Translations under genes and position numbers: made by a program
Notes under the pieces: generated by a model
What the model was told of the DNA's origin: nothing
The model's input: the letters and a program-made list of their open reading frames with translations, nothing else
The model's database searches: none
Source of the DNA: a virus
Taxonomy: Duplodnaviria > Caudoviricetes
Length of the DNA: 64,000 nt
Virus record (IMG/VR): IMGVR_UViG_3300032030_000028
Location: 46,372 to 110,371 of that record
Reading direction: 5' to 3' (one strand)
Shown: positions 1 to 64,000 of the stretch, piece by piece
How positions within the stretch are numbered: the first letter of the stretch is position 1
Layout: the number at the start of each line of letters is the position of its first letter

Positions 1-1905
1 GCCCATAGATATAAACTTTCCGGTAATCCACAAAACACCACCGTATATAAGAACCGCTCCCACCATAACCACCATACAAAGCAAAATCTTATAAGAATCT
101 GCTATTGCCGGAGCCGTGTTTGCCGCTTCGGACATTTTTTTAATTGTGGATATCATGGAATCTAAAGTAGACTGCAGCAAATTAAAGGCATCGTCAGACA
201 ATAAAGATTTTTCTTTAAGTTTCTTTATTTTATTTAATATTCTACTATAGAAGATTATAGCAAAATATATAGATATTAAACATGTACCGAATTTAGCTTG
301 CTGGACAAGATCAGGTGATGCCTTAATTATCTCAATAAATTTATCGATCATATATTTCATATTATCGATAACCTTTTTAGCATCTTCTGATTTTTCTAAT
401 ATTTTAGCTTTTTTATCGGTAAGCAGTTTGACAATTTTAATAAGCTTTCTAATATCCCATATAAATGTCCGGAGGAGTATTTTAGACGAAGCAGCAGCTT
501 TTAAGTCTACTTCTTTTAATTTTTTAAAGATATCTACAATAGATTCAACAATATTGAATACACATATAAAACCTTTTTTGATATTTTCTTCGTTTCTTCC
601 AAACGTCATCATTATGCCCATTATAGAGCGGCTTCCGCCCCCACTACTCGGGTCTTTCGATGTACCGAATAATATGATATATAATCTTTTGATTCCTTTT
701 CGTAGTCTTTTATATCTTAGCTTTCCGAATAATCCGGTGAGTAAGTTCAAACTTCGTAATACTATATTAAGAGCTTTGAAGAAAACTACTAGAGAAATAG
801 CGATACCGGCAGCTTTCAAGGCGTCTACGATTTCCAACGACTCTAATACGCCTTCTATCAGATCCATGACTCCCCGGTTTTTCTTTCCTTTTTTCCGGAA
901 TACTTTTCGAGCTAGCCACCCATATTCTTCTCCAAATAACAATTTCCACATTCTATCAAGATTGGTCTGGATTTGATTTTTTTCCAACCAACTCATATGC
1001 TCATTGATAAAATGCAACGTCACATTTAAACTTTCAAATGTCTTAGATATCATAAGCATATTTATCCGAGATTTAATAGCGGTAGCTATTTCCATCCTTC
1101 CAATATTCTCAATAAGACTCATTATAGAATGAGAACGGCGGAATATTCTATCATAGGTGCGTCCGAATAGTAATACATATATCTTAGATATAGTTCTTCG
1201 ATATTGAATTATCTGTTTGAGGGTAATATTGTTTTTCAATACTTCGAAAATCGTCGGAATTAAATTAATAGTATCGGCTATAAATTTTATGCTTGTCTTT
1301 GCTTTAGCAAACGGAACCAATTTTCGATCTCCGATAAATTCTATTAGCCGAATGAGTTTTCGGAACAACATCTTATATTTTATAACCGTAAACCTATATT
1401 TTATAACATCCCTTAAAGATATCTTTTTCAATGGAGAAGCCACAATCTCTAAGGACTCCATAATGGGTTCCATGGCTTTTAGGGATATTTTGGCTTTTAT
1501 AATATTTATGGTATTATAACTTCCAAGTTTTTCTACGAATTTAAATAAAGACCTCATACTCTTTCTCAAGAGAATCATCCGAAACTTATTGCCGATTAAA
1601 TCTTTTAATGGAATCTTTCCAACAGTTTCCATTAGTATCTGATACTCATATATGGTATCGGTCATGCTCTTCAAATCTTTGGCATTTATAGATACGGCTA
1701 AATAAGCACCCGAGATTCTTTCTAACCCATATAGAACAGTCTCTATGGCGTCGGTAGAACGCTCTATGCATTTCTTCAAAGTATTGAAGAATTTCTTATC
1801 CATCTTATTCTTGACGATGATCTGATTTATATCATTGACAAGTTTAAGCTGCTCTTTATATATTTCGAAAAGGTCCTCACTATTAGGTATTTTGGTCTCG
1901 GCCAT
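1..1905 (-). CDS. Large helical/hydrophobic protein, truncated by the window edge; possibly tape-measure-like
   Basis: ATG at 1905 (MAETKIPNSEDLFEIYKEQL). The same frame is open where translated at both ends and reads ...LLCMVVMVGAVLIYGGVLWITGK at the edge. Absent from the ORF track because there is no stop in the window. Function is inference. Confidence 0.6.
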   Translation of the reverse strand, partial: MAETKIPNSEDLFEIYKEQLKLVNDINQIIVKNKMDKKFFNTLKKCIERSTDAIETVLYGLERISGAYLAVSINAKDLKSMTDTIYEYQILMETVGKIPLKDLIGNKFRMILLRKSMRSLFKFVEKLGSYNTINIIKAKISLKAMEPIMESLEIVASPLKKISLRDVIKYRFTVIKYKMLFRKLIRLIEFIGDRKLVPFAKAKTSIKFIADTINLIPTIFEVLKNNITLKQIIQYRRTISKIYVLLFGRTYDRIFRRSHSIMSLIENIGRMEIATAIKSRINMLMISKTFESLNVTLHFINEHMSWLEKNQIQTNLDRMWKLLFGEEYGWLARKVFRKKGKKNRGVMDLIEGVLESLEIVDALKAAGIAISLVVFFKALNIVLRSLNLLTGLFGKLRYKRLRKGIKRLYIILFGTSKDPSSGGGSRSIMGIMMTFGRNEENIKKGFICVFNIVESIVDIFKKLKEVDLKAAASSKILLRTFIWDIRKLIKIVKLLTDKKAKILEKSEDAKKVIDNMKYMIDKFIEIIKASPDLVQQAKFGTCLISIYFAIIFYSRILNKIKKLKEKSLLSDDAFNLLQSTLDSMISTIKKMSEAANTAPAIADSYKILLCMVVMVGAVLIYGGVLWITGKFISMG

Positions 1906-1962
1906 AATGTTATGTTTTCTTTTTTATATTTCGGATTATATCAGTGGCAATCCGAATTATTA

Positions 1963-1970
1963 TATAAATA
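1963..1970 (+). promoter_or_regulatory. TATAAATA, T4-late-promoter-like box
   Basis: Exact T4 late consensus about 20 nt upstream of ATG 1991. The AT-rich context makes a chance match possible. Confidence 0.3.
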
Positions 1971-1990
1971 ATCAAATATCAGTTGAAACA

Positions 1991-2707
1991 ATGAAGAAGC
2001 TGACACAATATCTTAAAAATGTAAATGAAGCATTTGGGGATGAATTGAATGAAATTACCGGATGGCTAGGTTCACTAGAAAACCTATCCGATGTCTTGGA
2101 TAGACTCGAAAATTCAAAAATTCTCGGCGGACGGGGTAACGATAGATTTGGAAGGGGAGATGGTGAGAATATTGATGATCATACAAAAAGGTATGTGGGA
2201 ATGATTCTCAAAAAACTTATGACGGATCCCGAGATTATATCCTGGTATGATTCTCCATATAACAACGAGATGGAGCTTTATAGTTTGCTAGCTAAAAAGC
2301 TTTCTCCCAGAGAAATGACTTATCTGGAAGAGATCACTCAGGTTTTATCTTCCGTAGAAGACTCGGATAAAGATGCAGAGATAGTTAATAATGCCGTTGT
2401 CCGCCTCATAGATGATCCAGATTTAGAAAGATGGTTTAAAAAATATTCAAAACCTATTAAGAAAACGGATAGGTTCGGTAATGTCGAAACTACAACGGCA
2501 ACTCCTAATGAATTTGAACTCAGAAAGATTATTAACAGCAAACTTTCAGGCACGGAAAGAAAATTTTCCGAGCCCATTGCGCGAAAATTTATGCGAATAT
2601 ATAGTGGTGAATATGATACCGATGACTATTTTAATGGAGATAGAGGCAGTTCAGGAATGGGTATGTCTATGACCGGAAGACGGAGCGGCGGACGTTTTAG
2701 AATTTAA
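1991..2707 (+). CDS. Putative internal virion protein with an internal two-domain repeat
   Basis: Probable start MKKLTQYLKNVNEA at 1991, downstream of TATAAATA. Two similar units (LMTDPEIISW..NEMEL..KLS / LIDDPDLERW..NEFEL..KLS). Confidence 0.6.
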   Translation: MKKLTQYLKNVNEAFGDELNEITGWLGSLENLSDVLDRLENSKILGGRGNDRFGRGDGENIDDHTKRYVGMILKKLMTDPEIISWYDSPYNNEMELYSLLAKKLSPREMTYLEEITQVLSSVEDSDKDAEIVNNAVVRLIDDPDLERWFKKYSKPIKKTDRFGNVETTTATPNEFELRKIINSKLSGTERKFSEPIARKFMRIYSGEYDTDDYFNGDRGSSGMGMSMTGRRSGGRFRI

Positions 2708-2727
2708 TTAAAAATTAATCAAGATAT

Positions 2728-5232
2728 ATGAAAAGATTTCATGAATATACAGGGATGATCACGGAATCCCTAATGATGTTATTAGTCTATTCCGCTATAG
2801 TAGCTACCATGGTCCAGGATGCCAAACAAGAACGTCTCAAGTTCAAGATAGAGCAAAAACGAATGGAAAAAGAGCTTAAAGAAATGGAAGATAGGGAGGA
2901 TGATGAAGAAGTCCAACGTAGGATAGAAAAAGAACGTCATAAACAAGAACTAGCTCAGGCGAGACATGAACGTCAAGAAGAGAAAATGAAACGGAGAATG
3001 GCTAAAATACAGATGCTCCAGGATAAAATAGCGGAATCTCGTGAGAAAAAATTAGAAACTCAGCGTTTTGCATTAGCAGCCCATAATATGATGAACGACA
3101 AGGAGACCGCTGAAGACCGGAGTCTTATCGAGAAACATGCTAAGAACAAAGAAAAATGCTCTCCTGATCAAATTCGCAGGGCTACTGAAAAAGCTGATAA
3201 AATATCCGACGAAGAAGCAGATAAGTATATAGCTAAATACATGCCGAAAAAAGAACTCCCTAAGACCGAACCCGGGCCTAAAAAAGAAACTCCGAAGAAA
3301 ACGGATAAGATCCCAAATCCTGGAGACTTCAAGATGCCTAAAAAACCGGATACTGACGGGGCTGTAGATAAAAAATCAGAACCTAAAGAAGAAGAAGTAA
3401 TCAATCCGGAAACTGGCAAGAAAGAAAAACATAAAGTATATACAGGTAAACGCGGTGGTAGATATTGGATGTCTAAAAACAACAATAAAGTATATGTTAA
3501 TGAAGATAAAGAAGAACAAGAAGAAGCTTCTCGTTGGGATATTACTAATTCTAGACTAGCTTATCTGCAATGGGTTATAGATAACACTAAAGATAAAGAA
3601 AAATCCAATAAGCTTCAGGAGATGTATAATGCCTTGTATAATATAACATATGATACGGGCGGCGATATCCGGAGCTTAGATGATACTATATCTTATATTA
3701 CTCAGACCATGCAAAACAATAAAGGTCTGATTCCGGGACTTCCTTCTAATGATCAGATAGAAGAAATCGATAAAAAAGCAGCTAGCTTTGAAGAATTGCA
3801 CCCGGAAGAATATGAAAGTTATATCAAGAGACTGGAAAGTTCTAATCTGGATAAATCCAAGAAAGATAAAGAAGATCAAGCGGATAGTGTGCTGAGTCCG
3901 GCGGACACCAAAGATGATAAAGATGCCCGCAATAAGCTAGCTACTCTTACTTCCATATTTGGATTTACTAATATTATAGGTCTAGAACCTAATCGGAAGC
4001 CATCCGCGGAAGATATGAAGAAAAAATCCGAGCTGAAAAAAGATCAGAAAGATAATGCATTGCTCCAGGATACCGAGGATGACGAAACTGCTCTTAAAAA
4101 ACCGGAGATCTCCGGTGAAGAAAGCTCCGATGAGTCCGGTGAAGAAGGCTCCGATGAGTCCGGTGAAGAAGGCTCCGATGAGTCCGGTGAAGAGTTGTCG
4201 GATATTGAAGAGGATATGATCATGTATGTAGTCATGATGGCTGAAGAATATTTGGACCAGTTCGAAGGCGAAGACTATGACGAAGCTGATGTGGACAAAT
4301 GGTTGGATGAACAGGATTTGGAATCCGATCTTGGCCTGGAAACCGAAGAAGAGAAAAAAGGCTTCCGGGATGCTATGAAGCAAGAAATTAAGAATGAACT
4401 AGAATCCGAGTCCGATGAAGGTAGTGAAGAGTCCGGTGAACAGACTACGGAATCTCTCTTAGAGTTCTCTCAAAACTTTATATTTGAATTGTTTGGTCGG
4501 AATGACGCTTTCAAGGCGGCTAAGAAAAATGCTGAAATGTTCAATAAGTATGGTGATGGTGCATATAAACCGGAAGTTACAGTAAAAGAACTCCAAAAGG
4601 CACGTAAGAAAAATGCAAGCGCCGTTAAGTTCAACAAGGCGGCAAATTTGCTTACCGGACCACTGGGTGCCGCCATTATCAACAAAAAACAAGATAATAT
4701 GAAGAAACGTATGGCCGGAATGAAGTCCATGATTGATAGCACGCAGGATCCCGATGAAAAAGAGAAACTTCAAAAGAATTACGATATGATGATGAAGGCT
4801 TGTGTTACCAAGAAAGGAAGATTCCGCGCCCGTCCGAAACTTAAAAGCCTTTCTCCGGAAGAAAGGGCCGAATTTAAATCTAAGTACAAAGAAATCAAGC
4901 AATCTAAAACAATCCGACAAGCTGGCAAGGATTATATGATCAAACACGAAGATTTTGCAGACCAAGTACTACAAGATAAAGTATCTAAGAAAAAAGAAGA
5001 AAAAGAAATCAAGAAAGGTAATGTTGAAAAGACTTCCATGGATGACGGATCTACTCTGGTAGCTCGGAAATCGGAAAGAGACGGCCATATGATTTATACT
5101 AGAGAAAAAGGAGGCAAGACTATTGAATATATGGATAAAGACGACTATCAAAAACGTCTAGCTAGCAAGAAAGAATCTGTAGAACATCACTTCAGTTCTT
5201 TCAAATCCTTGCTAGAATCTAAAAATGCATAA
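2728..5232 (+). CDS. Large putative internal head/ejection protein (paralogue 1)
   Basis: 834 aa. Leader MKRFHEYTGMITES, hydrophobic N-terminal helix, coiled coil, acidic repeats, C-terminal module shared with 5760 and 7816. Confidence 0.6.
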   Translation: MKRFHEYTGMITESLMMLLVYSAIVATMVQDAKQERLKFKIEQKRMEKELKEMEDREDDEEVQRRIEKERHKQELAQARHERQEEKMKRRMAKIQMLQDKIAESREKKLETQRFALAAHNMMNDKETAEDRSLIEKHAKNKEKCSPDQIRRATEKADKISDEEADKYIAKYMPKKELPKTEPGPKKETPKKTDKIPNPGDFKMPKKPDTDGAVDKKSEPKEEEVINPETGKKEKHKVYTGKRGGRYWMSKNNNKVYVNEDKEEQEEASRWDITNSRLAYLQWVIDNTKDKEKSNKLQEMYNALYNITYDTGGDIRSLDDTISYITQTMQNNKGLIPGLPSNDQIEEIDKKAASFEELHPEEYESYIKRLESSNLDKSKKDKEDQADSVLSPADTKDDKDARNKLATLTSIFGFTNIIGLEPNRKPSAEDMKKKSELKKDQKDNALLQDTEDDETALKKPEISGEESSDESGEEGSDESGEEGSDESGEELSDIEEDMIMYVVMMAEEYLDQFEGEDYDEADVDKWLDEQDLESDLGLETEEEKKGFRDAMKQEIKNELESESDEGSEESGEQTTESLLEFSQNFIFELFGRNDAFKAAKKNAEMFNKYGDGAYKPEVTVKELQKARKKNASAVKFNKAANLLTGPLGAAIINKKQDNMKKRMAGMKSMIDSTQDPDEKEKLQKNYDMMMKACVTKKGRFRARPKLKSLSPEERAEFKSKYKEIKQSKTIRQAGKDYMIKHEDFADQVLQDKVSKKKEEKEIKKGNVEKTSMDDGSTLVARKSERDGHMIYTREKGGKTIEYMDKDDYQKRLASKKESVEHHFSSFKSLLESKNA
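4111..4191 (+). repeat. 24-bp coding tandem repeat (SGEE[GS]SDE), about 3 copies
   Basis: tccggtgaagaaggctccgatgag units seen directly. Confidence 0.9.
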
Positions 5233-5257
5233 ACTAAACTTATAAATATCTTATAAG

Positions 5258-5286
5258 AATCGGACTCGAAAGGGTCCGATTTTTTT
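5258..5286 (+). terminator. Rho-independent terminator, copy 1 of 3
   Basis: AATCGGACTC-GAAA-GGGTCCGATT followed by a T run. Confidence 0.85.
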
Positions 5287-5311
5287 ATTATTTATTCAAA
5301 GGTGATTTTAT

Positions 5312-5698
5312 ATGAAACATATTAGTGAATCCATAAGGAATGTAAAATGCTACGTTAACGAAGATACCGTAACTCATGATAAAAGATCGCAATCTTTCCA
5401 ATACGGTGACGGAAGCCTTGTCTATTTTGATGAGATTTTAACATATCCCCAATATCACGACAATGCTCTGGAAATCGAGACTCTGCATGCCGTAACTAAA
5501 AGAAGAGGTATTGGTTCGAAACTGATAGAAGCTATCAAGGATTATGCTGATTCCGAAAGAAAATCAATAGTGGTATATGCTAGTCCGCTGACAAACGACA
5601 TATCTGAAAGAGACCTTATCAAATTCTATAAAAAGAATGGATTTATACAAGATCCGGATACCGACAATCCACATTGTTTGATTTATATCGGAAGATAA
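5312..5698 (+). CDS. GNAT-family acetyltransferase with MKHISESI leader
   Basis: Motif A KRRGIGSKLI and motif B LIKFYKKNGF. Confidence 0.8.
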   Translation: MKHISESIRNVKCYVNEDTVTHDKRSQSFQYGDGSLVYFDEILTYPQYHDNALEIETLHAVTKRRGIGSKLIEAIKDYADSERKSIVVYASPLTNDISERDLIKFYKKNGFIQDPDTDNPHCLIYIGR

Positions 5699-5703
5699 TT
5701 CAA

Positions 5704-5733
5704 AATCGGACTCGAAAGGGTCCGATTTTTTTT
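5704..5733 (+). terminator. Rho-independent terminator, copy 2 (same hairpin as copy 1)
   Basis: AATCGGACTCGAAAGGGTCCGATTTTTTTT. Confidence 0.85.
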
Positions 5734-5759
5734 ATTTTTTATACAAATAAGATTTTTAT

Positions 5760-7316
5760 ATGAAAAATATTGGAAGTTATATTCAAGAATCCCAAATGTT
5801 TGAGGCAGAAAAAGAAAATTTAAAGTTATCTAAAGAAGACCAAAAACAACTACAAGAGATTCTTCAAAGAGCTATTACTGCATTTTATAATGATGATGAA
5901 GATAGAGATATAGAAGAATTTATTAAAGATACATTTGCTGATTATGGATGGTCCGATAAGCTCATGTCTGGATTCATAGACATATGTAAGCAGATTGTGG
6001 ACAAGTCTGATAAATATGTTGAAAAATTGAGTAAAACAGATAAAGATGTTAATGAAAGTTTGGGTGATTTAATTGCCGAAAAAGATGGGGAGGGCTTAAA
6101 AAAGGCAATTGATGCAGTTGATAGTGGCTTGGGAAAACTTGTGGATGCCGGTGTATTCGGAGATAATGCTAAAAATAAGCGAGCTGTTAATAAAGCACTT
6201 GGCAATACAGCGGCCGATAAAGCTAAAAAAGGTGTTGACAATGTGGTTTCAACAAAAACTGCGGTAGAAGATGCTCATAAAGCAGAAGTAAAACGTAACG
6301 CTGAGATGGCTAATAATATCGGGCGGGATGGCAAATTCCACCAAGATTTGGTAACCGGAAAATATTACAAATCCGAAGAAGAACTTAATCGAGCTGTTGG
6401 GAGAAGAAAAATGGAGGAATTTGATAAAGAATATGAAGAAGCTGTTAAAAAAGAAACCGATATAAAGAAAAATAACCAGGACACATATCAAATTCAAACA
6501 TCACCAGGTAAATGGAAAGATGTATCTAAAGAAGAGTATGAAAAGGCTAAAAAAGAAAATCCCAGAACAGCTAAAAAGACGGAACGTTCTTCCATAGATC
6601 CTCATGAGTATAAAATACCAACTTCTAGAGACACCAAATATGGATATGAAAAGGATGGGGAAATAACCCATACACACCTTCAACGTCATTATGAAATGGA
6701 AACTCCGTGGTGTCGTTTCTTGACTTCCGGAGGTCCTCAGAAGGTAGCGTTAGGTGCAGCTATCGTGGGTGCCGTGGCTCTCACTACGGCCGTTGCGGTA
6801 CATACTGCCAGAAAGCAAAATGAAAAATTCTTAGCAGGCCTCAAAGCCCGCTCCGAACAAGCTGACGACCCCAGAATTCGCAAGGAATATGAAAAATACT
6901 ATCAAGATGCATTAAAGGCTATGTATAAGGATAATGGCAAGGTTAGAATGGATCCGGATTTTTCTAAAATCCCCGAAGAGAGTAGAAAGTCATTCGTTAA
7001 AATTTACGGTTCCGGCAAAGATCTTCGCAAAATGGGCAAAGAATATATTAAGAAAAACGGTTCCGAATTTTTAGAATATGATAGAGACCATACTGCTTCT
7101 TCTACTAAAAAAGAACCTAAAGAACAAGTAGCTAAAGCTAAAGACGGATCCGAAATCCATGCTCGCCGCAAGAAATCCGGACACGGTATGACCTATGTGC
7201 GTACTAAAAACGGCAAAGAAGTCGGATATGCCACTAAGGACGATTTCCGGCGCGCTAGACAAAATGAAGGCATGATTTCATTGAGAGATGCTTTGTTAGA
7301 ATCTTTTGAAATCTAA
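5760..7316 (+). CDS. Putative internal head/ejection protein (paralogue 2)
   Basis: Leader MKNIGSYIQES, TM-like VALGAAIVGAVALTTAVAV, shared KDGSEIHARRKK..GMTYVR..NGKE.GYATKD module, ends LLESFEI. Confidence 0.6.
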   Translation: MKNIGSYIQESQMFEAEKENLKLSKEDQKQLQEILQRAITAFYNDDEDRDIEEFIKDTFADYGWSDKLMSGFIDICKQIVDKSDKYVEKLSKTDKDVNESLGDLIAEKDGEGLKKAIDAVDSGLGKLVDAGVFGDNAKNKRAVNKALGNTAADKAKKGVDNVVSTKTAVEDAHKAEVKRNAEMANNIGRDGKFHQDLVTGKYYKSEEELNRAVGRRKMEEFDKEYEEAVKKETDIKKNNQDTYQIQTSPGKWKDVSKEEYEKAKKENPRTAKKTERSSIDPHEYKIPTSRDTKYGYEKDGEITHTHLQRHYEMETPWCRFLTSGGPQKVALGAAIVGAVALTTAVAVHTARKQNEKFLAGLKARSEQADDPRIRKEYEKYYQDALKAMYKDNGKVRMDPDFSKIPEESRKSFVKIYGSGKDLRKMGKEYIKKNGSEFLEYDRDHTASSTKKEPKEQVAKAKDGSEIHARRKKSGHGMTYVRTKNGKEVGYATKDDFRRARQNEGMISLRDALLESFEI

Positions 7317-7338
7317 AAGTTCTTAAAAAATCCATAAG

Positions 7339-7367
7339 AATCGGACTCAAAAGAGTCCGATTTTTTT
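7339..7367 (+). terminator. Rho-independent terminator, copy 3
   Basis: AATCGGACTC-AAAA-GAGTCCGATT followed by a T run. Confidence 0.85.
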
Positions 7368-7392
7368 ATTCTTTATTCAAAGAAGATTTTAT

Positions 7393-7812
7393 ATGAAACA
7401 TATTAGTGAATCTATAATAGGAAGAAGGGGATCTTCAAATATTTCCGACTTCCGTTTTGAAAGCATAGTCCGAGGAAGTATAGTATATATTCCCGAACTC
7501 AAGCGAAACGATTCCGATAATCCTTATTTTTTGTGTGTAACTATCCGAGATTTATATGATTTGTGGCCGGATAGATACATAGATAGTAATTTACTTAGTT
7601 TAATTCATTATATTCTGCCTTCTAAATATAGTGTATATGACACTCCAATCGGAGAGGTAACCCTTCAAGGATATAAAAATCATTTTCCATTTTATGACGG
7701 TAATAAAATACCCATAAAAGCTATATACGGACCTATAGATCGGCATAAGTTAAACAGAATACTATCCTCAGAAGACACATTAATAGATTTTTTAAAAAAT
7801 TTACACCCCTAA
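7393..7812 (+). CDS. SIIGR-leader small protein
   Basis: Starts MKHISESIIGRRG. Confidence 0.75.
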   Translation: MKHISESIIGRRGSSNISDFRFESIVRGSIVYIPELKRNDSDNPYFLCVTIRDLYDLWPDRYIDSNLLSLIHYILPSKYSVYDTPIGEVTLQGYKNHFPFYDGNKIPIKAIYGPIDRHKLNRILSSEDTLIDFLKNLHP

Positions 7813-7815
7813 AAT

Positions 7816-8946
7816 ATGAATTTAAAAAATTATATCTTAGAATCTCAAGAACCGGAAAATCTTCCGGAAATTCTAGACTTTGTAACTAATATAATATCTC
7901 AATATACGGACTCTCTTTCCGATCTTTCCGATTATTCGGAATCCGGCTTCAAAAAATGGTGTGAAGACAATGGTATTGAAGATATAGATTGGGATGATGA
8001 TGCTAAAAAGAATTTTTATAAGTTATGTGATACTGCGCTTTCTAATATGAAAGATACGGATGATTCTGTAGAAGAATCTTTTAAGATCCCGGATCTTAAT
8101 ATTTTATTAGAAGCGGTCCCTAATAAGGATTCTCAAAATTCTCCGAAGTTTTCTAAAGAAGATGCTCAAAAATTATTAAAGCAAGCTAGAGATGAAGTTT
8201 GGTCGGGAATGAAAACATACGGCAAGAAAAAAGCCACTAACTGGTCTGGCGATCAACTTAACAAACTCACTGATAAGATAATGACGAGCATTAAAAATAA
8301 AAAAACATCATCCGCCGAAGAATATGCAAATGCTGGAATTTCCGCCGGAAAAGCATTTTCTAAAGTACCTGGCATCAGCAAGGCACTGGCCGGAATATCC
8401 GCTCTTTCGGGTCCTCAGGTCGCTCTGATCACCGTATCCGTAGCGGCGGTTGCCGCGGGAACTGTAGTGGTTGTCCGTCAGATAAAGAAAAAGAAAAACG
8501 AAAAGATCTTGACTGGGATAAAGGCTAAAGTTGAGGAATATAAGAAATCGGGAGATACTGAAAAAGCTAAGTTCTATGATGATTTTTACCAAAAACTAGA
8601 AAAAACCTGTTTAGACGATAAAGGAAAACTTCGCGTGAGTCCGGACCTTAACAAGCTTCCTGAAAAAGATCGCGATTTATTCTCAACTTTATATAATAGG
8701 ATTAAGAAAAATAAAAACATCATTAAAGCCGGAAAGGTTTCGGCACCTAAAGAACAAGTGGTGAAAGATAAAGATGGGAGCGAGATCCACGCCCGCCGGA
8801 AAAAAACCGGCATCGGCATGACCTATGTCAGAATGAAAAATGGCAAAGAAATCGGATACGCCACCAAAGATGAATTCCGGGCCGCAAAAAGCTCCAATGA
8901 ATCCTATACAGGATTATCGGATTATATTAATGAGTCAGTCGAATAA
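7816..8946 (+). CDS. Putative internal head/ejection protein (paralogue 3)
   Basis: Leader MNLKNYILES, TM-like VALITVSVAAVAAGTVVVV, shared C-terminal module, ends YINESVE. Confidence 0.6.
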   Translation: MNLKNYILESQEPENLPEILDFVTNIISQYTDSLSDLSDYSESGFKKWCEDNGIEDIDWDDDAKKNFYKLCDTALSNMKDTDDSVEESFKIPDLNILLEAVPNKDSQNSPKFSKEDAQKLLKQARDEVWSGMKTYGKKKATNWSGDQLNKLTDKIMTSIKNKKTSSAEEYANAGISAGKAFSKVPGISKALAGISALSGPQVALITVSVAAVAAGTVVVVRQIKKKKNEKILTGIKAKVEEYKKSGDTEKAKFYDDFYQKLEKTCLDDKGKLRVSPDLNKLPEKDRDLFSTLYNRIKKNKNIIKAGKVSAPKEQVVKDKDGSEIHARRKKTGIGMTYVRMKNGKEIGYATKDEFRAAKSSNESYTGLSDYINESVE

Positions 8947-8981
8947 AATCTATCATAAATCTTTCATATTCGTTATAAAAC

Positions 8982-9032
8982 AAGCGATCGTATCTTAGAT
9001 GACTAGTTATATCACTTAAGATGTGATCGCTT
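8982..9032. repeat. 51-bp intergenic palindromic element, copy 1
   Basis: AAGCGATC...TAGATGACTAGTTATAT...GATCGCTT between convergent genes. Confidence 0.85.
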
Positions 9033-9057
9033 GTTTTATATATGTTTATGAAAGAAA

Positions 9058-11199
9058 TTACATTATTTCTAAATTCGGAACTAAGCTCGGATATATAAAT
9101 TGCCAAGCTGTATACATGTTTTTCTTATCATCCACCGATTTAAGAATATCCCGGTTATAAGAATATCCGTATTTCGCAACAAACTTAAACCATACCTCTC
9201 TTATATTCTCATATAAATCTATTGAAGTTATATACGTATTGTTTTTTATTCGCAACCTACAGTTTTCACATCCCATCTCGCCCAAAAATTCATTGACTAA
9301 TTGTTCATACCCCCCACATTCATTATCGTACTCTACAGCTCCAGCCACCGTAATTAATTTATCAGGAGTTTCAATAATTTTTTCATATAATCCCCGATGG
9401 AATCCGTGGTCTATAAAAAATGCATTGAGTGTGCCGTTGAGAATATCTAATCTTTCATAATCATTATAATCTTTATCATGCTGAGATATATCATATCCAA
9501 GATTGAATACTATCTGGGGTTGCCCATATGTTTCGCATTTATGAACTTGAGGCATCCAGGCGGACCCATATGTAGAACAATAAATAGGAATACATAAGAA
9601 ATTCAGCTCTCCATATCTATGCTCGCATATGTTGAATTCCGGGTCTCCGCAAATGGTCACATCCGCATCCGATAAAGGAAGGACATAGGATGTAATCAAA
9701 TCTTTCTTGCGCTCCGCATACCAGAAAATATCAAATGGTTCCCAATGGCATATCAGATTAATTTTCGGCCGGAAAGTCCAGTTAGGTTTCATTCCTTTGC
9801 TTAATAAGAATTCTTGTTCTCCTCTAGATAACGGCCCTTGTATATCGGTAAAATAATTTATATTCTGATTCCAATTCCACCAAGTATATCCATCCACACT
9901 TTTCATATCCAAACCGGCATGACCACGTTTGTACTTATTGTACCAATAATCCTTGATGTTTTTGATGATATAGTGATTCACCCATACTGTATCGAGACTT
10001 CCGTCTCTCCATTTAAACATATTGTAATTCACAAGATTGCCTAAACAGTCTCGAGCGGATACACCTGACGCGGACCACACCGTATGTTCATTCATATCCA
10101 AAGCCAATCCGGATCTAGATATAGTTTTATACCAGCCGTTCATATTCTCGGGTCGGCAATCTTTCCGGACATTATCCGCAATCGGCTCTGTACAATATTG
10201 ATATATTGGTTTATCTATATCAAACGATTCGGGATTTGCATGAAAACAACGCCATTGTAAGATATAAGCATCTGTATCTGGGAAAGTGTTCAAAAAGTTT
10301 TTAATGCTCGTATAAATATCTTTATTGATATTAATATATTCATCAATGTCAATAAAGGCTACCCATCTATAAATATTATCGTCGCAAAATGTTTTATATT
10401 GTGTTATTTGCTGAGCCTTGGCTCCGCGAATTTGGCGTATTTCGACTTGATTGAACTTTTTTTCCAGCCACTGATATGATTCTGGAGAATCGATATCGTT
10501 GTTGTCATAGACATATATTCTGTCAAATCCTAGTTCTAAATGCCATTTGCACCAATCTTCTAGATAATTGTTTTCTTGCTTGGCAATAGCACATATTACC
10601 GTTTCGCGAGATCGGTTCTCATATGTTTCTATAGACATAGTCAAACCAAGGTCTCCAGCGGCCTTATGCCAGGTTTCGACATCTATATCCCATTCGGGAA
10701 TATTTCTTTCTAAAATTTTATTATGCACAGTTTTTCGGATAATCGTAGTACCCTGATCAAAATCATTGAAAACATGTATAAGCAGATCATCGTGCTCTCC
10801 GGCGATTTTCAGCAGCGCTTTATAACAATCTCCATTCCACGGCCCACCAAACACCGGATCATGAGAAGCCGCACATTCAGAAATTGGCCACATATCATGA
10901 CACACAATAGTCCCCCCAGTATTCAAAAATTTAAGAGAGTTTGTAATATCTCTATATACTTGCTCATGCTGATGCAATCCATCAATGAATATTAAATCAA
11001 ACATTTGCCGGTTTATAGAGAAAAAGTCATCCGAAGCAATTATCATATTAGCGGCGGTATCCGGGTTAGGGTCCACCCCTGTTTTGAATTCGGCATTGAT
11101 TTGATTAAAAACATAACCTTCCGATACGCCGATTTCTAAATATGTTTTATATTTATATTTTTCTATTAAAAAATTTAAAAGATCTAATCTATCTTTCAT
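9058..11199 (-). CDS. SAM methyltransferase (Methyltransf_24-like) fused to a GT-A glycosyltransferase (GT92/Glyco_tranf_2_4-like)
   Basis: YLEIGV and DLIFIDGLH, then VICAIAKQENNYLEDW..GFDRIYVYDNN and WVAFIDIDEY. Confidence 0.8.
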   Translation of the reverse strand: MKDRLDLLNFLIEKYKYKTYLEIGVSEGYVFNQINAEFKTGVDPNPDTAANMIIASDDFFSINRQMFDLIFIDGLHQHEQVYRDITNSLKFLNTGGTIVCHDMWPISECAASHDPVFGGPWNGDCYKALLKIAGEHDDLLIHVFNDFDQGTTIIRKTVHNKILERNIPEWDIDVETWHKAAGDLGLTMSIETYENRSRETVICAIAKQENNYLEDWCKWHLELGFDRIYVYDNNDIDSPESYQWLEKKFNQVEIRQIRGAKAQQITQYKTFCDDNIYRWVAFIDIDEYININKDIYTSIKNFLNTFPDTDAYILQWRCFHANPESFDIDKPIYQYCTEPIADNVRKDCRPENMNGWYKTISRSGLALDMNEHTVWSASGVSARDCLGNLVNYNMFKWRDGSLDTVWVNHYIIKNIKDYWYNKYKRGHAGLDMKSVDGYTWWNWNQNINYFTDIQGPLSRGEQEFLLSKGMKPNWTFRPKINLICHWEPFDIFWYAERKKDLITSYVLPLSDADVTICGDPEFNICEHRYGELNFLCIPIYCSTYGSAWMPQVHKCETYGQPQIVFNLGYDISQHDKDYNDYERLDILNGTLNAFFIDHGFHRGLYEKIIETPDKLITVAGAVEYDNECGGYEQLVNEFLGEMGCENCRLRIKNNTYITSIDLYENIREVWFKFVAKYGYSYNRDILKSVDDKKNMYTAWQFIYPSLVPNLEIM

Positions 11200-11212
11200 A
11201 TATTAATTTTAA

Positions 11213-12019
11213 TTAAAGTTCCGGAATCCAAGCATATGTCCATTTATCTTGGAAGAAATACATCCAATTGTCAATTTCATCCCGGTTGTCCGTCATATTT
11301 ATGAACGGACGAAATCCTTCTTTTTGTGAGATTTCGGAATTATGATAATAATATTCAAACCATTTGCAGAACAAAAACCGGTTATGCATTAGGATGAACC
11401 TAGGATCCTGATACGCCATTTTATATACTGCATAGGTAAGTGCGGTTTGATTGATGCGATCTACTTGCCGGTTACTACCCCACAAGAACATGACCGTCCA
11501 GGTATGAGAATTTATAGCCTGGGTGAATTTAGTGTTTTTATATATAATCATGGTGCTCTGGAGAAGTCCTTCAGAGTGATAATTTGCGTCGTCTAAATAT
11601 CGTACTACTCTTTCCGCATCTTCTTTTGAAAAACCATAATATCCATAATAAGCCCATCTATTCACTTCCGTCCGAATATCATTGACTATGGTATTCTGCA
11701 ATGTACCATATTCCCAATTTTCATTTTCAAACTTTTTCAATACATCAATAGGATCTTTTTTTATTTGAATAGATCCATCTATATATAAGCAAATATCGGT
11801 GTTGACAAATTCAAATGGGTGATATCGGACATATGCCCACCGATCCTGCCCTTCGGGGTAATCTAAAAGCTGAGGATAATATAATATCTTCCAAGTTTCG
11901 GACCGGAGGTCTGGATTATCGGTTACCATTATATATTCTATATCGGGGTTTGGATCAAGGACTTCCCGGACCATTTCGTATCCGGAAAATATACAAGACA
12001 ATATACTATATTTAGGCAT
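11213..12019 (-). CDS. DUF616-like putative glycosyltransferase
   Basis: SCIFSGYE, IMVTDN, CLYIDGS and DRINQ pattern typical of DUF616. Confidence 0.6.
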   Translation of the reverse strand: MPKYSILSCIFSGYEMVREVLDPNPDIEYIMVTDNPDLRSETWKILYYPQLLDYPEGQDRWAYVRYHPFEFVNTDICLYIDGSIQIKKDPIDVLKKFENENWEYGTLQNTIVNDIRTEVNRWAYYGYYGFSKEDAERVVRYLDDANYHSEGLLQSTMIIYKNTKFTQAINSHTWTVMFLWGSNRQVDRINQTALTYAVYKMAYQDPRFILMHNRFLFCKWFEYYYHNSEISQKEGFRPFINMTDNRDEIDNWMYFFQDKWTYAWIPEL

Positions 12020-12118
12020 ATCGATTTAATGATTTATAATATAATATTATATTTCTTTTCGAAATTTCCAAATCCACACGTATAATATATTTATTTTTTT
12101 ATCAAGGAATTTGTTAAT

Positions 12119-14164
12119 ATGTGGAGTAATAAAATATACGATCATGGCATAGACACCCAGCCATTTAAAAGCATCTTGCCGTACGATCGGGTAGATATAG
12201 ATAATGATGTAGTAAATGACATGAACTATTATCGTCATTGGGGAATATTCGGTCTTAAAGACGAACCTTCCTTGATGGTGTGGACTCGTATGACGAATGG
12301 AAAATTAGAATATTATATTCCGGCGCATAAAGATATCAATGATCAGATGATTCCGGAAGTAAAAAATATTCCGGAAGATCAGGTATATTACACGGATAAA
12401 AGAAACCCGCGCATAGGCACCAAATCATTATTTAATAATGTTAATGCAGTAGCATTTCAACCCGAATATGCTGTGCATGCCAATGCTCCCTTGATTGATT
12501 CTAGAGAAGTCCGTAAAAGAATGCGAGATTTAGGAGATTGCTCTATTAAAGCTCTTGTCAATGCTTCCCAGGAGGGACGCATGGGGCGGGCGGTATATGA
12601 TTATAACGACTTTATGTTCTGCAAATATCTGGGGCAAGTTTCTAATAACTATCTAATAACATTAAGAAGATTTCCATTTCCTGCGGGTGATAATATCAAT
12701 CTAGTTTTACATGGGGAAGATGCGAATGAGATCACTACTCAAAAACATATGCCGGACGTCGGTCGATTGGTGACATGGATGGGAACTCCAGGTAATGATC
12801 TGGAAAATATATTAAAATATAAGGTTTTGATGCCGTATAAGGAACTCACCTCTACTATAGAGCAAACCAGTGGTGGGGGTGAAGGCGGTGGAATTATGGG
12901 TACTATTACAAACTTGACTAGCCCAGCATACGCTCATAATGTTTATCTAGGACGTGCCGGATCGGGGTCTATAGCTCATTTACAAGCATTGACCCAAACT
13001 CGTCTCGGTGGCATGATGGGAATGGGAAGAATTGGTAATTTATTGCAAGGACCTCGAGATGAAGGAGCTTCCGGGCATATGGATCGAACTAAAAACTATG
13101 GACCCGTAGATGTTATTGCTAAAACTCATATTCGCGAAGGTGGAGAAGATGGAGGATTGCGTTTCGAACAAGATATTAATTTAACGTTTGATTATGAGTT
13201 GAGATCGTATGATAATATCAACACAAGGGCGGCTTTTTTGGATTTACTAGCTAATATATTAGCCGTGACCTATGTAGACGGCCGGTTCTGGGGAGGTGCT
13301 TACATGGGGACTGGTGTATCTCAGAATAAATTGTTTTCAAACCTCCCTATATATAATCTAAAACAACCCTTTAATTTTGGAGACATATATAATGCCGGAG
13401 TAGCTTCATTAAAAATGATTGCGACGGAATTAAATGGCGGCAAGCCTATAACAGGTACTAAAGATATCGTGAATGCGGTAGTTCAATTAGGTAAAAATAT
13501 GCTCACGGTAGTTGCTGGTGGCTTGCTGAACGGACTAGGTCGTCCGCAAAGACAGGCAGTTAATTCGTTGTTGACTAACGCCCCGGTAGGTCTTTGGCAT
13601 CTTACCATAGGCAATCCAAAACATCCTATCATGTCTATGGGAAATATGATTCTTGATGATGTTAATATTCAACATTACGGGAGGCTAGGTTTAGATGATT
13701 TCCCGGTCGGGTTGAGAGTCAGCATTACCTTAAAACATGGCATGCCCCGGGATGCTAAAGGCATTGAGCATATGTATATGATGGGAGATTCTCGAATATA
13801 TCAGCATATGGATGAAGATCTGCTTTATATGTACGAAGAAGCTCAATCTTTAGATACTAAACCTAAAAATAAAAAAGGCGGCGGTAATTCCGGCAAAGTG
13901 AAAAATTCAATGAAAAGCCTGAAAGAAGTAAACGATACTATAGGGACGTATGCCGGAAGAATTGCTAGAATGGTTACCGATATCCTACACGGCAACCCTA
14001 ATGCCGACGTTGATACGATTGAAAAATCTATAATGAATAGGTTAGGTCAAGTTCAGGGATTTGCTCGAATAGTCAAGCAGTTTGGCACCAATTCACTCCG
14101 GCAGATCATTATAGCTGCTAAAGAAAGCTATAAGGGTAACGATAAAATATCTAAAAATTCGTAG
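12119..14164 (+). CDS. Putative baseplate/tail structural protein
   Basis: 681 aa. C-terminal WHLTIGNP..LDDFPVGLRVSITLKH resembles tube-like baseplate domains; lies in a structural operon. Confidence 0.45.
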   Translation: MWSNKIYDHGIDTQPFKSILPYDRVDIDNDVVNDMNYYRHWGIFGLKDEPSLMVWTRMTNGKLEYYIPAHKDINDQMIPEVKNIPEDQVYYTDKRNPRIGTKSLFNNVNAVAFQPEYAVHANAPLIDSREVRKRMRDLGDCSIKALVNASQEGRMGRAVYDYNDFMFCKYLGQVSNNYLITLRRFPFPAGDNINLVLHGEDANEITTQKHMPDVGRLVTWMGTPGNDLENILKYKVLMPYKELTSTIEQTSGGGEGGGIMGTITNLTSPAYAHNVYLGRAGSGSIAHLQALTQTRLGGMMGMGRIGNLLQGPRDEGASGHMDRTKNYGPVDVIAKTHIREGGEDGGLRFEQDINLTFDYELRSYDNINTRAAFLDLLANILAVTYVDGRFWGGAYMGTGVSQNKLFSNLPIYNLKQPFNFGDIYNAGVASLKMIATELNGGKPITGTKDIVNAVVQLGKNMLTVVAGGLLNGLGRPQRQAVNSLLTNAPVGLWHLTIGNPKHPIMSMGNMILDDVNIQHYGRLGLDDFPVGLRVSITLKHGMPRDAKGIEHMYMMGDSRIYQHMDEDLLYMYEEAQSLDTKPKNKKGGGNSGKVKNSMKSLKEVNDTIGTYAGRIARMVTDILHGNPNADVDTIEKSIMNRLGQVQGFARIVKQFGTNSLRQIIIAAKESYKGNDKISKNS

Positions 14165-14207
14165 TAAGAAATACAATATAAATTAGTATAATATATAAAA
14201 ACAACAT

Positions 14208-17200
14208 ATGAATTCAATTACCGAATGTTTAAAACAGATAACCTCCCTGACTAAGAAAAATCTTCAATTATTGAAGATGATCAATGATTCCTTTTATACT
14301 AGAAAAAATCATCTGGTATCTATAGTCGATGGGGAGCAATACGTAGTTCCGTCTTTCTTGTCTTTAGAAAGCAAGATTGATAATCTGGAAGCTAATTTAC
14401 AAAATATTTTAGATGCTCCAAAAACAGGAGAGGCTTTTACTTATTTCGATGGCACTACTCAGAGAATAGAGCTATCCGGATATTCTAATACACCACCGAA
14501 AACGAATCTCATACCACCGAATTCATTCGTTTCATCTATCAATCATATTTTTAAAGATTTTATGTCTCCCCAACCTACGGTTCGATTCGATATCGGGGGT
14601 ATTTCTAATACAATCAAACACGTATTAGTTAAAAAGGTATCTATTCGCAATCCTATTTTGTTAGGGTTGGTTTTAGATAATGTAGTATCCGGGGAATCGG
14701 ATATTTCCGAAGATGGAACTAAAAAGCGCGGGTCTATAGAATATGGTGATCTTGTCAAAACTTTATTTAATTATGAAAATGGAGTAGAATATGAAGATTA
14801 TGACACAATAAAAAGACTGCCTTTAAGAATGGATAATCCTACCGGCGAATACGATATTTTAGAAATTGTAGATACTTGGCAGGATGAGAATTTTGAAGAG
14901 CATTATATTCTCCGATTAGATAAAGATTTGATATATTATGTGCGAAATGGTACTATTCAAAAAAATATCATGATAGGAGACTACTTAGTCAGCTATAATG
15001 ACAAAGTAGAGATGATCGTGGAAGATACGAATCCCGTAAATAGAACTATTACGGTTAAGATACTACACGGTGCATATGCTGAACTTTGCGATGTTCTTTC
15101 CGGAAATACTGATCTATATAGGCTTAAATATCATAAAGTTAATGATGAAGTATTTTCGGCGACAAAATATGTCGAAGTCCCATTGGAGGAAGATGAACAC
15201 GTATGTATATTTATCGCGCCGATTAACGATACCACTAACACACAAGCCGCTTTCGGCACTGGGGCTTATTTATATACAGATTATCTTGAAGATGAATCGG
15301 GAAATGATTTCCGAACATATTATACGGATAATGTAAATAATATTGGAGATGCCTTATTCGCTATCACTAATATGATGAACGACGACGATCAAGTGGAAAA
15401 ACTTACCGGATCAGAATTTCTAGCGCTTTCTGCCGTTAAGCCGGTATTGGGGACGGAAAGTATTACCGTATATCAGATCAACAAACACCTGAATGATTCG
15501 GAGAGCGTCAAAAAAATACGTAATTTATACAATCAAAAAGTTCATTATAAAAACGAATTATCCGATATTGAAAAGAAAATTGATGATATTAATAATATTT
15601 TAGCGGACTCATCTTTTGATGATACCGACGAAACCAGAGAGGCTTACAAATCTCAGCTTCGGGAATTGAATGCTCAAAGAAAGGAGCTTGCCCAAAACGT
15701 CACTTCCGTCATCCAAGAGATTTCCGAGAACGCCAATTCTTCAGACACTCCTATTGAAAATGCTAAATACCACATCCGCGGGTTTGTGGACACCGGTAAT
15801 TTTGATAACGCCTCCGTTATAGGTTTGGATGTAGAATACAGATATAAAAACAAAAACAAATTTACGGGCAATGCCGAAACAATCGGTGAATCTTATATTT
15901 ACTCTGATTGGAATAAAATGGATTCGTTTATGAATGTAAAAACTCCAGCATATGATCCCATTACCGGTAAATATTCGTATAAATGGGGGGACCACAATGA
16001 ATCTATGAATGAGCCTTCTTTTAATCAAATAGATATCCCCATATCTCAAGGCGAAAATGTAGATATCCGGGTTCGATTCATTTATAATTTGGGCTGGCCA
16101 TTGATTACTTTCCGTTCGGATTGGTCCGAAATATTAAATGTAGATTTTCCCGAAGAATTTGTCAAAGATATAGAAATACTGGATATCATAGAAGAGAATA
16201 ACTCGGATATCAAACAACAACAATTTATTGGAATTCTAGAAAAAGAAGGAATTTTAGACCATGTATATGATAAAATCAGAGACATGGATCTTACATATTT
16301 TCATCAGCCGGAACATATCGCCAGTGGATTTTATACGCCCGAACGCCGGATAATTCCGCTTTCAGACCAATTAGCGACTATGGCCCGAGCACTATCCGAT
16401 TTGCAGACGGAAGTTAATGGAGCTACCGCACAATTAGTGTTAACCTTATCGGATGGGATCCAAGAATCAACACTGTTGCCCGGAATAATGAATAACTTTA
16501 GAGTCCGGTCTTATGTCGATGCTGTCAACGAGGGCGATTATCAAACTATGAAATTTGTTCGTGATCCTTTACATCCCGACGAAACATTAGACGCACCCCT
16601 GGCCGTATCTAATTTGGTTATTAATATCTATAATCCATCTGAATACGTTATTAAACTACATTCTTTATTCCCGGGAGACAATTCCACAATATTGGATGAT
16701 TCTCTCTCTTCTAATAGGTTCGGATATTTGAATTATGTCGGTGGCGGATATTGTACAACCGAAAACACCGATCCAAAATCTTCTAATATCGGAGGATATA
16801 ATTATGATCCGTCCGCGGGTGTATGGATGATGATGTCCGATATCGATAACCCTAACCAACAAAGGATTCTTCAAAGACAAAATCAATTTTTATATTTCAG
16901 AACGGTAGTGGATGGTAAATCTTTATATACCGTAGGGTTATATGATGGGAACTCGTTTAATAACACTAGACAATCCGTATCGGACGATAACTTCAATGGC
17001 AAGTTCCCGGAAAATCTATTGTCCGCCAGAAACAACAATATACTCGAATTAGAAGATTATTTATATTATATGTACGATAGTTCCGATGTTTTATATAAAG
17101 GAATCGCCGGTTTATATCCAAGTATTGGAGGCATAGAAGAAATATGTGCCCCCACCGGATCTAGTTTTTATGAATTAAAACCCGGAGAATCCGTACAAAT

Positions 17201-17495
17201 TCCTTTGAATTTCGCTTATTGGATTTCTAACAATAAGAGTTCATCTATCCAATCCGCCGGAGATCTTTCTTCTAATGTAGAGGCGAAAATGAAACCCTAT
17301 ATTAACAAAATATCCCGAGCAATTGCATTTGATATCCGGACATCTTTATTTACGGACCCGGTAACTTATAAAATCACGGTATCCGCACATTACCAAGACC
17401 TGCAGACATTCAAATCTACTAGAGTTAATAAACAATCCGTAAAAAAACAATATTCCCCCACTACTGTGGTAACCCAACTTAAAATCGGCAAATAG
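14208..17495 (+). CDS. Large putative virion structural protein
   Basis: 1095 aa with a central coiled coil, immediately upstream of the gp15- and gp5-like genes. Confidence 0.5.
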   Translation: MNSITECLKQITSLTKKNLQLLKMINDSFYTRKNHLVSIVDGEQYVVPSFLSLESKIDNLEANLQNILDAPKTGEAFTYFDGTTQRIELSGYSNTPPKTNLIPPNSFVSSINHIFKDFMSPQPTVRFDIGGISNTIKHVLVKKVSIRNPILLGLVLDNVVSGESDISEDGTKKRGSIEYGDLVKTLFNYENGVEYEDYDTIKRLPLRMDNPTGEYDILEIVDTWQDENFEEHYILRLDKDLIYYVRNGTIQKNIMIGDYLVSYNDKVEMIVEDTNPVNRTITVKILHGAYAELCDVLSGNTDLYRLKYHKVNDEVFSATKYVEVPLEEDEHVCIFIAPINDTTNTQAAFGTGAYLYTDYLEDESGNDFRTYYTDNVNNIGDALFAITNMMNDDDQVEKLTGSEFLALSAVKPVLGTESITVYQINKHLNDSESVKKIRNLYNQKVHYKNELSDIEKKIDDINNILADSSFDDTDETREAYKSQLRELNAQRKELAQNVTSVIQEISENANSSDTPIENAKYHIRGFVDTGNFDNASVIGLDVEYRYKNKNKFTGNAETIGESYIYSDWNKMDSFMNVKTPAYDPITGKYSYKWGDHNESMNEPSFNQIDIPISQGENVDIRVRFIYNLGWPLITFRSDWSEILNVDFPEEFVKDIEILDIIEENNSDIKQQQFIGILEKEGILDHVYDKIRDMDLTYFHQPEHIASGFYTPERRIIPLSDQLATMARALSDLQTEVNGATAQLVLTLSDGIQESTLLPGIMNNFRVRSYVDAVNEGDYQTMKFVRDPLHPDETLDAPLAVSNLVINIYNPSEYVIKLHSLFPGDNSTILDDSLSSNRFGYLNYVGGGYCTTENTDPKSSNIGGYNYDPSAGVWMMMSDIDNPNQQRILQRQNQFLYFRTVVDGKSLYTVGLYDGNSFNNTRQSVSDDNFNGKFPENLLSARNNNILELEDYLYYMYDSSDVLYKGIAGLYPSIGGIEEICAPTGSSFYELKPGESVQIPLNFAYWISNNKSSSIQSAGDLSSNVEAKMKPYINKISRAIAFDIRTSLFTDPVTYKITVSAHYQDLQTFKSTRVNKQSVKKQYSPTTVVTQLKIGK

Positions 17496-17497
17496 AT

Positions 17498-18394
17498 ATG
17501 ATGACGCAAGAAGAAAAAGATATTATATATAAAATTCGCAAAGGAGAGATAGATGTGAATAACCAACAGATATTCCTATCTCTCCTCATAAAGGGTTTGA
17601 TATGGAATCTTAATCAGCATATTAAAATCCGAGATATAGATGTACCACATTTTATCATCAATACCGGTGATGATATTATGTACTTAGAAGTCAAAGGCCA
17701 GGATCATTCTATAGAACCATTGGAGGTCTCTAATGAGAGCTTTGTATATAATACGGTCCCTAGATGCCTAGTCACCCCGGAAGGTATATCCATCCCTACC
17801 GATGACTTATCCTCTCCATACTCTAATGGTATGTTCCAATATGAATCCGAAGATGATATATACAGCTACACGGCGGAATTCCGGAGATTACCTATGGAAA
17901 TAACAGTATCTTTGAAATATTATTTTGATTCATATACGGATTCTTTGGAAGGCATCCAACAAATCCTGACACATTGTGCGTTTATCAACATATTTGACAT
18001 ACAATATTTAGGCCAGACCATCCGATCCAGCTATCAAATATCGGACCAATATGAATCCCAATTCCAAGTAGAATTCGATGGTTTAAGCCAAGATAATAAA
18101 TGCCGGGTAGTAGAAACGGACATTACCATAGATACTAATATGCCGATTATATACCCAAGAACCGCCATTTTAGGAGACCGATTTATCAAAACCGCGATAC
18201 ATGAATTAAAAGTGTCCGATAAAGACGAGATCCAAAAGCGGTATATTCGTCAAATGGACGTATGCAATATTTGCAAAAACAAATATCGGACGGCGCTTCA
18301 AGGCGAAAACTATGTATGCCCAACATATCTCTCATATAGAGATTCGGAAATTGAGATTCCGGAAGATAATTGCCCGGATTTTGAAGGTTTCTAA
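17498..18394 (+). CDS. T4 gp15-like tail terminator/sheath stabiliser
   Basis: RRLPMEITVSLKYYFDSYTDSLEGIQQIL resembles the gp15 core. Confidence 0.55.
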   Translation: MMTQEEKDIIYKIRKGEIDVNNQQIFLSLLIKGLIWNLNQHIKIRDIDVPHFIINTGDDIMYLEVKGQDHSIEPLEVSNESFVYNTVPRCLVTPEGISIPTDDLSSPYSNGMFQYESEDDIYSYTAEFRRLPMEITVSLKYYFDSYTDSLEGIQQILTHCAFINIFDIQYLGQTIRSSYQISDQYESQFQVEFDGLSQDNKCRVVETDITIDTNMPIIYPRTAILGDRFIKTAIHELKVSDKDEIQKRYIRQMDVCNICKNKYRTALQGENYVCPTYLSYRDSEIEIPEDNCPDFEGF

Positions 18395-18429
18395 TTTCAA
18401 AAATATGTCTAAAAGAAAAATAAAAATTT

Positions 18430-19122
18430 ATGAAACTAAGATTTGGAGAATTACGGCCAGGAAAAGTGCTGCGCGTCGAAGACGCTTATGGCACCATCAA
18501 AGGAAGTTGTCTCGGGATGTTTGCTGAAACCGAAGATCCGGATAACCTGCCCCCCATGTTTCCGAATCCATTAGGACAAACTTCTTCGACTTCTTTCTGC
18601 CAACCTCATGAAGGGGATCTTATTTGGGTAATGTCTTTCTCGGACAATCCATGGGCTTTATATTATTCATTCCAAAACAGCGCAGGGCATCATAATAAAG
18701 AAATTTTAGATAAGAACTATAAAGATGCGGAAATTCTTCTGAGACGGAAAAATGAATCCGGAGAAGATGCTACGATGGAATATAATAGCGAGGATGGATC
18801 CGTTGTTCGAAACGGCAAAGCGGTATACCAAGCTGACCAAAAAGGTAATCTCCATATGGAGAGAGACGGAGACCATAGAACTATAGAAATTAATGAAACC
18901 GGAATATCTATAGGGAGTTCCGAAAAAAGCGATCAACCCGCAGTTTTGGGTGATGCCTGTGAATCCGCTTTTAAGGGTATTTATAAATGTCTAGCTCAAA
19001 TCGCGGAAGTGTGCCGGGAAAATACTTATACCGCAGCCATCGCTCCAGCCATAGAAAATGTATTACCCGAAATCAGAAGTCATATAGAGCAAATAAAATC
19101 GGAATACGTAACATTAGATTGA
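18430..19122 (+). CDS. gp5/gpV-like OB-fold baseplate spike protein
   Basis: GKVLRVED..LP..PHEGDLIWVM OB-fold pattern; C-terminal IGS..AVLGD. Confidence 0.6.
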   Translation: MKLRFGELRPGKVLRVEDAYGTIKGSCLGMFAETEDPDNLPPMFPNPLGQTSSTSFCQPHEGDLIWVMSFSDNPWALYYSFQNSAGHHNKEILDKNYKDAEILLRRKNESGEDATMEYNSEDGSVVRNGKAVYQADQKGNLHMERDGDHRTIEINETGISIGSSEKSDQPAVLGDACESAFKGIYKCLAQIAEVCRENTYTAAIAPAIENVLPEIRSHIEQIKSEYVTLD

Positions 19123-19124
19123 TT

Positions 19125-19964
19125 ATGGAAAATAATATGATAGATAAATCCATAGCGGTAGCGGAAAATCTAAGTGAAGATGTTATAAAAACCGCTATGA
19201 GCACCCTTAGCGGAGCCGCCGGGAAGATCAGTGATAAGCTTCATTCGATTCTGGATACGCTACAGGAATTTAAAAATTATAAACCCAAAGATCCATTTGA
19301 AGAAGAGGATAAGAAAATGGGATTATTGCCCGAAGAAACTCCTTCCGAAGAAACTCCTTCCGAAGAAACTGCTCCGTCTAAAACCAAAAAACTCAAAGAA
19401 AAATTTATGCAGGGGGTGAAAAATATCATCCCCGGATTAGATATTGATACTGTTTTAGATAAATTGGCTTCCAAATGCAAACCATTACAAGCCGCTATGG
19501 GGCCTATTAAAGATTCGATTTATCATATTAAGGAAAACAAACGATTATCTCCCGAAGAGAAAGCCACCCGCATTCAAACATTGCGGGAACAAAGACAAAA
19601 ACAGATAGACGATTGGAAAAAATCACAAAAAGATTATGTTTCGCACATTATAGATGATATTAAAGCCGATTTTGATGAAATTAAATTCGGAGTAGAAAAT
19701 TTAACGGCAACAGTTCCCATCGTCTCATCCCAATTAGCATTACCTACATTTATAGGCACCGGAAGCCCCAATCCTGCTAGGGTAGCGGCAGACTTCTTGG
19801 CAACAAAACGCATGCTTATGAGTATGGTTCATCCATTGCAAACAGCCGCCCGTAAATTTTTAGATAATTGCGACAGAATAGATTTTGATATACCTGAACC
19901 GGTATTGGATATATTAGAGGGTATTGCTAGCCTTGAATATCTAATTAGTAAACTTCCCGGATAA
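19125..19964 (+). CDS. Hypothetical protein with a triple EETPS repeat
   Basis: Start reassigned to ATG 19125, just after the upstream stop. 15-bp repeat at about 19331-19375. Confidence 0.6.
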   Translation: MENNMIDKSIAVAENLSEDVIKTAMSTLSGAAGKISDKLHSILDTLQEFKNYKPKDPFEEEDKKMGLLPEETPSEETPSEETAPSKTKKLKEKFMQGVKNIIPGLDIDTVLDKLASKCKPLQAAMGPIKDSIYHIKENKRLSPEEKATRIQTLREQRQKQIDDWKKSQKDYVSHIIDDIKADFDEIKFGVENLTATVPIVSSQLALPTFIGTGSPNPARVAADFLATKRMLMSMVHPLQTAARKFLDNCDRIDFDIPEPVLDILEGIASLEYLISKLPG

Positions 19965-19998
19965 TAATTAAAATAAAGCGCAAAAACATATCAAAAAC

Positions 19999-20049
19999 AA
20001 GCGATCGTATCTTAGATGACTAGTTATATCACTTAAGGTACGATCGCTT
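19999..20049. repeat. 51-bp intergenic palindromic element, copy 2
   Basis: Nearly identical to 8982-9032; between convergent genes. Confidence 0.85.
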
Positions 20050-20073
20050 GTTATATCGCAGATATGCGAGTTT

Positions 20074-20655
20074 TTACTTAGGAAGTTTATTTTGGGGCAG
20101 TGCTTTATTGATCTCCGTTCTCTTAACGGCCAATCCCATCCTTGTGGCGATATCTATAGTTTCGTCATCCATATCGGCTTTGGGATTATCCGGATTATAT
20201 GGGGCTAATAGATTATTAGTGTCTAAGAAACCATAAAACAATCCTTCTACATGCCGATCAAAAGATTTTTGAAAAATATCATACGCATATTTAAGTTCTA
20301 TATATTTAGATGGAGTACATATCACTACCATATTAGATCCTCTCGGACGAGAATAATCCGTGATCTTCCGTATCTTCTTCGCATATTTATCTTGAGCATC
20401 ATTGCCAAAATATGTCATCCTGTCTACATTGCAGTATATGATAGCCACTTGCCGGAAAAGATCCCGACATTTATAACCGGATATCTTGAAAAAGTAGACC
20501 TGTTCTTTTTCATCATACAAGTCTTCTTCCGTGATCCCATATTTTTGCATTAATGAATTCAACAAGGATTCCGCCGAGATTTTTTCACCACCTTCACCCT
20601 GTTCGGCAAGAGCCCTGACTTTGTTGATTTTATTAATGATATCGTCTTTTGTCAT
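20074..20655 (-). CDS. DUF2786-like protein
   Basis: N-terminal KINKVRALAEQG..GEK..A..LMQKYGI. Confidence 0.6.
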   Translation of the reverse strand: MTKDDIINKINKVRALAEQGEGGEKISAESLLNSLMQKYGITEEDLYDEKEQVYFFKISGYKCRDLFRQVAIIYCNVDRMTYFGNDAQDKYAKKIRKITDYSRPRGSNMVVICTPSKYIELKYAYDIFQKSFDRHVEGLFYGFLDTNNLLAPYNPDNPKADMDDETIDIATRMGLAVKRTEINKALPQNKLPK

Positions 20656-20860
20656 TGTTTCTGTAATAAGTTATTTTTTCCCCGTTTCTGATCCGGATAA
20701 ACACATGAGCTAAAATATATCCTATAGCAAATCCACCAAAGATGGCTGCTATCATAGATACGGTAGTATTAGGGAATATTTTAGAACAGAAAAATCCCCA
20801 AGTACCACCAATTACAATCAAAATCATGATTTCAATAAAGTTTCTGACAGATTCTTTCAT
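20633..20860 (-). CDS. Small two-TM membrane protein
   Basis: Two hydrophobic segments. Confidence 0.5.
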   Translation of the reverse strand: MKESVRNFIEIMILIVIGGTWGFFCSKIFPNTTVSMIAAIFGGFAIGYILAHVFIRIRNGEKITYYRNNDKRRYH

Positions 20861-20880
20861 ATGCTTTTTAATTTAAGGGT

Positions 20881-21126
20881 TTATACTAAATTTAATCTTA
20901 TACCTATATATACTCTAATTCCATCAAAGTTTGCACGAATATCATAATCGCTGCTTGCTGGGATACACCCTATACAATTAAGAAATTCTTGAAGGACATC
21001 CTCAGGATAATTAGTCAGAGGAATTAAATCAGCCGCGCTAATATTATCCCTACCTTTTTCCGCAAGGTTAGCAAAAGCATCTATAAGGATATCTACATCC
21101 TTGAGTGTATATTTTGGATTAGGCAT
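20881..21126 (-). CDS. Hypothetical protein
   Basis: Likely start MPNPKY at 21126, overlapping the upstream stop. Confidence 0.5.
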   Translation of the reverse strand: MPNPKYTLKDVDILIDAFANLAEKGRDNISAADLIPLTNYPEDVLQEFLNCIGCIPASSDYDIRANFDGIRVYIGIRLNLV

Positions 21127-21400
21127 TGGAAAGGTCCCTCCCACAGACCGGACAATATTTAATAGGAATATACATATGGTGGACTTTCCGGCGATCATCT
21201 GCTATATAGATCTCAATAGTTGAAGTAAGTCCATCTTCTTCATGTTTATGTCTTGAGATTGGAGTTGGAGGAATGATGCTAGCCATAGTCTCAACATCCT
21301 CTCCGGAAAAATCTTGACTGGAATAATTAGTTTTGAGTAACTCTCTATATTTATGAGCACTCATCTTATCTCCCGTTAGAGCTTCACAATATTTACACAT
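21119..21400 (-). CDS. Small zinc-ribbon protein
   Basis: MCKYC ... YCPVCGR. Confidence 0.65.
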   Translation of the reverse strand: MCKYCEALTGDKMSAHKYRELLKTNYSSQDFSGEDVETMASIIPPTPISRHKHEEDGLTSTIEIYIADDRRKVHHMYIPIKYCPVCGRDLSNA

Positions 21401-21800
21401 ATCTTATATTTATACTGTTAGACAAATACGTTTCAAAAAACTTTAGTTTTTCTTGTGCTATCTCTTCGGTTTCACAGTTGATAGTTAATTTATCACCATC
21501 CAGAAAATGCACTACCACTTTAGCATCCTCCCAGATATACCCTTCTTCATCAAACCGGCGCTCCTCAATGTCTCTGTACTTTATAGCTTCTTCTTTCGTA
21601 TATAATTCTTCCCGAAACATACTGCCGCAGTACCCATACATATCTTCTTCATAGACCTTTTTGGTAGTTTTTTCACCACCAAACCATGTGAGTTTTACAA
21701 TAGGTTCTCCTTTCTTATGAAGAAGCTGAAACGATTCCCATTTTTGCTTAGGAATATACCGCACATGACTTAATTTTTCGAATAAGATCTTTTCTCCCAT
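21393..21800 (-). CDS. Hypothetical protein
   Basis: ORF overlapping the next gene by 8 nt. Confidence 0.6.
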   Translation of the reverse strand: MGEKILFEKLSHVRYIPKQKWESFQLLHKKGEPIVKLTWFGGEKTTKKVYEEDMYGYCGSMFREELYTKEEAIKYRDIEERRFDEEGYIWEDAKVVVHFLDGDKLTINCETEEIAQEKLKFFETYLSNSINIRYV

Positions 21801-21844
21801 ATTTATATATCTTTATGATAATATATAAACGGATTCCGGGAAGG

Positions 21845-22027
21845 TTAAGATATTTTTTCGGAGTTCTGTTGGCACCATATTGCATGGAGTTTCCCGTTAA
21901 GTTCTTTACATTCGGACTTATAATGCCGATATTTATTCCTATACACTCTATAAAGGTTATAGAAATACCAACAAAGAACCAATAAGATTGTGGATACAAA
22001 AATTAGAATTATGGATAATAATGTCAT
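21845..22027 (-). CDS. Small membrane-anchored protein
   Basis: N-terminal TM segment. Confidence 0.45.
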   Translation of the reverse strand: MTLLSIILIFVSTILLVLCWYFYNLYRVYRNKYRHYKSECKELNGKLHAIWCQQNSEKIS

Positions 22028-22069
22028 AAATTTATATTTTTAATCGAAAATTTTCACAAATATTACATT

Positions 22070-23398
22070 TCAAAAATCAAAAATGTCTCGAAATTTTTCA
22101 TCCGGATCGTTCCTCCACATATCCGCTGTGATCATTGTGTGATTGTTGCCAAGACCTTCGTTATAAATTCCATTCGGATAGAATTTTTCGGTGTACTCAG
22201 CAAGTCGTTCTCTCTGTTTCTGAGTGAACGGAAGATCCCTCATTGCTGATCCCATGCTGACCAGATTGTAACCGGAATACCGGACTTTTCCGTCATGGAA
22301 CCGCACCCAGCCCATCTTGTCAAGGTGCCAGTCTCTGTTGAAACTGTCATGAGGAAGTTCTTTCATAATCGACCAGTTCTCGAACACAGCATCAGCGATG
22401 TCGATGTGAGCAAGACGAGACTCTTCCCCGTCCATAGCCAACACATTGCCGTCTCTGTCAATGAATCCGGCTGTCCAGTTGTGGTCAAATTGCACAGGCT
22501 CGGAGATGTCTCTTCTCTCAGGCTCTTTTCTTGCGGCAACGAATCTGTCCAGCTCATCAAAAACGGTTGCTCCTGCGATGTTGTCGCACTGTCTAGACAC
22601 AGCATAGTCAGATGCATGTTCTTCTAGATATTGGTGAGTAACATTCCATTCCCTCAGTCCATCTTCATCTAACTCTTTCATCACGCTGAGCAGTTTTGCA
22701 AGATCGGCAACGATTTCCATGTAGTGTGAGAAGCCATCGCACTCTCCGGAGCATGCAAGATTCTCCATCAGCCATTCGCGGAGACGGATCAGTTTCAGTC
22801 CCTCATTCACGAATTTTCTGACTCCTTCCAAGTCATTAAAGATGTCACTGATTTTTTGCGAGAAACATCTAGTCAACTCACCAGACTCTATGATTTGCTG
22901 CATCTGGTAGTCGTTGGTCATCCAGATTCTAGCAATATCCATCGGAGTGAATCGTGCGCCGACCGACCAGTGCCAACCTTTCGGAAGATCGAAGATCGCT
23001 TCAGCGTGGTCGATGTCCAGGTCATATAGAAGACAATTGCTGAAGAACTGGTACAAATGCTTAGTGAGATATTCTCCCTGCTCGATAAGATCAAATCCCT
23101 CTTTGTGGACAGTGTGATGAAGAAAAAGAGGATCGAATTTGTGGTACATTTCGTAGTCTCCTTCGGGTAGCTCGTCTTTAGAGCAGATGCCCATCGTTCC
23201 TCCGTCTATTACATAAAGGAACAGCTGAGACCGCAGGATTGCTCTCACATACTGCTCGGGACAGCCGGACAACACCAGAGCATCCCAAGCCTTCTGTGGC
23301 TCCATTTCGTAGAACAGATGCTCATGCGCGATATTTTGGAGCATGATGCCGGCGTTAGCGCCGAGCGAGAAGTGGAGGGTGTGTTTTTCTTTTTCCAT
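22070..23398 (-). CDS. Hypothetical protein, visibly higher GC than its neighbours
   Basis: 442-aa ORF. Confidence 0.7.
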   Translation of the reverse strand: MEKEKHTLHFSLGANAGIMLQNIAHEHLFYEMEPQKAWDALVLSGCPEQYVRAILRSQLFLYVIDGGTMGICSKDELPEGDYEMYHKFDPLFLHHTVHKEGFDLIEQGEYLTKHLYQFFSNCLLYDLDIDHAEAIFDLPKGWHWSVGARFTPMDIARIWMTNDYQMQQIIESGELTRCFSQKISDIFNDLEGVRKFVNEGLKLIRLREWLMENLACSGECDGFSHYMEIVADLAKLLSVMKELDEDGLREWNVTHQYLEEHASDYAVSRQCDNIAGATVFDELDRFVAARKEPERRDISEPVQFDHNWTAGFIDRDGNVLAMDGEESRLAHIDIADAVFENWSIMKELPHDSFNRDWHLDKMGWVRFHDGKVRYSGYNLVSMGSAMRDLPFTQKQRERLAEYTEKFYPNGIYNEGLGNNHTMITADMWRNDPDEKFRDIFDF

Positions 23399-23448
23399 AT
23401 TTATATCATTTACGATATTATATAATCTTTTTCTGAAACAATTAAGAC

Positions 23449-23475
23449 AAAAAAAAAAGACCCTTTATGGGTCTT
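23449..23475 (-). terminator. Terminator
   Basis: AAGACCC-N5-GGGTCTT with a T10 run on the minus strand. Confidence 0.75.
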
Positions 23476-24133
23476 ATATATTAAAACTATCGTCTTCAAA
23501 CCAATCCCGATCAGGTTGTTCCGCCTCGCTACCGGAATCTGTATTAGGTAATCCAAAATATTCGTCAAATGCTCGAGAAAATGAATCATATAATTTTCGT
23601 TGAATGTCTTCTTCTCGGATATTTTTACAAAAATAATTTTTAATATCCTCCAAATTCACACCCATAACTTGAGATGAAGTTTTAAGTTTCTCCGCATATT
23701 CCGGACATATATTTATCTTAACTTCAAAACTCACTTCGGGATATCCAAGATTTTCCGTCATTCTCTTTATTATGATATCATTAGTGGACTCTGTTGGCTG
23801 AGATAATGGTGTGTATGATTCCGTGGCTGGATTTTGATCTGGTTTGTTCTCGGATACAGGTGTAAATACATCTCCTAATTCTTCTTCGGAGATTCCTTGC
23901 ATAAGCAACGATTTATTCAACTTTACAACCGGCGGGGTTTTAGGGGTACTGATAGGTGTTTCCGATTGAATATAATCTCGAAGAATGTCGCCATTGATCA
24001 TTCGCCCATCATAAGTTTGGATAGACATGCCGGTTCCGTCAAAGAACACACTGCGTACTTTAAAATGGTCCGAGCCGTCTTGTTTCCACCAAGTGGTGTT
24101 TTCTATATCAAAATTCATTCCCTGATTATACAT
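23474..24133 (-). CDS. Hypothetical protein
   Basis: 219-aa ORF coupled to the upstream gene. Confidence 0.65.
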   Translation of the reverse strand: MYNQGMNFDIENTTWWKQDGSDHFKVRSVFFDGTGMSIQTYDGRMINGDILRDYIQSETPISTPKTPPVVKLNKSLLMQGISEEELGDVFTPVSENKPDQNPATESYTPLSQPTESTNDIIIKRMTENLGYPEVSFEVKINICPEYAEKLKTSSQVMGVNLEDIKNYFCKNIREEDIQRKLYDSFSRAFDEYFGLPNTDSGSEAEQPDRDWFEDDSFNI

Positions 24134-24708
24134 TAATCAAAATTTTGTATAAATATATCCAAAAGATCGGGATGTTTAACCAAGCCATATAATATGGCGG
24201 CCACACGCTTAGGCTCTTCGTTGAAGAAATAAATGTGTTTTTTGTCATACACCCTATCTATGAATCCTTGTATATTGAAACTTTCATTATCTTCTTGTAT
24301 ATTAAAATCGTGCATATATCCATTTTCGATCATATAATTAAACCGGAAATCTGAAGTATTATCTAGCCATATTATAGTAACATCCATTTTATCCCAGACC
24401 GATTGAGGTATTTTCACTATATGATCTATGCCCATATAGATTACATCGTTCTGATCATATTCATAAAAAGAGAGTCCTTCCAGAAATTTTTCTTTCTGGA
24501 AGCACTCTTGCATAAATATATATGAATTTGATTCTTCGATGTTTTCGATATCTGAATAATCATATATTAATTTAGACAGAGTATAAGAGCGGGGATCAAT
24601 TTCGGATATATTCCGAAAGATATGTCCTACGGATATTCCCATTTTTTCGGAAAGTTCAACTATTTCCTTGACTCCACAACCCTGTCGTCCGACGATTAGG
24701 TATTTCAT
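24133..24708 (-). CDS. Degenerate P-loop (guanylate-kinase-like) protein
   Basis: MKYLIVGRQGCGV; Walker A lacks the canonical GK[ST]. Confidence 0.4.
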   Translation of the reverse strand: MKYLIVGRQGCGVKEIVELSEKMGISVGHIFRNISEIDPRSYTLSKLIYDYSDIENIEESNSYIFMQECFQKEKFLEGLSFYEYDQNDVIYMGIDHIVKIPQSVWDKMDVTIIWLDNTSDFRFNYMIENGYMHDFNIQEDNESFNIQGFIDRVYDKKHIYFFNEEPKRVAAILYGLVKHPDLLDIFIQNFD

Positions 24709-25016
24709 AATCTTGGTGTTTTATTAAAATTCGGCATACGGGGCACACTTGGCATCCTAGGCACTGATTTCTGCGCTTGGCGTTGATAAGTATTCGGATT
24801 ATACCGATTAGAAGATTTTCCTTTCTCGGCTTCTTCTTGTCTTTTATTTTCCTCCTCTATGATATTCTGCATAGCTTTCATATACTCCTCATATTCCCAA
24901 TAAGGCATTCTATCGACTTCGGACGGCTGTGTGCGGCACGAATATGCTAGACGTGCTTTATTTTGAACCAAATTTGCTATGTTTACCTTGAATAGAGAAT
25001 AAATACTTAATGCCAT
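24705..25016 (-). CDS. Small tail/baseplate assembly protein overlapping the gp26-like gene
   Basis: PSEVDRMPYWEYEEY resembles the small ORFs that follow gp26/tail-chaperone genes. Confidence 0.5.
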   Translation of the reverse strand: MALSIYSLFKVNIANLVQNKARLAYSCRTQPSEVDRMPYWEYEEYMKAMQNIIEEENKRQEEAEKGKSSNRYNPNTYQRQAQKSVPRMPSVPRMPNFNKTPRL

Positions 25017-26004
25017 TGGGAAACCGTACTGTGCTGCGCACCTCCTCACCGCAGTTAGGACACTTCATAGTCAATTTTTCGGATGGATTGATAAGAATGT
25101 TCCGGCGGACTTCATCTAAGAATAAGAACATATCTTGATTCCAAGATTTATATTCTCTTTGACAATCTTTAATCATCCTATCCAGCAGAGTAGGATCTTT
25201 AGGAGCTTTTTCTAACATGAACGGTAAGAATTTGATAAACGTCTCATCTATATTCTTTCCGGTTTCCGATTGTGCATATAGCCATTGAATGATAGCATTG
25301 TCTTTTTGCAATGTCGGAATATAGAATTTAATAGTTTTACCCGGTAAATTATAATCATTAGGGTCGATAATCCATGTTCTGGATTCAGAATCCAGATGTT
25401 TTTCAATAACCTCTTCATCAGGGAGATCATAATAAAGATCATCGGCGCGGAGCACGAAATGCAGGTTCTCGCCACAGTTATCACATTCTTCATCAAACTC
25501 TAGTGCTTGTTCTCCTTTCTGGAACGTATATTCGCGGACTTTGAGAATAAACCAGAATCTATCCCAAGAGTTGATCTTATCCCACCCTAACTTGCCGGTT
25601 GGTGTGGAGATAGATACACAAGATTTGATGATTTCATTCATTACATTGTTAACTACAGCAATGTTTTCTTCATCAATACTAGACCAGTTCTTGATAGCAT
25701 CTACGGTGGCCGGTTTCACTCTGAACTGCCAATCCGCCGGATAGAATCGGGAACGCTCTCCCATTGAAGCTCTGTCAATAGGAATCCAGCCTCCGGTAAT
25801 ATCATAATAGTTATAATCGTCTAGAGACGGCCTTTCTTTGTGTGTGGCTTTGTTGAAGGCTTCAAATGCGGCTTGTTCATCAGTTGAAAGAGTATCTTGC
25901 TGGCCCGGGATATGTTTCATCTTACCCAGATCATGCATTTCTTCTTGAGGTTCTCCTCCGATATTGCCGATTTCGTTTTCTAAAATTTTATTTACATCAG
26001 CCAT
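24958..26004 (-). CDS. T4 gp26-like baseplate hub assembly protein
   Basis: DRFWFILKVREYT, CDNCG and CPNCG zinc motifs. Confidence 0.6.
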   Translation of the reverse strand: MADVNKILENEIGNIGGEPQEEMHDLGKMKHIPGQQDTLSTDEQAAFEAFNKATHKERPSLDDYNYYDITGGWIPIDRASMGERSRFYPADWQFRVKPATVDAIKNWSSIDEENIAVVNNVMNEIIKSCVSISTPTGKLGWDKINSWDRFWFILKVREYTFQKGEQALEFDEECDNCGENLHFVLRADDLYYDLPDEEVIEKHLDSESRTWIIDPNDYNLPGKTIKFYIPTLQKDNAIIQWLYAQSETGKNIDETFIKFLPFMLEKAPKDPTLLDRMIKDCQREYKSWNQDMFLFLDEVRRNILINPSEKLTMKCPNCGEEVRSTVRFPNGIKYLFSIQGKHSKFGSK

Positions 26005-26068
26005 ATTATGCTATTTAATTTATTGTAAAGTAATAATGATATAAAATTCATTTTTAAGTTTTAAGGAT

Positions 26069-26093
26069 AAAAAAAGACCCGAAAAGGTCTTTT
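26069..26093. terminator. Terminator downstream of the minus-strand array
   Basis: AAAAGACC-CGAAAA-GGTCTTTT. Confidence 0.7.
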
Positions 26094-26457
26094 ATTTATC
26101 AATAAAGATAACTCGCCACCCCTGTATGTGAGTTATTGGTTGCCTTATGATTTTATATTTTTCATTTTCAAGTTGCGGAATAGCTTCTTCCTCAAAAGCA
26201 AATGTGTCTATAGGAACAGGTATTGTTTGTTTATAATATGAGCCATTAAATCCAAGATCTTTAATTTCGACATAACTTGGATTTGCATTTTTAGAGATTC
26301 TATACTCACCTTCATTATTTTGTACAATATATCTGCCGGAAAGCAACATAGCTATAATATCTTCAGGGTCGGTATACATAGATTTATTCATATCCCAGGT
26401 TAATCTATGACCGTGGGATCCTTTTCTTCCTATTATAGATTCGCTAATTGATTTCAT
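26092..26457 (-). CDS. SIIGR-leader small protein
   Basis: MKSISESIIGRKG. Confidence 0.75.
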   Translation of the reverse strand: MKSISESIIGRKGSHGHRLTWDMNKSMYTDPEDIIAMLLSGRYIVQNNEGEYRISKNANPSYVEIKDLGFNGSYYKQTIPVPIDTFAFEEEAIPQLENEKYKIIRQPITHIQGWRVIFIDK

Positions 26458-26496
26458 AATTTGTGTTTATTTATATTTTTACGCCGAGCTTTGTTT

Positions 26497-26916
26497 TTAT
26501 ATAATTTTGAATATTCTCAAATATCTTGTGACAATATCAGGAAATTCTATTTCATCTAAAAATTCAATACAATGTCGGAAATCCGATATATAATTACTGA
26601 TATTGGACATTATAATATCATATGCTTCTTGAGGATGTTTTATACTTATATCATTTTCAATTATAAACCAGAATATTTCACCGTGTCGTTGCAACTGATC
26701 CTTTCTAAAACAGGGACACCATTCTACACCGGGAGCCCAAAAAAATACGTGTTTATCATCATCCATAATACACCAATGGTTTGAAGACTCTTCAATATCT
26801 ATTGAATATGCTGTCCGATTAATAAACTTCCATTTGATCTCCCCAGGAATATTCCGGAATTTAACGGATACGGTATTCTCTTTCCTTCCTATTATAGATT
26901 CACTGATTGATTTCAT
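26497..26916 (-). CDS. SIIGR-leader small protein
   Basis: MKSISESIIGRKE. Confidence 0.75.
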   Translation of the reverse strand: MKSISESIIGRKENTVSVKFRNIPGEIKWKFINRTAYSIDIEESSNHWCIMDDDKHVFFWAPGVEWCPCFRKDQLQRHGEIFWFIIENDISIKHPQEAYDIIMSNISNYISDFRHCIEFLDEIEFPDIVTRYLRIFKII

Positions 26917-26919
26917 ATT

Positions 26920-27336
26920 TTAAAATTGTATTTTACCCGAAAATAACCGAAAAAACCTATCCGGATGATGACCAAAATATGATCTAGTATATACCTGTTC
27001 TTGCAACCATTTCGTAGCGTCTTGGATGTCGCTAATATCTTTATCTTTGAATAAAAAAATATCACAATATAACATAACCCGAGTATGAATACTTTGAAGA
27101 TTTTGAAAAGTTCCTACGAATATATTCTCGGCTCCGTCAATATCCCCATCCAGAATAATATTTTCAATATTTTTATTGTGTTGTATTGAACTCCGTATCT
27201 CATCAACTCCGTCTTCGGTTTCGGGAATTATAATGAGTATATCCGATTTGTTTATTTGTCTCATTTGTCTCAATATCCTGGTTAAATAATTAGAACTACC
27301 CCTTCGTCCTATTATAGATTCTCTGATTGATTTCAT
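26920..27336 (-). CDS. SIIGR-leader small protein
   Basis: MKSIRESIIGRRG. Confidence 0.75.
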   Translation of the reverse strand: MKSIRESIIGRRGSSNYLTRILRQMRQINKSDILIIIPETEDGVDEIRSSIQHNKNIENIILDGDIDGAENIFVGTFQNLQSIHTRVMLYCDIFLFKDKDISDIQDATKWLQEQVYTRSYFGHHPDRFFRLFSGKIQF

Positions 27337-27746
27337 AAACTTTTAATATATTTTGAAATATCTGTAACTGTTACAATATTTGATTGATAAATATCATCCA
27401 CGGACTTCATCGATTGTATCCAATCTTTTAATTGGTTGATGTTTTTAAAATGCAATTTGTTTACAACACACAATTTACTATCCGGGTCCGGAAATTCTTT
27501 ACCCCGGTATTTGGGGTAGCCGGATTTAAAATATTTTTTTAATAATCGTATGTCGTCTGTACAAAATACATAATTATTATATCGATATCCATTATTATAT
27601 CGATATCCATGTTCGACCGCAATTTTACATTCCGTTGGAAATATTTCATTAGCTAAAACGTAATCGAATTTTATTGGATACAATATCCATATTTCCGAAG
27701 ACGGTACACCTTTTCTTCCTATTATAGATTCGCTAATTGATTTCAT
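27333..27746 (-). CDS. SIIGR-leader small protein
   Basis: MKSISESIIGRKG. Confidence 0.75.
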   Translation of the reverse strand: MKSISESIIGRKGVPSSEIWILYPIKFDYVLANEIFPTECKIAVEHGYRYNNGYRYNNYVFCTDDIRLLKKYFKSGYPKYRGKEFPDPDSKLCVVNKLHFKNINQLKDWIQSMKSVDDIYQSNIVTVTDISKYIKSL

Positions 27747-27750
27747 GATT

Positions 27751-28170
27751 TTAAAATTGTCTGATTCTTAAATTATACTCTTTAAAGATATTATATAAAT
27801 CTTCTACGGTTTTCACTGATTCTAATTTTCGTGAAGAGAATTTGTATTTAGAATCTACAACTCGCATCGTTTGAGTAATTCTCGGAAAGTTGTTAAGTAT
27901 TTCTTCAACCAATCGAATATATTCAAATTTAAGAGGTTCATCTAAATATTTTAAAACACTTACCAACACATAATCAGATTTATCAAACCAATTTTGAGTT
28001 CTAGCTTTACGAATATGACAATGGTTTTTATCCATTACAATAAAATCTACAAATTCATCATCTCCATAACAAATAGTAATAAGGGATCCTGGTATATGTG
28101 CAAAAAAACGCGGATCATGCGGATCAATAGATAATCTTCGCCCTATTATAGATTCACTGATTGATTTCAT
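27751..28170 (-). CDS. SIIGR-leader small protein
   Basis: MKSISESIIGRRL. Confidence 0.75.
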   Translation of the reverse strand: MKSISESIIGRRLSIDPHDPRFFAHIPGSLITICYGDDEFVDFIVMDKNHCHIRKARTQNWFDKSDYVLVSVLKYLDEPLKFEYIRLVEEILNNFPRITQTMRVVDSKYKFSSRKLESVKTVEDLYNIFKEYNLRIRQF

Positions 28171-28178
28171 ATATTAAT

Positions 28179-29219
28179 TTATTTTGATTTCCAATAGCTA
28201 TAAATGCCTTTCTCTAATTCAAAAGTATTCCAGTGATACCATTCTCCTATAGGATTCTTCTCTTGAACCCATCTCCACATATTTTCAATACCATCATAGA
28301 CGGAGACACTATCTTTATAATCTAATAATCTAATGGATTTATATGGATCCACATCGCAGAACTTGATTTCATTTCGCGGTTCTAAATATACTTTTTCCGC
28401 AGTTCCAGTTACTTCTAGAACCATATCCGCCAGATCGTTGATAGAATATTTTTGAATGCCACCCAAGTTGATAATCTGATTATCCGTATTCTTGTCTTCC
28501 ATACATCTATAAAGAGGTTCTAAAATATTAGTGACTTCCGTGAAGCATCTGGTTTGCTCACCATCGCCATAAATGGTAATAGGGTCTCCATCCTTAATAT
28601 GGTGCATCCAGATCCCCAAAACATTCCGATACGTATCATTCATGTTCTGATTTCTTCCGAAGACATTATGAGGGCGGATGATAGTCCATTTCAATCCGAA
28701 GTACTCTCCGGAGACTTCAATATCTTTTTCACACGCTGCCTTAGAGATAGCATATGGATCTTTCGGAGAAGGTCTTTGAAATTCCATATACGGGGGAGTA
28801 CAATCACCATATACGGACATGGAAGAAGTATATATAAGTTTTTCCACCCCATATTTAACACAAGCATTGAATATATTGGAGGTGGCGACTATATTGTTCT
28901 TGTAGTTAAAGGAACGCATGAAATAAGATAAGATCTCGGCGGCATAAGCGGCAAAGTGATAAACATATTTTATGTTATATTGAGTAAAGATCTCATCCAG
29001 GACTGAAGGAGCGGAATCCGATGCTAGATCGAGTTTCCAATGCCGGATGTTCGGCACTCTGAAATGATTACCCCAGTCCGCTTCTAGATCTATACCTATA
29101 ATTTTCGGATAAAATCCGGATTCATCTAATTGAAGATTGTTACGATTTATGATGTGTTCTATAAATCTGGACCCTATGAGACCTGAGGATCCTGTTACTA
29201 ATATATATTCGTTATTCAT
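28179..29219 (-). CDS. NAD-dependent nucleotide-sugar epimerase/dehydratase (extended SDR)
   Basis: ILVTGSSGLIG, HFAA, SSMSVYG, YAISK, IYGDGEQTRCF. Confidence 0.9.
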   Translation of the reverse strand: MNNEYILVTGSSGLIGSRFIEHIINRNNLQLDESGFYPKIIGIDLEADWGNHFRVPNIRHWKLDLASDSAPSVLDEIFTQYNIKYVYHFAAYAAEILSYFMRSFNYKNNIVATSNIFNACVKYGVEKLIYTSSMSVYGDCTPPYMEFQRPSPKDPYAISKAACEKDIEVSGEYFGLKWTIIRPHNVFGRNQNMNDTYRNVLGIWMHHIKDGDPITIYGDGEQTRCFTEVTNILEPLYRCMEDKNTDNQIINLGGIQKYSINDLADMVLEVTGTAEKVYLEPRNEIKFCDVDPYKSIRLLDYKDSVSVYDGIENMWRWVQEKNPIGEWYHWNTFELEKGIYSYWKSK

Positions 29220-29221
29220 AA

Positions 29222-31126
29222 TTATACACTTGTTGGATATCCAGTAGCTTGCTGAGCTTCCCGGTTAGTTTTATATTTGACGGTACCACCTAAACGTTTA
29301 TAGTCTTGCAAGAATTTTTCCATCATAGAACTATCATAATATCCAAACACTTTAGGAAAATTTTCTTCGCTTATAGCATATGTCTTTCCGGAGTCTCCTT
29401 CTACTTCTCCGGAAGCAAGCATTCTTATAGACATTGATATATCTCCAAGATCAATTTCTTTATATTTACGCAACTTTTCAACAAGATATCGCTCCTTATC
29501 AAAAATCTTTTTTTCTTCCGCGGCGGCACGCTCCCCTTCTATAGCATCAATGTCTTTCAGCTCATGTTCGGTAACTTTCTTTATAAAATCCATAAGACCG
29601 GCTGAAACTACCCAATAACCATGCAAGTTTGGATCATAATCCATTAAGAAACCTCCCATTTTTAATAATTTTACGATATACTCGTCGGCATCACGAGTAG
29701 AATCAAATTTCCACATATTTTCTAACCCAAATTCTTGAATGAATTCTTCAACCTTATATTGGCATTTATTAAAATAACTAAAGGTATTAGAAAATATTTT
29801 ATAAAAATCTTTTTTTCCACACGGAATAATAGCGGTTCTGCCCCGGTAATCTGTGATCCCCGTACGATACATAGCACCGATCATAATAGCAAAAAAAACT
29901 GTTTTGCACAAACGCTCTACATCTACTCCTACATGAAGTATTTGAGAATACCCCGGTGAAGTGAAATCGGAAAATAATCTCTCATAATTCACTTGACTCC
30001 TCTTAGTAGGCATCGGAAGTGCGAGGGTATTCATATTGTACCCTTTATAGCTTCCCCGAGTATTGATAATAAATCCTTCCGTGTCCTTGCCTTTATTGTA
30101 AGTATCGGCAAATACCCCCGCAATCCGGGATAAGAACCCGGGAGTATCATAAATATCTCGCATAATATTTAATACGAAATCATAAACATTTTCTAATCCT
30201 ACAAAAGGAGTATATACGGTCTTTTCGGGCACATATATGATATTGTTATTAGAATCTTTTGTAGGAACTATGGCTATTCTCCCAAATGGATCTTCTATGT
30301 TAGTATCATTACCTGATATTATATAACTTACAAAAGCTCCGTTCCGGATATCTCCGATGATCCGGCTTAGTGCTAATTCACGATCCATATTTGTTGTATT
30401 GCCTCCGTACAACTCCATACAGGATACCCATTTCCGATCCGTAGATTTTCCGGCGATATCATATTTGTGATTACTGAAACATAGCAGCATATCATCTTTA
30501 GGAGTAGACATAAATGTAAGAAGTAAATTATAAGCTTCTAACAACTCTTTTCTTCCGGATAATAATTTAGTAATTTTTATTTGTCTTTCGCGACCATCAT
30601 GCCCTTCATATGTCACTAAATTGGCGGTAAGATCCGCGGATACGTTTTGTATATTTTTATGACCTAAACTATCCCCAATCCAAAAACATATTTGACTTAT
30701 AATATTTTCTTCCCCTAAACTGAAAAGAAGTGCATCATCACCGTCACGAATTGCTTGATCTATTTTAGACTTAAGCAATTTAGACTTAAATTTTAAGGTA
30801 TCCGATAATATTTTAGCATCTTCCAAATTAAATCTCATCTCTCTATGCCACGTAAATGGATTTCCATCAGTATCAAAAGCTGAGGGTTTGTAATCTACTC
30901 TCATAGGTTTCATATCTACCCATTTTCGAGGAATAGGAATGTATATCCTATAACTATTCTGGCTTATAAATCCTCCGTGCTTAGTACAATATTCCCCTAA
31001 GATCTTCCAGAACTCCATCAAATATGTTTCCGCTATATCGGATCTATCAATATTTCCAAAATTATCTCTATAGAAACCATAATTCAGAGCTTCCGACAAA
31101 TTTAATTGCTTTTTAAAAGATTTCAT
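29222..31126 (-). CDS. Hypothetical protein with a capsid-targeting-like leader
   Basis: MKSFKKQLNLSEA; internal YDIAGKSTDRKWVSCM. Confidence 0.55.
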   Translation of the reverse strand: MKSFKKQLNLSEALNYGFYRDNFGNIDRSDIAETYLMEFWKILGEYCTKHGGFISQNSYRIYIPIPRKWVDMKPMRVDYKPSAFDTDGNPFTWHREMRFNLEDAKILSDTLKFKSKLLKSKIDQAIRDGDDALLFSLGEENIISQICFWIGDSLGHKNIQNVSADLTANLVTYEGHDGRERQIKITKLLSGRKELLEAYNLLLTFMSTPKDDMLLCFSNHKYDIAGKSTDRKWVSCMELYGGNTTNMDRELALSRIIGDIRNGAFVSYIISGNDTNIEDPFGRIAIVPTKDSNNNIIYVPEKTVYTPFVGLENVYDFVLNIMRDIYDTPGFLSRIAGVFADTYNKGKDTEGFIINTRGSYKGYNMNTLALPMPTKRSQVNYERLFSDFTSPGYSQILHVGVDVERLCKTVFFAIMIGAMYRTGITDYRGRTAIIPCGKKDFYKIFSNTFSYFNKCQYKVEEFIQEFGLENMWKFDSTRDADEYIVKLLKMGGFLMDYDPNLHGYWVVSAGLMDFIKKVTEHELKDIDAIEGERAAAEEKKIFDKERYLVEKLRKYKEIDLGDISMSIRMLASGEVEGDSGKTYAISEENFPKVFGYYDSSMMEKFLQDYKRLGGTVKYKTNREAQQATGYPTSV

Positions 31127-31144
31127 AGAATTAATACATATTTA

Positions 31145-32947
31145 CTAATATAATAATTCTCGTTGGTTCATAAAATCACCCATTCTCAAATATTCGGATG
31201 CTTGTCTTATCAATCTTGGATCGCTCGAATTGGAAATATTCGGTCCCATAGCGGCATAATAGTTTACATATTTTTCATTAGTGATATTATTCCGGTCTTC
31301 AAAATCTTCTCGCAGATATTTGAATTGTAGAGATTCTTCAGCCAAGACCAGCTGAGCCTGAGACATGACCATATCATCATGTCCGAAACTGGCTTCATAG
31401 GAAGATCCGGATTGGGCGAAATTTTTTAGTTCTAATAGGAATTTGACATCATTGTTTTGAATGTATCCTTTCTCGAAAGCTGTCTTGAAGAGCTTACACA
31501 TCTTATTCTTGCTAGATTTAGTAATCCGAATTCCTAATTTGAACTTGTCGTAATTATCATCATTATAAAATTTGATAATATTGCTATACCAATGTTCTTT
31601 AAGTTTGTCTATCCATAATTCTCCATATAAGTTATATTCTATGGAAATCAGGAATCTTTCCGGGTGTAAATAATTTCTATAGAACTCAGATAATCTAGAA
31701 CAGCATTCTTTATCGTCTAATGTATTGGTCCGAAAGTATCCTATAGTCTTAGTAATAGGATCATTATTGTCGGACACTCCTATAAGTTGATTAAAGGTCT
31801 GCACCGTATAATCTCCACCTATGCCTTCGGAAATATCCGTAGTAAGTACCAAATATTGATTTCGGAGGTCATAAATATCCACATCCGGATCCCAATAAAA
31901 ATCATCATTGAAACATCCCAGCATATCCTTTACTATAAATTCTATAGTGGATTTGGCACAGTCATTGAGTTTCTTTTTAGAAATCAGAGCGTTGTTAGCG
32001 GAGCTGAACTCGGTCCCAAACTGCTCATTGAATGCATCTTCACTTCCTAGGTTGCCTATTTGCATTTGCTTCCAAGCATCATCTCGTTTATACCATATCT
32101 TCTTATCAGGGTCCCATTCCGGAACCTGATCCCAGTCTACCTTAAATGCCGCATATTCATTTTCTCCCTTCACGGCGGCGGTATAGATCTTAGAAAATAA
32201 CTCTAACCCGTTCTGAGTAGAGGTGATCATCAAGCGAGCACGTCCTGCGGAAATGGTAGGGAATATATTTTTATAGAAAGGCTCTTGAATATTAGGGGCG
32301 ATATGAGCAAACTCATCCAACAAGACACAGTGCAAGGTATAGCCGATACCCGAACGCGGTGTGGTGGCTTCGGCGATGATCATGCAGCCGTTATCCAGAG
32401 AGATCTTGCCTTCATTCCAGACCCGGATTCCCGGTTTCAGGAAATAAGGTAGCTCATAGAAGATATCTTTTGTTTTTTTCAAGATTTCTACGGCGGTATC
32501 TCTTTTGTTTCCTAATACCATTGCATTTTTGTCCGTATTGAATATTATATACCAGAGCATGAAAATAGCGGAGGTAGTCGTTTTTCCGGATTGTCTTGCT
32601 GAAAGCATGATACTCAAGCGGTTATTTTGCAAATGTTTTAAGTAATCTTCTTGATAATCTCTCAAAGATATGTTTTTAATTCCATCCGGAGTCATCAGCT
32701 TACAATAGGTGTTGGCAAAATATATGATGTCATTAGCACATTTCTTCCATTCTTTGATTTCCTCGGAAGTTCTTTTATATAGTAAATCGGGCTTTAAGAG
32801 TTTAGTATTTTTCTCATAAAACGGATTGACGGCCAGAGGCAAACCCTTATCGATGCCATCCAGTGCCTGCTTTATGATCTTGCTAGTCCACTGGACGGCT
32901 TCCGCCTTTTTGCCGCCCACGGTTTCTTTTATAGGATTAAAAGCCAT
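31145..32947 (-). CDS. terL: Terminase large subunit (T4 gp17-like)
   Basis: LRDYQ, Walker A ARQSGKTT, Walker B LLDEFAH, ITST, nuclease motifs DISEGIGGDY and GHDDMVM. Confidence 0.95.
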   Translation of the reverse strand: MAFNPIKETVGGKKAEAVQWTSKIIKQALDGIDKGLPLAVNPFYEKNTKLLKPDLLYKRTSEEIKEWKKCANDIIYFANTYCKLMTPDGIKNISLRDYQEDYLKHLQNNRLSIMLSARQSGKTTTSAIFMLWYIIFNTDKNAMVLGNKRDTAVEILKKTKDIFYELPYFLKPGIRVWNEGKISLDNGCMIIAEATTPRSGIGYTLHCVLLDEFAHIAPNIQEPFYKNIFPTISAGRARLMITSTQNGLELFSKIYTAAVKGENEYAAFKVDWDQVPEWDPDKKIWYKRDDAWKQMQIGNLGSEDAFNEQFGTEFSSANNALISKKKLNDCAKSTIEFIVKDMLGCFNDDFYWDPDVDIYDLRNQYLVLTTDISEGIGGDYTVQTFNQLIGVSDNNDPITKTIGYFRTNTLDDKECCSRLSEFYRNYLHPERFLISIEYNLYGELWIDKLKEHWYSNIIKFYNDDNYDKFKLGIRITKSSKNKMCKLFKTAFEKGYIQNNDVKFLLELKNFAQSGSSYEASFGHDDMVMSQAQLVLAEESLQFKYLREDFEDRNNITNEKYVNYYAAMGPNISNSSDPRLIRQASEYLRMGDFMNQRELLY

Positions 32948-33015
32948 ATTGTTATCTTGATTTCACAAAATAATACGGATCTTATTCTATTTTTTATAGA
33001 AAACAAAGACCTGAT

Positions 33016-35343
33016 ATGGCTCGTTATCAATTATTTCGTACCTCTCCAAGCCTTTCCGGACAAGTAAGATTAGATATAATAGTGAATAAAGATCCGGAAA
33101 CACAGATAATAACGGGAGATGATATTCATATAGTCCCAATTAATGATAATATAGACTTTAATGAATCTAATAAGCGCCGAACTTTAAATTATTCTCATCG
33201 AGAAAATATTAAAAATCTTTATAGAGAGATAAGTGGAGATTTTTATAGCTCTGCCGGAGAATATGTTGAAAAAACCTGGTTATATGACGGAATCTCTAGA
33301 AAAGATCCGCATTCTCATACATATATGGCCGGGCCGAAAAGGATGAGATATACCAGATATGAGAAACAGTTTTCATATATGATTCCCGTATGGATCTCGG
33401 AATACACAGATTTTAATAAAATAAGGTTTGTGTGTCATGCTGGATCGGAAGATCAAGATGTTATTATAAGTTCCTTCAAGCTATCTCCCGACATAGTCCG
33501 ATATCTGCAAGAATATATGGGGACATCAGCTACAGGTGAATGCGTTTCGGACAATCTTTTGAATATAGATCTGGGAAATATGAGTTCATATATTCAGGGA
33601 ATCCAAGCCGATACCGGGCAATATATGACCAGAGATACTTCTTATATCATGAATTTCTTGTTCAAAAGAGAAAGACCTATGCTAGAATTAGACTCGGCCT
33701 TGCTGGATTTATTCCGACAAAACAATATAATAGCTCAACAGATATTGAATCTGAATTTTGTTTTTAACATTAAAGATATTTCCGGAGCTTGGCCTGAATA
33801 TTATCTTTACAATAAACAAATCCGAATATGGATAGATGTTCAATATGAAAATAAATCATTAGAATATAAAGATTTATATACAAATTATCAGTTTATTCCA
33901 AAATATAATTTACAATCCGGAGGATATACCCACGACAATGTATTGGATTTTATGGAAGACTATAATTGTGTCGATTTGGTAAGTGTAAATAAATTCACCC
34001 AGCCTATATTTCATTGGGCATTGGTCAATAATCCAAAATACATATTCAATCTATATTCGGGGTGTGCTCCATATATAGAAAAAAATATGGTGCTAGACGG
34101 GGGTACATTTAACTGGGTGGATATATCGCTTGACGAAGCCGACCCGTGGCGGCAGAATTGGAAATGGATTAAATTTGCAAATAAAACCGGAATATCCAAC
34201 TGGTCTGGTGATTATGATGATGATATTAATCATGACCGGCCTGATTATAAATTTTCCAAGATAATTGTCAATCCCGGCAGTCTGGCTATAGAAAGCAATT
34301 TGTTTAGAAAGTTCTTCAACGACGAAGATGAATCGGCATGGGCTAGCGTCTGGAAGAAACTGGAAGCTAAAAATATATGGATGACTTTGATTTTAAATAC
34401 AAATCAGTCCGATAAATATGAATTTAATTTCAGGATATCCGGAAATAACATTTTTATTTTCATAAAATGCAATAATCTGGATGACATGGTATTATATAAA
34501 ATGTGTCACGATGAAGACCTTCCGGGTATTATTGACGAAATTCCGGATGGGTATGATAATGTGAGTCTCGAAGATATGGATTTAATTAAAAGTTTATTGA
34601 GATATATTATAGGTGAAAATGATATATCCAATAAAAATTTATGGGATAGATGGATACGGCCGAATCTTGTCGAATTTGATAATATTTTAGATATTTATAA
34701 AGAAAATAAAAATTTATCGGGCCAAACAACAAAAGAATTCAAATATTCGGAACATTCTAGTGCTGACTATGATGGATTATATCGTTATTCCGGAAATTTA
34801 TGTCCGATTTTTATAGATCCTGAAGACCCTATATTTTATAATCAATACTATAGATATTATCAGTGGGATAATAAACGGAGCGATGTGATGAGAGAATGTG
34901 CGGCTTTGAAAAACAAGAAAATTCCCATGAACTACCCATCTATTAAGATAGGTAAAGATCATAATGGTGATATAACGTATTTTCCATGGATTGAAGGCGG
35001 CAGTTCGTTATCATCTCCTTTTTACGCCGATTGGCATCGCGATGTGCTATGGGGTAGACATAGTATTTTATGGAATTTGCCGCCAACGGTAAAATTCCAA
35101 AAAGAAATATCAAAAAATCTATCGCCCGCGGATATCGAAAACGAGATATGGCGTGGATTTATAAAGGCTCTTAAAGATATGGATTCCTCTCAAGACTGTC
35201 CCTTAGCGGATATCATCGAGGAGTATCCGGACGAATTTCGAGAATTTATAAATAAAAATTATTTAGTAATTCAAAATTTTGAATATAAGAGTCTCACCGA
35301 TATCGACAATATTATTTATACAGTAACATATAAATTAAGATAA
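33016..35343 (+). CDS. Putative virion structural protein
   Basis: 775-aa ORF divergent from terL; assignment from context only. Confidence 0.45.
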   Translation: MARYQLFRTSPSLSGQVRLDIIVNKDPETQIITGDDIHIVPINDNIDFNESNKRRTLNYSHRENIKNLYREISGDFYSSAGEYVEKTWLYDGISRKDPHSHTYMAGPKRMRYTRYEKQFSYMIPVWISEYTDFNKIRFVCHAGSEDQDVIISSFKLSPDIVRYLQEYMGTSATGECVSDNLLNIDLGNMSSYIQGIQADTGQYMTRDTSYIMNFLFKRERPMLELDSALLDLFRQNNIIAQQILNLNFVFNIKDISGAWPEYYLYNKQIRIWIDVQYENKSLEYKDLYTNYQFIPKYNLQSGGYTHDNVLDFMEDYNCVDLVSVNKFTQPIFHWALVNNPKYIFNLYSGCAPYIEKNMVLDGGTFNWVDISLDEADPWRQNWKWIKFANKTGISNWSGDYDDDINHDRPDYKFSKIIVNPGSLAIESNLFRKFFNDEDESAWASVWKKLEAKNIWMTLILNTNQSDKYEFNFRISGNNIFIFIKCNNLDDMVLYKMCHDEDLPGIIDEIPDGYDNVSLEDMDLIKSLLRYIIGENDISNKNLWDRWIRPNLVEFDNILDIYKENKNLSGQTTKEFKYSEHSSADYDGLYRYSGNLCPIFIDPEDPIFYNQYYRYYQWDNKRSDVMRECAALKNKKIPMNYPSIKIGKDHNGDITYFPWIEGGSSLSSPFYADWHRDVLWGRHSILWNLPPTVKFQKEISKNLSPADIENEIWRGFIKALKDMDSSQDCPLADIIEEYPDEFREFINKNYLVIQNFEYKSLTDIDNIIYTVTYKLR

Positions 35344-35350
35344 ACCAAGT

Positions 35351-38332
35351 ATGGCTGAAATTAGAGATTTTTTAATCCCCATAACGGTACCCAATATATC
35401 TTCGTCAGATTTCGCGATAGATTTTGAAGCCTTTTGTGTCGCCGTAAAGGATAATATAAACAAAATAGTGAGTGCTCCGTTTCTCAAGGGCGATCGGGGA
35501 AGCCGGGTGCGAATAAAAAACGAATACTTGAAACTCCAAGTTGATTCAAATGGGACTTCTCATGAAGAATGGTCCGATTTCGCCAAATGCTTGGTTAGAT
35601 CTATATATGGGAATCATCCGGGATCCGTCAATCCGGATTTGCCATTACCGTTAATGGATATAGATGAAACTCATCCGGACGGACTTATAATACCAGAGGA
35701 TGATGATTGGGAGACGATGGTGTCTATAGACGGTGGTTATGCGTCTCCGGCGATTATCGGATATGAATTTGAATTGTTTGATGATGCTTCGGGAGAAGTA
35801 TCTCATGGTACCGGAAAAATGAAGGTATTGTCTTCAACAGACACCACCTCGGTAATTTCTATCGTCGAACATTCCGGAATCGGGATATCGGGTAGAGAAT
35901 TTGTTATTGGATCTTCGGAAGAAAATTTTGATCCCGAAACATACTATCAATTAGTAGAGCAGGATTCTCCGGTCAATCTATGGATGAAAATCGGAGATAA
36001 AATCAATCTCCATGGAGACGATGAGGATAATTTTGAAATGTTCTTTTCTTATGACATATTCAAGAATTTAGAATATATTCCAGTATGTTATGATGAAGAT
36101 TCTGGTAAAAAATTCTTATGTGTACCGTTTTATTTCTTTGACGGCAGACTTAATTACGTAGGATATATGGACTGGTCTCTTTCGCTATTTCGCGATATGT
36201 CGGTCACGGTGTTTGGTGAAGCGACACTGGAATTTCAAGGTGATAATCCTACCAAGGAGGAAATTGAAGACCCAAACTGCTGGATATGGTCTATGGAGAC
36301 CACAAATGCGTTTCCTAAATTATATTATAATGTCGATCTTAAACAGTTTTGCTGGGAAATTGCCGGAGAACAAACTAATATTATAGCTCAGGGATTGAAA
36401 GGAGATAAAGGCGATTCTGCAAATATATGGGTGTGTGAAGGGTCCGTCACCGGAGGGACTGATGAAGAATCTATATTGATTAATAGAATATTAGCACCAT
36501 ATGATGGCATGCCTATTTCTAATATCCAATCTGGAGATCTTATCGTAGTATTATATGATGATAATGAAGGAGCCGCCGAGCCTGGTGAAGAACCTCCATA
36601 TCGGAGAGTTCAGTTTGGCATAGCCCATGTAGCCGGACAAATATGTTATATAGATTATAAATATAACTGTGAAATCATCCATAAACTCAGAAATTATAGT
36701 CTGCATGATTACCTGAGAAGCATAGGAGTAGATCCAAATGGAGACGATTCGATTGGTGGGGTTATTACCGCCTTATATACATTAGAAAGAGGTGGGCGGG
36801 CTAACGCTATGGCTATGTGGGCGAGTAGATGGGATTTGAATGCCGGAGAATATGATGATGATAATCATTTTATAGCACCCATATCTCTCGGCAAAACATC
36901 CGGTAATCTACAAGAGACCGACAAGAATACCTTGTCTAATAAGATTCTAAATATTCTATATGATGATGTAGTATTCAAAAAGACAATACATGTTGATAAC
37001 ATAATTTCCAATAATGGCATGAATACTAATGCGGTTGGAGTTCTGCAAAATCCGATTTCGGGGAATTATCTGAAGGAATATCGGCTTGGTGTGCTCTGCA
37101 ACGTGCTGTCCGCTAGGAAGTCCGATAACCCTGTAACGGGCAGAATGGGTGAAGGGCTTATACCAAATTTAGCGGTTTCCGATGAAAATCCGTCTCATGC
37201 CGATATAATTGCTAAATCAACTAGTGCTTTTCTATATATAGAGTGTGAACTAATAGTGGGATGGATCCCTTCGATTATAGCGGACATTTTTAACGAAAAC
37301 CTGAGTGACAATAGAAATACCCCAACTTTAGACATATACAGAGCGCAAAAATATCATTTGTATGTGAGAGTTCCGGTATCCGGGAGCAATAATGTTGCCG
37401 CCATTTCTTTAGACGGGCATGCCTGGAGCCCCAATATATATCTAAACACTACTACTGGATCGGCAACCGCTTCTTCTTCACTATCTCACAAAGGATCGGG
37501 ACGAAATCTATCTATATCTATAGACAATTCCATGGTATTTGAAGAAAATATCAAGCAAGAAAATAAAACGGAAGTAGATTCTTGGTTCAACAATGCTACA
37601 TTCCATATACAAAATAGACTTACCGGATATTCGACTCCCGGAGGCCGGGAATTCTTCTATGAATACAGAACGCCGAAAGGATTTTTATGTAAAGATAAAA
37701 TCAAATATAGTGTTAGCATCAGCGATAATAAATATTGTTTTTACTTGAATCAATTTAGATTGTCTGGGGGGCAATTAAGAATGTCCGCGGGTGGAGATTT
37801 TAATGTAGATAATTTGATCTGGTTTGGATCTCGCAATACATCTAGTTCTCCGATAGGATATAGAGATAATACTACATCGGAATCTTTATTATGGCCTCTC
37901 ACCGACGACGGATATTCTTTTTTAAATTACTTTAAATCCGGTCAGAATAATTATATTCGTACAACGAATGATGAAGGTAATTATATGTGGCAAGGCCGCA
38001 TTTTAAGTGCTAATCCGAAAAATAATACAGCCGCCGGTAAAAAACAAGATTTATATTATATCAATACTTCGTTTTACGAAACTTTATATCCTGCTGAATT
38101 CTTTACATTTATAGTTAAAAATCCGGATCTAGATACCTATAATACATCTACTAGACACATTTCGCGAGTACCGATAAATTCCGCTATACATATTTATCCC
38201 GAAGGAATATGTGGGCTGGCCTATGATAGAGTAGTGACGACTAGTGAAAACCAAGCCTGGGGTCCGGATATTGTGAATCCTGCTCAGGCGGCTAGTGGAA
38301 CATATGTTCCTTCCCAGCAGGTGGAATCTTGA
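35351..38332 (+). CDS. Putative tail fibre/baseplate protein
   Basis: 993 aa with short G-X-Y stretches (KGDRG, QGLKGDKGD). Confidence 0.45.
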   Translation: MAEIRDFLIPITVPNISSSDFAIDFEAFCVAVKDNINKIVSAPFLKGDRGSRVRIKNEYLKLQVDSNGTSHEEWSDFAKCLVRSIYGNHPGSVNPDLPLPLMDIDETHPDGLIIPEDDDWETMVSIDGGYASPAIIGYEFELFDDASGEVSHGTGKMKVLSSTDTTSVISIVEHSGIGISGREFVIGSSEENFDPETYYQLVEQDSPVNLWMKIGDKINLHGDDEDNFEMFFSYDIFKNLEYIPVCYDEDSGKKFLCVPFYFFDGRLNYVGYMDWSLSLFRDMSVTVFGEATLEFQGDNPTKEEIEDPNCWIWSMETTNAFPKLYYNVDLKQFCWEIAGEQTNIIAQGLKGDKGDSANIWVCEGSVTGGTDEESILINRILAPYDGMPISNIQSGDLIVVLYDDNEGAAEPGEEPPYRRVQFGIAHVAGQICYIDYKYNCEIIHKLRNYSLHDYLRSIGVDPNGDDSIGGVITALYTLERGGRANAMAMWASRWDLNAGEYDDDNHFIAPISLGKTSGNLQETDKNTLSNKILNILYDDVVFKKTIHVDNIISNNGMNTNAVGVLQNPISGNYLKEYRLGVLCNVLSARKSDNPVTGRMGEGLIPNLAVSDENPSHADIIAKSTSAFLYIECELIVGWIPSIIADIFNENLSDNRNTPTLDIYRAQKYHLYVRVPVSGSNNVAAISLDGHAWSPNIYLNTTTGSATASSSLSHKGSGRNLSISIDNSMVFEENIKQENKTEVDSWFNNATFHIQNRLTGYSTPGGREFFYEYRTPKGFLCKDKIKYSVSISDNKYCFYLNQFRLSGGQLRMSAGGDFNVDNLIWFGSRNTSSSPIGYRDNTTSESLLWPLTDDGYSFLNYFKSGQNNYIRTTNDEGNYMWQGRILSANPKNNTAAGKKQDLYYINTSFYETLYPAEFFTFIVKNPDLDTYNTSTRHISRVPINSAIHIYPEGICGLAYDRVVTTSENQAWGPDIVNPAQAASGTYVPSQQVES

Positions 38333-38389
38333 AAATTATAAATTTATGAACAGTTATTTATTATTGAAATACCAAATAAAAGATAAGAA

Positions 38390-39646
38390 ATGAATAGTGT
38401 TTACAAGACATTAGTGGAGCTCGACTTTCCAAACATTCTTTTCGAAGCCGACGCTATGACCGCAACGGGTCAAGAATTGATCAACAAGTACAAAAAATCT
38501 GTTATGATGGGCGAAACCACATGCGCTATGGTCAACAATTTTATTAAAGAGGCAAAAGATTATACTTATGATTCCGGAGTGTCCGAAGCTCTTGGTAAAA
38601 TATCTGATGTCTTGAATGCTAATAAATATTCCTGGGCTATTTCTAGTGCATGCGAGAGTATCCAAGCTAATAAGTCCACTTATAATTATTTAGCCCGCAA
38701 TGCTGCGGAAAAAGTCATGCCGATTCTCGAAATGGGAGAGGATGAGATAGTTCAATACATTAAAAGCGGTGCTTTAAAGAGTGTGATGCATGTTGAGCAG
38801 TTCCGCAATATTGCGAAGTCCGTTTTTAAAGATCAACCTATTGTAGAGTATATCGACAAATTTAAAGCAATCAGACCGATTTCTATTGTAGAAGATAATG
38901 ATTCGGCTATTTTCTTCGAAGTTCTCGGTAATATCTATAAAATTCAAGATAAACTTTTATATGAAGCTGCCGCTAACGAGGTTAGCGATACTTTCATCAC
39001 TATCTCCCAGCTTTTAGAAAGTAATATGGTAACTTTAGATACCGTCAATGAAAGTGTGACTTTGAATTTTGGAGATAAAAAATACGAAGTTTCTAAACAA
39101 GATGAAGTAACTTTGATCTCGGGAGATAATCGTAGAGTTATGAATACCGCTCAATTGCGAGAGAATAACAACCTTTACATTTCCGCTCTTCCGAATACGG
39201 CATCCAAATATAATCAAGCCGCGGTATTAGAAGCTTTAGCTAAATTGGTAGAAAATTTCGATAGAGTCCATGTGATGGATAATGTTTATGTTATCGAGTC
39301 ACAATTCGATAAATTTTTCATTATCGAAAACGATGGCAAGGCGGTAGCTAAAAGCATAGTCTCAGGTCATAATGTCAGATTAAATGAATCCGGAAATATC
39401 ACGGAAGTGCTGAACACTATTAAAAAGCAGACTAAAATTGATCTTACCGAAAAATACTCCGAATCTATTGGTAAAAACATTCGAGATGCCGAAGAAGTGG
39501 AAGCCAAGCAAATTCAAGAATCTCTTGAAGATTCTCGGAATGATCAGAGACGCCAGAAAATCGAAGAACTCACCAAGAGATATAAAAATGATCCGGCTAA
39601 ATTAGCGGTGCTTTCTAAAATCGCTTCGGAATTAAATACGCTCTAA
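38390..39646 (+). CDS. Putative prohead core/scaffold-like protein
   Basis: Many x-x-E|S/A candidate protease sites (LFEA, LLES, VNES, LNES, YSES, IQES) and a C-terminal coiled coil. Confidence 0.4.
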   Translation: MNSVYKTLVELDFPNILFEADAMTATGQELINKYKKSVMMGETTCAMVNNFIKEAKDYTYDSGVSEALGKISDVLNANKYSWAISSACESIQANKSTYNYLARNAAEKVMPILEMGEDEIVQYIKSGALKSVMHVEQFRNIAKSVFKDQPIVEYIDKFKAIRPISIVEDNDSAIFFEVLGNIYKIQDKLLYEAAANEVSDTFITISQLLESNMVTLDTVNESVTLNFGDKKYEVSKQDEVTLISGDNRRVMNTAQLRENNNLYISALPNTASKYNQAAVLEALAKLVENFDRVHVMDNVYVIESQFDKFFIIENDGKAVAKSIVSGHNVRLNESGNITEVLNTIKKQTKIDLTEKYSESIGKNIRDAEEVEAKQIQESLEDSRNDQRRQKIEELTKRYKNDPAKLAVLSKIASELNTL

Positions 39647-39667
39647 TCTAATTGTAAATAGAATAAG

Positions 39668-39694
39668 AAAGGACCTCATTGAGGTCCTTTTTTT
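39668..39694. terminator. Bidirectional terminator
   Basis: AAAGGACCTC-ATT-GAGGTCCTTTTTTT between convergent genes. Confidence 0.85.
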
Positions 39695-40178
39695 ATCGCG
39701 GGAATCTTACTATTTTATGATATTTTCCCCAAGCATTCGGTATCGGATTATATTTTTCCGACCGCTCGAACCCAAATTTCCCATACAGTTTATACAACAT
39801 ATCTAACGGTGTTTTAAACATATCATCCGGATCTCCGACAAGGACAACATTATTATCATCTGCCCATAACGTTAATTCATCTAGGACATTTGTGGCTATC
39901 CCCCGATTGCGAAGAGCGGGTTTTACTTGTATAGATACGAGCTCTACTACCATATTATTTGTGCCAAATGCTTTCTTTTGCGAATCGTCTCGTTTGAGTA
40001 TGAGTTCGCTTAAACCATATTCTTCGGACAATTCCGGATGGAGATTATCCTCCGGGTCCATGCTGATTATAAAAGTCTCTAAGTTTCTTGAAAAATACTT
40101 TTCAAGAGTTTTATATAGTCTCCCTGGTTTTGTTTTTTTAGCAGGTCGTCCTATTATGGATTCAATAATATTTTTCAT
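39693..40178 (-). CDS. GNAT acetyltransferase with SIIGR leader
   Basis: MKNIIESIIGR; VKPALRNRGIA; LYGKFGF. Confidence 0.8.
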   Translation of the reverse strand: MKNIIESIIGRPAKKTKPGRLYKTLEKYFSRNLETFIISMDPEDNLHPELSEEYGLSELILKRDDSQKKAFGTNNMVVELVSIQVKPALRNRGIATNVLDELTLWADDNNVVLVGDPDDMFKTPLDMLYKLYGKFGFERSEKYNPIPNAWGKYHKIVRFPR

Positions 40179-40699
40179 ATTTCAATAATACTATTATCCC
40201 GGTCCATGGAAAGATTACCGCTAGGGACACACAGTTTGATATATTTATATCCATTATCAATCATATCATGCAAGGAGTAATCCATATTTTTGATAACTAA
40301 TGAGGACTCTTCGCCGGATAAATCTTCTATAAAATCATCCCAGTGATCCCGAACCGCCTCGTATGCGGAGAGAGTCTCTCTGTCCGGATTGCTTTCATAA
40401 CGATCTTTTAATTTTTTTATCCATTCTTCTTTTAAATTCGAATCCGGGTATATTACGGTATATATTTGATTGCGAGATTTTAAATACCTCCTGATAGCTT
40501 CATGTGATGGCACTAATACGTCATATCCTTGTTCTACAAGATCTATAGCAACATTGCAAAAAGATTCATACCATCCTTCCGGCCGGACTTTTTTATCTCC
40601 ATTCCCTATCCAAAAACAGTCACTTCTTAAATCTATCCATCCCATTTCTTTCAAAGAACTTTTTCCCACACCGGGAAATCCTACTATTATCCTGCTCAT
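40175..40699 (-). CDS. P-loop NTPase/kinase-like protein
   Basis: IIVGFPGVGKS. Confidence 0.65.
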   Translation of the reverse strand: MSRIIVGFPGVGKSSLKEMGWIDLRSDCFWIGNGDKKVRPEGWYESFCNVAIDLVEQGYDVLVPSHEAIRRYLKSRNQIYTVIYPDSNLKEEWIKKLKDRYESNPDRETLSAYEAVRDHWDDFIEDLSGEESSLVIKNMDYSLHDMIDNGYKYIKLCVPSGNLSMDRDNSIIEI

Positions 40700-40708
40700 A
40701 TTGTATGT

Positions 40709-41590
40709 TTATTTTTTAGGATCGAAAAATATAAATTCTCTTTTATAATCATGCCCCAATAAATTATCAAATGTGTTTTTAAGAATTACGTGCATTTTTC
40801 CAGCCATATCATTTCCTGCAGCATGCTCCATAATTCGAGATGTGTTTATATATTCATCACCGCTCTGATATGTCACATCCATAATAAGGGGACTTTTAAT
40901 CCAGGCTCCCTTTAAAAGATATCCTACCATAGTCATCTGAATAAGATCTTCGTGCGTCAGATCTACTATTCCTGGTGCAAATGCCGGATTTTTTATAAAC
41001 CGGCATCTCAATACTCGTGGATGCATAGGTGGGATCGAACCAGCGGGCATAGAATTATACCGTACCGCCCATTCTCCAGGAAATGACAAGCTCCAATTGC
41101 CTACACGCAGAGGGTTGGAATTTACTAATTTATAATCTTGGGAATCCGAATACCAGCAACTATAGAATATGTTATTGTTTATATCATAAATTGAAGATGC
41201 TCGATCTCCGGCCATATAATCTATTTCGGTGCCACAAAAATCATTACACATATTAATATATTCCAAGGCATTTGGGAATAATATGTCATCATGATCTAAT
41301 TGTATGGTCCACTCATCGGGTTTGCACGAAATATGAGCTATAGCTTCGCGTTTTATTTTTCCTATAGGCCGGCCCACCATATTTTTTTCAAAAATCTTCA
41401 CCTTGCTGGAATGTTTTTTATATTCAGGATGATGATCTAAAAAATCAATAAATGTCTCTTTGAAAAACGGAGTTTTAGATGTATCCAAAACTACCCATTC
41501 CCAATCCTCATACGTCTGATTCATGACAGATTCTATGACGATTTCGACAAGCGGCATTTTTTTGTGTGTTGGAGTAATGATGCTTATCAT
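40709..41590 (-). CDS. Family 2 glycosyltransferase
   Basis: MISIITPTH, SVMNQTYEDWEWVVLD, QLDHDD; start reassigned to ATG 41590. Confidence 0.85.
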   Translation of the reverse strand: MISIITPTHKKMPLVEIVIESVMNQTYEDWEWVVLDTSKTPFFKETFIDFLDHHPEYKKHSSKVKIFEKNMVGRPIGKIKREAIAHISCKPDEWTIQLDHDDILFPNALEYINMCNDFCGTEIDYMAGDRASSIYDINNNIFYSCWYSDSQDYKLVNSNPLRVGNWSLSFPGEWAVRYNSMPAGSIPPMHPRVLRCRFIKNPAFAPGIVDLTHEDLIQMTMVGYLLKGAWIKSPLIMDVTYQSGDEYINTSRIMEHAAGNDMAGKMHVILKNTFDNLLGHDYKREFIFFDPKK

Positions 41591-41598
41591 AAAAATTC

Positions 41599-42405
41599 TT
41601 AAAATTGTAAAAATCTTGGATTCCAATTAAGAGACATACCTAAACCAATATATGGGGATAATTTAACGGAATGATCTGGAAAGGATATACCATATCCCAC
41701 CTGTAATCCGAGCCCAATCCCAAACTGTTTTCGGTTCTTATATTCGCTTTTAGGATCGGAAATGGCGATAGCCGTACCATTATGGAAATATATCGGATAG
41801 TCGGATTTAAGATCCATCCACGTATATCCTTTTTTATCTTTATATATATAACTATCAATCCAGACATCCTGATTTAAATCTATCATAGCTTCTCCCTCCA
41901 TCTGTAATTTGCCGGTTTCGCAATTCACACCATAAGGTACGAATACATTCAAATACCTGGACGATTTTCCGAATATAGCCGTATCCGTTACGGATAGAAT
42001 TCCGGAGTCCGACCAAATTTCTTCTATATACATGGTATCATGTATAATTTTAACCGACGCCCATATGGTATCGTGCATTCCAGCAACATATTGTAAAATG
42101 GTAATGGGTTCTTTGCCTTTCTCTAATTTCAGACTATCGGACAATTCATCAGTTCTTAATTGCAATGCTCGCATAGTGGCTGTATTCAAACCGTCTTTAT
42201 CTTTATAGTTTTTTAAAGTATCATTTATAGCCAATATGTTGTTTTCTAATCGAGCCTTTTCTTTTTTAAATTTAGATGCTAGATCACATTGCCGGAATAA
42301 AAGAACACCTAGTAATAAACAAATCGCTACTAATATCCATTTGATGTTTGTTTTAAAAAATGTTTTTGTACGTATTAAGATATCTTTAAATTGAGCCCAG
42401 TTCAT
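41599..42405 (-). CDS. Putative spanin-like envelope protein
   Basis: N-terminal TM, coiled coil, C-terminal Gly/aromatic beta hairpin (FGIGLGLQVGYG..PYIGLGMSLNW) ending in Phe. Confidence 0.45.
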   Translation of the reverse strand: MNWAQFKDILIRTKTFFKTNIKWILVAICLLLGVLLFRQCDLASKFKKEKARLENNILAINDTLKNYKDKDGLNTATMRALQLRTDELSDSLKLEKGKEPITILQYVAGMHDTIWASVKIIHDTMYIEEIWSDSGILSVTDTAIFGKSSRYLNVFVPYGVNCETGKLQMEGEAMIDLNQDVWIDSYIYKDKKGYTWMDLKSDYPIYFHNGTAIAISDPKSEYKNRKQFGIGLGLQVGYGISFPDHSVKLSPYIGLGMSLNWNPRFLQF

Positions 42406-43778
42406 ATTATCATTTTTTCAAAATTATATAATATAATATATTTATTCCGTATTTGAGTTTTCCAATCTTTAGGAAGTTGGTCGAGCATATTATAGAATGA
42501 TGTATAATCTTGATGTGTTCTCCGGAGGTTGAAAATCTTAAGCACAGTGGCATCTACCGAATCATCATTTTCCAAAAAACCTAACTCTCGAGGGAGAAGA
42601 TATCGATCGAGATAATGTAACAGTATCGCATAATGACTATATAAGGAATCCCTATCCTCATTTTGCACCCAGTTTTTCCAAAAATATTGAGCAGCATCTA
42701 TAGGATGGGTTGGAAATAATTTTTCGGCCGTGATTTTTGGATTTACTTCTAAGCTTCCATATTCCTTTCCATTCAAGCAAGATATCAAGTCGTTTAATGT
42801 TGTTATCAGCAAATTCGTTGTACCGTCCGTAGTGGAATACGAGATATATAATTCTCCGGTATTACTTTCACACCATCCGGTGGAAAATTCAATGCCCGGT
42901 TGTTCAAATACAAAACTATCCGTTGCTCGGAATGAAGTAAAATCTTTATCTATAAAACCCAGATGATGCTGATAGTATAATCGGCCATCAACCCTTTCCG
43001 AGTTGTGGACTATACATACATAAGAACCATCTTCGAGTTTTATAAGAGGCGTAGATCCTCGGAATAATGTGCTCCCGATAGGAATAAAACCATTGAATCT
43101 GGTTAATTTAGTATTTAAATCACTATATTTCACAGGCACAATATTAAAACGTCCGGAATCGTTTGAAAATTTCCCATCCTCACAATATTCAGCCGATATC
43201 ATATAGACAAAATCCATCTTATCGTCCGGAATAGCCATCCAATTTTTTTCCGTACATAAATAGTTTTTCCCATAATATTGAGATATACCCGGAAGAAACC
43301 CACAGTTTGTAAAATTCTTCATATTTTGATCCGGAATGTAGTAAGTCATAGCTTCTGCATATGGAAAATTATCTGTGAATTGAGTCCCATAAATATATAG
43401 TTTACCGCCCCACACTACCAATCTAGGATCCTCCAATCCCCGAAAAATCCCTTTATCCCGGCTAGGCAGTTCTTCGAATTTTTCGGTCTTTATATAAATC
43501 GGTATATCTTGTTCGGCATTTTCAAAGACACTTGTGTCTAATTCTCCAATGCGACATATGGAATTATTAAGATATGGTATAGTGCGATTTTCTACAAAAT
43601 CATAATTATAATGAGGACATCCTTCTATAGATATATTAGTAGATTGGCGAATAGAAAATATAAGTTTATTGTTATAAAAAGCGATCCCAGCAGATCCTCC
43701 CACGTATCGGGGTGTAGAATCCGTGTATATATGATATAATTTCGCCTGATCCCCTAAAATATTTTTTAAAATTTTCAT
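42402..43778 (-). CDS. Five-bladed beta-propeller glycosidase-like (GH130/GH43-fold) protein
   Basis: GLEDPRL, EKNWM, FRGSTP, GIEF. Confidence 0.65.
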   Translation of the reverse strand: MKILKNILGDQAKLYHIYTDSTPRYVGGSAGIAFYNNKLIFSIRQSTNISIEGCPHYNYDFVENRTIPYLNNSICRIGELDTSVFENAEQDIPIYIKTEKFEELPSRDKGIFRGLEDPRLVVWGGKLYIYGTQFTDNFPYAEAMTYYIPDQNMKNFTNCGFLPGISQYYGKNYLCTEKNWMAIPDDKMDFVYMISAEYCEDGKFSNDSGRFNIVPVKYSDLNTKLTRFNGFIPIGSTLFRGSTPLIKLEDGSYVCIVHNSERVDGRLYYQHHLGFIDKDFTSFRATDSFVFEQPGIEFSTGWCESNTGELYISYSTTDGTTNLLITTLNDLISCLNGKEYGSLEVNPKITAEKLFPTHPIDAAQYFWKNWVQNEDRDSLYSHYAILLHYLDRYLLPRELGFLENDDSVDATVLKIFNLRRTHQDYTSFYNMLDQLPKDWKTQIRNKYIILYNFEKMII

Positions 43779-43787
43779 ATTCGTGTT

Positions 43788-45335
43788 TTATAAAACAATT
43801 TCAACTTCATTTTTCACAGTCGCTGTTTCAAACCGATCATTATCAATGTTGTTTTTAATATTAAAAAATTCACTTTCATTTATATAATGAAAAATAAACT
43901 CCGCATCCATGTTCTTAATAGCCCGATCCCTATATGTCCTTGCCATACCCATCAGGCCTCGATTTAGGAAAAAATTAGCAATAATCATCAATATTTCGGG
44001 ATTGTCGGGGATTGTGGCTTCTAATATAGAAATGATGTTATAAGCTTCTAGATCCCGGATTCCATATCCTATGGAGTATAATATTTTTATTAGATAAGAA
44101 ATTTGTTTTTCCCGAGATATCGGGAATTCAAAGCTTCTTTCATACATTCTCCAATACCGGCAATAAGCCTCCGAGATAAAATTATTTTCTAAACAAAATT
44201 CAGCTTCTTTTTCCGCAGCCTCAAATCCATCGTAATTATTATAATATATTGAAGCATTAGGTAAGAATTCCATATTTTCTGAAAGATCTAGATTGCCATC
44301 TAATAGTTTATCAATGTTTATATCGGAAGATTCTATTAGATATGAGAACCCGTCCTGTAAAGCAAATGGGATATAAAAAATACCGTTTTGATAGGCTAAT
44401 CCGTTTGTGAATTCAATATGGTGGTTGTTAAATGAAAATGCTGGAGAAATCTTTATAATATTCCATTCGTTATCCCAAAGTATGAAATGGTGTAGATATT
44501 TTGCCACTTTTCTTTTCATTTCATTTAAATATAATTCACAGGTATGCACAATCGCAATGTGAGTGTCGTCTTTGTACGGAATGACTTGCGATGAACCACG
44601 AAATAGTGTATCTCCTTGTTTTGATGAATTATATATTCCTTCCACCCTGGAAATATCCGTGAATTGTTTTTCGATAACTTTTTCCGCATATACAACACCG
44701 GACTCAGCGTCCTTTAAATCTATTTTAACTATGCATGTAGGGTTGCTTGTTCTCATAAAATGCCAAGGCATATCTATAATAGGTACCCAATTTTTTTCAC
44801 AATAGCTATCCCAAGGGACTTCTATTTTCATTCTTGATAATTCTTTACCATCCTCCGTGATCTCCATAATCTCCATTCTTCCAACACCGGTAGGGTTATC
44901 ATCTCTTCGGACGCCGATAGCCAATAAACGATTTTCCCACCTTACCAATCTGGCATCTTCTAATCCGACAAAATCCCACTGTTCGGGAACATCATTTTCG
45001 GAAGTATCTATAAGATTATATTGGATACGATTCTCGGCATATTCGCATATCCAATTTCTCGTCCTGAGATGTGAATAATCATATTCTGGAGTTAAATAAT
45101 GCACGGGGCCCCAAGAAGACCAAAATCTATACGGATCTATCGAATTATGTAGTATATAATTAACATTTCTGAGAATCAACCTGATCTTATCTCCGTCTAT
45201 AAATATTGATGGGTTGCAGATACTCGGCCATTCGGGGGTGGTTATAGGGATCCTCAAAGGTACTAAATATGTTGATTCCGATGACCCTAATATATTGGCT
45301 AGGTTGTTATATTTTGGATAATGCAGATTGATCAT
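43788..45335 (-). CDS. Beta-propeller glycosidase-like protein with a TPR-like tail (paralogue of 42402)
   Basis: CNPSI, GLEDARL, CEKNWVP, FRGSSQ, HIEF. Confidence 0.7.
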   Translation of the reverse strand: MINLHYPKYNNLANILGSSESTYLVPLRIPITTPEWPSICNPSIFIDGDKIRLILRNVNYILHNSIDPYRFWSSWGPVHYLTPEYDYSHLRTRNWICEYAENRIQYNLIDTSENDVPEQWDFVGLEDARLVRWENRLLAIGVRRDDNPTGVGRMEIMEITEDGKELSRMKIEVPWDSYCEKNWVPIIDMPWHFMRTSNPTCIVKIDLKDAESGVVYAEKVIEKQFTDISRVEGIYNSSKQGDTLFRGSSQVIPYKDDTHIAIVHTCELYLNEMKRKVAKYLHHFILWDNEWNIIKISPAFSFNNHHIEFTNGLAYQNGIFYIPFALQDGFSYLIESSDINIDKLLDGNLDLSENMEFLPNASIYYNNYDGFEAAEKEAEFCLENNFISEAYCRYWRMYERSFEFPISREKQISYLIKILYSIGYGIRDLEAYNIISILEATIPDNPEILMIIANFFLNRGLMGMARTYRDRAIKNMDAEFIFHYINESEFFNIKNNIDNDRFETATVKNEVEIVL

Positions 45336-45443
45336 AATATATGTTTATGAAATTATAGTCTATCATTACCGAAAATTTAGTATATTCCATACTAACTTAA
45401 CTTATATTATAGTTATTTTTTAATCATTGAAATATGATATTAT

Positions 45444-47282
45444 ATGGAAACTTATAACCCTTACGAATATAATATATTGCAAGAAGATTTACAAAACCCT
45501 GGAGTGATTTCGGAAGCCCGGGTACAGGATATACCCGGGATGAATGTAACTACTAAATTTAAACCCAAATATTCATCACAAGATATAAAAAACGCCGAAA
45601 AGAAATCTAAAAAGACTATAGCCAGATTTTTTTCTAACCTTTCCAGGTTAGGAATGAATTATGATGAACAAGTTATCAAGAATATGCGGGCTATTCCGGC
45701 GGACAAAAACCTGCTGCCGGAAGAAAGGCAGATCACATATCAAAACCTTTTCCAACAATTACAATCGGCATGGAAGCAAAAATCTAATTCTGATCAATCT
45801 TTTTATGAAAAAGACATTGCCATCAAGAGAGAAAATCTCCGGACTTTAGCGATGCAGCCAGAATTAGAAGATATTTTGGATACATTTTCCAATGAAGCTA
45901 TTGTATATGATTCTAATTTCGTTTATTTTGCCGAACCTTTTATTGATGATAAAGATTTAGTAGAATACAATAAAGATGTCCGCTCCAAAATCAACGATTG
46001 TGTCTCCGCTGGATTCAAACGATTTTATAAGATGCTCCGATGGAGAACCAAGGCGTGGGATGATTTTAAAAGATTTTTAGTGGAAGGTTGCCTAGCCTGG
46101 GAAATTGTATACGACTCTTTAGAGAAACCTACAAAAATTATAGGGCTCGTACCTTTAGATCCGGCCACCCTGACTAAAAAATTCGAGAATGATAAATGGT
46201 ATTGGGTTCAATATAAAGACGTTAAGGCTAAGGAAAGAAAACTATTAGATTCTCAAGTAATATATATAGTCTTTCAGGAAACAGAGGCCATATCGAGAAC
46301 CAGCTATCTGGAACGATTGGTCCGACCGTTTAATATATATAGAATTATCGAACAAGCTCAGATTATATTCTGCGTCACTAATGCTCAATATAAGATGAAA
46401 TTCACCATCCCGGTGAAAGGCATGAATCGGGCATTGGGATCTCAGACATTGAATTCGGCCATGCAGAGATATCGGGAAGATATCAAATTCATATCCGAAA
46501 GCGGCGAGCTGACTATTAATGGACAACCGCAGATGCCGTTCAATAAGGAATATTGGATGGCTGAATCGGAGAGCGGTACACCGGACATCGAAACCCTCGC
46601 TGGAGACTCTGGTCCGGATCTTCTGGATTCCGATTATCTGAAATTCTTCCGGAATCAGCTTTATAAAGTATCTAAAATTCCGTTGAATAGATTTGATGTG
46701 GATAGCGGAGAAGGCTGGTTTGGCACCGATGCCGAATCCTATGCTCGGAACGAGATAGACTTCGGAAGATATGTTACCAGAATGCGGAATATATTCTCTC
46801 AGATCATCTTGAAACCTATCTGGATCCAGCTATGTCTGGATATGCCCGAGATGATGGATTCTCCGGAATTCCAAGATTGCATCCAACTCCACTATCATTC
46901 TTATAATCTATTTGAAGAGATGATGGAAATCCAGCTCATGGATCGCCGTATCGAATCTATTAACAATATGAAAGAATTGCAAGATATGGACATGGAAGGC
47001 AATGAAGTGACTTTCTTTGCCTCTAAATTCCTGGTTCAGAAATATCTGCATCTCTCCGATGCGGATCTCAAGCTCAATGAGAAATATAAACAAGAAGAAG
47101 TAGAGAAATTCAACTTAGCCGGTGGTGAAAGACCACAGCAACCCGGACAATCCGGCCGTTATGGTGGTGGCGCTCCCGGTGGTTGGGAGAGTATGTTAGC
47201 TAAGATGAGCGATATGGAGCGAAGGATAGATGAAAAACTTAAAAAGTATAAAGATATTATCAGCGAATCTGAGGAGTTGTAA
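45444..47282 (+). CDS. Portal protein (T4 gp20-like)
   Basis: SYLERLVRPFN..IEQAQII, KEYWM..GTPDIETL, YKVSKIPLNRF, RNEIDFGRYVTRMRNIF. Confidence 0.92.
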   Translation: METYNPYEYNILQEDLQNPGVISEARVQDIPGMNVTTKFKPKYSSQDIKNAEKKSKKTIARFFSNLSRLGMNYDEQVIKNMRAIPADKNLLPEERQITYQNLFQQLQSAWKQKSNSDQSFYEKDIAIKRENLRTLAMQPELEDILDTFSNEAIVYDSNFVYFAEPFIDDKDLVEYNKDVRSKINDCVSAGFKRFYKMLRWRTKAWDDFKRFLVEGCLAWEIVYDSLEKPTKIIGLVPLDPATLTKKFENDKWYWVQYKDVKAKERKLLDSQVIYIVFQETEAISRTSYLERLVRPFNIYRIIEQAQIIFCVTNAQYKMKFTIPVKGMNRALGSQTLNSAMQRYREDIKFISESGELTINGQPQMPFNKEYWMAESESGTPDIETLAGDSGPDLLDSDYLKFFRNQLYKVSKIPLNRFDVDSGEGWFGTDAESYARNEIDFGRYVTRMRNIFSQIILKPIWIQLCLDMPEMMDSPEFQDCIQLHYHSYNLFEEMMEIQLMDRRIESINNMKELQDMDMEGNEVTFFASKFLVQKYLHLSDADLKLNEKYKQEEVEKFNLAGGERPQQPGQSGRYGGGAPGGWESMLAKMSDMERRIDEKLKKYKDIISESEEL

Positions 47283-47307
47283 TATTATTTTATTAAAAAA
47301 ATTAAAT

Positions 47308-47952
47308 ATGAAAAGTTTAACGGAATCTATTATAGGGAGACGAAGTGCGGAATTTCGAACACACAATGATCCTACATTAAAAAATCCGGCATTAGAATTT
47401 AATGCTATAGTTAAAGATATAGGAAATTGTCTTAAATCTCGTACTAATTGTTTATTAAATTGTGGGAATTATACAGCCACAGATGGTTTAGAAGATATAA
47501 TTTCGGCAATTCAAAAACGTATTCGAAAATATAAAAATTCTCGCCAATATTTTTATTTCGGAGATGGAGATACGGTGCCTTCCGGATCGCAAAAAGATCT
47601 ATTTGATTACATAACAGATTTTTATCAAAAATATCCTGGTGAACCTAAATATGGAACAACTCCTGGTGAAGATACAATTATTGTTATAGATATTCGTGGC
47701 AATATTAATTTACCTGATAAGACGCCGCAATGGATTGCTGATAAAAATATTACGGTTGTCGTAATTGGTGATAAAAATATACTTTTAGACCACAACTGGG
47801 ATGTTTTTTTAAGAACAGCTAATGAATATATAGAGGGCCCGTATTCATTTGGATATGTACATGATAAATATTTATTCAATAATCGCGGATATAGATTTGA
47901 TGCTGATGATAAAACGCAGAAAACAACACCTCCTATTGTATGGAAACACTAA
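47308..47952 (+). CDS. SIIGR-leader protein (214 aa)
   Basis: Probable start MKSLTESIIGRR at 47308. Confidence 0.75.
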   Translation: MKSLTESIIGRRSAEFRTHNDPTLKNPALEFNAIVKDIGNCLKSRTNCLLNCGNYTATDGLEDIISAIQKRIRKYKNSRQYFYFGDGDTVPSGSQKDLFDYITDFYQKYPGEPKYGTTPGEDTIIVIDIRGNINLPDKTPQWIADKNITVVVIGDKNILLDHNWDVFLRTANEYIEGPYSFGYVHDKYLFNNRGYRFDADDKTQKTTPPIVWKH

Positions 47953-47976
47953 TACTTTAATTGAGAATTTCAATAT

Positions 47977-48006
47977 AAAGGTCTTGCAAGAGACCTTTTA
48001 TTTTTT
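47977..48006 (+). terminator. Terminator (duplicated at 48915)
   Basis: AAAGGTCTT-GCAA-GAGACCTTTT. Confidence 0.75.
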
Positions 48007-48025
48007 ATATAATTATAATGAAAAT

Positions 48026-48467
48026 ATGGAAGAAAAAATTACATTATCCCCATATACCCCGGAATGGGAGGATGCTATAGACATGCAATTCATGCAATCG
48101 GTTATCGACGAGGTCACTCAATCCTGTCTGCTTCCCAACCCTATACCTCTTGCCCGCATTCCTAAGATCATCGGACAGGTAGCTAAGTGGTTCTGGCAGC
48201 ACGATGACACCTCGGTAGAACAGAGATTCTATCTTATTAAAAACGAAGAATTCTGCAAGGGAAATATGTTGAACAAGATAGTACAGCTTCCGGAACAAAT
48301 TATGGCTGTTCAAGGGTGTTATAAAACCAATAATCTCAAATATGGAGTCATGGGTGATTTCTCGGTGGAGAGGATGATGTTGAGCACTTATTCTATGTAT
48401 GGAGCGGAGAATAGATGAGAAGCTTAAAAAGTATAAAGATATTATCAGTGAATCTGAGGAATCATAG
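48026..48467 (+). pseudogene. Chimera: 5' half of the neck gene joined out of frame to a copy of the portal 3' end
   Basis: 48026-48404 matches 48965-49343, and 48398-48467 matches 47213-47282. Confidence 0.9.
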
Positions 48468-48490
48468 TATTATTTAAAAAAAATCAAAAT

Positions 48491-48883
48491 ATGAAAAGTT
48501 TAACGGAATCTATTAAGAATATCAAAGAAAGAAGAACTCCTTATCAAATTGATCAAAATGATCTAAAAAAGGTGGAAAAAGTCTTGAATGATAAAAAAAC
48601 CTGGAAAGAATTATCTAAATTATGCAACCTATCGGAAGAAATCACCAAGCTATATTGTACTAGTCGATTAGAAATGCTTTCGGATCCGGAATGGTATGAA
48701 AACTTCGAAGGCGTGCGCAATCTTAATATGGCTTACGTTATTTCTGAATTAGCCGATACCGATGATGAAGACTTCCAAATAGAATTAGATGATGAAAATA
48801 TTTCCGGATGGGAATGGCAAGATATTAGTAATTTGGTCACCGATGTTATGAACAGATGTCTCAAGGCTTTAAGATACTCTTAA
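48491..48883 (+). CDS. Small acidic protein with MKSLTESI leader
   Basis: First 24 nt identical to the 47308 gene, unrelated afterwards. Confidence 0.75.
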   Translation: MKSLTESIKNIKERRTPYQIDQNDLKKVEKVLNDKKTWKELSKLCNLSEEITKLYCTSRLEMLSDPEWYENFEGVRNLNMAYVISELADTDDEDFQIELDDENISGWEWQDISNLVTDVMNRCLKALRYS

Positions 48884-48914
48884 TAAATAAAATTCAATAT
48901 AAAAATTAACACAC

Positions 48915-48944
48915 AAAGGTCTCGCTAGAGACCTTTTATTTTTT
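48915..48944 (+). terminator. Terminator
   Basis: AAAGGTCTC-GCTA-GAGACCTTTT. Confidence 0.75.
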
Positions 48945-48964
48945 ATATGAACTACAGTAAAAAC

Positions 48965-49777
48965 ATGGAAGAAAAAATCACATTATCCCCATATACCCCG
49001 GAATGGGAGGATGCTATAGACATGCAATTCATGCAATCGGTTATTGATGAGGTCACTCAATCCTGTCTGCTTCCCAACCCTATACCTCTCGCTCGCATCC
49101 CTAAGATCATCGGGCAGGTAGCTAAATGGTTCTGGCAGAACGACGATACCGCGGTAGAACAAAGATTCTATCTTATCAAGAATGAAGAGTTCTGTAAAGG
49201 AAATATGATGAACAAGATAGTGCAGCTTCCGGAACAGATTATGGCCGTTCAGGGATGCTATAAAACTAATAATCTCAAATACGGGGTCATGGGCGATTTC
49301 TCGGTGGAAAGGATGATGTTGAGCACTTATTCTATGTATGGAGGAATAGGAGCAATAGGTGGCGGCATGGGGGCGAGTGCTATAGGATATAACTTAAAGG
49401 ATTATGTTGTATCTATGTATGAAGTAGATACATTTCAGCAGACATTACAGCCTACTCTTTCCTATAACTATAATATGTTTTCCAAGAAACTTATAGTATA
49501 CGGAGATCTTGGATTAAGTGATGTCTTGATAGATTCCTGGAAGAGAATCCGATTGCAAGATCTATATCAAAACTATTATTTTTTCCGTTATTGTGTATGT
49601 ATGGTTATGAAGTCTCTGACTCAGATATTCGGAACATTCACGTTTCGATATCCCGGAGGAGTGGAGATCAGATATGATGACTTTAAAAGCGACGCCCAAG
49701 AAGAAATTGAAAAAATCGAAGAAGAAATTCGGAATCTGCATGCTAACGATTACTTCTTCCAACCAAATACGTTATAA
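48965..49777 (+). CDS. Neck protein (T4 gp13-like)
   Basis: C-terminal PGGVEI..AQEEIEKIEEEI..DYFF typical of gp13; close to the portal. Start is 48965 or 48947. Confidence 0.75.
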   Translation: MEEKITLSPYTPEWEDAIDMQFMQSVIDEVTQSCLLPNPIPLARIPKIIGQVAKWFWQNDDTAVEQRFYLIKNEEFCKGNMMNKIVQLPEQIMAVQGCYKTNNLKYGVMGDFSVERMMLSTYSMYGGIGAIGGGMGASAIGYNLKDYVVSMYEVDTFQQTLQPTLSYNYNMFSKKLIVYGDLGLSDVLIDSWKRIRLQDLYQNYYFFRYCVCMVMKSLTQIFGTFTFRYPGGVEIRYDDFKSDAQEEIEKIEEEIRNLHANDYFFQPNTL

Positions 49778-49779
49778 CT

Positions 49780-50205
49780 ATGAAGACATTACAAGAATCT
49801 ATAATAGGCCGAAAAGGAAGCTATTCCGACATAGTTGAACCATTACATCCAAAAATTATATCAGCATATAGATCGGAACAATATAAATGCATATCTTTTG
49901 AAGATATAGATGAAACATATTTCTGGAATATGAAAGATGAAGCATTTGACATAGCTTCGGAAACATTTGGAATAAATGCTAATTTAATCTCCGGTATATG
50001 GGCTACAACTATATTGTCCTGTAAGACGTCCTATTTTCAGGCCGTATTATATAAGACCAATAAAAATGGAGACTGGTCTTTGATAATAATTAAGAAACCA
50101 AAAGGACATGGAGAGTACAAAGTCGTATTAAGAAAAAACGACATCCCAGATGATACTGTAGAATCCTATAGAGTTTTTAAGGAAATAAATATCGAAAAAC
50201 TATGA
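49780..50205 (+). CDS. SIIGR-leader small protein
   Basis: MKTLQESIIGRKG. Confidence 0.75.
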   Translation: MKTLQESIIGRKGSYSDIVEPLHPKIISAYRSEQYKCISFEDIDETYFWNMKDEAFDIASETFGINANLISGIWATTILSCKTSYFQAVLYKTNKNGDWSLIIIKKPKGHGEYKVVLRKNDIPDDTVESYRVFKEINIEKL

Positions 50206-50576
50206 AAACATTATATGAATCTATAATAGGCAGGAAAGGAACTCGGCATTTTACAGCAAATGATCTCCAAGATGGAGATATCATTATTTTGAGATTAGGT
50301 ATCACCATGCTCATACGTAACAGAGAAGCCCGTGTAAAAAATCCGGGAGGCCGTAGTGTTCTTTCTATGTCATTAAAAGATTTTATCAATCCGGATCTTA
50401 CCGCAAAGACGGATCGGGATGATGATATTATGAAAGTGTATAGAATAGAAAGTGACTTAGAACCTTCTTTAACGGATTTTGATTATTTTAGTTTTGAACT
50501 TCTCAACCTTATTGATAATATCCAACATAATAGGATTAATGGGACGAAGATACGACTGATGTTTGAAAGAAAATAA
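50202..50576 (+). CDS. SIIGR-leader protein, DL..GD/DIM.VYR subfamily
   Basis: MKTLYESIIGRKG; DLQDGDIIILR; DIMKVYR. Confidence 0.75.
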   Translation: MKTLYESIIGRKGTRHFTANDLQDGDIIILRLGITMLIRNREARVKNPGGRSVLSMSLKDFINPDLTAKTDRDDDIMKVYRIESDLEPSLTDFDYFSFELLNLIDNIQHNRINGTKIRLMFERK

Positions 50577-50605
50577 ACAATATTTGATAAATACAAATTA
50601 AAAGT

Positions 50606-50953
50606 ATGAAGACACTGAGTGAATCTATAATCGGTCGAAAAGGAACTCAATTTTCCCCAAAAGACGATATCCAAATAGGAGACATATTGGTGCAGAGAAA
50701 CGGATATTATTGGTACTTGCAAGATGATATGATGCTTATACATCATAGTAAAGGTGGCGAAGATATGACAGTATATATCGATGATTTTTTGGATGCATAT
50801 GATAATATGCTTAGAGATATCAGAGGTGGTGAACACAAGAATTGCGATATCGTATGCATATATCGCTTGGGTAACAGTATTCGTAATCTTGATTATAAAA
50901 AAATTCAAAATTTTATCAACCACAACTCTCCCATATGGAAGGCACGTGATTAA
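50606..50953 (+). CDS. SIIGR-leader protein, same subfamily
   Basis: MKTLSESIIGRKG; DIQIGDILVQRNG; DIVCIYR. Confidence 0.75.
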   Translation: MKTLSESIIGRKGTQFSPKDDIQIGDILVQRNGYYWYLQDDMMLIHHSKGGEDMTVYIDDFLDAYDNMLRDIRGGEHKNCDIVCIYRLGNSIRNLDYKKIQNFINHNSPIWKARD

Positions 50954-50962
50954 AAATATAAT

Positions 50963-51295
50963 ATGAAATCAATAAAAGAATCTATAATAGGAAAAAGAGG
51001 ATCTAAACCTTATAGCTTTTCAAAAGACGACCTCCGGATAAATGATATAGCAGTTACCCGTGATGGTACAATTATGATACTTAATAGCACTGGGCAATTT
51101 GAATATAAAAACGGATGTGCCGGTTTGAATTTTTTTAGTGACGATCTTTATTCTCTTCCGGCTACCATCGGACCACCGAGAAAAGATCGTAATCATGATA
51201 TTATGATGATTTACAGATGCCGGTTAAATTCTTTATATGAACCGGATATAGAAAAACAATTGAAAAAAGAAAAACCTATTTGGAGGCGTTCTTAA
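50963..51295 (+). CDS. SIIGR-leader protein, same subfamily
   Basis: MKSIKESIIGKRG; DLRINDIAVTRDG; DIMMIYR. Confidence 0.75.
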   Translation: MKSIKESIIGKRGSKPYSFSKDDLRINDIAVTRDGTIMILNSTGQFEYKNGCAGLNFFSDDLYSLPATIGPPRKDRNHDIMMIYRCRLNSLYEPDIEKQLKKEKPIWRRS

Positions 51296-51332
51296 AAAGA
51301 CGTTTTATTTACGCCGGAAACATGCTTATTTT

Positions 51333-51383
51333 AAGCGATCGGGGTATAACCAATATAACTACTCATCTAAAACAAGATCGCTT
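51333..51383. repeat. 51-bp palindromic element, copy 3 (core in reverse orientation)
   Basis: Reverse complement reads AAGCGATC-N6-TAGATGAGTAGTTATAT-N12-GATCGCTT, same spacing as copies 1 and 2. Confidence 0.75.
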
Positions 51384-51414
51384 AAAATATCGCAAATATA
51401 AAGTTTTTAAAAAT

Positions 51415-51795
51415 ATGAAACATATACAAGAATCTATAATAGGAAGGAAATCATCCAAAATAGCAATATCTATATCGGATCTCCGGTATGGGGATATTGT
51501 AAAATTAAGAAATCCTTATATATTCGGGATTATAAACAAATCGGAAGATCGAATAATCTGTTATCTGAATGAAAAAGCTACATGTGTATTTATTTTTTTA
51601 GATTATTATTCGGATTTAACTTATATTAAAAACAAGGATTATGACGTTATGGAAGTATGGAGAGATCCATCCCATAAATTAGTTCGCGAACTGGATAAAA
51701 TATCGCGGTATGACGATTTATATTTGAAATTTATATCCGATCTTAAAAATAAAATCTCGGAATACAATATGGTATTAAGGTATGAAAGACAATAA
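51415..51795 (+). CDS. SIIGR-leader protein, same subfamily
   Basis: Probable start MKHIQESIIGRKS at 51415; DLRYGDIVKLRN; DVMEVWR. Confidence 0.75.
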   Translation: MKHIQESIIGRKSSKIAISISDLRYGDIVKLRNPYIFGIINKSEDRIICYLNEKATCVFIFLDYYSDLTYIKNKDYDVMEVWRDPSHKLVRELDKISRYDDLYLKFISDLKNKISEYNMVLRYERQ

Positions 51796-51798
51796 ATT

Positions 51799-51824
51799 AA
51801 AAGGACCACACGGTCCTTTTTTTT
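51799..51824. terminator. Bidirectional terminator
   Basis: AAAAGGACC-ACAC-GGTCCTTTTTTTT between convergent arrays. Confidence 0.8.
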
Positions 51825-52326
51825 ATTTATATTGGAAAGATTCCAACCTTCTTAGCCATCCTTTAAGATAGAATTTTGCCCCATTGCAGTTAGCGAGATA
51901 TGCCCTTCTCTGCCGTATTAATTTATCAAACAATTCCGGAGAAGATTGTGAATTTAATGCAGCCAGTGTTCCGGACCCGAAAACTCCATCCATAGATACG
52001 CCTAAGGATTTCTGTATTAATCTTACATATCCTAATCCAGACATCCAGACCATATCAAAAACTAGGTCCGCCATGGATTGGTTTTTTATATCATCTCCTT
52101 TGATCTTGCTCCAGAATAATGTTCTTGCAATATCTAGTATATCGGCTTCCGTGAGTTTTTTAAGATCTTCAATGGTGGGTACGGGTTTGCCTTTCTTGCG
52201 GCAATATGTCTTATAGGTATTCAAGGTAACTCCTCTCCAGGTGGGTCCGCCGGAGTCTTTGGAGTCGTTAGCATATCCACCTTCCCATCCTAAGGTTTTG
52301 GATAATGATTTTTTCAGATCGGCCAT
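51823..52326 (-). CDS. Endolysin, glycoside hydrolase family 108 with peptidoglycan-binding tail
   Basis: EGGYANDSKDSGGPTWRGVT; C-terminal FYLKGWLRRL. Confidence 0.9.
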   Translation of the reverse strand: MADLKKSLSKTLGWEGGYANDSKDSGGPTWRGVTLNTYKTYCRKKGKPVPTIEDLKKLTEADILDIARTLFWSKIKGDDIKNQSMADLVFDMVWMSGLGYVRLIQKSLGVSMDGVFGSGTLAALNSQSSPELFDKLIRQRRAYLANCNGAKFYLKGWLRRLESFQYK

Positions 52327-52331
52327 ATTTA

Positions 52332-52697
52332 TTACTTTCTTTCAAATACGGTATTTATGCCCCAATGAATGATTCCTTTCAGATTGCGAGCCACAAATGA
52401 TTCAAGATCCGAGCTGACATATTGTTCTTCTGGATATATGACATCCGAGTCTGTAAATCTATATATAGCCATAATATCCCATATTTTATTACGTTTATGT
52501 GTTAAATTTATAGGATTATAACTATCTATATCTATACCTTCATCCGGACCGGTGAATGTATTTTTACCATGAATCATATCTTTATAAACTACTTTATATT
52601 GCCCGTTTCTCAATACAACTACATCTTCGTCTTGTAATTCAATATGTGGTATTACCGTTCCTCTCCGTCCTATTATAGATTCACTAATATGTTTCAT
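52332..52697 (-). CDS. SIIGR-leader protein, same subfamily
   Basis: MKHISESIIGRRG; ELQDEDVVVLRNG; DIMAIYR. Confidence 0.75.
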   Translation of the reverse strand: MKHISESIIGRRGTVIPHIELQDEDVVVLRNGQYKVVYKDMIHGKNTFTGPDEGIDIDSYNPINLTHKRNKIWDIMAIYRFTDSDVIYPEEQYVSSDLESFVARNLKGIIHWGINTVFERK

Positions 52698-52701
52698 ATA
52701 A

Positions 52702-53116
52702 TTAATTATAATATCCCCGATAATATATACGTAAAAATCTATTATATTTTTTTGTTCTAACTAGATTATTGAGGAAATCTTCCGCCTTCGCGGTATTATC
52801 GGCCATCTGTAATTCTTTTACGATCCTACCTGACGGATCCCGATATACTTCCATAATATCCATATGGGTATCATTGGAGCATGCCATATTGTCTTCATAT
52901 AGAGCATATTTTCCTATTAGTGATTTGAACTCATATCCTCCACCGTTCATATAATTTACATATTGTTCTGGGCCATCAAAGTAATCAAGATATTTTCCTA
53001 CAATACCTACGTTTTTATTTCGAAATATTACCACATCCCCCTTCTTTTAGATCATATTTATTTTCTATTGTCGGACGGAATTTTTTTCCTATTATAGATT
53101 CTTGCAATGGCTTCAT
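52702..53116 (-). pseudogene. Frameshifted SIIGK-leader gene
   Basis: ATG 53116 gives MKPLQESIIGKK..DLKEG. Length 415 nt (3n+1). Removing one G from the G5 run at 53037-53041 restores DLKEGDVVIFRN. Confidence 0.8.
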
Positions 53117-53130
53117 ATTTGTGTTTGTGT

Positions 53131-53607
53131 TTATTTTCTTAAAAATAACTTTGAAAAGTTCACCATAGAGAAAAATGTGCTGGGTTCAATAGCCCATTTG
53201 ATTTTCTTATCTTTATGAGCTCGGACATTTCTCAAATAACCGGTAGTAATATTTTCTATGTTTTTATGAACTGTCCTATTGGCAATTTCACCGCTGTGAA
53301 TTACAATCCAATATTGGGTCATTATTGAGTCTTCATTAGCTCCGGACATAATGAGATTTATGAGTTTTTCTGTTTGTGGATATTTTTCTAAATCTAATTT
53401 GTTAAGTTTTTCTATGCTTTTTTTCTGATTAGCATCCAAACTATTAATAAGTTCTTTGGCAGCGGCTCTTTTTCCTTTATCCCGGATAAGTTGCACTATC
53501 GCGGATATACCGTTTGGTATGCAAAAACATGCCGCTAAAAACAATGAAGCCATCATGCCTGAACCAATTTCTATGGATTCATTGATATAACTACCTAAGT
53601 TTTTCAT
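53131..53607 (-). CDS. Membrane-anchored protein with MKNLGSYINES leader
   Basis: Leader nearly identical to that of 5760, followed by a hydrophobic helix. Confidence 0.65.
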   Translation of the reverse strand: MKNLGSYINESIEIGSGMMASLFLAACFCIPNGISAIVQLIRDKGKRAAAKELINSLDANQKKSIEKLNKLDLEKYPQTEKLINLIMSGANEDSIMTQYWIVIHSGEIANRTVHKNIENITTGYLRNVRAHKDKKIKWAIEPSTFFSMVNFSKLFLRK

Positions 53608-54011
53608 TTCATTTTCATTTTTTCTTGTAAATCACTCCAAAGATCCCTAAAACTATTATAATTAGTGCTATTTAGTACACCCCTATATACTTCTATTATA
53701 TCGTCATCAGGATACTCTCGGTTTTGAAGATTCATATCATATTTATCAACTTGATGTAATCCTAAACTCCACATAGCTCCAGGGAAGACACCCTCCGACA
53801 TAATATAAGCTTCAAGGGTGACTTGATTGATCATCTGACGCCGGATCGCGGGTGGACATTGTTTGTAATCTAAGCATACATAACACCTGCCATCCCTTGT
53901 CTTTAAGACATTTAAATGCTTTAGATCCGTTATTTTAGGGTTAGATAATAGTTTTCCTCTGAAATAACCAGTTCCTTTCCGTCCTATTATAGATTCTTGT
54001 AATGTCTTCAT
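53604..54011 (-). CDS. SIIGR-leader protein, same subfamily
   Basis: MKTLQESIIGRKG; DLKHLNVLKTRDG; DIIEVYR. Confidence 0.75.
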   Translation of the reverse strand: MKTLQESIIGRKGTGYFRGKLLSNPKITDLKHLNVLKTRDGRCYVCLDYKQCPPAIRRQMINQVTLEAYIMSEGVFPGAMWSLGLHQVDKYDMNLQNREYPDDDIIEVYRGVLNSTNYNSFRDLWSDLQEKMKMK

Positions 54012-54013
54012 AA

Positions 54014-54361
54014 TTACTCCTTAGATCTGTTTTGATTCCGGATAATCTCTCTCATCAACGCCTTATCGTCATTCAATGATTTTTCCCGATCTATAGCCTG
54101 TCGATATCCGGACTGGCATAATTTTAATGAATCTTCTAAAACAATGATTTTTATGCCCAATGAATCTATAATCATCTTTTGAGAAATTATCACGGAATCT
54201 TTAGAAGTAATGGTTTCCGTATATTGTACATCTTTCCACTGATCCTTAGTCTTATGAGAGCAACGAGAACATGTTTGTAAACATATGACACATAATAGAA
54301 TAATTATGACTATTTTGGAGTTATCTAATATTTTTTTGAAAAATTCTTTTATTTTTTCCAT
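54014..54361 (-). CDS. Membrane-anchored coiled-coil protein (spanin/lipoprotein-like)
   Basis: IVIIILLCVICLQTC followed by a coiled coil; no leader. Confidence 0.4.
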   Translation of the reverse strand: MEKIKEFFKKILDNSKIVIIILLCVICLQTCSRCSHKTKDQWKDVQYTETITSKDSVIISQKMIIDSLGIKIIVLEDSLKLCQSGYRQAIDREKSLNDDKALMREIIRNQNRSKE

Positions 54362-54742
54362 TTAAACTATAAATTTTATTTTTTCTTGCAAGATATCCCA
54401 AATTGTTTGAAAATCTGGATAATCTTCATTATTTGCAAATATACCCCTATATACAGATATTATATCATATTCCTTTGAACTTCTACATGTAAGGTTTTGA
54501 TAATAGTTATCTAAACCTAATGGAGATATAATGGGCACGATGGGATCAATTCTATAAGCATCGAAATCATCAATTCTAATTTGTTGTTCACGAAGCCAAT
54601 CTGGATCTATACATATATAAATATCACTATTTGCACACTTCACCACATCTAGGTGTTGCAAATCTTTTAGTTTAGGATTAGATAACTTATACCCGACTCC
54701 CGATGATTTTCTCCCTATTATAGATTCTTGTATATGCTTCAT
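54362..54742 (-). CDS. SIIGR-leader protein, close paralogue of 53604
   Basis: Probable start MKHIQESIIGRKS at 54742; LSNPK..DL.HL and DII.VYRG shared. Confidence 0.75.
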   Translation of the reverse strand: MKHIQESIIGRKSSGVGYKLSNPKLKDLQHLDVVKCANSDIYICIDPDWLREQQIRIDDFDAYRIDPIVPIISPLGLDNYYQNLTCRSSKEYDIISVYRGIFANNEDYPDFQTIWDILQEKIKFIV

Positions 54743-54749
54743 ATTGTGC

Positions 54750-55226
54750 TTATATAAATCTTCCTTTCCAAAGGCCACTTGGAGTGAAAGTAACTAACTT
54801 GTCAGGATTTCCTCTTCTCGGCCACTTGATGTCTTTGAATGGGTCTACTTCATATACATTGTTGAATTCGAGATCTATCACTAGAACCTGTGTAGCGTTG
54901 TACTGTCCTGATACATAGAGAGTCAGATAGATCACATCCCTTGGCTCTTCTACTGAACACCAGTGAGCGCTCATCTTGTATTTGTCTATGTCTGTCGCAG
55001 AGAACAATTTGAAATTCTTCAGTTTATTCAAAGCAGACCTGAACTCCTTTATGTTATTAGTTTCCAGATAGTCATCATTCAACACGAGCTTTCCATCTTC
55101 ATACTTGTGTACTCTTATAGTGAACTCAGAGTTCTCCAAAGATTTCTTCATATCAAATTCATATGGAGTTATCACATCATGAAATAGTGATGATGATTCT
55201 TTGATATATCCCAATAAAGATTTCAT
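54750..55226 (-). CDS. Small protein with MKSLLGYIKES leader
   Basis: 158-aa ORF with a class-II leader. Confidence 0.65.
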   Translation of the reverse strand: MKSLLGYIKESSSLFHDVITPYEFDMKKSLENSEFTIRVHKYEDGKLVLNDDYLETNNIKEFRSALNKLKNFKLFSATDIDKYKMSAHWCSVEEPRDVIYLTLYVSGQYNATQVLVIDLEFNNVYEVDPFKDIKWPRRGNPDKLVTFTPSGLWKGRFI

Positions 55227-55277
55227 ATCTATATCTCAAATTTATTTCTATCTAATCCTATTCTTTCTATCTCATTT

Positions 55278-56666
55278 TTATAATATTTCTAAGTCTTTAA
55301 GGTGTTTATTAACACTCAAAAGTTTCTCTATAATATCGGTATCGGAATAACCGGATTGTGTGGGATACATCATGGAACAAAATAGATTCATGGATTCTTT
55401 ATGATCATCATAATTATCATCAATGAAATTGATATCTCCAGAAATTATGCATTTCTCAATCATGATGGCTTCTTTTTCCGGAAGGTTATCTAAGCAATCT
55501 CCGATTCTATTGATGTTATACTTCGGAGAAGAATACTTCCACCCTTCCACCAGACATTCAAACATATCATCTCCAATTAATGTTTCTTCCAGGTTCCGGT
55601 AGTTCCCGGAGATCAGGCTCTCACTGTAGATGTCTAGGAGCTCCTGCAAGAGCGGACGTGTTTTCTTATCGTTCTGCAGCCAGGTGATCACCGACTTGAC
55701 CCGTTGAGATACGGCGGCTCCGGTAATACCGTATTGTTTGGATAATTCCACACCTGTCATCTTCTTGTATCCATGTAATCCAAAATATGAATAGAATATA
55801 GACGTAGTTTTATCCGGAAACTTCTTATCTATCATATCATATATTTTCTCCATTTGTCCGGTATCTTGTATTTTTCCGGCCACCGGATCGGTAGTCATTC
55901 CCGGAAGACGATCAGCGAGATTGCCGTTTTCCCCATCACTATCCGTCATATCTATCCGGACAGTAGAAAAAGAACGTCCTTCTTTTTTCGCTTTTTCAAA
56001 TCCATGTTGGGTAACTCGGACGGTTCTGGAATAATTATTGATATCATTAAGTATTTGTTGATTGATACGCCATCCAGCATATTGCTTGAAGCTAAGCTTC
56101 TTCATTTTATCATCCTCGATATCGGAATGGGTATTTCTTTTATAATCATTCATGGCCTTAACCAGCCCCATATTAGCGGCACTCACTAATGAATTCCAAT
56201 CTAACCCACATTTCCCTCTATATTTAGCCGCAATAGACACAGCTAATTTAGAATATTGCTTCACTATCCGAGATCTTCCCTTTTCGGATGTAAGGTCCAA
56301 AGTAATATCGTCTGGATCTTTATCTCCATTCATCAGCGATTTTCTATCTTCGTCGGTTATCAAAAGTGGTAACATCCGAATATTTTCCTCTCCAGCCCGA
56401 TCAATACATTTTTTTAATTCCTCGATATTGCTTGAGGATACCCCAGTATCCTTAGATACAATTTTTAAATCGGTAGCACTCCCATGAATAATTCGATTCA
56501 ATATACTTTCATCCGTTATATTATAACGAATCAAGAGATTTATGATTTTTCTGATTTCTTCGGGTAAATGTTTACCCATTTTATCTACATAATCTTTCAT
56601 TTCTTTATTAGAAACTACATTAAATCTCCGATTACTCTCTAAAATTTGTTCAGTAAACAGTTTCAT
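55278..56666 (-). CDS. Phage sigma-70-family RNA polymerase sigma factor with N- and C-terminal extensions
   Basis: Region 2 (KLAVSIAAKYRG..LVSAANMGLVKAMNDY..SFKQYAGWRINQQI..SRTVRV) and region 4 HTH (MTGVELSKQYGITGAAVSQ). Confidence 0.88.
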   Translation of the reverse strand: MKLFTEQILESNRRFNVVSNKEMKDYVDKMGKHLPEEIRKIINLLIRYNITDESILNRIIHGSATDLKIVSKDTGVSSSNIEELKKCIDRAGEENIRMLPLLITDEDRKSLMNGDKDPDDITLDLTSEKGRSRIVKQYSKLAVSIAAKYRGKCGLDWNSLVSAANMGLVKAMNDYKRNTHSDIEDDKMKKLSFKQYAGWRINQQILNDINNYSRTVRVTQHGFEKAKKEGRSFSTVRIDMTDSDGENGNLADRLPGMTTDPVAGKIQDTGQMEKIYDMIDKKFPDKTTSIFYSYFGLHGYKKMTGVELSKQYGITGAAVSQRVKSVITWLQNDKKTRPLLQELLDIYSESLISGNYRNLEETLIGDDMFECLVEGWKYSSPKYNINRIGDCLDNLPEKEAIMIEKCIISGDINFIDDNYDDHKESMNLFCSMMYPTQSGYSDTDIIEKLLSVNKHLKDLEIL

Positions 56667-56803
56667 TATTACTAATATTTAATGATTAAAAAATAAAGCG
56701 AAAATTCATTATATAAATATCTTTTAAATATCTTTAATGAATATAAATATTTTTTCTGGTTTTGTAAAAATTACAAGTATTTATTATATTTTTATGTTAA
56801 TAA

Positions 56804-57259
56804 ATGTCTAAAAAGAACAATATGTGGGCGATATTTAATTTTATCAAATATAATATATACATCCGGAGAATAATCCGGGATGAAAAAATTCTGGACAAAC
56901 TTAAATATTTATTTGGTGGGAAGGAATTTAAATTAGATTGGATTTGTAGAATATATGCGGTGGTAAATCCGAATGTAGACAATATATCATCAGACGGTAA
57001 TATACTTATATATGATGACGGGCGTCCGGTTATCGAAAAATGGATTATGGATAATCTGAATATAATGTTTAAATTCACAACTTCAAACAACCTATTTGAT
57101 ATCTTAACCTATAAAATCGAAAAATTAGACGATGATGACAATTATTTAATAATATTTCAAAATATTTTTTATGATAGTGCCAAAAAATCAATGAAATGGC
57201 TTATGTCGGGCTGCTTATTGGCATTAATTTTGTTAATCACAATGATCGCAATTTTTTAA
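56804..57259 (+). CDS. Hypothetical protein with a C-terminal TM
   Basis: ORF with a terminal hydrophobic helix. Confidence 0.6.
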   Translation: MSKKNNMWAIFNFIKYNIYIRRIIRDEKILDKLKYLFGGKEFKLDWICRIYAVVNPNVDNISSDGNILIYDDGRPVIEKWIMDNLNIMFKFTTSNNLFDILTYKIEKLDDDDNYLIIFQNIFYDSAKKSMKWLMSGCLLALILLITMIAIF

Positions 57260-57281
57260 TTAAATAAATATATTACAAAAA

Positions 57282-57893
57282 ATGAAAGAAATCAAAAGAC
57301 CGGACATCGAGTTCGCTAAAATGGAAGATGTGGCTAAAACCGCAGAATTATGCGAGAAACAAATCGAACAATATAAAACCTGGGTGGATACGTTAAGCGT
57401 AGACCAATTAAAAGAGGAAGAAAAGAAGATTATTGAAATCATTAATGAATATGAAAAAATTCTTAAAGAGAAAACTTATCCATTAGGAAGAAAGGTTTTA
57501 TTTGACAATAAAACTTATACTTCGGATAAAGTTTTTAAATTCATTCAAGACATCATTAACAAAAGAGAAGCGAACTATTCCGAAACATTGGGATTATATC
57601 AGTTATATCAATACTGGGGGGGTAACAATACTTCTGTTTCATATCCAATTCTTGATAGTACACTACGCACGCTAGAAAGCACACCAAAATTCAAAGGAGT
57701 GTCCGATTGGGAAAAAATATTAGTCATTAACGAATATTTTAAATCCAATAATTCGGAAATGACAATGGATTATCTCCAGCAAATATACTATGCCCACATC
57801 CATAATGCAATTATTGATAAATTGCAACTTAATGATCCCGAAAAATCCAACACCAAGACCGAGCAGCAAGAAGGTCCTATTCAAATGGATTAA
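57282..57893 (+). CDS. Hypothetical protein
   Basis: 203-aa ORF. Confidence 0.65.
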   Translation: MKEIKRPDIEFAKMEDVAKTAELCEKQIEQYKTWVDTLSVDQLKEEEKKIIEIINEYEKILKEKTYPLGRKVLFDNKTYTSDKVFKFIQDIINKREANYSETLGLYQLYQYWGGNNTSVSYPILDSTLRTLESTPKFKGVSDWEKILVINEYFKSNNSEMTMDYLQQIYYAHIHNAIIDKLQLNDPEKSNTKTEQQEGPIQMD

Positions 57894-57912
57894 TATTCCG
57901 GAAAAATAATCG

Positions 57913-57938
57913 AAGAGGGCTCCCTGAGCCCTCTTTTT
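57913..57938 (+). terminator. Terminator
   Basis: AAGAGGGCTC-CCT-GAGCCCTCTTTTT. Confidence 0.8.
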
Positions 57939-57945
57939 GTAATAT

Positions 57946-58497
57946 ATGATCACTATAGGAATAGACCCATCTATTAATTCTACGGGAATATGTGTCCGTA
58001 CCTCCGATTCGTATGCATATTATATAATATGTTCGAAGATGACCAAGAAAATGAAATCTTTTAAGCACAATAGAATATGTCTTGTTGATTACGACAAAAT
58101 ACCTATTGCAGGATTAGATTATTCCGATAAAGAGTATATAAAATCCAATAATATCTATAAAATTATTGAAACTATCGGTAAGATTATAGATAATTATATA
58201 TCGGACGATATTGTATGTGTAAACATGGAAGGTATAAGCTATGGGAGTGCTGGAAGTGCGGCTTTGGTGGATTTAGCCGGATTGAATTTTGCTATCAGGA
58301 TGCTTTTATTAGAAAAAGGAATAAAATTCAAGATAGTATCCCCTATGTCTCTTAAGTTATTCGCTACTAATAATGCCGGAGCTTCCAAAGAAGAGATGTC
58401 CTGGGCATGGAAGCTTTTGGATCGAGAAATGAACGACATTGATAAAATAAAAATAGACGACCTTGCGGACGCCTATTTCTTATGTCGATATGAATAA
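57946..58497 (+). CDS. ruvC: RuvC-like Holliday junction resolvase
   Basis: IGIDPSINSTG, MEGISYG, ASKEEM, DDLADA. Confidence 0.85.
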   Translation: MITIGIDPSINSTGICVRTSDSYAYYIICSKMTKKMKSFKHNRICLVDYDKIPIAGLDYSDKEYIKSNNIYKIIETIGKIIDNYISDDIVCVNMEGISYGSAGSAALVDLAGLNFAIRMLLLEKGIKFKIVSPMSLKLFATNNAGASKEEMSWAWKLLDREMNDIDKIKIDDLADAYFLCRYE

Positions 58498-58500
58498 GAA

Positions 58501-59091
58501 TTATATTATAAAATCTGTGTAAGATATTCCTTTGATAATCTTATTTTCTTCCGGAATTTCTTTCAGTGCATCGTGTACAGCATTCCACATCTCGATAATT
58601 TGAGGTCGTGTATCGGAAAACGGATCAAACTCTGACATTTCTTTATTTTCTAAAATTTCTTTGACTTCCGGCATCGAATCGGACAATTTTTCATATAGAC
58701 ACAATAGATCTTTTGGTGTCCGAATATTATCTAAATCGTAAGCCATAATCGGATTGTCATCCATTACTTTCCGACCTGAACATAAATTATAAACAATACC
58801 AGAGCACTCCGTTATTTTATGGCGAACCGTACCAACCATATAATTACCACCATCGATTAGCAAGCAATGTCCGATTTTGATATTTTTTATAGCCTCTTCT
58901 ATGCTGTCAAATTTGTCGGACATTTCAAAATATCCGGATCTAATACAATCCTTTTTGATATCATCCGATTTTCCTTCTAAACAAGCAAACTTTATATCAT
59001 AGTTTTCTATTTCACGACTTATATTTTTCTTCGCTATATCTAATACAGATTGGAAATTGCATATTTTTTGTATATTAGAAATTTGATGCAT
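58501..59091 (-). CDS. Hypothetical protein
   Basis: 196-aa ORF. Confidence 0.6.
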   Translation of the reverse strand: MHQISNIQKICNFQSVLDIAKKNISREIENYDIKFACLEGKSDDIKKDCIRSGYFEMSDKFDSIEEAIKNIKIGHCLLIDGGNYMVGTVRHKITECSGIVYNLCSGRKVMDDNPIMAYDLDNIRTPKDLLCLYEKLSDSMPEVKEILENKEMSEFDPFSDTRPQIIEMWNAVHDALKEIPEENKIIKGISYTDFII

Positions 59092-59101
59092 ATTAAAATT
59101 T

Positions 59102-59797
59102 TTATTCTATTGGTCTATTAAAAATATCCTCCACTTCATGTAAATTATTGACTAAAGTTTTAAGATTCAATTCATCATACGACAATATCAGTATAGCCCC
59201 CATAAGCTTTCCTTGATAATATAAATTATAAGTATACACCCAAGATATATTCTGATTCTGAGAAGCCATTCTATATAACTTCGGATCCACACTCTCAAAT
59301 TCTTTAAAAGAACAATACATGAACTGCTGTTTTGTAAAATCGGGATTGTCAAATATATCGTATTTAAATATATGTTCGTCTTTAAGAGGATTAATATCTA
59401 TATACGGTACCCCGTCTTGATATATATCCATGGTTACATCAAACTTATAGAATGGGAATGCTGAGGCTACATTTTCAGAACCGTTATGATATTCAATCAA
59501 ATATATATATTGACATCCCGTTTCTCGAAGTATTGATCTAAGTTTTTGTTTTACCATTGTATATGTCTCTTGGCTCTCAATTAACTTATTTTCATGATCC
59601 ATTTCCTCTTGAGTTATGGTCTGTTCTATTGATTCCGGTACAACCTGGCGAATTTTATTATCTACGACATATACTGTGGTTAAAATCGCGGCAGTTACAA
59701 ATAAAATAATGATAACCGCCTTTTTACCATACTCTTTTACAATCTCTAAAGCCCATGTGCCGTATTCTTTAAGCCACCCTAATATAGTTGTCCACAT
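59102..59797 (-). CDS. Putative holin (T4 gpT-like: TM plus GAF-like domain)
   Basis: Single TM, then YIYLIEYHNG ... GKLMGAILI GAF-like pattern. Confidence 0.45.
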   Translation of the reverse strand: MWTTILGWLKEYGTWALEIVKEYGKKAVIIILFVTAAILTTVYVVDNKIRQVVPESIEQTITQEEMDHENKLIESQETYTMVKQKLRSILRETGCQYIYLIEYHNGSENVASAFPFYKFDVTMDIYQDGVPYIDINPLKDEHIFKYDIFDNPDFTKQQFMYCSFKEFESVDPKLYRMASQNQNISWVYTYNLYYQGKLMGAILILSYDELNLKTLVNNLHEVEDIFNRPIE

Positions 59798-59857
59798 TCC
59801 TTTTTTCGATGTTCATTTATTTTATAAATAATATGTGCAATTCACATATTCTATGTT

Positions 59858-61213
59858 CTATATTGGATAAACTCGTTGCCCGGTATTTCTGCCGTTGACA
59901 AACCAGAATTCCACCGGACCTTCATCCGGCATAATCACGGTTCTTATATAAGGTACATTGGTTCTGTAATTTTTAAATATAGCCAAATGATCTTTCATGA
60001 GTTGATAATTTTCGGATTGCAATCTCATATCCGTTCGGATATCGGCGATAGCATCAGCAATCCTACCCATTGCCCCGGCTATGGTTTCATAATCATCCCC
60101 ACCATCTATGGTTATAGCGTACGATGTAGCATTAGGGGTGGATACCACCCGAGTCATCAATCTCACAGACCACCCGGTACCTTGCCCAAAAATATCTTCA
60201 TTGGAAACATATTTTGTTACCTGATTTTTAAAAGGCACCACCCCTGGAGTATCTTGGTTTTCAGTATCAAAATATTCCATATTGATAGGTCCTGTAAAAT
60301 ATATACCAACCGGTCGATTATAGTGCAAACATACCGGACCATCTTCCAAATCCAAATCATTATATACATCATAAAAAACAATTATACAATTAAATGTAAA
60401 TTCTTTGTTTTTCCCTATAACTTCTTCATCTAAGATATGGGGCGTTCTCATAACCGGATATTTTCTCTTCCCTAATTTATAACTACCACCCTCATCGGAT
60501 CTAGGTTTTTCATCAATTCCACCGTTATTAATAGGATAAGCTGCTTTTGTCCACCCAATTATCACTTGACTATAATCATAATCACCTTCATGACTCAAAT
60601 CGAATTCACTTACCGGACCATCTTTGCCTTTAATCAGACTATCAGTTAATTCGTAAGCCATTTTATCATCGGATGGAGATATATAACAATATATATCATC
60701 ATAATTCATGCCATCCGCCTGACGATTTGAATGAATATTAATATCTCCCACAAATTTAAGTTCCTCAAAGGTCTCAAAAGACCCGTTCGATGTGGTTATT
60801 TGAGATCTATTGATTAGCCCCCAATCTTCTAAGGATTTCCACAATAGTTGAGTAGCATATCCATCTTTGAGATTTTCTCCATCATCTTCATCCCAATACA
60901 TTTCTTTATTTTCTACATCATACCCTAAAACTTCTTTAGCTAAACATACGGAATTTTCATAATATGATTGAAGATATTGGGAAATATATCTGTTTAAATT
61001 TTGGACGGAATATGGATCTTCTTCAGATGATTCGTGATGCTCCATATAATCCGCAAATTCGTCAAGATTCAACTCCAGTGCGGCAAATCTAGATGGTATA
61101 ACCCGATACGAGCCTCCGGCGGCTTCCGCTTTGGTCAGATCGTCGGCATATTGGGAAAATAAGAAAAATTCTCCGGTATCGTTAGATAGTGGTTTAAAAA
61201 TATTACATCTCAT
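59858..61213 (-). CDS. Putative virion/baseplate protein
   Basis: 451-aa ORF divergent from the fibre gene; assignment from context only. Confidence 0.4.
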   Translation of the reverse strand: MRCNIFKPLSNDTGEFFLFSQYADDLTKAEAAGGSYRVIPSRFAALELNLDEFADYMEHHESSEEDPYSVQNLNRYISQYLQSYYENSVCLAKEVLGYDVENKEMYWDEDDGENLKDGYATQLLWKSLEDWGLINRSQITTSNGSFETFEELKFVGDINIHSNRQADGMNYDDIYCYISPSDDKMAYELTDSLIKGKDGPVSEFDLSHEGDYDYSQVIIGWTKAAYPINNGGIDEKPRSDEGGSYKLGKRKYPVMRTPHILDEEVIGKNKEFTFNCIIVFYDVYNDLDLEDGPVCLHYNRPVGIYFTGPINMEYFDTENQDTPGVVPFKNQVTKYVSNEDIFGQGTGWSVRLMTRVVSTPNATSYAITIDGGDDYETIAGAMGRIADAIADIRTDMRLQSENYQLMKDHLAIFKNYRTNVPYIRTVIMPDEGPVEFWFVNGRNTGQRVYPI

Positions 61214-61318
61214 AATAACATATACAATTATATTTCAAATAATACTCTTCATACGAGCTATAAATTTCCATGATATTGATTTCGTCTACTATTATTTCAT
61301 TAGTATAAAATATTTATA

Positions 61319-64000
61319 ATGTATAAAACAGATCAATACATATCTAAGGTACTTCGTGTCCCGACTCCGTTTGACAGATATGACGATGCTATAGCATGGT
61401 TAGATAAATTTACTAAACATGAAATAGGGCAGATAGTGGAGGTTATGTATGATGATCAAACAGATAACATAGATTCTGTACATGCTATTGTAGCCATAGG
61501 CACTAAAAACTGGTATGAAGCCGCTGGGGGTTCTATCAACGGAATAGATACTTCTGATCAAAATATTGCTAATTCCGAATCTGATATCTGTGGTCCTCAA
61601 TACTATGACATTATTGGAGGAGCTCAAATAGGTCCTCCCGGTGCACAAGGTATACAGGGTTTACGTGGTCTCAAGGGAGACAAGGGAGACAAGGGAGACA
61701 AGGGAGACAAGGGAGATAAAGGAGCGGACGGTCCCGCAGGTCCTCTAGGTCCTACCGGTCCTAAGGGAGACAGAGGGGATAAAGGAGATAAAGGAGATAA
61801 AGGAGATAAAGGAGATAAAGGTAATGATGGTCCTAAGGGTGATAAAGGAGATAAAGGAGATAAAGGAGATAAAGGAGATAAAGGCAATGATGGACCTAAG
61901 GGTGATAAAGGAGACAAAGGAGATGTTGGTGATCAAGGTGTGCAGGGTCCGCAGGGTCCGCAGGGTCCGCAGGGTGCTGATGGAAATGTGTTTTTAATAC
62001 AAGGCATCCAAGGATTAAGAGGAACCTCCGGATATCCGGGTATGGTCTTAATAGGGGTTGTGGGTAATGACGGATATGTTGGCATACAGGGCACTCAAGG
62101 AACAGCCGGTATTATCGGCATAACAGGTACTCAAGGAACAGCTGGAACTCAAGGATTGCAAGGTGCACAAGGGGGCATAGGTACACAGGGGGGCATAGGT
62201 ACACAAGGGACTATGGGTATAACAGGTGTTCAAGGACTCATTGGTATACAAGGCACTATGGGATCCCAAGGCGATGAAGGATATGCGGGGTTGCAGGGAA
62301 TTCCTGGCCTGCAGGGTGCCCGCGGACCATATTCGGAAAGAGGTTTGCAAGGGACTACCGGGGATACCGGTTATAAGGGAACCAGAGGTGTATCCGGAGC
62401 GGCGGGAGCTCAAGGTGAGGCAGGTATCCGGGGTACGCAAGGAATACAAGGGCCTCCCGGGTTAATAGGGCATTATGGTACGCAAGGAACCCAGGGTTCG
62501 GCTGGTGGGGAAGGATTGCCGGGAGTTCCCGGGGTTCAGGGATCTCAAGGACCGGCTGGAGAAGGTGGATATCGAGGAACACAAGGAATTGGGGGAGATG
62601 GAGAAACCGGATATCAAGGTTATCGAGGTACACAAGGAGAGCCGGGTTCTCAAGGATCGCTGGGGGACCGCGGCACACAGGGATTATATGGTCAGACAGG
62701 AGAAGACGGGTTTTCCGGAACATTAGGTGTGCGGGGATCCCAAGGATCACAAGGTATCCAAGGAGATAGAGGTTTGCAAGGTACACAAGGCACTACCGGA
62801 TCTACCGGCTATCAAGGTACCAAAGGCACGCAAGGTGGAGATGGAAATAGAGGCGTGCAAGGCGATAGAGGATCGCAAGGAGTACGAGGCACTACCGGAT
62901 CTACCGGTTATTCGGGCACTAAAGGTACACAAGGTGGAGATGGAAATAGAGGTACACAAGGCGATAGAGGATCGCAAGGAGTACAAGGCACTACCGGATC
63001 TACAGGCTATCAAGGTACTAAAGGTACGCAAGGTGGAGATGGAAATAGAGGAGTGCAAGGCGATAGAGGATTGCAAGGTGAGCAAGGCACTACCGGATCT
63101 ACAGGCTATCAAGGCACCAAAGGTACGCAAGGTAGAGACGGAGTTAAAGGTGTACAAGGCGATAGAGGATTGCAAGGTGAGCGAGGCACTACCGGATCTA
63201 CAGGCTATCAAGGCACCAAAGGTACGCAAGGTAGAGACGGAGTTAAAGGTGTACAAGGCGATAGAGGATCGCAAGGTGAGCAAGGCACTACCGGATCCAC
63301 AGGCTATCAAGGCACTAAAGGTACGCAAGGTGGAGATGGAAATAGAGGCGTGCAAGGAGATATAGGAGCTCAAGGTACACAAGGCACTACCGGATCTACC
63401 GGTTATTCGGGCACTAAAGGTACACAAGGTGGAGATGGAAATAGAGGTACACAAGGTGATAGAGGAGCTCAAGGCGTGCAAGGCACTACCGGATCTACCG
63501 GTTATCAAGGTACTAAAGGCACGCAAGGTGGAGATGGAAATAGAGGCGTGCAAGGAGATAGAGGATCGCAAGGTGTACAAAGCACTACCGGATCCACAGG
63601 CTATCAAGGCACTAAAGGTACGCAAGGCGGAGATGGAGTTAAAGGTGTACAAGGAGATAGAGGATCGCAAGGAGTACAAGGCGCTACCGGATCCACAGGC
63701 TATCAAGGCACTAAAGGTACGCAAGGTGGAGATGGAAATAGAGGCGTGCAAGGCGATAGAGGATTGCAAGGTGAGCAAGGCACTACCGGATCTACAGGCT
63801 ATCAAGGTACTAAAGGTACGCAAGGTGGAGATGGAAATAGAGGCGTGCAAGGCGATAGAGGATTGCAAGGTGAGCAAGGCACTACTGGATCTACCGGCTA
63901 TCCAGGCACTAAAGGTACGCAAGGTGGAGATGGAGTTAAAGGTGTACAAGGAGATAGAGGATCGCAAGGAGTACAAGGCACTACTGGATCTACCGGCTAT
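61319..64000 (+). CDS. Collagen-like fibre protein, truncated by the window edge (more than 894 aa)
   Basis: ATG 61319 (MYKTDQYISK). G-X-Y from 61631 (GPPGAQG, GDK runs, GTQ repeats). Frame checked at several points up to 64000. Confidence 0.9.
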   Translation, partial: MYKTDQYISKVLRVPTPFDRYDDAIAWLDKFTKHEIGQIVEVMYDDQTDNIDSVHAIVAIGTKNWYEAAGGSINGIDTSDQNIANSESDICGPQYYDIIGGAQIGPPGAQGIQGLRGLKGDKGDKGDKGDKGDKGADGPAGPLGPTGPKGDRGDKGDKGDKGDKGDKGNDGPKGDKGDKGDKGDKGDKGNDGPKGDKGDKGDVGDQGVQGPQGPQGPQGADGNVFLIQGIQGLRGTSGYPGMVLIGVVGNDGYVGIQGTQGTAGIIGITGTQGTAGTQGLQGAQGGIGTQGGIGTQGTMGITGVQGLIGIQGTMGSQGDEGYAGLQGIPGLQGARGPYSERGLQGTTGDTGYKGTRGVSGAAGAQGEAGIRGTQGIQGPPGLIGHYGTQGTQGSAGGEGLPGVPGVQGSQGPAGEGGYRGTQGIGGDGETGYQGYRGTQGEPGSQGSLGDRGTQGLYGQTGEDGFSGTLGVRGSQGSQGIQGDRGLQGTQGTTGSTGYQGTKGTQGGDGNRGVQGDRGSQGVRGTTGSTGYSGTKGTQGGDGNRGTQGDRGSQGVQGTTGSTGYQGTKGTQGGDGNRGVQGDRGLQGEQGTTGSTGYQGTKGTQGRDGVKGVQGDRGLQGERGTTGSTGYQGTKGTQGRDGVKGVQGDRGSQGEQGTTGSTGYQGTKGTQGGDGNRGVQGDIGAQGTQGTTGSTGYSGTKGTQGGDGNRGTQGDRGAQGVQGTTGSTGYQGTKGTQGGDGNRGVQGDRGSQGVQSTTGSTGYQGTKGTQGGDGVKGVQGDRGSQGVQGATGSTGYQGTKGTQGGDGNRGVQGDRGLQGEQGTTGSTGYQGTKGTQGGDGNRGVQGDRGLQGEQGTTGSTGYPGTKGTQGGDGVKGVQGDRGSQGVQGTTGSTGY
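62787..64000 (+). repeat. 99-bp (33-aa) coding tandem repeat, about 12 copies in the window
   Basis: Unit QGTTGSTGYQGTKGTQGGDGNRGVQGDRG[LS]QG[EV]. Confidence 0.9.

What the first reader, a model, noticed from the sequence alone, without database searches (positions are those of the whole stretch)
7393..54742. 17 diverse small genes share the leader MK-x-[IL]-x-E|SIIG[RK]: candidate capsid-loaded effector system
Seen: genes starting at 7393, 26457, 26916, 27336, 27746, 28170, 40178, 47308, 49780, 50202, 50606, 50963, 51415, 52697, 53116, 54011 and 54742 all start with this 11-13 aa leader, then diverge. Most are 110-160 aa, and they sit among late structural genes. Gly and Arg codons vary synonymously (GGA/GGC/GGG/GGT; AGA/AGG/CGA/CGG), so the peptide itself is selected. 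Known: T4 IPII/IPIII use an N-terminal capsid-targeting sequence (MKTYQEFIAE) removed by gp21 protease after [IL]-x-E, and IPI* inhibits the GmrSD nuclease. Inference: a much larger repertoire of proteins is packaged in the head and injected with the DNA (anti-defence or takeover). Unlike T4, all would keep a common mature N-terminus SIIG[RK], possibly a second signal for ejection or DNA binding.
Basis: partly seen in the sequence, partly recalled or inferred. Interest (0 to 1): 0.92.

Follow-up and report, generated by a model that had tools for sequence, protein, structure and literature searches.

The report
Shared head-loading tag on phage proteins
An uncultured, roughly 240-kb relative of phage T4 starts at least 60 mostly unrelated small proteins with the same 13-residue tag; the tag looks like an altered, hugely multiplied version of T4's "load into the head, then clip" signal, but no experiment has shown packaging or cutting.

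Summary
Observation confirmed. All 17 ORFs start MK-x-[IL]-x-E-S-I-I-G-[RK]. Sixteen are intact and one (53116) is frameshifted. The 110-kb contig holds 30 such genes. A non-overlapping sister contig from the same sample holds at least 36 more, eight of them directly upstream of a gp23-type capsid gene. The bodies fall into one family of about 20-28 members, a few small families and about 27 singletons. One body is GNAT-like.

The capsid-targeting reading is supported only by comparison:
- The lineage has a T4-type portal, gp21-type prohead protease and gp23-type capsid protein.
- Relatives carry 10-residue leaders (MK-x-L-x-E-Y-I-x-E|S/G/A) that closely resemble T4's MKTYQEFIAE.
- In the 13-residue tag, [IL]4 and E6 never vary and residue 5 varies freely, which fits the T4 [IL]-x-E cut motif.

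New points:
- A complete relative uses MKxLxE-SLFDKD[LI], and 29 further genes there start directly MS[ILV]FD. The half after the Glu therefore looks like a module of its own.
- Leader variants follow the gene array, not the body family.
- Twelve leader bases are also constrained as DNA.

Packaging, cleavage, expression timing and any anti-defence role are untested, and the cargo is not basic. Follow-up reports of this scan describe similar leader families on other DNA (T4-like phages). Verdict: new variant of a known kind.

The parts
7393..7812 (+). Leader gene, 139 aa, MKHISESIIGRRG; the body is a singleton
   Evidence: Only 6 close homologues in 5.8e9 proteins, one of them (P0161) without the leader. 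AF2 model unusable, pLDDT 45.
26092..26457 (-). Leader gene, 121 aa, MKSISESIIGRKG; body singleton. Last gene of a 5-gene array downstream of TerL.
   Evidence: A late-promoter-like ATAAATAA lies at -17.
26497..26916 (-). Leader gene, 139 aa, MKSISESIIGRKE; body family f3
26920..27336 (-). Leader gene, 138 aa, MKSIRESIIGRRG; body family f2
27333..27746 (-). Leader gene, 137 aa, MKSISESIIGRKG; body family f4
27751..28170 (-). Leader gene, 139 aa, MKSISESIIGRRL; body family f1. First gene of the array, 8 nt after the epimerase gene.
39693..40178 (-). Leader gene, 161 aa, MKNIIESIIGRPA; the body is GNAT acetyltransferase-like
   Evidence: Pfam GNAT below cut-off, E 8e-4. Atlas features 0.95 and TM 0.55-0.65 to GNAT clusters over residues ~20-161.
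47308..47952 (+). Leader gene, 214 aa, MKSLTESIIGRRS; lies 26 nt after the portal gene. Absent from the related contig G002.
   Evidence: The Atlas gives only weak P-loop leads.
49780..50205 (+). Leader gene, 141 aa, MKTLQESIIGRKG; body singleton. Starts 3 nt after the head-tail adaptor gene.
50202..50576 (+). Leader gene, 124 aa, MKTLYESIIGRKG; main body family f0
   Evidence: In the AF2 model residues 1-17 are an unstructured coil, followed by an alpha/beta domain with no PDB match.
50606..50953 (+). Leader gene, 115 aa, family f0
50963..51295 (+). Leader gene, 110 aa, MKSIKESIIGKRG, family f0
51415..51795 (+). Leader gene, 126 aa, MKHIQESIIGRKS; probably family f0 (weak link)
52332..52697 (-). 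Leader gene, 121 aa, family f0; lies directly upstream of the endolysin gene on the same strand
52702..53116 (-). Frameshifted leader gene. A 33-aa stub (53116-53015) is followed, in another frame, by an f0-like body down to 52702.
53604..54011 (-). Leader gene, 135 aa, family f0
54362..54742 (-). Leader gene, 126 aa, family f0
5312..5698 (+). 128-aa gene with a degenerate leader, MKHISESIRNVK; the body is GNAT-like
   Evidence: Acetyltransf_7, E 1.2e-5, 26.1 bits against a cut-off of 27
48491..48883 (+). 130-aa gene with a degenerate leader, MKSLTESIKNIK; conserved next to the portal gene in G002
5760..7316 (+). 518-aa gene with a 10-residue T4-like leader, MKNIGSYIQE|S
   Evidence: No family match.
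7816..8946 (+). 376-aa gene with the leader MNLKNYILE|S
53131..53607 (-). 158-aa gene with a 10-residue leader, MKNLGSYINE|S
54750..55226 (-). 158-aa gene with a 10-residue leader, MKSLLGYIKE|S
55278..56666 (-). Sigma-70-family factor, 462 aa, with a 10-residue T4-like leader, MKLFTEQILE|S. The G005 orthologue starts MKLFTEIIAE|S.
45444..47282 (+). T4-type portal protein (gp20 family); it places the phage in the T4 head-assembly lineage
   Evidence: PF07230, E 1.7e-67
31145..32947 (-). Large terminase subunit; first gene of the minus-strand gene run that contains the 26092-28170 leader array
51823..52326 (-). Endolysin; last gene of the minus-strand run that starts with the sigma factor and holds four leader genes

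Best explanation
The 13-residue N-terminus is a derived, two-part version of the T4 capsid-targeting sequence (CTS).

Part 1 is MK-x-[IL]-x-E. It is the N-terminal half of the ancestral 10-residue leader MK-x-L-x-E-Y-I-x-E that relatives still carry. I infer that it ends at an [IL]-x-E site cut by the lineage's gp21-type prohead protease.

Part 2 is S-I-I-G-[RK]-[RK]-G. It would stay on the mature protein. It is specific to each lineage: the 240-kb relative uses S-L-F-D-K-D-[LI]. It most likely docks the protein to a phage-encoded partner in the assembling head core, or serves a second step such as exit or a first action in the next cell.

The tag is portable. It sits on at least about 30 sequence-unrelated bodies, including GNAT-like enzymes. 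Its variants follow the gene array, not the body family, so new cargo appears to be captured behind existing leader copies.

Shown here:
- the motif and its numbers;
- selection at the peptide level;
- the modular history of leader and body;
- the T4-type head genes in the lineage;
- the graded series of leader forms across relatives.

Inferred, not shown: loading into the prohead, cutting after Glu6, delivery with the DNA, and any effector role.
For: (1) Scale and specificity. There are 17 leader genes in the window, 30 in contig G000 and at least 36 in the non-overlapping sister contig G001 from the same sample. The profile of one body family plus leader finds only 33 proteins among 5.8e9.

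(2) The peptide is selected.
- Arg11 is written with AGA, AGG, CGA and CGG, and Gly10 with four codons.
- In G004, Ser7 is AGY where G000 has TCT, and Leu8 uses six codons.

(3) The pattern matches [IL]-x-E. Position 4 is only I or L, position 5 takes 8 different residues, and position 6 is E in 30 of 30 genes. The same holds in G004. Atypical copies keep it: internal ...YINE|SIIGRKG at residue 369 of a 513-aa protein, MKHISKSITE|SIIGKKG, and ...PVCE|SIIGRKN.

(4) The machinery is present.
- The window has a T4-type portal.
- G001, G003 and G004 have a Peptidase_S77 protease above the curated cut-off and a Gp23 capsid protein.
- The capsid proteins keep [IV]-x-E|[GA] at residue 41.
- The protease carries a conserved G-x-I-x-E|S-x-D-D junction after its catalytic domain.

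(5) Descent from a T4-like CTS.
- Relatives with 48% or more portal identity carry MK-x-[LI]-x-[EQD]-[YF]-[IL]-x-E|[SGA] near the portal; those at about 42% carry none there.
- G005 has about 16 such genes and no 13-residue family.
- T4 IPII and IPIII start MKTYQEFIAE|A. MKTLQESIIG shares 6 of those 10 positions.
- In T4 the first 10 residues suffice for head loading. Residues 8 and 10 govern processing. The IP cargo is diverse behind a conserved CTS (PMC9026906, PMC3012670).

(6) Modularity.
- The bodies form one large family, a few small ones and about 27 singletons by jackhmmer and hhalign.
- One array has five MKSIS/RE leaders on five different body groups (four families and a singleton).
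- Leader codons 3-5 are more alike within an array despite unrelated bodies (0.57 against 0.44, permutation p<0.0005), and are not more alike within a body family.
- A 74%-identical orthologue of one body lacks the leader.
- Leader genes are gained or lost between G000 and G002.

(7) Accessibility. In the AF2 model, residues 1-17 are an unstructured tail in front of a folded domain.

(8) Context. The window arrays lie in tightly spaced same-strand runs with TerL, portal, adaptor, baseplate hub and endolysin genes. In G001, eight leader genes lie just upstream of the capsid gene and two just upstream of the protease gene.
Against: - There is no direct evidence of virion presence, cleavage or injection.
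- About 60-80 tagged genes, roughly a fifth of all genes, is far beyond any known set of T4-type internal proteins.
- Some arrays in G001 lie next to replication and nucleotide-metabolism genes.
- Only 5 of 62 leader genes have their own late-promoter-like ATAAAT[TA]A motif, and none of 18 class A genes in G004 does. Late expression is therefore not shown.
- The bodies are not basic (median pI 5.4-6.3), unlike T4 IPII and IPIII.
- The strongest conservation lies after the proposed cut site. In G004, 29 genes carry that half alone (MS[ILV]FD...) with no pre-sequence. The conserved function may therefore not need the protease or the head at all.
- If the leader is aligned with the T4 CTS from the N-terminus, position 10 is Gly (or Asp in G004), not Glu. 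In T4, Asp10 blocks processing (PMC9026906). Cutting after Glu6 is an inference from the motif alone.
- [IL]-x-E is a short, common motif.
Confidence: 0.55

Rival explanations
1. The conserved part is a short N-terminal docking motif (S-[IL]-[IF]-...) that acts in the infected cell and has nothing to do with the head. It would bind one common phage or host partner, for example a hub enzyme, a chaperone or a degradation or stabilisation factor. MK-x-L-x-E would be only an optional cap.
For: - In G004, 29 genes start MS[ILV]F[DNS]x[DN]I with no pre-sequence. They lie in long same-strand arrays at the genome ends, much like early-gene arrays.
- Conservation is strongest after Glu6.
- The motif changes as a block between lineages (SIIGRKG against SLFDKD[LI]), as expected when many ligands track one partner.
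- Tagged genes are numerous and also lie among replication genes.
- Few have a late-promoter-like motif of their own.
Against: - It does not explain why [IL]4 and E6 never vary while position 5 is free, or why internal and extended copies keep [LIV]-x-E directly before the Ser.
- It does not explain the graded series from T4-like 10-residue leaders in relatives.
- It does not explain the placement of arrays directly beside the portal, capsid and protease genes.
- No partner has been identified.
Confidence: 0.2
2. This is an ordinary paralogous multigene family. The N-terminus is simply the best-conserved piece, and the bodies have diverged beyond recognition. There is no portable tag.
For: - Sizes are uniform (median 136 aa).
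- Six to eight of the 17 window genes, and about 20-28 genes overall, do form one family.
- The genes lie in tandem arrays.
Against: - hhalign finds no link between most groups once the leader is trimmed.
- One cargo is GNAT-like, a fold different from the f0 model.
- Leader variants follow the array, not the body family.
- An orthologous body exists without the leader.
- The tag also occurs inside a 513-aa protein.
Confidence: 0.1
3. The primary function lies in the nucleic acid. The 12-14 bases GAATCTATAATAGG, at a fixed distance from the ATG, would be a translation or regulatory operator, or a short homology tract for cassette exchange. The peptide would be largely a by-product.
For: - Codons 6-9 are almost invariant in more than 100 copies on four contigs, including G002 at about 76% nucleotide identity, while neighbouring codons vary freely.
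- The 12-mer occurs almost only in the leader register.
- Neighbouring leaders are homogenised.
Against: - G004 keeps the same peptide positions with other codons: Ser is AGY and Leu uses six codons.
- Arg11 and Gly10 are conserved as residues across many codons.
- A nucleic-acid element would not need [IL]-x-E with a free middle residue.
- It is therefore better seen as a second layer on top of a selected peptide.
Confidence: 0.08
4. The tag is the recognition sequence of a modifying enzyme, a maturase serving many substrates as in RiPP-like systems. An earlier follow-up of this scan proposed this for a radical-SAM-linked tag in phage RB43.
For: - The general architecture fits: a conserved leader with variable bodies in tandem arrays.
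- A radical-SAM gene lies next to one array in G001.
Against: - The only radical-SAM genes in G000, G001 and G004 best match QueE and NrdG. The NrdG-like match is strong (E 3.7e-39). Both score below NCBIfam's equivalog cut-offs. No SPASM-type maturase was found.
- The bodies are folded domains of 100-200 aa, not short core peptides.
Confidence: 0.04

Closest known systems
Phage T4 capsid-targeting sequence (CTS) of internal proteins IPI, IPII and IPIII, and the polymorphic ip loci of T-even phages
   Same: - It is a short N-terminal leader on otherwise unrelated small proteins.
- It starts MKT-, has a hydrophobic residue at position 4 and ends in [IL]-x-E.
- A gp21-type protease and a gp20/gp23-type head are present in the lineage.
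- Cargo genes are gained and lost between relatives.
- In T4, ipII and ipIII lie next to the endolysin gene e, and one window array likewise ends at the endolysin gene.
- The idea that the CTS lets T4-like phages load varied proteins is already in print (PMC9026906, PMC3012670).
   Different: - There are 60-80 tagged genes per genome instead of 3-5.
- The leader has two parts: a 6-residue pre-sequence and a conserved 7-residue stretch that would remain on the mature protein.
- Position 10 is Gly or Asp, not Glu.
- The cargo is not basic.
- A relative has a leaderless class that carries only the second part.
- The leader's DNA is homogenised within arrays.
Head (ejection / inner body) proteins of phiKZ, 201phi2-1 and SPN3US, processed by a gp21-related protease
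   Same: - Tens of different proteins sit in the head.
- Cleavage is C-terminal to Glu at a small-x-E motif.
- Paralogous families share identical N-terminal propeptide starts. In SPN3US, gp53 and gp54 share 15 residues (PMC5694885).
   Different: - Those propeptides are long (often over 100 residues) and are not one uniform tag.
- Those phages are not in the T4 portal/capsid sequence family to the same degree.
- No common mature N-terminus has been described.
Phage P1 Dar anti-restriction proteins loaded into the head
   Same: Defence-countering proteins are packaged in the head and injected, and loading depends on N-terminal regions and on head-assembly partners (PMC9024508, PMC12810830).
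   Different: There are only a few proteins, loading is hierarchical, and there is no shared short tag or tag family.
Encapsulin cargo-loading peptides
   Same: A short, portable peptide directs unrelated enzymes into an HK97-fold shell. This rests on my own knowledge, not on a tool result.
   Different: These peptides are usually C-terminal, are not cleaved, and serve a bacterial compartment, not a virion. This is only an analogy of mechanism.

Membership tests
T4-type capsid-targeting sequence (CTS) cargo | The phage encodes a gp21-type (Peptidase_S77) prohead protease and a T4-type portal and capsid | tested here: met
   The portal is in the window. The protease and capsid genes are absent from this 49%-complete contig. 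They are present on sister contigs G001 and G003, which carry the same leader, and in relative G004.
T4-type capsid-targeting sequence (CTS) cargo | A leader at the extreme N-terminus, about 10 residues long, ending in [IL]-x-E | tested here: met
   [IL]4-x-E6 is invariant in 30 of 30 genes with a free position 5. The pre-sequence is 6 residues, not 10. True 10-residue forms occur on other genes of the window and in relatives.
T4-type capsid-targeting sequence (CTS) cargo | Sequence likeness to the T4 CTS, MKTYQEFIAE | tested here: inconclusive
   MKTLQESIIG shares 6 of 10 positions and MKLFTEIIAE shares 6 of 10. The peptides are too short for a statistical test of homology. The graded series across relatives supports common descent.
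T4-type capsid-targeting sequence (CTS) cargo | The same leader sits on unrelated bodies | tested here: met
T4-type capsid-targeting sequence (CTS) cargo | The leader is sufficient to load a protein into the prohead | not testable with these tools
   This needs a packaging assay.
T4-type capsid-targeting sequence (CTS) cargo | The leader is removed by the prohead protease, giving a mature N-terminus after Glu | not testable with these tools
   This needs N-terminomics or an in vitro cleavage test. The only indirect points are the unstructured leader in the AF2 model and the [IV]-x-E|S/G/A sites in the protease and capsid proteins.
T4-type capsid-targeting sequence (CTS) cargo | The cargo is expressed while heads assemble (late) | tested here: inconclusive
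   The operon context with TerL, portal, adaptor and endolysin genes favours late expression. However, few leader genes have their own late-promoter-like motif, and some arrays lie beside replication genes.
Radical-SAM/SPASM maturase with tagged substrates | A dedicated maturase gene co-occurs with the tagged genes | tested here: not met
   Only QueE-like and NrdG-like radical-SAM genes are present.

The most novel reading that the evidence does not exclude
The half of the tag that follows the Glu is an autonomous N-terminal address. This half is SIIGRKG here and SLFDKD[LI] in the 240-kb relative. It changes as a block together with one phage-encoded receptor. It is shared by two delivery routes:
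- proteins loaded into the head and clipped after Glu6, which would arrive with the DNA;
- proteins made afresh that start MS[ILV]F..., which would expose the same end after Met removal.

On this reading about a fifth of the genes of a 240-kb phage feed one tag-based sorting system. New cargo would be recruited by recombination at a 12-14-base conserved tract inside the leader.
Probability: 0.2. Interest if true: 0.82.

Novelty: new variant of a known kind. Interest (0 to 1): 0.62.

Why it matters
If the tag does load proteins into the head, this lineage of uncultured gut or rumen-type jumbo phages carries by far the largest known repertoire of T4-style injected proteins. That would mean dozens of unknown folds likely to act in the first seconds of infection, a natural catalogue of candidate takeover and counter-defence factors.

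The two-part tag would also add to the T4 rule. The part that stays on the protein seems to matter as much as the part that is removed, and it changes as a block between related phages.

On the practical side, the T4 CTS is already used to load foreign proteins into phage heads. A short, naturally very permissive tag with known cargo limits would be useful for that work.

If the tag turns out to be a cytoplasmic docking motif instead, it would mark an unknown hub that a fifth of the phage's genes address.

Tried and rejected
- Nucleotide searches of the phage collection with two window pieces found nothing.
- The nearest cultured relatives by portal are Sphingomonas phage PAU, Tenacibaculum phage PTm1 and the Lak phages, at only 31-40% identity. 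I did not scan them for leaders.
- PHROGs and Pfam gave no family for 10 leader proteins, apart from sub-threshold GNAT matches.
- The AF2 model of the main body family (pLDDT 75) has no PDB match by Foldseek. Its only matches are uncharacterised viral proteins.
- AF2 of 7393-7812 with 6 sequences failed (pLDDT 45), so that fold was not searched.
- The Atlas look-up of 47308-47952 gave only weak P-loop leads.
- The contig that encodes the leaderless orthologue P0161 could not be read.
- Promoter analysis: ATAAAT[TA]A lies upstream of the capsid, protease, sheath-like and hub genes but is not enriched before leader genes. Timing remains open.
- The basic-cargo idea (DNA-binding internal proteins) was rejected for the bodies.
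- The radical-SAM tag idea, taken from an earlier finding of this scan, was checked and not supported.
- Full-text searches for the motif strings found no paper.

Full report
**Observation**

Seven are on the + strand and ten on the - strand. Each encodes M-K-x-[IL]-x-E-S-I-I-G-[RK].

Sixteen ORFs are intact: 110-161 aa, plus one of 214 aa. The one at 53116 stops after 33 codons and continues in another frame as a body of the main family. The break lies in a G5 run.

The window is the right-hand 64 kb of a 110-kb IMG/VR contig, G000, estimated 49% complete. That contig holds 30 such genes. The degenerate DNA pattern hits 29 times there and 0 times when reversed. A slightly longer, stricter form of the pattern hits once in 596 Gb of prokaryotic genomes.

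**What the phage is**

GC content is 36%. No Shine-Dalgarno motif is visible upstream of the starts.

The window encodes:
- a T4-type portal (PF07230, E 1.7e-67);
- a large terminase, a sigma-70-family factor, a head-tail adaptor, an endolysin and a RuvC-like resolvase;
- a collagen-repeat tail fibre.

No gp21 or gp23 homologue lies on this half-genome.

The leader pattern occurs on only three other viral contigs, all from the same metagenome:
- G001 (130.5 kb) does not overlap G000. It carries at least 36 more leader genes. It also carries a Peptidase_S77 protease fused to a repeat-rich scaffold-like tail, and a Gp23-type capsid protein.
- G003 (55 kb) carries the same leader, a Peptidase_S77 protease and a Gp23-type capsid gene.
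- G002 is a relative of G000 at about 76% nucleotide identity.

G000 and G001 together add up to 241 kb. That is the size of G004, a complete relative with 63% portal identity.

The nearest cultured phages by portal are Sphingomonas phage PAU, Tenacibaculum phage PTm1 and the Lak phages, at 31-40% identity.

**The peptide is under selection, and so is a piece of its DNA**

Arg11 is written AGA, AGG, CGA or CGG, and Gly10 with all four codons. In G004 the equivalent Ser is AGY where G000 has TCT, and Leu8 uses six codons. The residues themselves are therefore selected.

Codons 6-9, in contrast, are GAA TCT ATA ATA in about 95% of more than 100 copies on four contigs. TCT is used 27 times in 29 against a genome-wide share of 0.30 (P about 2e-12). 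This holds even in G002. The 12-mer occurs almost only in the leader register. This second constraint is specific to the lineage and remains unexplained.

**Bodies**

I trimmed the leader and compared the bodies with BLASTP, jackhmmer and hhalign. In G000 and G001 they give:
- one family of about 20-28 members;
- four or five small families;
- about 27 singletons.

Six to eight of the window's 17 genes belong to the large family.

An AF2 model of 50202-50573 (pLDDT 75) shows residues 1-17 as an unstructured tail in front of a small alpha/beta domain. The domain has no PDB match.

The 161-aa protein at 39693-40178 is GNAT-like. So is the 128-aa protein at 5312-5698, which has a degenerate leader.

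The bodies are not basic. The family is very rare in public data.

**Leader and body have separate histories**

- The array at 26092-28170 has five MKSIS/RE leaders on five different body groups, namely four families and a singleton.
- Across G000 and G001, leader codons 3-5 are more alike between neighbours in one array with unrelated bodies than between arrays (0.57 against 0.44, permutation p<0.0005). Sharing a body family in different arrays gives no excess (0.45).
- A 74%-identical orthologue of the 7393 body has another N-terminus.
- Leader genes differ between G000 and G002, and the endolysin segment is inverted.

**Link to T4**

T4 IPII and IPIII start MKTYQEFIAE|A, as read from NC_000866.

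Published work on T4 reports the following (PMC9026906):
- these 10 residues suffice for head loading;
- residues 4 and 7 matter for targeting, and residues 8 and 10 for processing;
- Asp10 blocks processing but not targeting.

T-even internal proteins are diverse behind a conserved CTS (PMC3012670).

In this clade, relatives with 48% or more portal identity carry MK-x-[LI]-x-[EQD]-[YF]-[IL]-x-E|[SGA] on genes near the portal. Those at about 42% carry none there.

The leader forms differ between genomes:

| Genome | Portal identity to the window | 10-residue T4-like leaders | 13-residue leader family |
|---|---|---|---|
| G005 | 67% | about 16 genes | none |
| G004 | 63% | about a dozen | about 20 genes MK[ST]LxE-SLFD[KD][DN][LI], plus 29 genes MS[ILV]F[DNS]x[DN]I with no pre-sequence |
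| G000 + G001 | own / sister contig | a few, on larger proteins including the sigma factor | at least 64 genes with SIIG |

Some G004 proteins combine a 10-residue leader with the second module, for example MKSLNEILNE|GLFDSDL.

Many 10-residue leaders contain two [LI]-x-E sites, at positions 4-6 and 8-10. The 6-residue pre-sequence looks like the first of these.

In the 13-residue tag, [IL]4 and E6 never vary and position 5 is free. Internal and extended copies keep [LIV]-x-E directly before the Ser. The capsid proteins keep [IV]-x-E|[GA] at residue 41, and the protease keeps G-x-I-x-E|S-x-D-D after its catalytic domain.

**Reading**

The best explanation (0.55) is a derived, two-part, massively expanded CTS:
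- a short pre-sequence ending at a protease site;
- a lineage-specific stretch that stays on the mature protein.

The main rival (0.2) is that the second stretch is a cytoplasmic docking motif and the head plays no part. The leaderless class in G004, the number of tagged genes, their partial placement among replication genes and the lack of own late-promoter-like motifs speak for that rival.

The plain paralogue family, a purely nucleic-acid function and a maturase tag are less likely.

Nothing here shows packaging, cleavage, timing or an anti-defence role.

**Standing**

The principle of a conserved CTS on diverse cargo in T4-like phages is already published. New here are:
- the scale;
- the two-part tag with a conserved retained end;
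- the block change of that end between relatives;
- the leaderless sister class;
- array-wise homogenisation of the leader;
- the DNA-level constraint.

Follow-up reports of this scan describe comparable leader families in other T4-like phages, marine and Bacteroidota ones. The phenomenon is therefore recurrent in this scan's own material. I found no paper that names these motifs.

Noticed in passing
window 55278-56666 (-): A sigma-70-family factor (regions 2 and 4 at weak Pfam scores, PHROG E 7e-20) starts MKLFTEQILE|S. Its G005 orthologue starts MKLFTEIIAE|S, which shares 6 of 10 positions with the T4 CTS. It is a candidate head-loaded sigma factor.
   Followed up: partly
window 52702-53116 (-): This leader gene is broken by a frameshift in a G5 run. 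The downstream frame encodes a normal body of the main family. It is either a pseudogene or an assembly error.
   Followed up: partly
G004 (L125-L136): 985-8175, 33123-34397, 234457-237528 and others: 29 genes start MS[ILV]F[DNS]x[DN]I, which is the second half of that phage's leader with Met in place of Glu. Most lie in long same-strand arrays that join across the ends of the record.
   Followed up: partly
G000:C1:4646-6187 (-), outside the window: A 513-aa protein has an internal ...GLSEYINE|SIIGRKG at residue 369. It is either a fusion of two genes or a two-part precursor with an internal cut site.
   Followed up: no
G001 36102-37517 (L119:16102-17514): The prohead protease is fused to a long tail with five tandem EKWIVEEYSPE[IV] repeats, likely a scaffold part. 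More than 2400 relatives of this fused form exist in metagenomes.
   Followed up: partly
G001 115481-128159 (L123-L124): A second N-terminal family: six to seven genes start MK[VI]QIR[QHK][GS][VT]FETNSS. It is unrelated to the leader studied here.
   Followed up: no
G001 89202-90107 (L122:9202-10104): A QueE-like radical-SAM gene hints at 7-deazaguanine DNA modification. An NrdG-like gene lies at G000 26114-26599.
   Followed up: partly
window 47213-49817 compared with L031: The interval after the portal gene differs between G000 and G002. G000 has an extra 214-aa leader gene and a partial repeat of the adaptor region. The endolysin-leader segment is inverted between the two.
   Followed up: partly
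G000:C1 about 27800-37300, outside the window: A stretch of about 9 kb holds only short spurious ORFs. Other first-reader notes call it a tRNA and structured-RNA island.
   Followed up: no
window 61319-64000 (+): A collagen-repeat tail fibre gene (Pfam Collagen, E 4.5e-108) runs off the end of the window.
   Followed up: no

Follow-up and report, generated by a model that had tools for sequence, protein, structure and literature searches.

A codon-frozen 14-mer in the leader of many small phage genes, a possible in-frame homology patch for cargo shuffling

More than 50 unrelated small genes of one large T4-like phage begin with a common leader, MK-x-[IL]-x-ESIIG[RK][KR]G, present in about 50 copies per genome, whose codons 6-10 (E-S-I-I-G) are in most cases written as the same 14-mer, GAATCTATAATAGG. 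The invariance of these codons was noticed in a sequence-only reading of a 64,000-nucleotide stretch of the phage DNA (the window); it is confirmed here and is stronger than first reported. The frozen block has sharp borders, and homology breaks between related phages cluster at the leader. We consider, with a probability of about one half, that the 14-mer provides a short stretch of in-frame homology at which cargo is shuffled, and that short-patch concerted evolution keeps it uniform.

A motif scan of the window with at most one mismatch gives 18 matches, against 0.13 expected, a number reached in 0 of 100 shuffles. These comprise 14 exact copies, three single synonymous variants and one near-match that is not a leader; every true match corresponds to codons 6-10 of an ORF beginning MK-x-[IL]-x-E. 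The earlier count of 14 exact copies among 17 members is therefore correct, with one exact member lying outside the range then given (table 1, first row), and the three exceptions (TCC, ATT and ATC) are indeed single synonymous changes, the coordinates cited for them being gene starts, not motif positions. The exact 14-mer is found in 24 of the 30 leader genes of the whole 110-kb contig, in 93 of 106 in the related phages A and B (four contigs, one of which, G003, continues the contig of the window) and in 128 of 149 when other metagenomes are added. Phages A and B have about 77% nucleotide identity to each other, and all lineages found form one habitat pool, which is the scope of the comparison. 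Leader residues 4-6 always match [IL]-x-E, the overall form being MK-[TSH]-[IL]-x-E-S-I-I-G.

The cargos are diverse: BLASTP sorts those of the 106 leader genes into 53 clusters, of which 26 have a single member, and no Pfam family was matched by the 10 cargos tested. The genes of the arrays mostly abut, as had been claimed; ATGA overlaps with the upstream ORF occur in 37 of the 106, and for most others the distance is no more than 20 nt. Leaders are also locally homogeneous, the identity of codons 2-5 being 0.64 for adjacent genes with unrelated cargo versus 0.53 for distant pairs (P = 6e-5). A 12-kb Megablast query had no match in the phage collection, and a protein search restricted to the leader retrieved only four cargo orthologues and no leader-only relatives. 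A degenerate viral scan returned about 30 single matches in unrelated contigs (MK...E[TCW]IIG and then hydrophobic residues), which were judged to be due to chance.

Table 1. Leader motifs and associated segments in the window.
Feature	Position	Strand	Basis	Remarks
Exact 14-mer, solitary leader gene (7393-7812, MKHISESIIGRRG)	7408..7421	+	motif scan, ORF	
Near-match, not a leader	19503-19516	-	motif scan, at most 1 mismatch	
Array of five abutting leader-cargo genes	26092..28170	-	exact 14-mers, start coordinates 26429, 26888, 27308, 27718, 28142	
Variant 14-mer (TCC), solitary leader gene 39693-40178	40150..40163	-	motif scan	product with weak GNAT-like similarity; orthologues in phages B and C have another core variant (ATT)
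Variant 14-mer (ATT), solitary leader gene just after the portal gene	47323..47336	+	motif scan	orthologue in phage C has ATC core
Array of five leader-cargo genes after gp13-like neck gene	49780..51795	+	14-mers at 49795, 50217, 50621, 50978, 51430	
Variant 14-mer (ATC) in the preceding array	50621-50634	+	motif scan	
Second-gene leader of the same array, left inversion junction relative to phages B and C	50202..50240	+	three-way comparison, ~40 nt resolution	
Segment between two inverted leaders	50217..52682	.	opposite orientation in G002 and phage C	four cargo genes, endolysin 51823-52326, cargo gene 52332-52697
Exact 14-mer, right-hand inverted leader (gene 52332-52697)	52669..52682	-	motif scan, comparison	
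Exact 14-mer, decayed cassette	53088..53101	-	leader ORF only 33 aa	cargo-like ORF 52702-53034 in other frame
Exact 14-mer, leader gene 53604-54011	53983..53996	-	collinear with G002 101650	
Exact 14-mer, leader gene 54362-54742	54714..54727	-	cargo orthologous to G002 102379, upstream flank not	

The leader had been proposed to be constrained beyond the protein level, and a codon-usage test bears this out. From the genome frequencies of GAA (0.72), TCT (0.30) and ATA (0.38), about 3% exact copies are predicted (P = 0.03), against 0.86-0.88 observed; for the 93 exact cores of the four contigs the binomial P is ~1e-125 if copies are independent. Codon heterozygosity at E6, S7, I8 and I9 is 0.02, 0.11, 0.06 and 0.09, respectively, versus 0.40, 0.80, 0.66 and 0.66 expected, and it is near expectation at K2, H3, I4, G10, R11, G13 and S14. 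Neighbouring codons thus vary freely, as first described, K2, I4, G10, R11 and G13 in accordance with genome codon usage. The borders of the core are sharp to one nucleotide: the base directly 3' of it (third base of G10) is hypervariable, and saturation is seen at silent sites 3-6 nt away. Every frozen codon is the modal codon of the genome for its amino acid. In degenerate leaders (ESIx), TCT and TCC occur 4:4, as do ATA and ATT, and variant cores are commoner in solitary leader genes (4/12) than in array genes (9/94; P = 0.04).

The constraint is also seen between orthologues. In 28 reciprocal-best cargo pairs of phages A and B, same-amino-acid codon differences amount to 8% in the core versus 24% expected from the E, S, I and I codons of the cargo (P = 8e-6), so that orthologous cores evolve two to three times more slowly than matched cargo codons. 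Codons of the flanks diverge faster than the cargo in the same pairs (K2, 0.38 vs 0.12; G10, 0.68 vs 0.42). The 14-mer is common to lineages that are 72-80% identical overall and come from different samples, and it is kept by cargo homologues with no remaining DNA similarity. The palindrome pointed out in its core exists, but with arms of only 4 bp around a central A it is weak evidence on its own.

Comparison of phages A and B reveals extensive rearrangement at the leaders. Only six of the 51 phage-A leaders are collinear with phage B on both sides, and 25 of the 51 coincide with a homology discontinuity. The breaks fall between codon 3 and codon 13, and sometimes upstream of the ATG. In identity profiles of upstream-homologous pairs, similarity is held through codons 3-5 and gone past the 14-mer; in cargo-homologous pairs it resumes only from codon 13 onward. 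Regions upstream of the leaders are mutually unrelated (background identity 0.32-0.40).

Particular events are also documented. The G002 gene at 30415 combines the upstream flank of the G000 gene at 24483 with the cargo of the G000 gene at 24892, a one-cassette indel between two leaders with 31 nt in common. Both ends of one inversion lie in leaders (table 1); at its left junction, homology of G000 to phage C stops 10 nt past the 14-mer of the second gene, and the same phage-C leader runs on into an inverted copy of gene 52332-52697. Tandem copy number differs as well, three genes in G002 (10257, 10574 and 10894) corresponding to one copy in G000. Cargo homologues detectable at the protein level stand in different arrays of two phages (G000 74102 and G001 69821), with DNA similarity retained only in the leader. 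Cassette ends in paralogous or translocated cargos are too diverged in DNA to be mapped. Both arrangements recur in independent assemblies and are therefore not assembly artefacts. The prediction of homology-driven shuffling of leader-cargo cassettes is thus matched by the cargo replacements, the one-cassette indel and the inversion ends. The expectation that breakpoints in aligned relatives would fall in the 14-mer holds for these events at the level of the leader and fails for one array deletion: the five-gene array at 26092-28170 is wholly missing in the relative G002, and this deletion runs from the first ATG into the last cargo, with neither end in a 14-mer.

These observations could be accounted for as follows. 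The 14-mer would be the nucleotide core of an in-frame leader of roughly 40 nt which, because about 50 copies per genome share it, may act as a short homology patch. By crossover, annealing or template switching at this patch, the replication and recombination machinery of the phage would join the upstream part of one gene in frame to the cargo of another. Cargo replacement, cassette gain or loss and tandem duplication would result, as would inversion between inverted leaders. The frozen silent sites would then reflect concerted evolution confined to an island of identity, 10 of whose 14 bases are already set by the invariant E-S-I-I-G residues. Since the block is bounded by the variable codon 5 on one side and variable R/K codons on the other, heteroduplex formation or strand re-annealing would be possible only inside it, and the majority sequence would replace single changes there. 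A start region free of structure may also be modestly preferred. That all frozen codons are modal is predicted by majority-rule homogenisation and not by a specific recognition motif, and fast-diverging flanks are expected if the flanks of leaders are exchanged among paralogues.

Some observations sit uneasily with a homology patch. For homologous recombination, 14 perfectly matched nucleotides are very few, and core variants cannot be removed by crossovers alone. The hypervariable third base of G10 needs an extremely sharp conversion border, the slow evolution of the core would be equally explained by direct selection on a functional motif, and neither end of the five-gene array deletion in G002 lies in a 14-mer. 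Neither the Pfam RecA search, which gave no match, nor tblastn with T4 proteins identified a recombinase or annealing protein; UvsX, gp41, gp44, gp45, gp46, gp47 and RegA had no match and gp43 only a distant one.

Recombination at short conserved motifs has precedent in T4-type phages, which recombine at patches of less than 50 bp and in which such motifs mediate shuffling of ORFans (PMC2839356). The promoter-early stem-loops (PeSLs) of phages RB49 and phi1 drive modular shuffling; indels and replacements between close relatives end in the motif, mini-circles have been demonstrated, the shuffling is attributed to the phage's own homologous recombination acting on small patches, and the authors liken the system to an integron that lacks an integrase (Arbiol et al. 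2010, PMC2839356). The leaders resemble PeSLs in being a repeated conserved motif next to variable ORFans at which the indels and replacements of close relatives end. PeSLs, however, are intergenic elements of about 100 bp with a promoter and a terminator-like stem-loop, whereas the motif described here is much shorter and lies inside the reading frame, at codons 6-10, so that every incoming cargo becomes fused to a peptide tag.

It is possible, as the main alternative though a less probable one, that the 14-mer is a cis-acting expression signal of each mRNA or gene and that recombination at leaders is a mere by-product. It could be the operator of a translational repressor or endoribonuclease, a translational enhancer at the 'downstream box' position (+16 to +29) or the DNA site of a regulator, in line with the protein-binding site suggested earlier as an alternative; T4 RegA and RegB act on many early mRNAs. 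Consistent with a signal are the retention of the same four silent bases by every one of about 130 copies, with borders exact to a single nucleotide, the fixed distance from the start codon and the slowness of the core even in stably inherited orthologues. Folding of the start region is weaker by 1.5 kcal/mol with the native codons than with synonymous alternatives on average, and with 37 of 106 genes translationally coupled by ATGA overlaps a shared operon-like signal is conceivable. With still less structure in 18% of the synonymous alternatives, however, accessibility cannot be what selects ATA rather than ATT or TCT rather than TCA; it accounts for the AT-rich direction, not for the invariance. 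A complementary RNA partner is no better than chance, with no 14/14 complement outside the leaders and 115 sites of 12-13 pairs versus 80 in shuffled sequence. No RegA homologue was found by tblastn or Pfam (PF01818), the latter a weak search, the control genomes also lacking the family. All four frozen codons are modal codons, solitary leader genes, which would need the signal equally, are more often variant, two orthologous solitary genes differ at the core among phages A, B and C, and flanks diverging faster than cargo are not predicted.

Other roles in expression were considered. All strong matches to the 14-mer are in-frame leaders, so nothing supports its internal TATAAT as a general promoter. 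The word TATAAATA lies upstream of 1 of 96 leader genes versus 21 of 395 other genes, and the word enriched upstream is TATTATTT. The +1 frame of the motif reads TAA TAG, yet no upstream ORF ends there, and a role as hidden stops was rejected. We think it unlikely that the 14-mer is a dedicated cis signal for a phage factor, with silent sites directly selected. If it were, a nuclease or strand-transfer protein would drive in-frame exchange of capsid-loaded cassettes without a recombinase, as in an effector integron, or an RNA-binding regulator would control about 50 injected proteins together.

An integron-like core site, at which a dedicated site-specific recombinase moves single cassettes, is very improbable. 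As in attC/attI arrays, there are single-gene cassettes with one short repeated site each, and content differs between close relatives. The site is invariant and partly symmetrical, exchange at it would be in frame, and many homology breaks fall there. The window was said to show no recombinase, and indeed no tyrosine or serine recombinase (PF00589, PF00239) was found in the four contigs of phages A and B (about 410 kb of incomplete genomes), control genomes being positive. Unlike an integron, the leaders have no folded attC-like hairpin with a single exchange point, only the 4+1+4 bp symmetry; the site is at the 5' coding end and not at the 3' end of the cassette; junctions spread over codons 3-13, some upstream of the ATG; and one array deletion disregards the motif. 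The site-specific version of the earlier proposal is thus not upheld. Scarcely credible is the absence of any special constraint, the copies being young descendants of one ancestor or subject to start-proximal codon bias: GAA, TCT and ATA are the codons most used for their amino acids and an open start region mildly favours AT-rich codons, but the codon counts, the saturated silent sites 3-6 nt away, the ortholog-pair rates, the DNA-diverged cargo homologues and the sharing among distinct lineages and samples contradict it.

Whatever its DNA does, the most likely product of the leader is a capsid-targeting and prohead-protease propeptide of the T4 type (MK-x-[IL]-x-E, then SIIGRKG). T-even phages have the internal proteins IPI, IPII and IPIII, with more than 30 variants and two hypervariable IP loci. 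The T4 ipII and ipIII proteins begin MKTYQEFIAE, of which six of 10 residues are identical to MKTLQESIIG; their DNA is identical across the 30-nt leader and 15 nt upstream, and 582 T-even records match it. As with the T4 capsid-targeting sequence (CTS), a short N-terminal peptide is common to otherwise unrelated small proteins and includes the (L/I)-x-E motif of the type cut by gp21-type proteases. Such a protease (Peptidase_S77) is encoded in G003 and G001, and the Gp23 capsid protein, Portal_T4, gp13 and a portal PHROG of a T4-type head occur in the phage contigs. Capsid targeting, packaging and cleavage are here predicted from the genes. In contrast to T4, with one to three copies in two loci, each genome has about 50 copies or more, spread over many arrays and both strands; the frozen DNA covers only 14 coding bases with saturated silent sites on each side; the leaders have no upstream regulatory DNA in common; and replication and recombination genes, save the distant gp43, are not recognisably T4-like. 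The IP loci of T-even phages have been described as a hotspot of varied anti-restriction proteins that are injected and have nothing but the leader in common (PMC3012670, PMC12373910).

Each genome of the phage group appears to hold about 50 tagged genes, and the DNA of the tag itself seems to be the joint at which cargo is exchanged in frame, both among arrays and among phages that occur together. Proteins that phages inject along with their DNA serve to disarm the defences of the host; T4 has just a few of them. If our reading is true, the leader would provide a simple, recombinase-free route to rapid turnover of the injected arsenal. In either case it is a clear natural example of silent sites held fixed, whether by recombination or by a signal. 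The 14-mer or the leader may be used as a probe for harvesting such cargo genes from metagenomes and, if the leader directs packaging, it would mark a fusion point for loading foreign proteins into the capsid.

The window belongs to a large tailed phage whose head module is of the T4 type. It covers bases 46372-110371 of the IMG/VR virus contig G000 (110,371 bases; CheckV completeness 49%), which has three further group members among the contigs of the same metagenome: G001, G002 and G003. The GC content is about 36 per cent. The four contigs form two collinear pairs: G000 with G002 (115 kb), at a nucleotide identity of about 77 per cent (portal protein identity 97%), and G003 (55 kb) with G001 (130 kb). 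A tandem repeat of about 99 bp at the end of G000 also opens G003, and G003 is therefore taken as the continuation of the G000 genome, the assembly having probably broken at the repeat. This repeat is GC-rich (52%) and lies within an ORF (window 62750-64000 and G003:1-1100). G000 and G003 are referred to as phage A, and G002 and G001 as phage B; in a further relative, phage C, the orthologue of the portal gene is Portal_T4 by Pfam.

Both G003 and G001 code for a prohead protease of the gp21 type (Peptidase_S77) and for a capsid protein of the Gp23 type. The protease (G003:36388-37881 and G001:36102-37517) has a repetitive C-terminal part, in which a 12-residue unit that includes IVEEYS occurs several times, in numbers that differ between phages A and B, and the protein may be a protease-scaffold fusion. 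ARAGORN predicts 24 tRNA genes in G000 (G000:C1:28281-36039, 10-18 kb ahead of the window start); the set includes three tRNA(CAT), one tmRNA-like call and a suppressor-type tRNA with anticodon CTA (reading TAG), despite which TAG still ends 67 of the 491 called ORFs. In the 60 nt that precede start codons, the word TATTATTT(A) shows an enrichment of about 15-fold across the ORFs of all four contigs; it often lies directly 3' of terminator-like hairpins and is a candidate promoter element of the group.

Features of the window: head and lysis genes, and genes with related leaders that do not contain the 14-mer.
Feature	Window position	Strand	Remark
Portal gene	45444-47282		matches portal PHROG family
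gp13-like neck gene	48947-49777		
Large terminase	31145-32947		
GH108 endolysin	51823-52326		
Related leader gene	55278-56666	-	
Related leader gene	5760-7316	+	
Related leader gene	7816-8946	+	
Related leader gene	53131-53607	-	
Related leader gene	54750-55226	-	

The 14-mer is the nucleotide core of a leader that heads unrelated small cargo genes. At one mismatch or fewer it matches the window 18 times, against 0.13 expected: 14 matches are exact, three are single silent variants and one is an unrelated near-match (19503), which upholds the count of 14 exact copies in 17 with three synonymous exceptions made in the sequence-only reading. Every true copy forms codons 6-10 of a small ORF beginning MK-x-[IL]-x-ESIIG[RK][KR]G. 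The whole G000 contig has 30 such members and the four contigs 106, of which 93 are exact. A degenerate protein-level pattern, with all synonymous spellings permitted, was run on the viral collection and on metagenomes. In the former, leader matches were confined to the contigs of phages A and B; the latter added at least 43 leaders (35 of the 43 exact) on ten contigs from other samples, 72-80% identical to A or B. Among the matches listed from both scans, no alternative spelling of ESIIG occurs in any relative.

Several other genes touch on the leader family. Larger proteins, including a sigma-70-like factor, begin with related but distinct leaders that have [IL]-x-E-S and lack the 14-mer (MKLFTEQILES, MKNIGSYIQES, MNLKNYILES, MKNLGSYINES and MKSLLGYIKES). 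A 513-aa ORF ahead of the window (G000:C1:4646-6187, minus strand) contains an internal complete leader with an exact 14-mer (…SEYINESIIGRKG…, no ATG), and resembles an in-frame fusion between an upstream protein and a leader-cargo cassette. The neck gene has a partial second copy at 47849-48418, 3' of the portal gene, and a leader gene stands ahead of each of the two copies (MKSLTESIIGRRS at 47308 and MKSLTESIKNIKE at 48491).

Codon bias, which had been named as one of two findings that together would overturn a special role for GAA-TCT-ATA-ATA, is excluded as the cause of the invariance: genome codon usage gives an exact 14-mer with a probability of 0.03, and codon heterozygosity at E6, S7, I8 and I9 (the core) is 0.02-0.11 where 0.40-0.80 is expected. 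The codons K2, H3, I4, G10, R11, G13 and S14 are near expectation. To avoid non-independence of paralogues, 28 reciprocal-best cargo pairs were compared between phages A and B. Same-amino-acid codon differences in the core amount to 8 per cent, against 24 per cent predicted from the E, S, I and I cargo codons of the same pairs (P = 8e-6); among pairs whose proteins are 60 per cent or more identical, the values are 9.5 and 19 per cent (P = 0.012). The leader flanks, in contrast, diverge faster than the cargo (K2, 0.38 versus 0.12; G10, 0.68 versus 0.42), and the 14-mer is still common to cargo homologues with no remaining DNA similarity. The third base of Gly10, directly 3' of the 14-mer, is a hypervariable position adjoining the frozen block: it differs in 19 of the 28 pairs, above the cargo Gly codons, and is no more similar in cargo-homologous pairs than in random ones.

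Homology breakpoints between the related phages largely fall at the leader motif. Among 51 phage-A leaders compared with phage B, six are collinear on both sides, 25 are homologous on one side or match two B leaders, and 20 match on neither. Where homology is upstream only, identity holds at 0.86-0.89 as far as the ATG, stays elevated through codons 3-5 and is at background from the first base past the 14-mer; where homology is confined to the cargo, the upstream region and codons 10-12 show no more than background identity, which increases from codon 13. The local homogeneity of leaders seen earlier is confirmed, codons 2-5 being more alike between adjacent leaders with unrelated cargo than between distant ones.

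Individual events could be followed (leader genes by contig coordinate). The gene at G002 30415 combines the upstream flank of G000 24483 with the cargo of G000 24892, a one-cassette indel between leaders that have 31 identical bases in common. A cargo replacement distinguishes G000 6836 from G002 12208, which are about 97 per cent identical through the leader and unrelated from about 12 nt past it. An inversion shows in the arrangement of the neck gene, the cargo genes c1-c6 and the endolysin: G000 has neck, c1, c2-c5 (+), endolysin (-), c6 (-); phage C, which is an independent lineage, has neck, c1, c6 (+), endolysin (+); and G002 has neck, c6 (+), endolysin (+), c5 (-), c3 (-). Its left junction is a 40-nt leader stretch (window 50202-50240) where both partners overlap. 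The right one is the G002 leader at 101067, whose upstream flank matches that of G000 99472 and whose cargo matches G000 96992, starting just past the 14-mer. Since each arrangement recurs in several independent assemblies, these rearrangements are not misassemblies. A counter-example is the five-gene array at window 26092-28170, missing from G002, where the deleted stretch begins at the first ATG and reaches into the final few codons of the last cargo. The expectation that breakpoints lie at the motif is largely borne out, but not by this deletion, both ends of which lie outside any 14-mer.

These breakpoints support homology-driven shuffling of cassettes. An integron-like mechanism, the other reading proposed from sequence, is unlikely, because the 410 kb of the four contigs contain no tyrosine or serine recombinase (extending what had been noted for the window) and because the homology junctions are distributed over the leader rather than placed at a single point. 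No RecA was matched by Pfam in the phage contigs, nor did tblastn with T4 UvsX, gp46 and gp47 give a match there.

For the frozen silent sites we consider concerted evolution on a recombination handle to have a probability of about one half. A process requiring near-perfect pairing, such as a short heteroduplex or nascent-strand re-annealing, would be restricted to exactly the 14-base block and would correct single changes to the majority sequence. The borders of the frozen block are the ends of the invariant amino-acid run, which alone fixes 10 of the 14 bases. Against concerted evolution, 14 nt is a very short stretch and the conversion border must be extremely sharp. A cis-acting RNA or DNA signal in the 14-mer, under direct selection, would account equally well for the slow evolution of the core, and is considered somewhat less probable than concerted evolution. 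Homogenisation is favoured over a recognised signal because all the frozen codons are modal codons of the genome, because leaders without the full ESIIG motif use TCT and TCC, and ATA and ATT, equally, and because variant cores are commoner in solitary leader genes, outside arrays. In two solitary orthologues the core differs among phages A, B and C.

The native spelling leaves the start region 1.5 kcal/mol less structured than the mean of synonymous alternatives; 18 per cent of these are more open, and accessibility therefore cannot pick ATA over ATT. An antisense RNA partner (no complementarity above chance) and the off-frame stops TAA and TAG in the 14-mer (never used) were also rejected, and neither Pfam nor tblastn matched a homologue of a RegA-type repressor in the phage contigs.

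A similar leader is the capsid-targeting sequence of T4, where ipII and ipIII begin MKTYQEFIAE. The DNA of these two genes is identical across the leader and 15 upstream bases, and 582 T-even records match it, at one or two places per genome. The internal proteins of T-even phages, anti-restriction factors that are injected, have only the leader in common (PMC3012670, PMC12373910). In the present phages, by contrast, there are about 50 copies per genome, in many arrays and on both strands, the leaders have no common regulatory sequences, and homology is limited to the coding 14-mer, with saturated silent sites adjoining. PeSL-like elements occur at the T-even internal-protein loci (PMC2839356). 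In RB49 and phi1, PeSL-mediated shuffling relies on conserved motifs that serve the phage's own recombination system, patches of less than 50 bp suffice, and excised mini-circles have been detected (PMC2839356); it provides a published parallel for leader-borne cassette exchange.

Follow-up and report, generated by a model that had tools for sequence, protein, structure and literature searches.

A tandemly duplicated portal–neck interval with two different leader-tagged genes in a T4-like phage from metagenome assemblies

A T4-like phage that is known solely through metagenome assemblies carries the interval between its portal and neck genes twice in tandem, with a different small gene in each copy. 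This arrangement is probably best explained by a heterologous tandem duplication, in which the cassettes of two lineages were joined at the short sequence TATGGAG. The locus offers a population-level snapshot of a T4-like phage diversifying probable injected proteins.

Layout of the duplicated interval

The window, which is the whole 64,000-nt stretch of DNA that was analysed, contains a 1,185-bp tandem repeat, the unit of which consists of the portal 3' tail, a leader gene, a terminator and the 5' half of the neck gene. Both copies that had been described in an earlier note on this DNA were confirmed, at positions 47213–48397 (unit 1) and 48398–49343 (unit 2), and a repeat of this length lies far beyond chance. 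The heptamer TATGGAG that forms the joint between the units (Table 1) also occurs, as stated in the same note, in the portal gene (47213–47219) and in the intact neck gene (49337–49343). When the copies are aligned, the joint is flanked by neck sequence on its left side and by portal sequence on its right. The portal tail with the upstream leader region (47213–47298 versus 48398–48483, direct repeat D3) is 86 % identical in the two copies, and the neck 5' repeat (47996–48295 versus 48935–49234) is 89 % identical.

Table 1. Features of the duplicated portal–neck interval (positions refer to the window)
Feature	Position	Strand	Basis
Portal gene, T4 gp20 type, 612 aa	45444..47282	+	Pfam PF07230 Portal_T4, E 1.7e-67; PHROG 213 portal
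Portal 3' tail, copy 1, inside the intact portal; opens unit 1	47213..47282	+	Direct repeat D3
Cargo A, 214 aa, leader MKSLTESIIGRR	47308..47952	+	ORF
Intrinsic terminator 1; T-run and TATAAT-like box downstream	47977..47998	+	Terminator scan, 9-bp stem
Truncated gp13-like neck 5' copy, 130 aa: 126 native codons, continued past the junction by AENR and a stop	48026..48418	+	Translation
Junction TATGGAG, 7-bp microhomology, neck 5' half to portal tail	48398..48404	+	Sequence, copy alignment, L084
Orphan portal 3' tail, copy 2, open 22-codon frame	48399..48467	+	Translation
Cargo B, 130 aa, leader MKSLTESI; acidic, helical	48491..48883	+	ORF
Intrinsic terminator 2, 9-bp stem	48915..48936	+	Terminator scan
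Intact neck/head-completion gene, T4 gp13 type, 270 aa	48965..49777	+	PHROG 211 head-tail adaptor, E 7.6e-12

The truncated neck copy is 97 % identical to residues 1–127 of the neck protein (tblastn), and a product identical to the intact neck protein carries a precomputed assignment to PF26809 (Phage_T4_gp13). The second portal tail had been regarded as still coding, and its frame does run open to a stop codon, with MERRIDEKLKKYKDIISESEES as the translation; the terminal ESEES of this peptide is also the portal end of a relative (L100). Stem-loop terminators were located downstream of both cargos by the terminator scan, and a match to a putative sigma-70-like promoter (47984–48013), which overlaps terminator 1, is absent from the second copy.

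The cargo genes share only the first eight residues of their products, MKSLTESI, in BLASTP, which agrees with the earlier reading that nothing but the leader is common to them; at the DNA level, the shared part amounts to 25 identical nucleotides. No Pfam or PHROG match was obtained for cargo A, cargo B or the neck fragment, and the interval as a whole had no blastn match among 50,697 GenBank phage records. A search of 5.8 billion proteins returned five relatives of cargo A and three of cargo B, all of them within this phage group. The AlphaFold2 models of cargos A and B are poor (pLDDT 43.7 and 49.7, respectively). Weak ESM Atlas leads for cargo A as a P-loop/AAA-like protein (0.88–0.91, with low shared-feature counts) were not relied on, and ESM Atlas features returned nothing for cargo B.

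A cassette slot between portal and neck

In this clade, the gap between the portal (gp20 type) and neck (gp13 type) genes is a cassette slot that is either empty or occupied by one small gene, and the cassette gene has the conserved start MKSLTESI and a stem-loop terminator at its end. Among close relatives, defined by a portal at least 94 % identical, the slot was found to be empty (L095, L097 and L101), to hold cargo A only, cargo B only or cargo A upstream of a third leader gene (L103), or to contain a decayed third cargo. Relatives with a single cargo between portal and neck, which the earlier note had proposed to look for, were indeed found: cargo B occurs alone in L003, L106 and one ENA contig, and cargo A occurs alone, with the neck intact, in L085 and L091–L093 (among the 12 contigs read for that neck protein). 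Neck relatives were located at five loci by a scan of JGI metagenomes. The duplicated form was seen in this phage only, and with it five states of one slot are represented: an empty one, either cargo alone, cargo A together with another leader gene, and the scarred A+B form. The sample labels of the relatives suggest that the habitat of the phage is the ruminant gut.

The slot had previously been proposed to be defined by the leader. Its variability is borne out by the empty, A and B states, but the role of the leader stands only in part, since the empty slots of L095 and L101 retain one terminator and lack the leader, so that the terminator marks the limits of the slot no less than the leader does.

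The cassettes move by homologous recombination, as their cores are far more similar than the flanking DNA. Positions 46900–47998 of the window are ~99–100 % identical to L103, versus ~82 % for the other DNA shared with that relative, and the core of cargo B is 96–100 % identical to L106, versus ~85 % for the flanks. Overall, the cores of cargos A and B are 96–100 % identical to cassettes in phages with flanks that are ~82–88 % identical.

Divergence of the copies and origin of the duplication

From the ATG to the junction, the two neck copies differ at 31 of 379 sites. The Nei–Gojobori method gave 28 synonymous and 3 non-synonymous changes, exactly the values of the earlier hand count, with dS 0.54, dN 0.0099 and dN/dS 0.018; neutral drift of one copy in place, at half the divergence, would be expected to yield ~70 non-synonymous changes versus the 3 observed. 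Most of the differences (24/31) are polymorphisms that are also present in other relatives, which indicates that the copies diverged as functional genes in different lineages and not in place. The proposal that they had diverged under selection in separate phages is thus upheld, the dN/dS ratio being as predicted. Private changes are few, with five in copy 1 (two of them non-synonymous) and two in copy 2, and the join is therefore recent compared with the time over which the copies diverged. The sampled sequence nearest to neck copy 1 is copy 2 (91.8 %), followed by L085 (91.0 %). An attempt to assign the donor from neck similarity failed, as copies 1 and 2 are mutually nearest among the sampled necks, and the exact donor of copy 1 would accordingly lie outside the sample.

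The units are ~8–14 % diverged and carry different genes, which suggests that the event combined two lineages. According to the preferred explanation, two lineages, one with cassette A (214 aa) and the other with cassette B (130 aa), would have contributed to the genome, and an illegitimate join at TATGGAG would have connected codon 126 of a neck gene to a portal gene, 70 nt short of the end of the latter. Such a join would generate the order portal, A, terminator, neck fragment, portal tail, B, terminator and intact neck, in which each cassette would retain its own start region and terminator, and the neck fragment and portal tail would persist as scars. The presence of both cargos may widen the range of hosts or defences that can be handled. 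Direct observations are the layout of the locus, the pattern of divergence, the relatives with one cargo or none, and the return of the junction in further contigs; we infer the scenario of co-infection and recombination, the order of its steps, and the packaging, injection and any benefit of the cargos.

Judged from assembled contigs, the tandem duplication is likely to be both real and evolutionarily recent. It is very unlikely that coexisting A-type and B-type strains were stitched in tandem during assembly, so that the junction would exist in no DNA molecule, even though the source record is a metagenome-assembled fragment (49 % complete) and A-type and B-type relatives are found together in similar sample series. 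The joint is known from three assembled contigs, possibly not independent: the window record; a 4.7-kb JGI contig (L084) with the same junction, 100 % identical except for a 1-nt deletion; and a 131.7-kb ENA contig, thus of another length, the gene table of which lists the exact 170-aa junction-spanning product and the same gene order. Its recurrence in the latter two speaks against an isolated assembly error. Assembler words are much longer than the 7-bp overlap, so that junction-spanning words must presumably have been contained in the reads, and strain bubbles usually break contigs, as in L103 and L099, and do not make tandem joins. On the negative side, a 27-mer that spans the junction was matched exactly in IMG/VR by the phage's own record only. 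Even more improbable, to the point of being hardly credible, is that the duplication is old and its copies diverged in place, purifying selection having kept the truncated N-terminal neck fragment as a working protein. A dN/dS of 0.018 would be compatible with a selected fragment, and the fragment retains a start region and an open frame; however, the 24 shared differences are variants of other lineages instead of new mutations, and the junction-bearing contigs are essentially identical, with no diverged A+B version among them. Moreover, every change that separates the non-coding orphan portal tail from copy 1 also occurs in working portals of relatives, and the two non-synonymous changes among the five private to copy 1 hint at relaxed constraint.

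A further possibility, which is rather unlikely but deserves weighing, is that the duplication arose within one B-type genome, through an illegitimate TATGGAG join between sister copies or concatemers that produced a B+B form, and that the left copy was then replaced, over a stretch that begins inside the portal and stops shortly before the neck fragment ends, by homologous recombination with an A-type relative. Direct examples of such homologous replacement tracts exist for both cassettes (the A tract at 46900–47998 relative to L103 and the B tract relative to L106). In addition, the final 34 nt of neck copy 1 upstream of the junction are the same as in copy 2, in a region where relatives differ at ~3 sites; such identity would be expected if the tract had ended there, and in-genome duplication with subsequent homologous cassette replacement fits it slightly better. 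On the other hand, this course requires two events, the tract end has to fall within the last 9 % of the neck fragment, the differences between the portal tails begin as little as 3 nt past TATGGAG, and neither a B+B nor an A+A duplicated form was present in any contig examined.

The leader family and comparison with known systems

Seventeen genes in the 64-kb window begin with the leader pattern, versus a chance expectation of none, and the consensus for the clade is MKxLxESIIG[RK]. The leader resembles the capsid-targeting sequence (CTS) of T4, MKTYQEFIAE (PMC8442874), to which it may be akin. Leaders of the window such as MKTLQESIIG match the T4 CTS at M1, K2, T3, Q5, E6 and I8 and contain an L-x-E site at residues 4–6, whereas position 10, the cleavage point in T4, is Gly in the clade leader and Glu in the T4 CTS. 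Leaders with I-x-E-A/S/G forms are found in the relatives L022, L025 and L008, and relatives at 48–66 % portal identity possess genes of the MKHLVEYIAEA-, MKKLNEFINES- and MKHLVNYISEA- types immediately 3' of the portal. The prohead protease of the gp21 type (PF03420) had no match in the phage's own IMG/VR record, which is a half-genome, so that the missing match is no evidence of absence; the protease (Peptidase_S77, PF03420) scored above the cut-off in a complete 239.8-kb relative (G001). G001 has no match to the exact DNA pattern of the leader; its leader is a different variant, read in its stretch L008. By analogy with T4, the cargos are most likely internal proteins, which would be loaded into the prohead via the leader and injected with the DNA.

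Phage T4 is known to undergo microhomology-mediated tandem duplication, both in the rII region and in the amplifications of genes 17–18. Like these rearrangements, the duplication described here is head-to-tail and of approximately kilobase size, with identity of a few bases at the joint and partial gene copies at the novel joint, but its copies are diverged and carry different genes, and it was encountered in nature and not under laboratory selection.

The event is clearly a natural example of known phage gene shuffling, as in the hyperplastic internal-protein (Ip) loci of T4-type phages, and not a new mechanism. The Ip loci of T-even phages (Repoila et al. 1994, EMBO J 13:4181, as cited in PMC12373910; PMC3012670) likewise encode unrelated small proteins with only a short N-terminal signal in common, the number and identity of which vary among close relatives at fixed loci amid structural and late genes. 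The portal of the present phage is also of the T4 type, and the leader of its distant relatives, MKHLVEYIAEA, is near-canonical with respect to T4 MKTYQEFIAE, although its own leader lacks the Glu at position 10. In contrast to the T-even loci, this one separates the gp20 homologue from the gp13 homologue in an uncultivated phage, and an illegitimate join with duplicated gene ends is observed instead of a clean cassette swap.

A second parallel is provided by PeSL-mediated modular shuffling in T4-type phages (Arbiol et al. 2010, PMC2839356; Comeau et al. 2014, PMC4122927). In both cases, single orphan genes are accompanied by a stem-loop terminator, as part of flanking regulatory motifs that are putative in the present phage, genes are present, absent or replaced among close relatives, and empty sites keep one motif. 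Recombination in PeSL-like motifs would account for the A and B tract transfers. Unlike in PeSL cassettes, the left handle here is a coding leader with an A-rich spacer rather than an early promoter, and the junction of the duplication is situated outside the motifs, within two essential genes.

The A+B form suggests that illegitimate recombination within essential genes is tolerable when an intact copy remains, and that alternative effectors can accumulate rather than be swapped. The locus may also provide a natural setting in which packaging by the leader can be tested beyond the enterobacterial T-even phages, and if the cargos are anti-defence proteins, it would be a ready source of candidate inhibitors. 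A more speculative and on balance doubtful extension is that heterologous tandem duplication constitutes the first step of a general route from a single-cassette slot to multi-gene arrays of leader-tagged genes. An illegitimate join between co-infecting relatives would stack two alleles of one slot, selection for both injected effectors would keep the join, and later deletions would trim the neck and portal scars, leaving scar-free tandems such as cargo A with the third leader gene in L103. Multi-gene arrays of leader-tagged genes are present elsewhere in the genome of this phage.

Duplicated units in the portal–neck slot

The window is the terminal 64 kb of an IMG/VR virus record of 110,371 bp, whose completeness is put at 49 %, and no DNA-level resemblance to its portal–neck interval was found among cultured phages in GenBank; the assembly labels of its relatives suggest a ruminant gut origin. 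Repeat finding and pairwise alignment reproduced the anatomy described in the earlier note, confirming a duplicated unit of portal tail, cargo, terminator and neck 5′ half, with TATGGAG in the portal, at the junction and in the neck gene. Past the junction, the neck fragment gains four codons (AENR) before a stop at 48416–48418, while the second portal tail keeps 22 codons in an open frame. As had also been claimed, the leader MKSLTESI, the conserved N-terminal start of the cargo genes, is the sole similarity between cargo A and cargo B. The assembled sequence supports a heterologous tandem duplication, which belongs to known kinds of event (leader-tagged cassettes of T4-type hyperplastic loci and microhomology-mediated tandem duplication); it is a well-documented natural case from a clade without cultured members, in which the states of the slot are displayed across a population.

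Features of the portal–neck interval and post-portal leader genes of more distant relatives
Feature	Record	Position	Details
Portal, T4 gp20-type	Window	45444–47282	PF07230, E 1.7e-67; PHROG 213
Unit 1 start	Window	47213	TATGGAG within portal, then portal stop
Cargo A	Window	47308–47952	214 aa; unit 1
Terminator 1	Window	47977–47998	9-bp stem; unit 1
Neck fragment (copy 1)	Window	from 48026	First 126 codons of neck gene
Junction	Window	48398–48404	Neck runs via TATGGAG into second portal tail
Cargo B	Window	48491–48883	130 aa; unit 2
Terminator 2	Window	48915–48936	Unit 2
Neck/head-completion gene, intact	Window	48965–49777	PHROG 211 adaptor; precomputed PF26809 Phage_T4_gp13 on identical product
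Right TATGGAG	Window	49337	Inside intact neck gene; unit 2
Post-portal leader genes	L022	9753–10196	
Post-portal leader genes	L025	9763–11126	
Post-portal leader genes	L008	9944–11128	
Post-portal leader genes	L005	2051–3230	
Post-portal leader genes	L006	3928–4834	

Between the two neck 5′ halves, 31 of 379 sites differ, and the 28 synonymous and 3 non-synonymous changes counted by hand in the earlier note were matched exactly by computation; the dN/dS proposed there as a check is 0.018 (dN 0.0099, dS 0.54). Neutral drift of the truncated copy in place, over half of the dS, would be expected to leave approximately 70 non-synonymous changes rather than the 3 observed. When the differing sites were polarized using eight relatives, 24 of the 31 proved to be variants segregating in other lineages, with five private to copy 1, the truncated fragment (two of them non-synonymous, N58H and M82L), and two private to copy 2, the intact gene. 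Because most differences segregate elsewhere, the copies are alleles of different lineages that were recently united, and the low ratio likewise supports the proposal that they diverged in related phages before being joined. Copy 1 shows a slight excess of non-synonymous changes among its private sites, which fits a brief relaxation of constraint following truncation. All differences between the orphan and the resident portal tail occur in working portals of relatives, and the orphan tail ends in ESEES, as does the portal of the relative contig L100.

Authenticity and formation of the junction

A pure assembly chimera, in which the junction would have been made by the assembler, is very improbable. 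An overlap of 7 bp is shorter than assembler words of 21 bases or more, which should not be able to create it, so junction-spanning words must presumably exist in the reads. The junction also recurs in L084, a contig of 4,683 bp from JGI metagenome 3300028888 spanning window positions 43957–48640 (portal, cargo A, junction and the beginning of cargo B), and its exact 170-aa junction-spanning product is called on a 131,731-bp ENA contig with the window's gene order (612, 214, 170, 130 and 270 aa); these three assembled contigs, the window included, may not be independent samples. L084 is identical to the window save for the loss of 1 nt towards the 3′ end of cargo A (3915–3925, window about 47875), which puts the final ~25 codons of that gene into the neck-fragment frame and yields a 369-aa fusion, representing either a real variant with a damaged cargo A or a sequencing error.

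The duplication could have arisen during mixed infection, when an A-type and a B-type genome underwent a single illegitimate crossover or template switch. Alternatively, a B+B duplication within one genome may have been followed by replacement of the left copy via homologous exchange with an A-type phage, which is mildly favoured by the final 34 nt of neck copy 1 matching copy 2 exactly, though relatives vary there. However, such an exchange requires a tract ending within the last 9 % of the neck fragment, and neither a B+B nor an A+A form was found, both of which favour the single crossover. Heterologous tandem duplication is compatible with both routes.

Leaders and cargos

The leader heads 17 genes in the window. 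In T4, a capsid-targeting sequence of ~10 residues, MKTYQEFIAE, directs internal proteins into the prohead, with one adjoining cleavage (PMC8442874; PMC3012670), and Ip1–3 each block a particular GmrSD-type restriction enzyme (PMC12373910). Leaders in the window, MKTLQESIIG for example, agree with the T4 sequence at six of the first eight residues and have an L-x-E site at residues 4–6, but carry Gly at the position of the cleaved Glu. In relatives with 48–66 % portal identity, the portal is immediately followed by one to three genes with near-canonical T4-like leaders (MKHLVEYIAEA, MKHLVNYISEA, MKKLNEFINES, MKKLKDFITEG and MKRLTNTINEA), so leader genes seem to have long and widely occupied the post-portal position. 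A gp21-type protease was not found in the window's record, a half-genome, and is present in the complete 239.8-kb relative G001. For cargo A and cargo B, neither a family nor a confident predicted fold was obtained, and relatives were very few; by analogy, we lean slightly towards their being packaged, injected and probably anti-defence proteins.

Slot states and cassette movement in relatives

The slot was surveyed in phages whose portal and neck proteins reach 94 % and 93 % identity or more, respectively, and among these relatives the scarred A+B form is confined to the window's phage. The single-cargo relatives that the earlier note had proposed seeking exist in both kinds. Cargo A alone, followed by a neck extending beyond the junction point, occurs in L085 and L091–L093 (the latter among the 12 contigs examined for that neck protein), and cargo B alone in L003 (a 115-kb IMG/VR record), L106–L109 and one 3.8-kb ENA contig. 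Empty slots, with a 66–92-nt spacer and one terminator retained, occur in L095, L097 (two cattle rumen assemblies) and L101. Compared with window 48468–48965, those of L101 (3405–3500) and L095 (3430–3500) resemble precise cargo loss with the terminator kept, and short A-rich repeats (AAAT/AAAAT) lie at the apparent endpoints, immediately upstream of the ATG and immediately downstream of the stop. In L103 (assembly ERZ12302818), a third leader gene (MKSIKESIDLG..., 4783–5157) comes after cargo A; the end of this third gene, then neck, lies at 1–220 of L099, a contig of the same assembly and coverage; we infer that the two join, and the break may reflect strain mixture or a repeat. The L100 slot (3030–3500) holds two terminators, ~90 nt of GC-rich non-coding DNA and, of the third cargo seen in L099, just the terminal ~20 codons, and looks like a decayed cassette, possibly marking another illegitimate join.

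Window 46900–47998 (the last 380 nt of portal, cargo A and terminator) is ~99–100 % identical to L103, whereas other shared DNA is ~82 % identical and homology stops right after the terminator. Similarly, the cargo B body, terminator and first 60 nt of neck are 96–100 % identical to L106, with flanks at ~85 %. As these tracts are far more identical than their flanks, the usual change at the slot is, on this comparison, replacement via conserved flanks by homologous recombination, as for orphan genes with PeSL flanks in phages of the T4 type (PMC2839356; PMC4122927) and T-even Ip loci (Repoila 1994, as cited in PMC12373910). The A+B form departs from this pattern in being an illegitimate join within two essential genes, and it is viable owing to the intact portal that remains on the left and the intact neck on the right.

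L099 also carries, within a leader-gene array beside the endolysin, a 107-aa gene (3328–3651; precomputed Pfam domains T5orf172/MUG113), possibly a homing-endonuclease-like element able to promote local recombination. In L087 (2703–3320; 94 % neck identity), a 205-aa leader gene, a distant cargo A homologue (28 % identity), directly precedes the neck with no portal upstream, and gene order around the slot is thus itself mosaic. In L088 (1408–2566; 84 % neck identity), another leader variant (MKHLKEGLIKQRG) heads three tandem genes after the neck, which is preceded by a 411-aa, perhaps ligase-like, gene rather than a cargo. The portal of L092 (920–2758), from one ruminant assembly, is called in two pieces (350 and 249 aa) and is intact in sister contigs, the split probably being an assembly or sequencing error.
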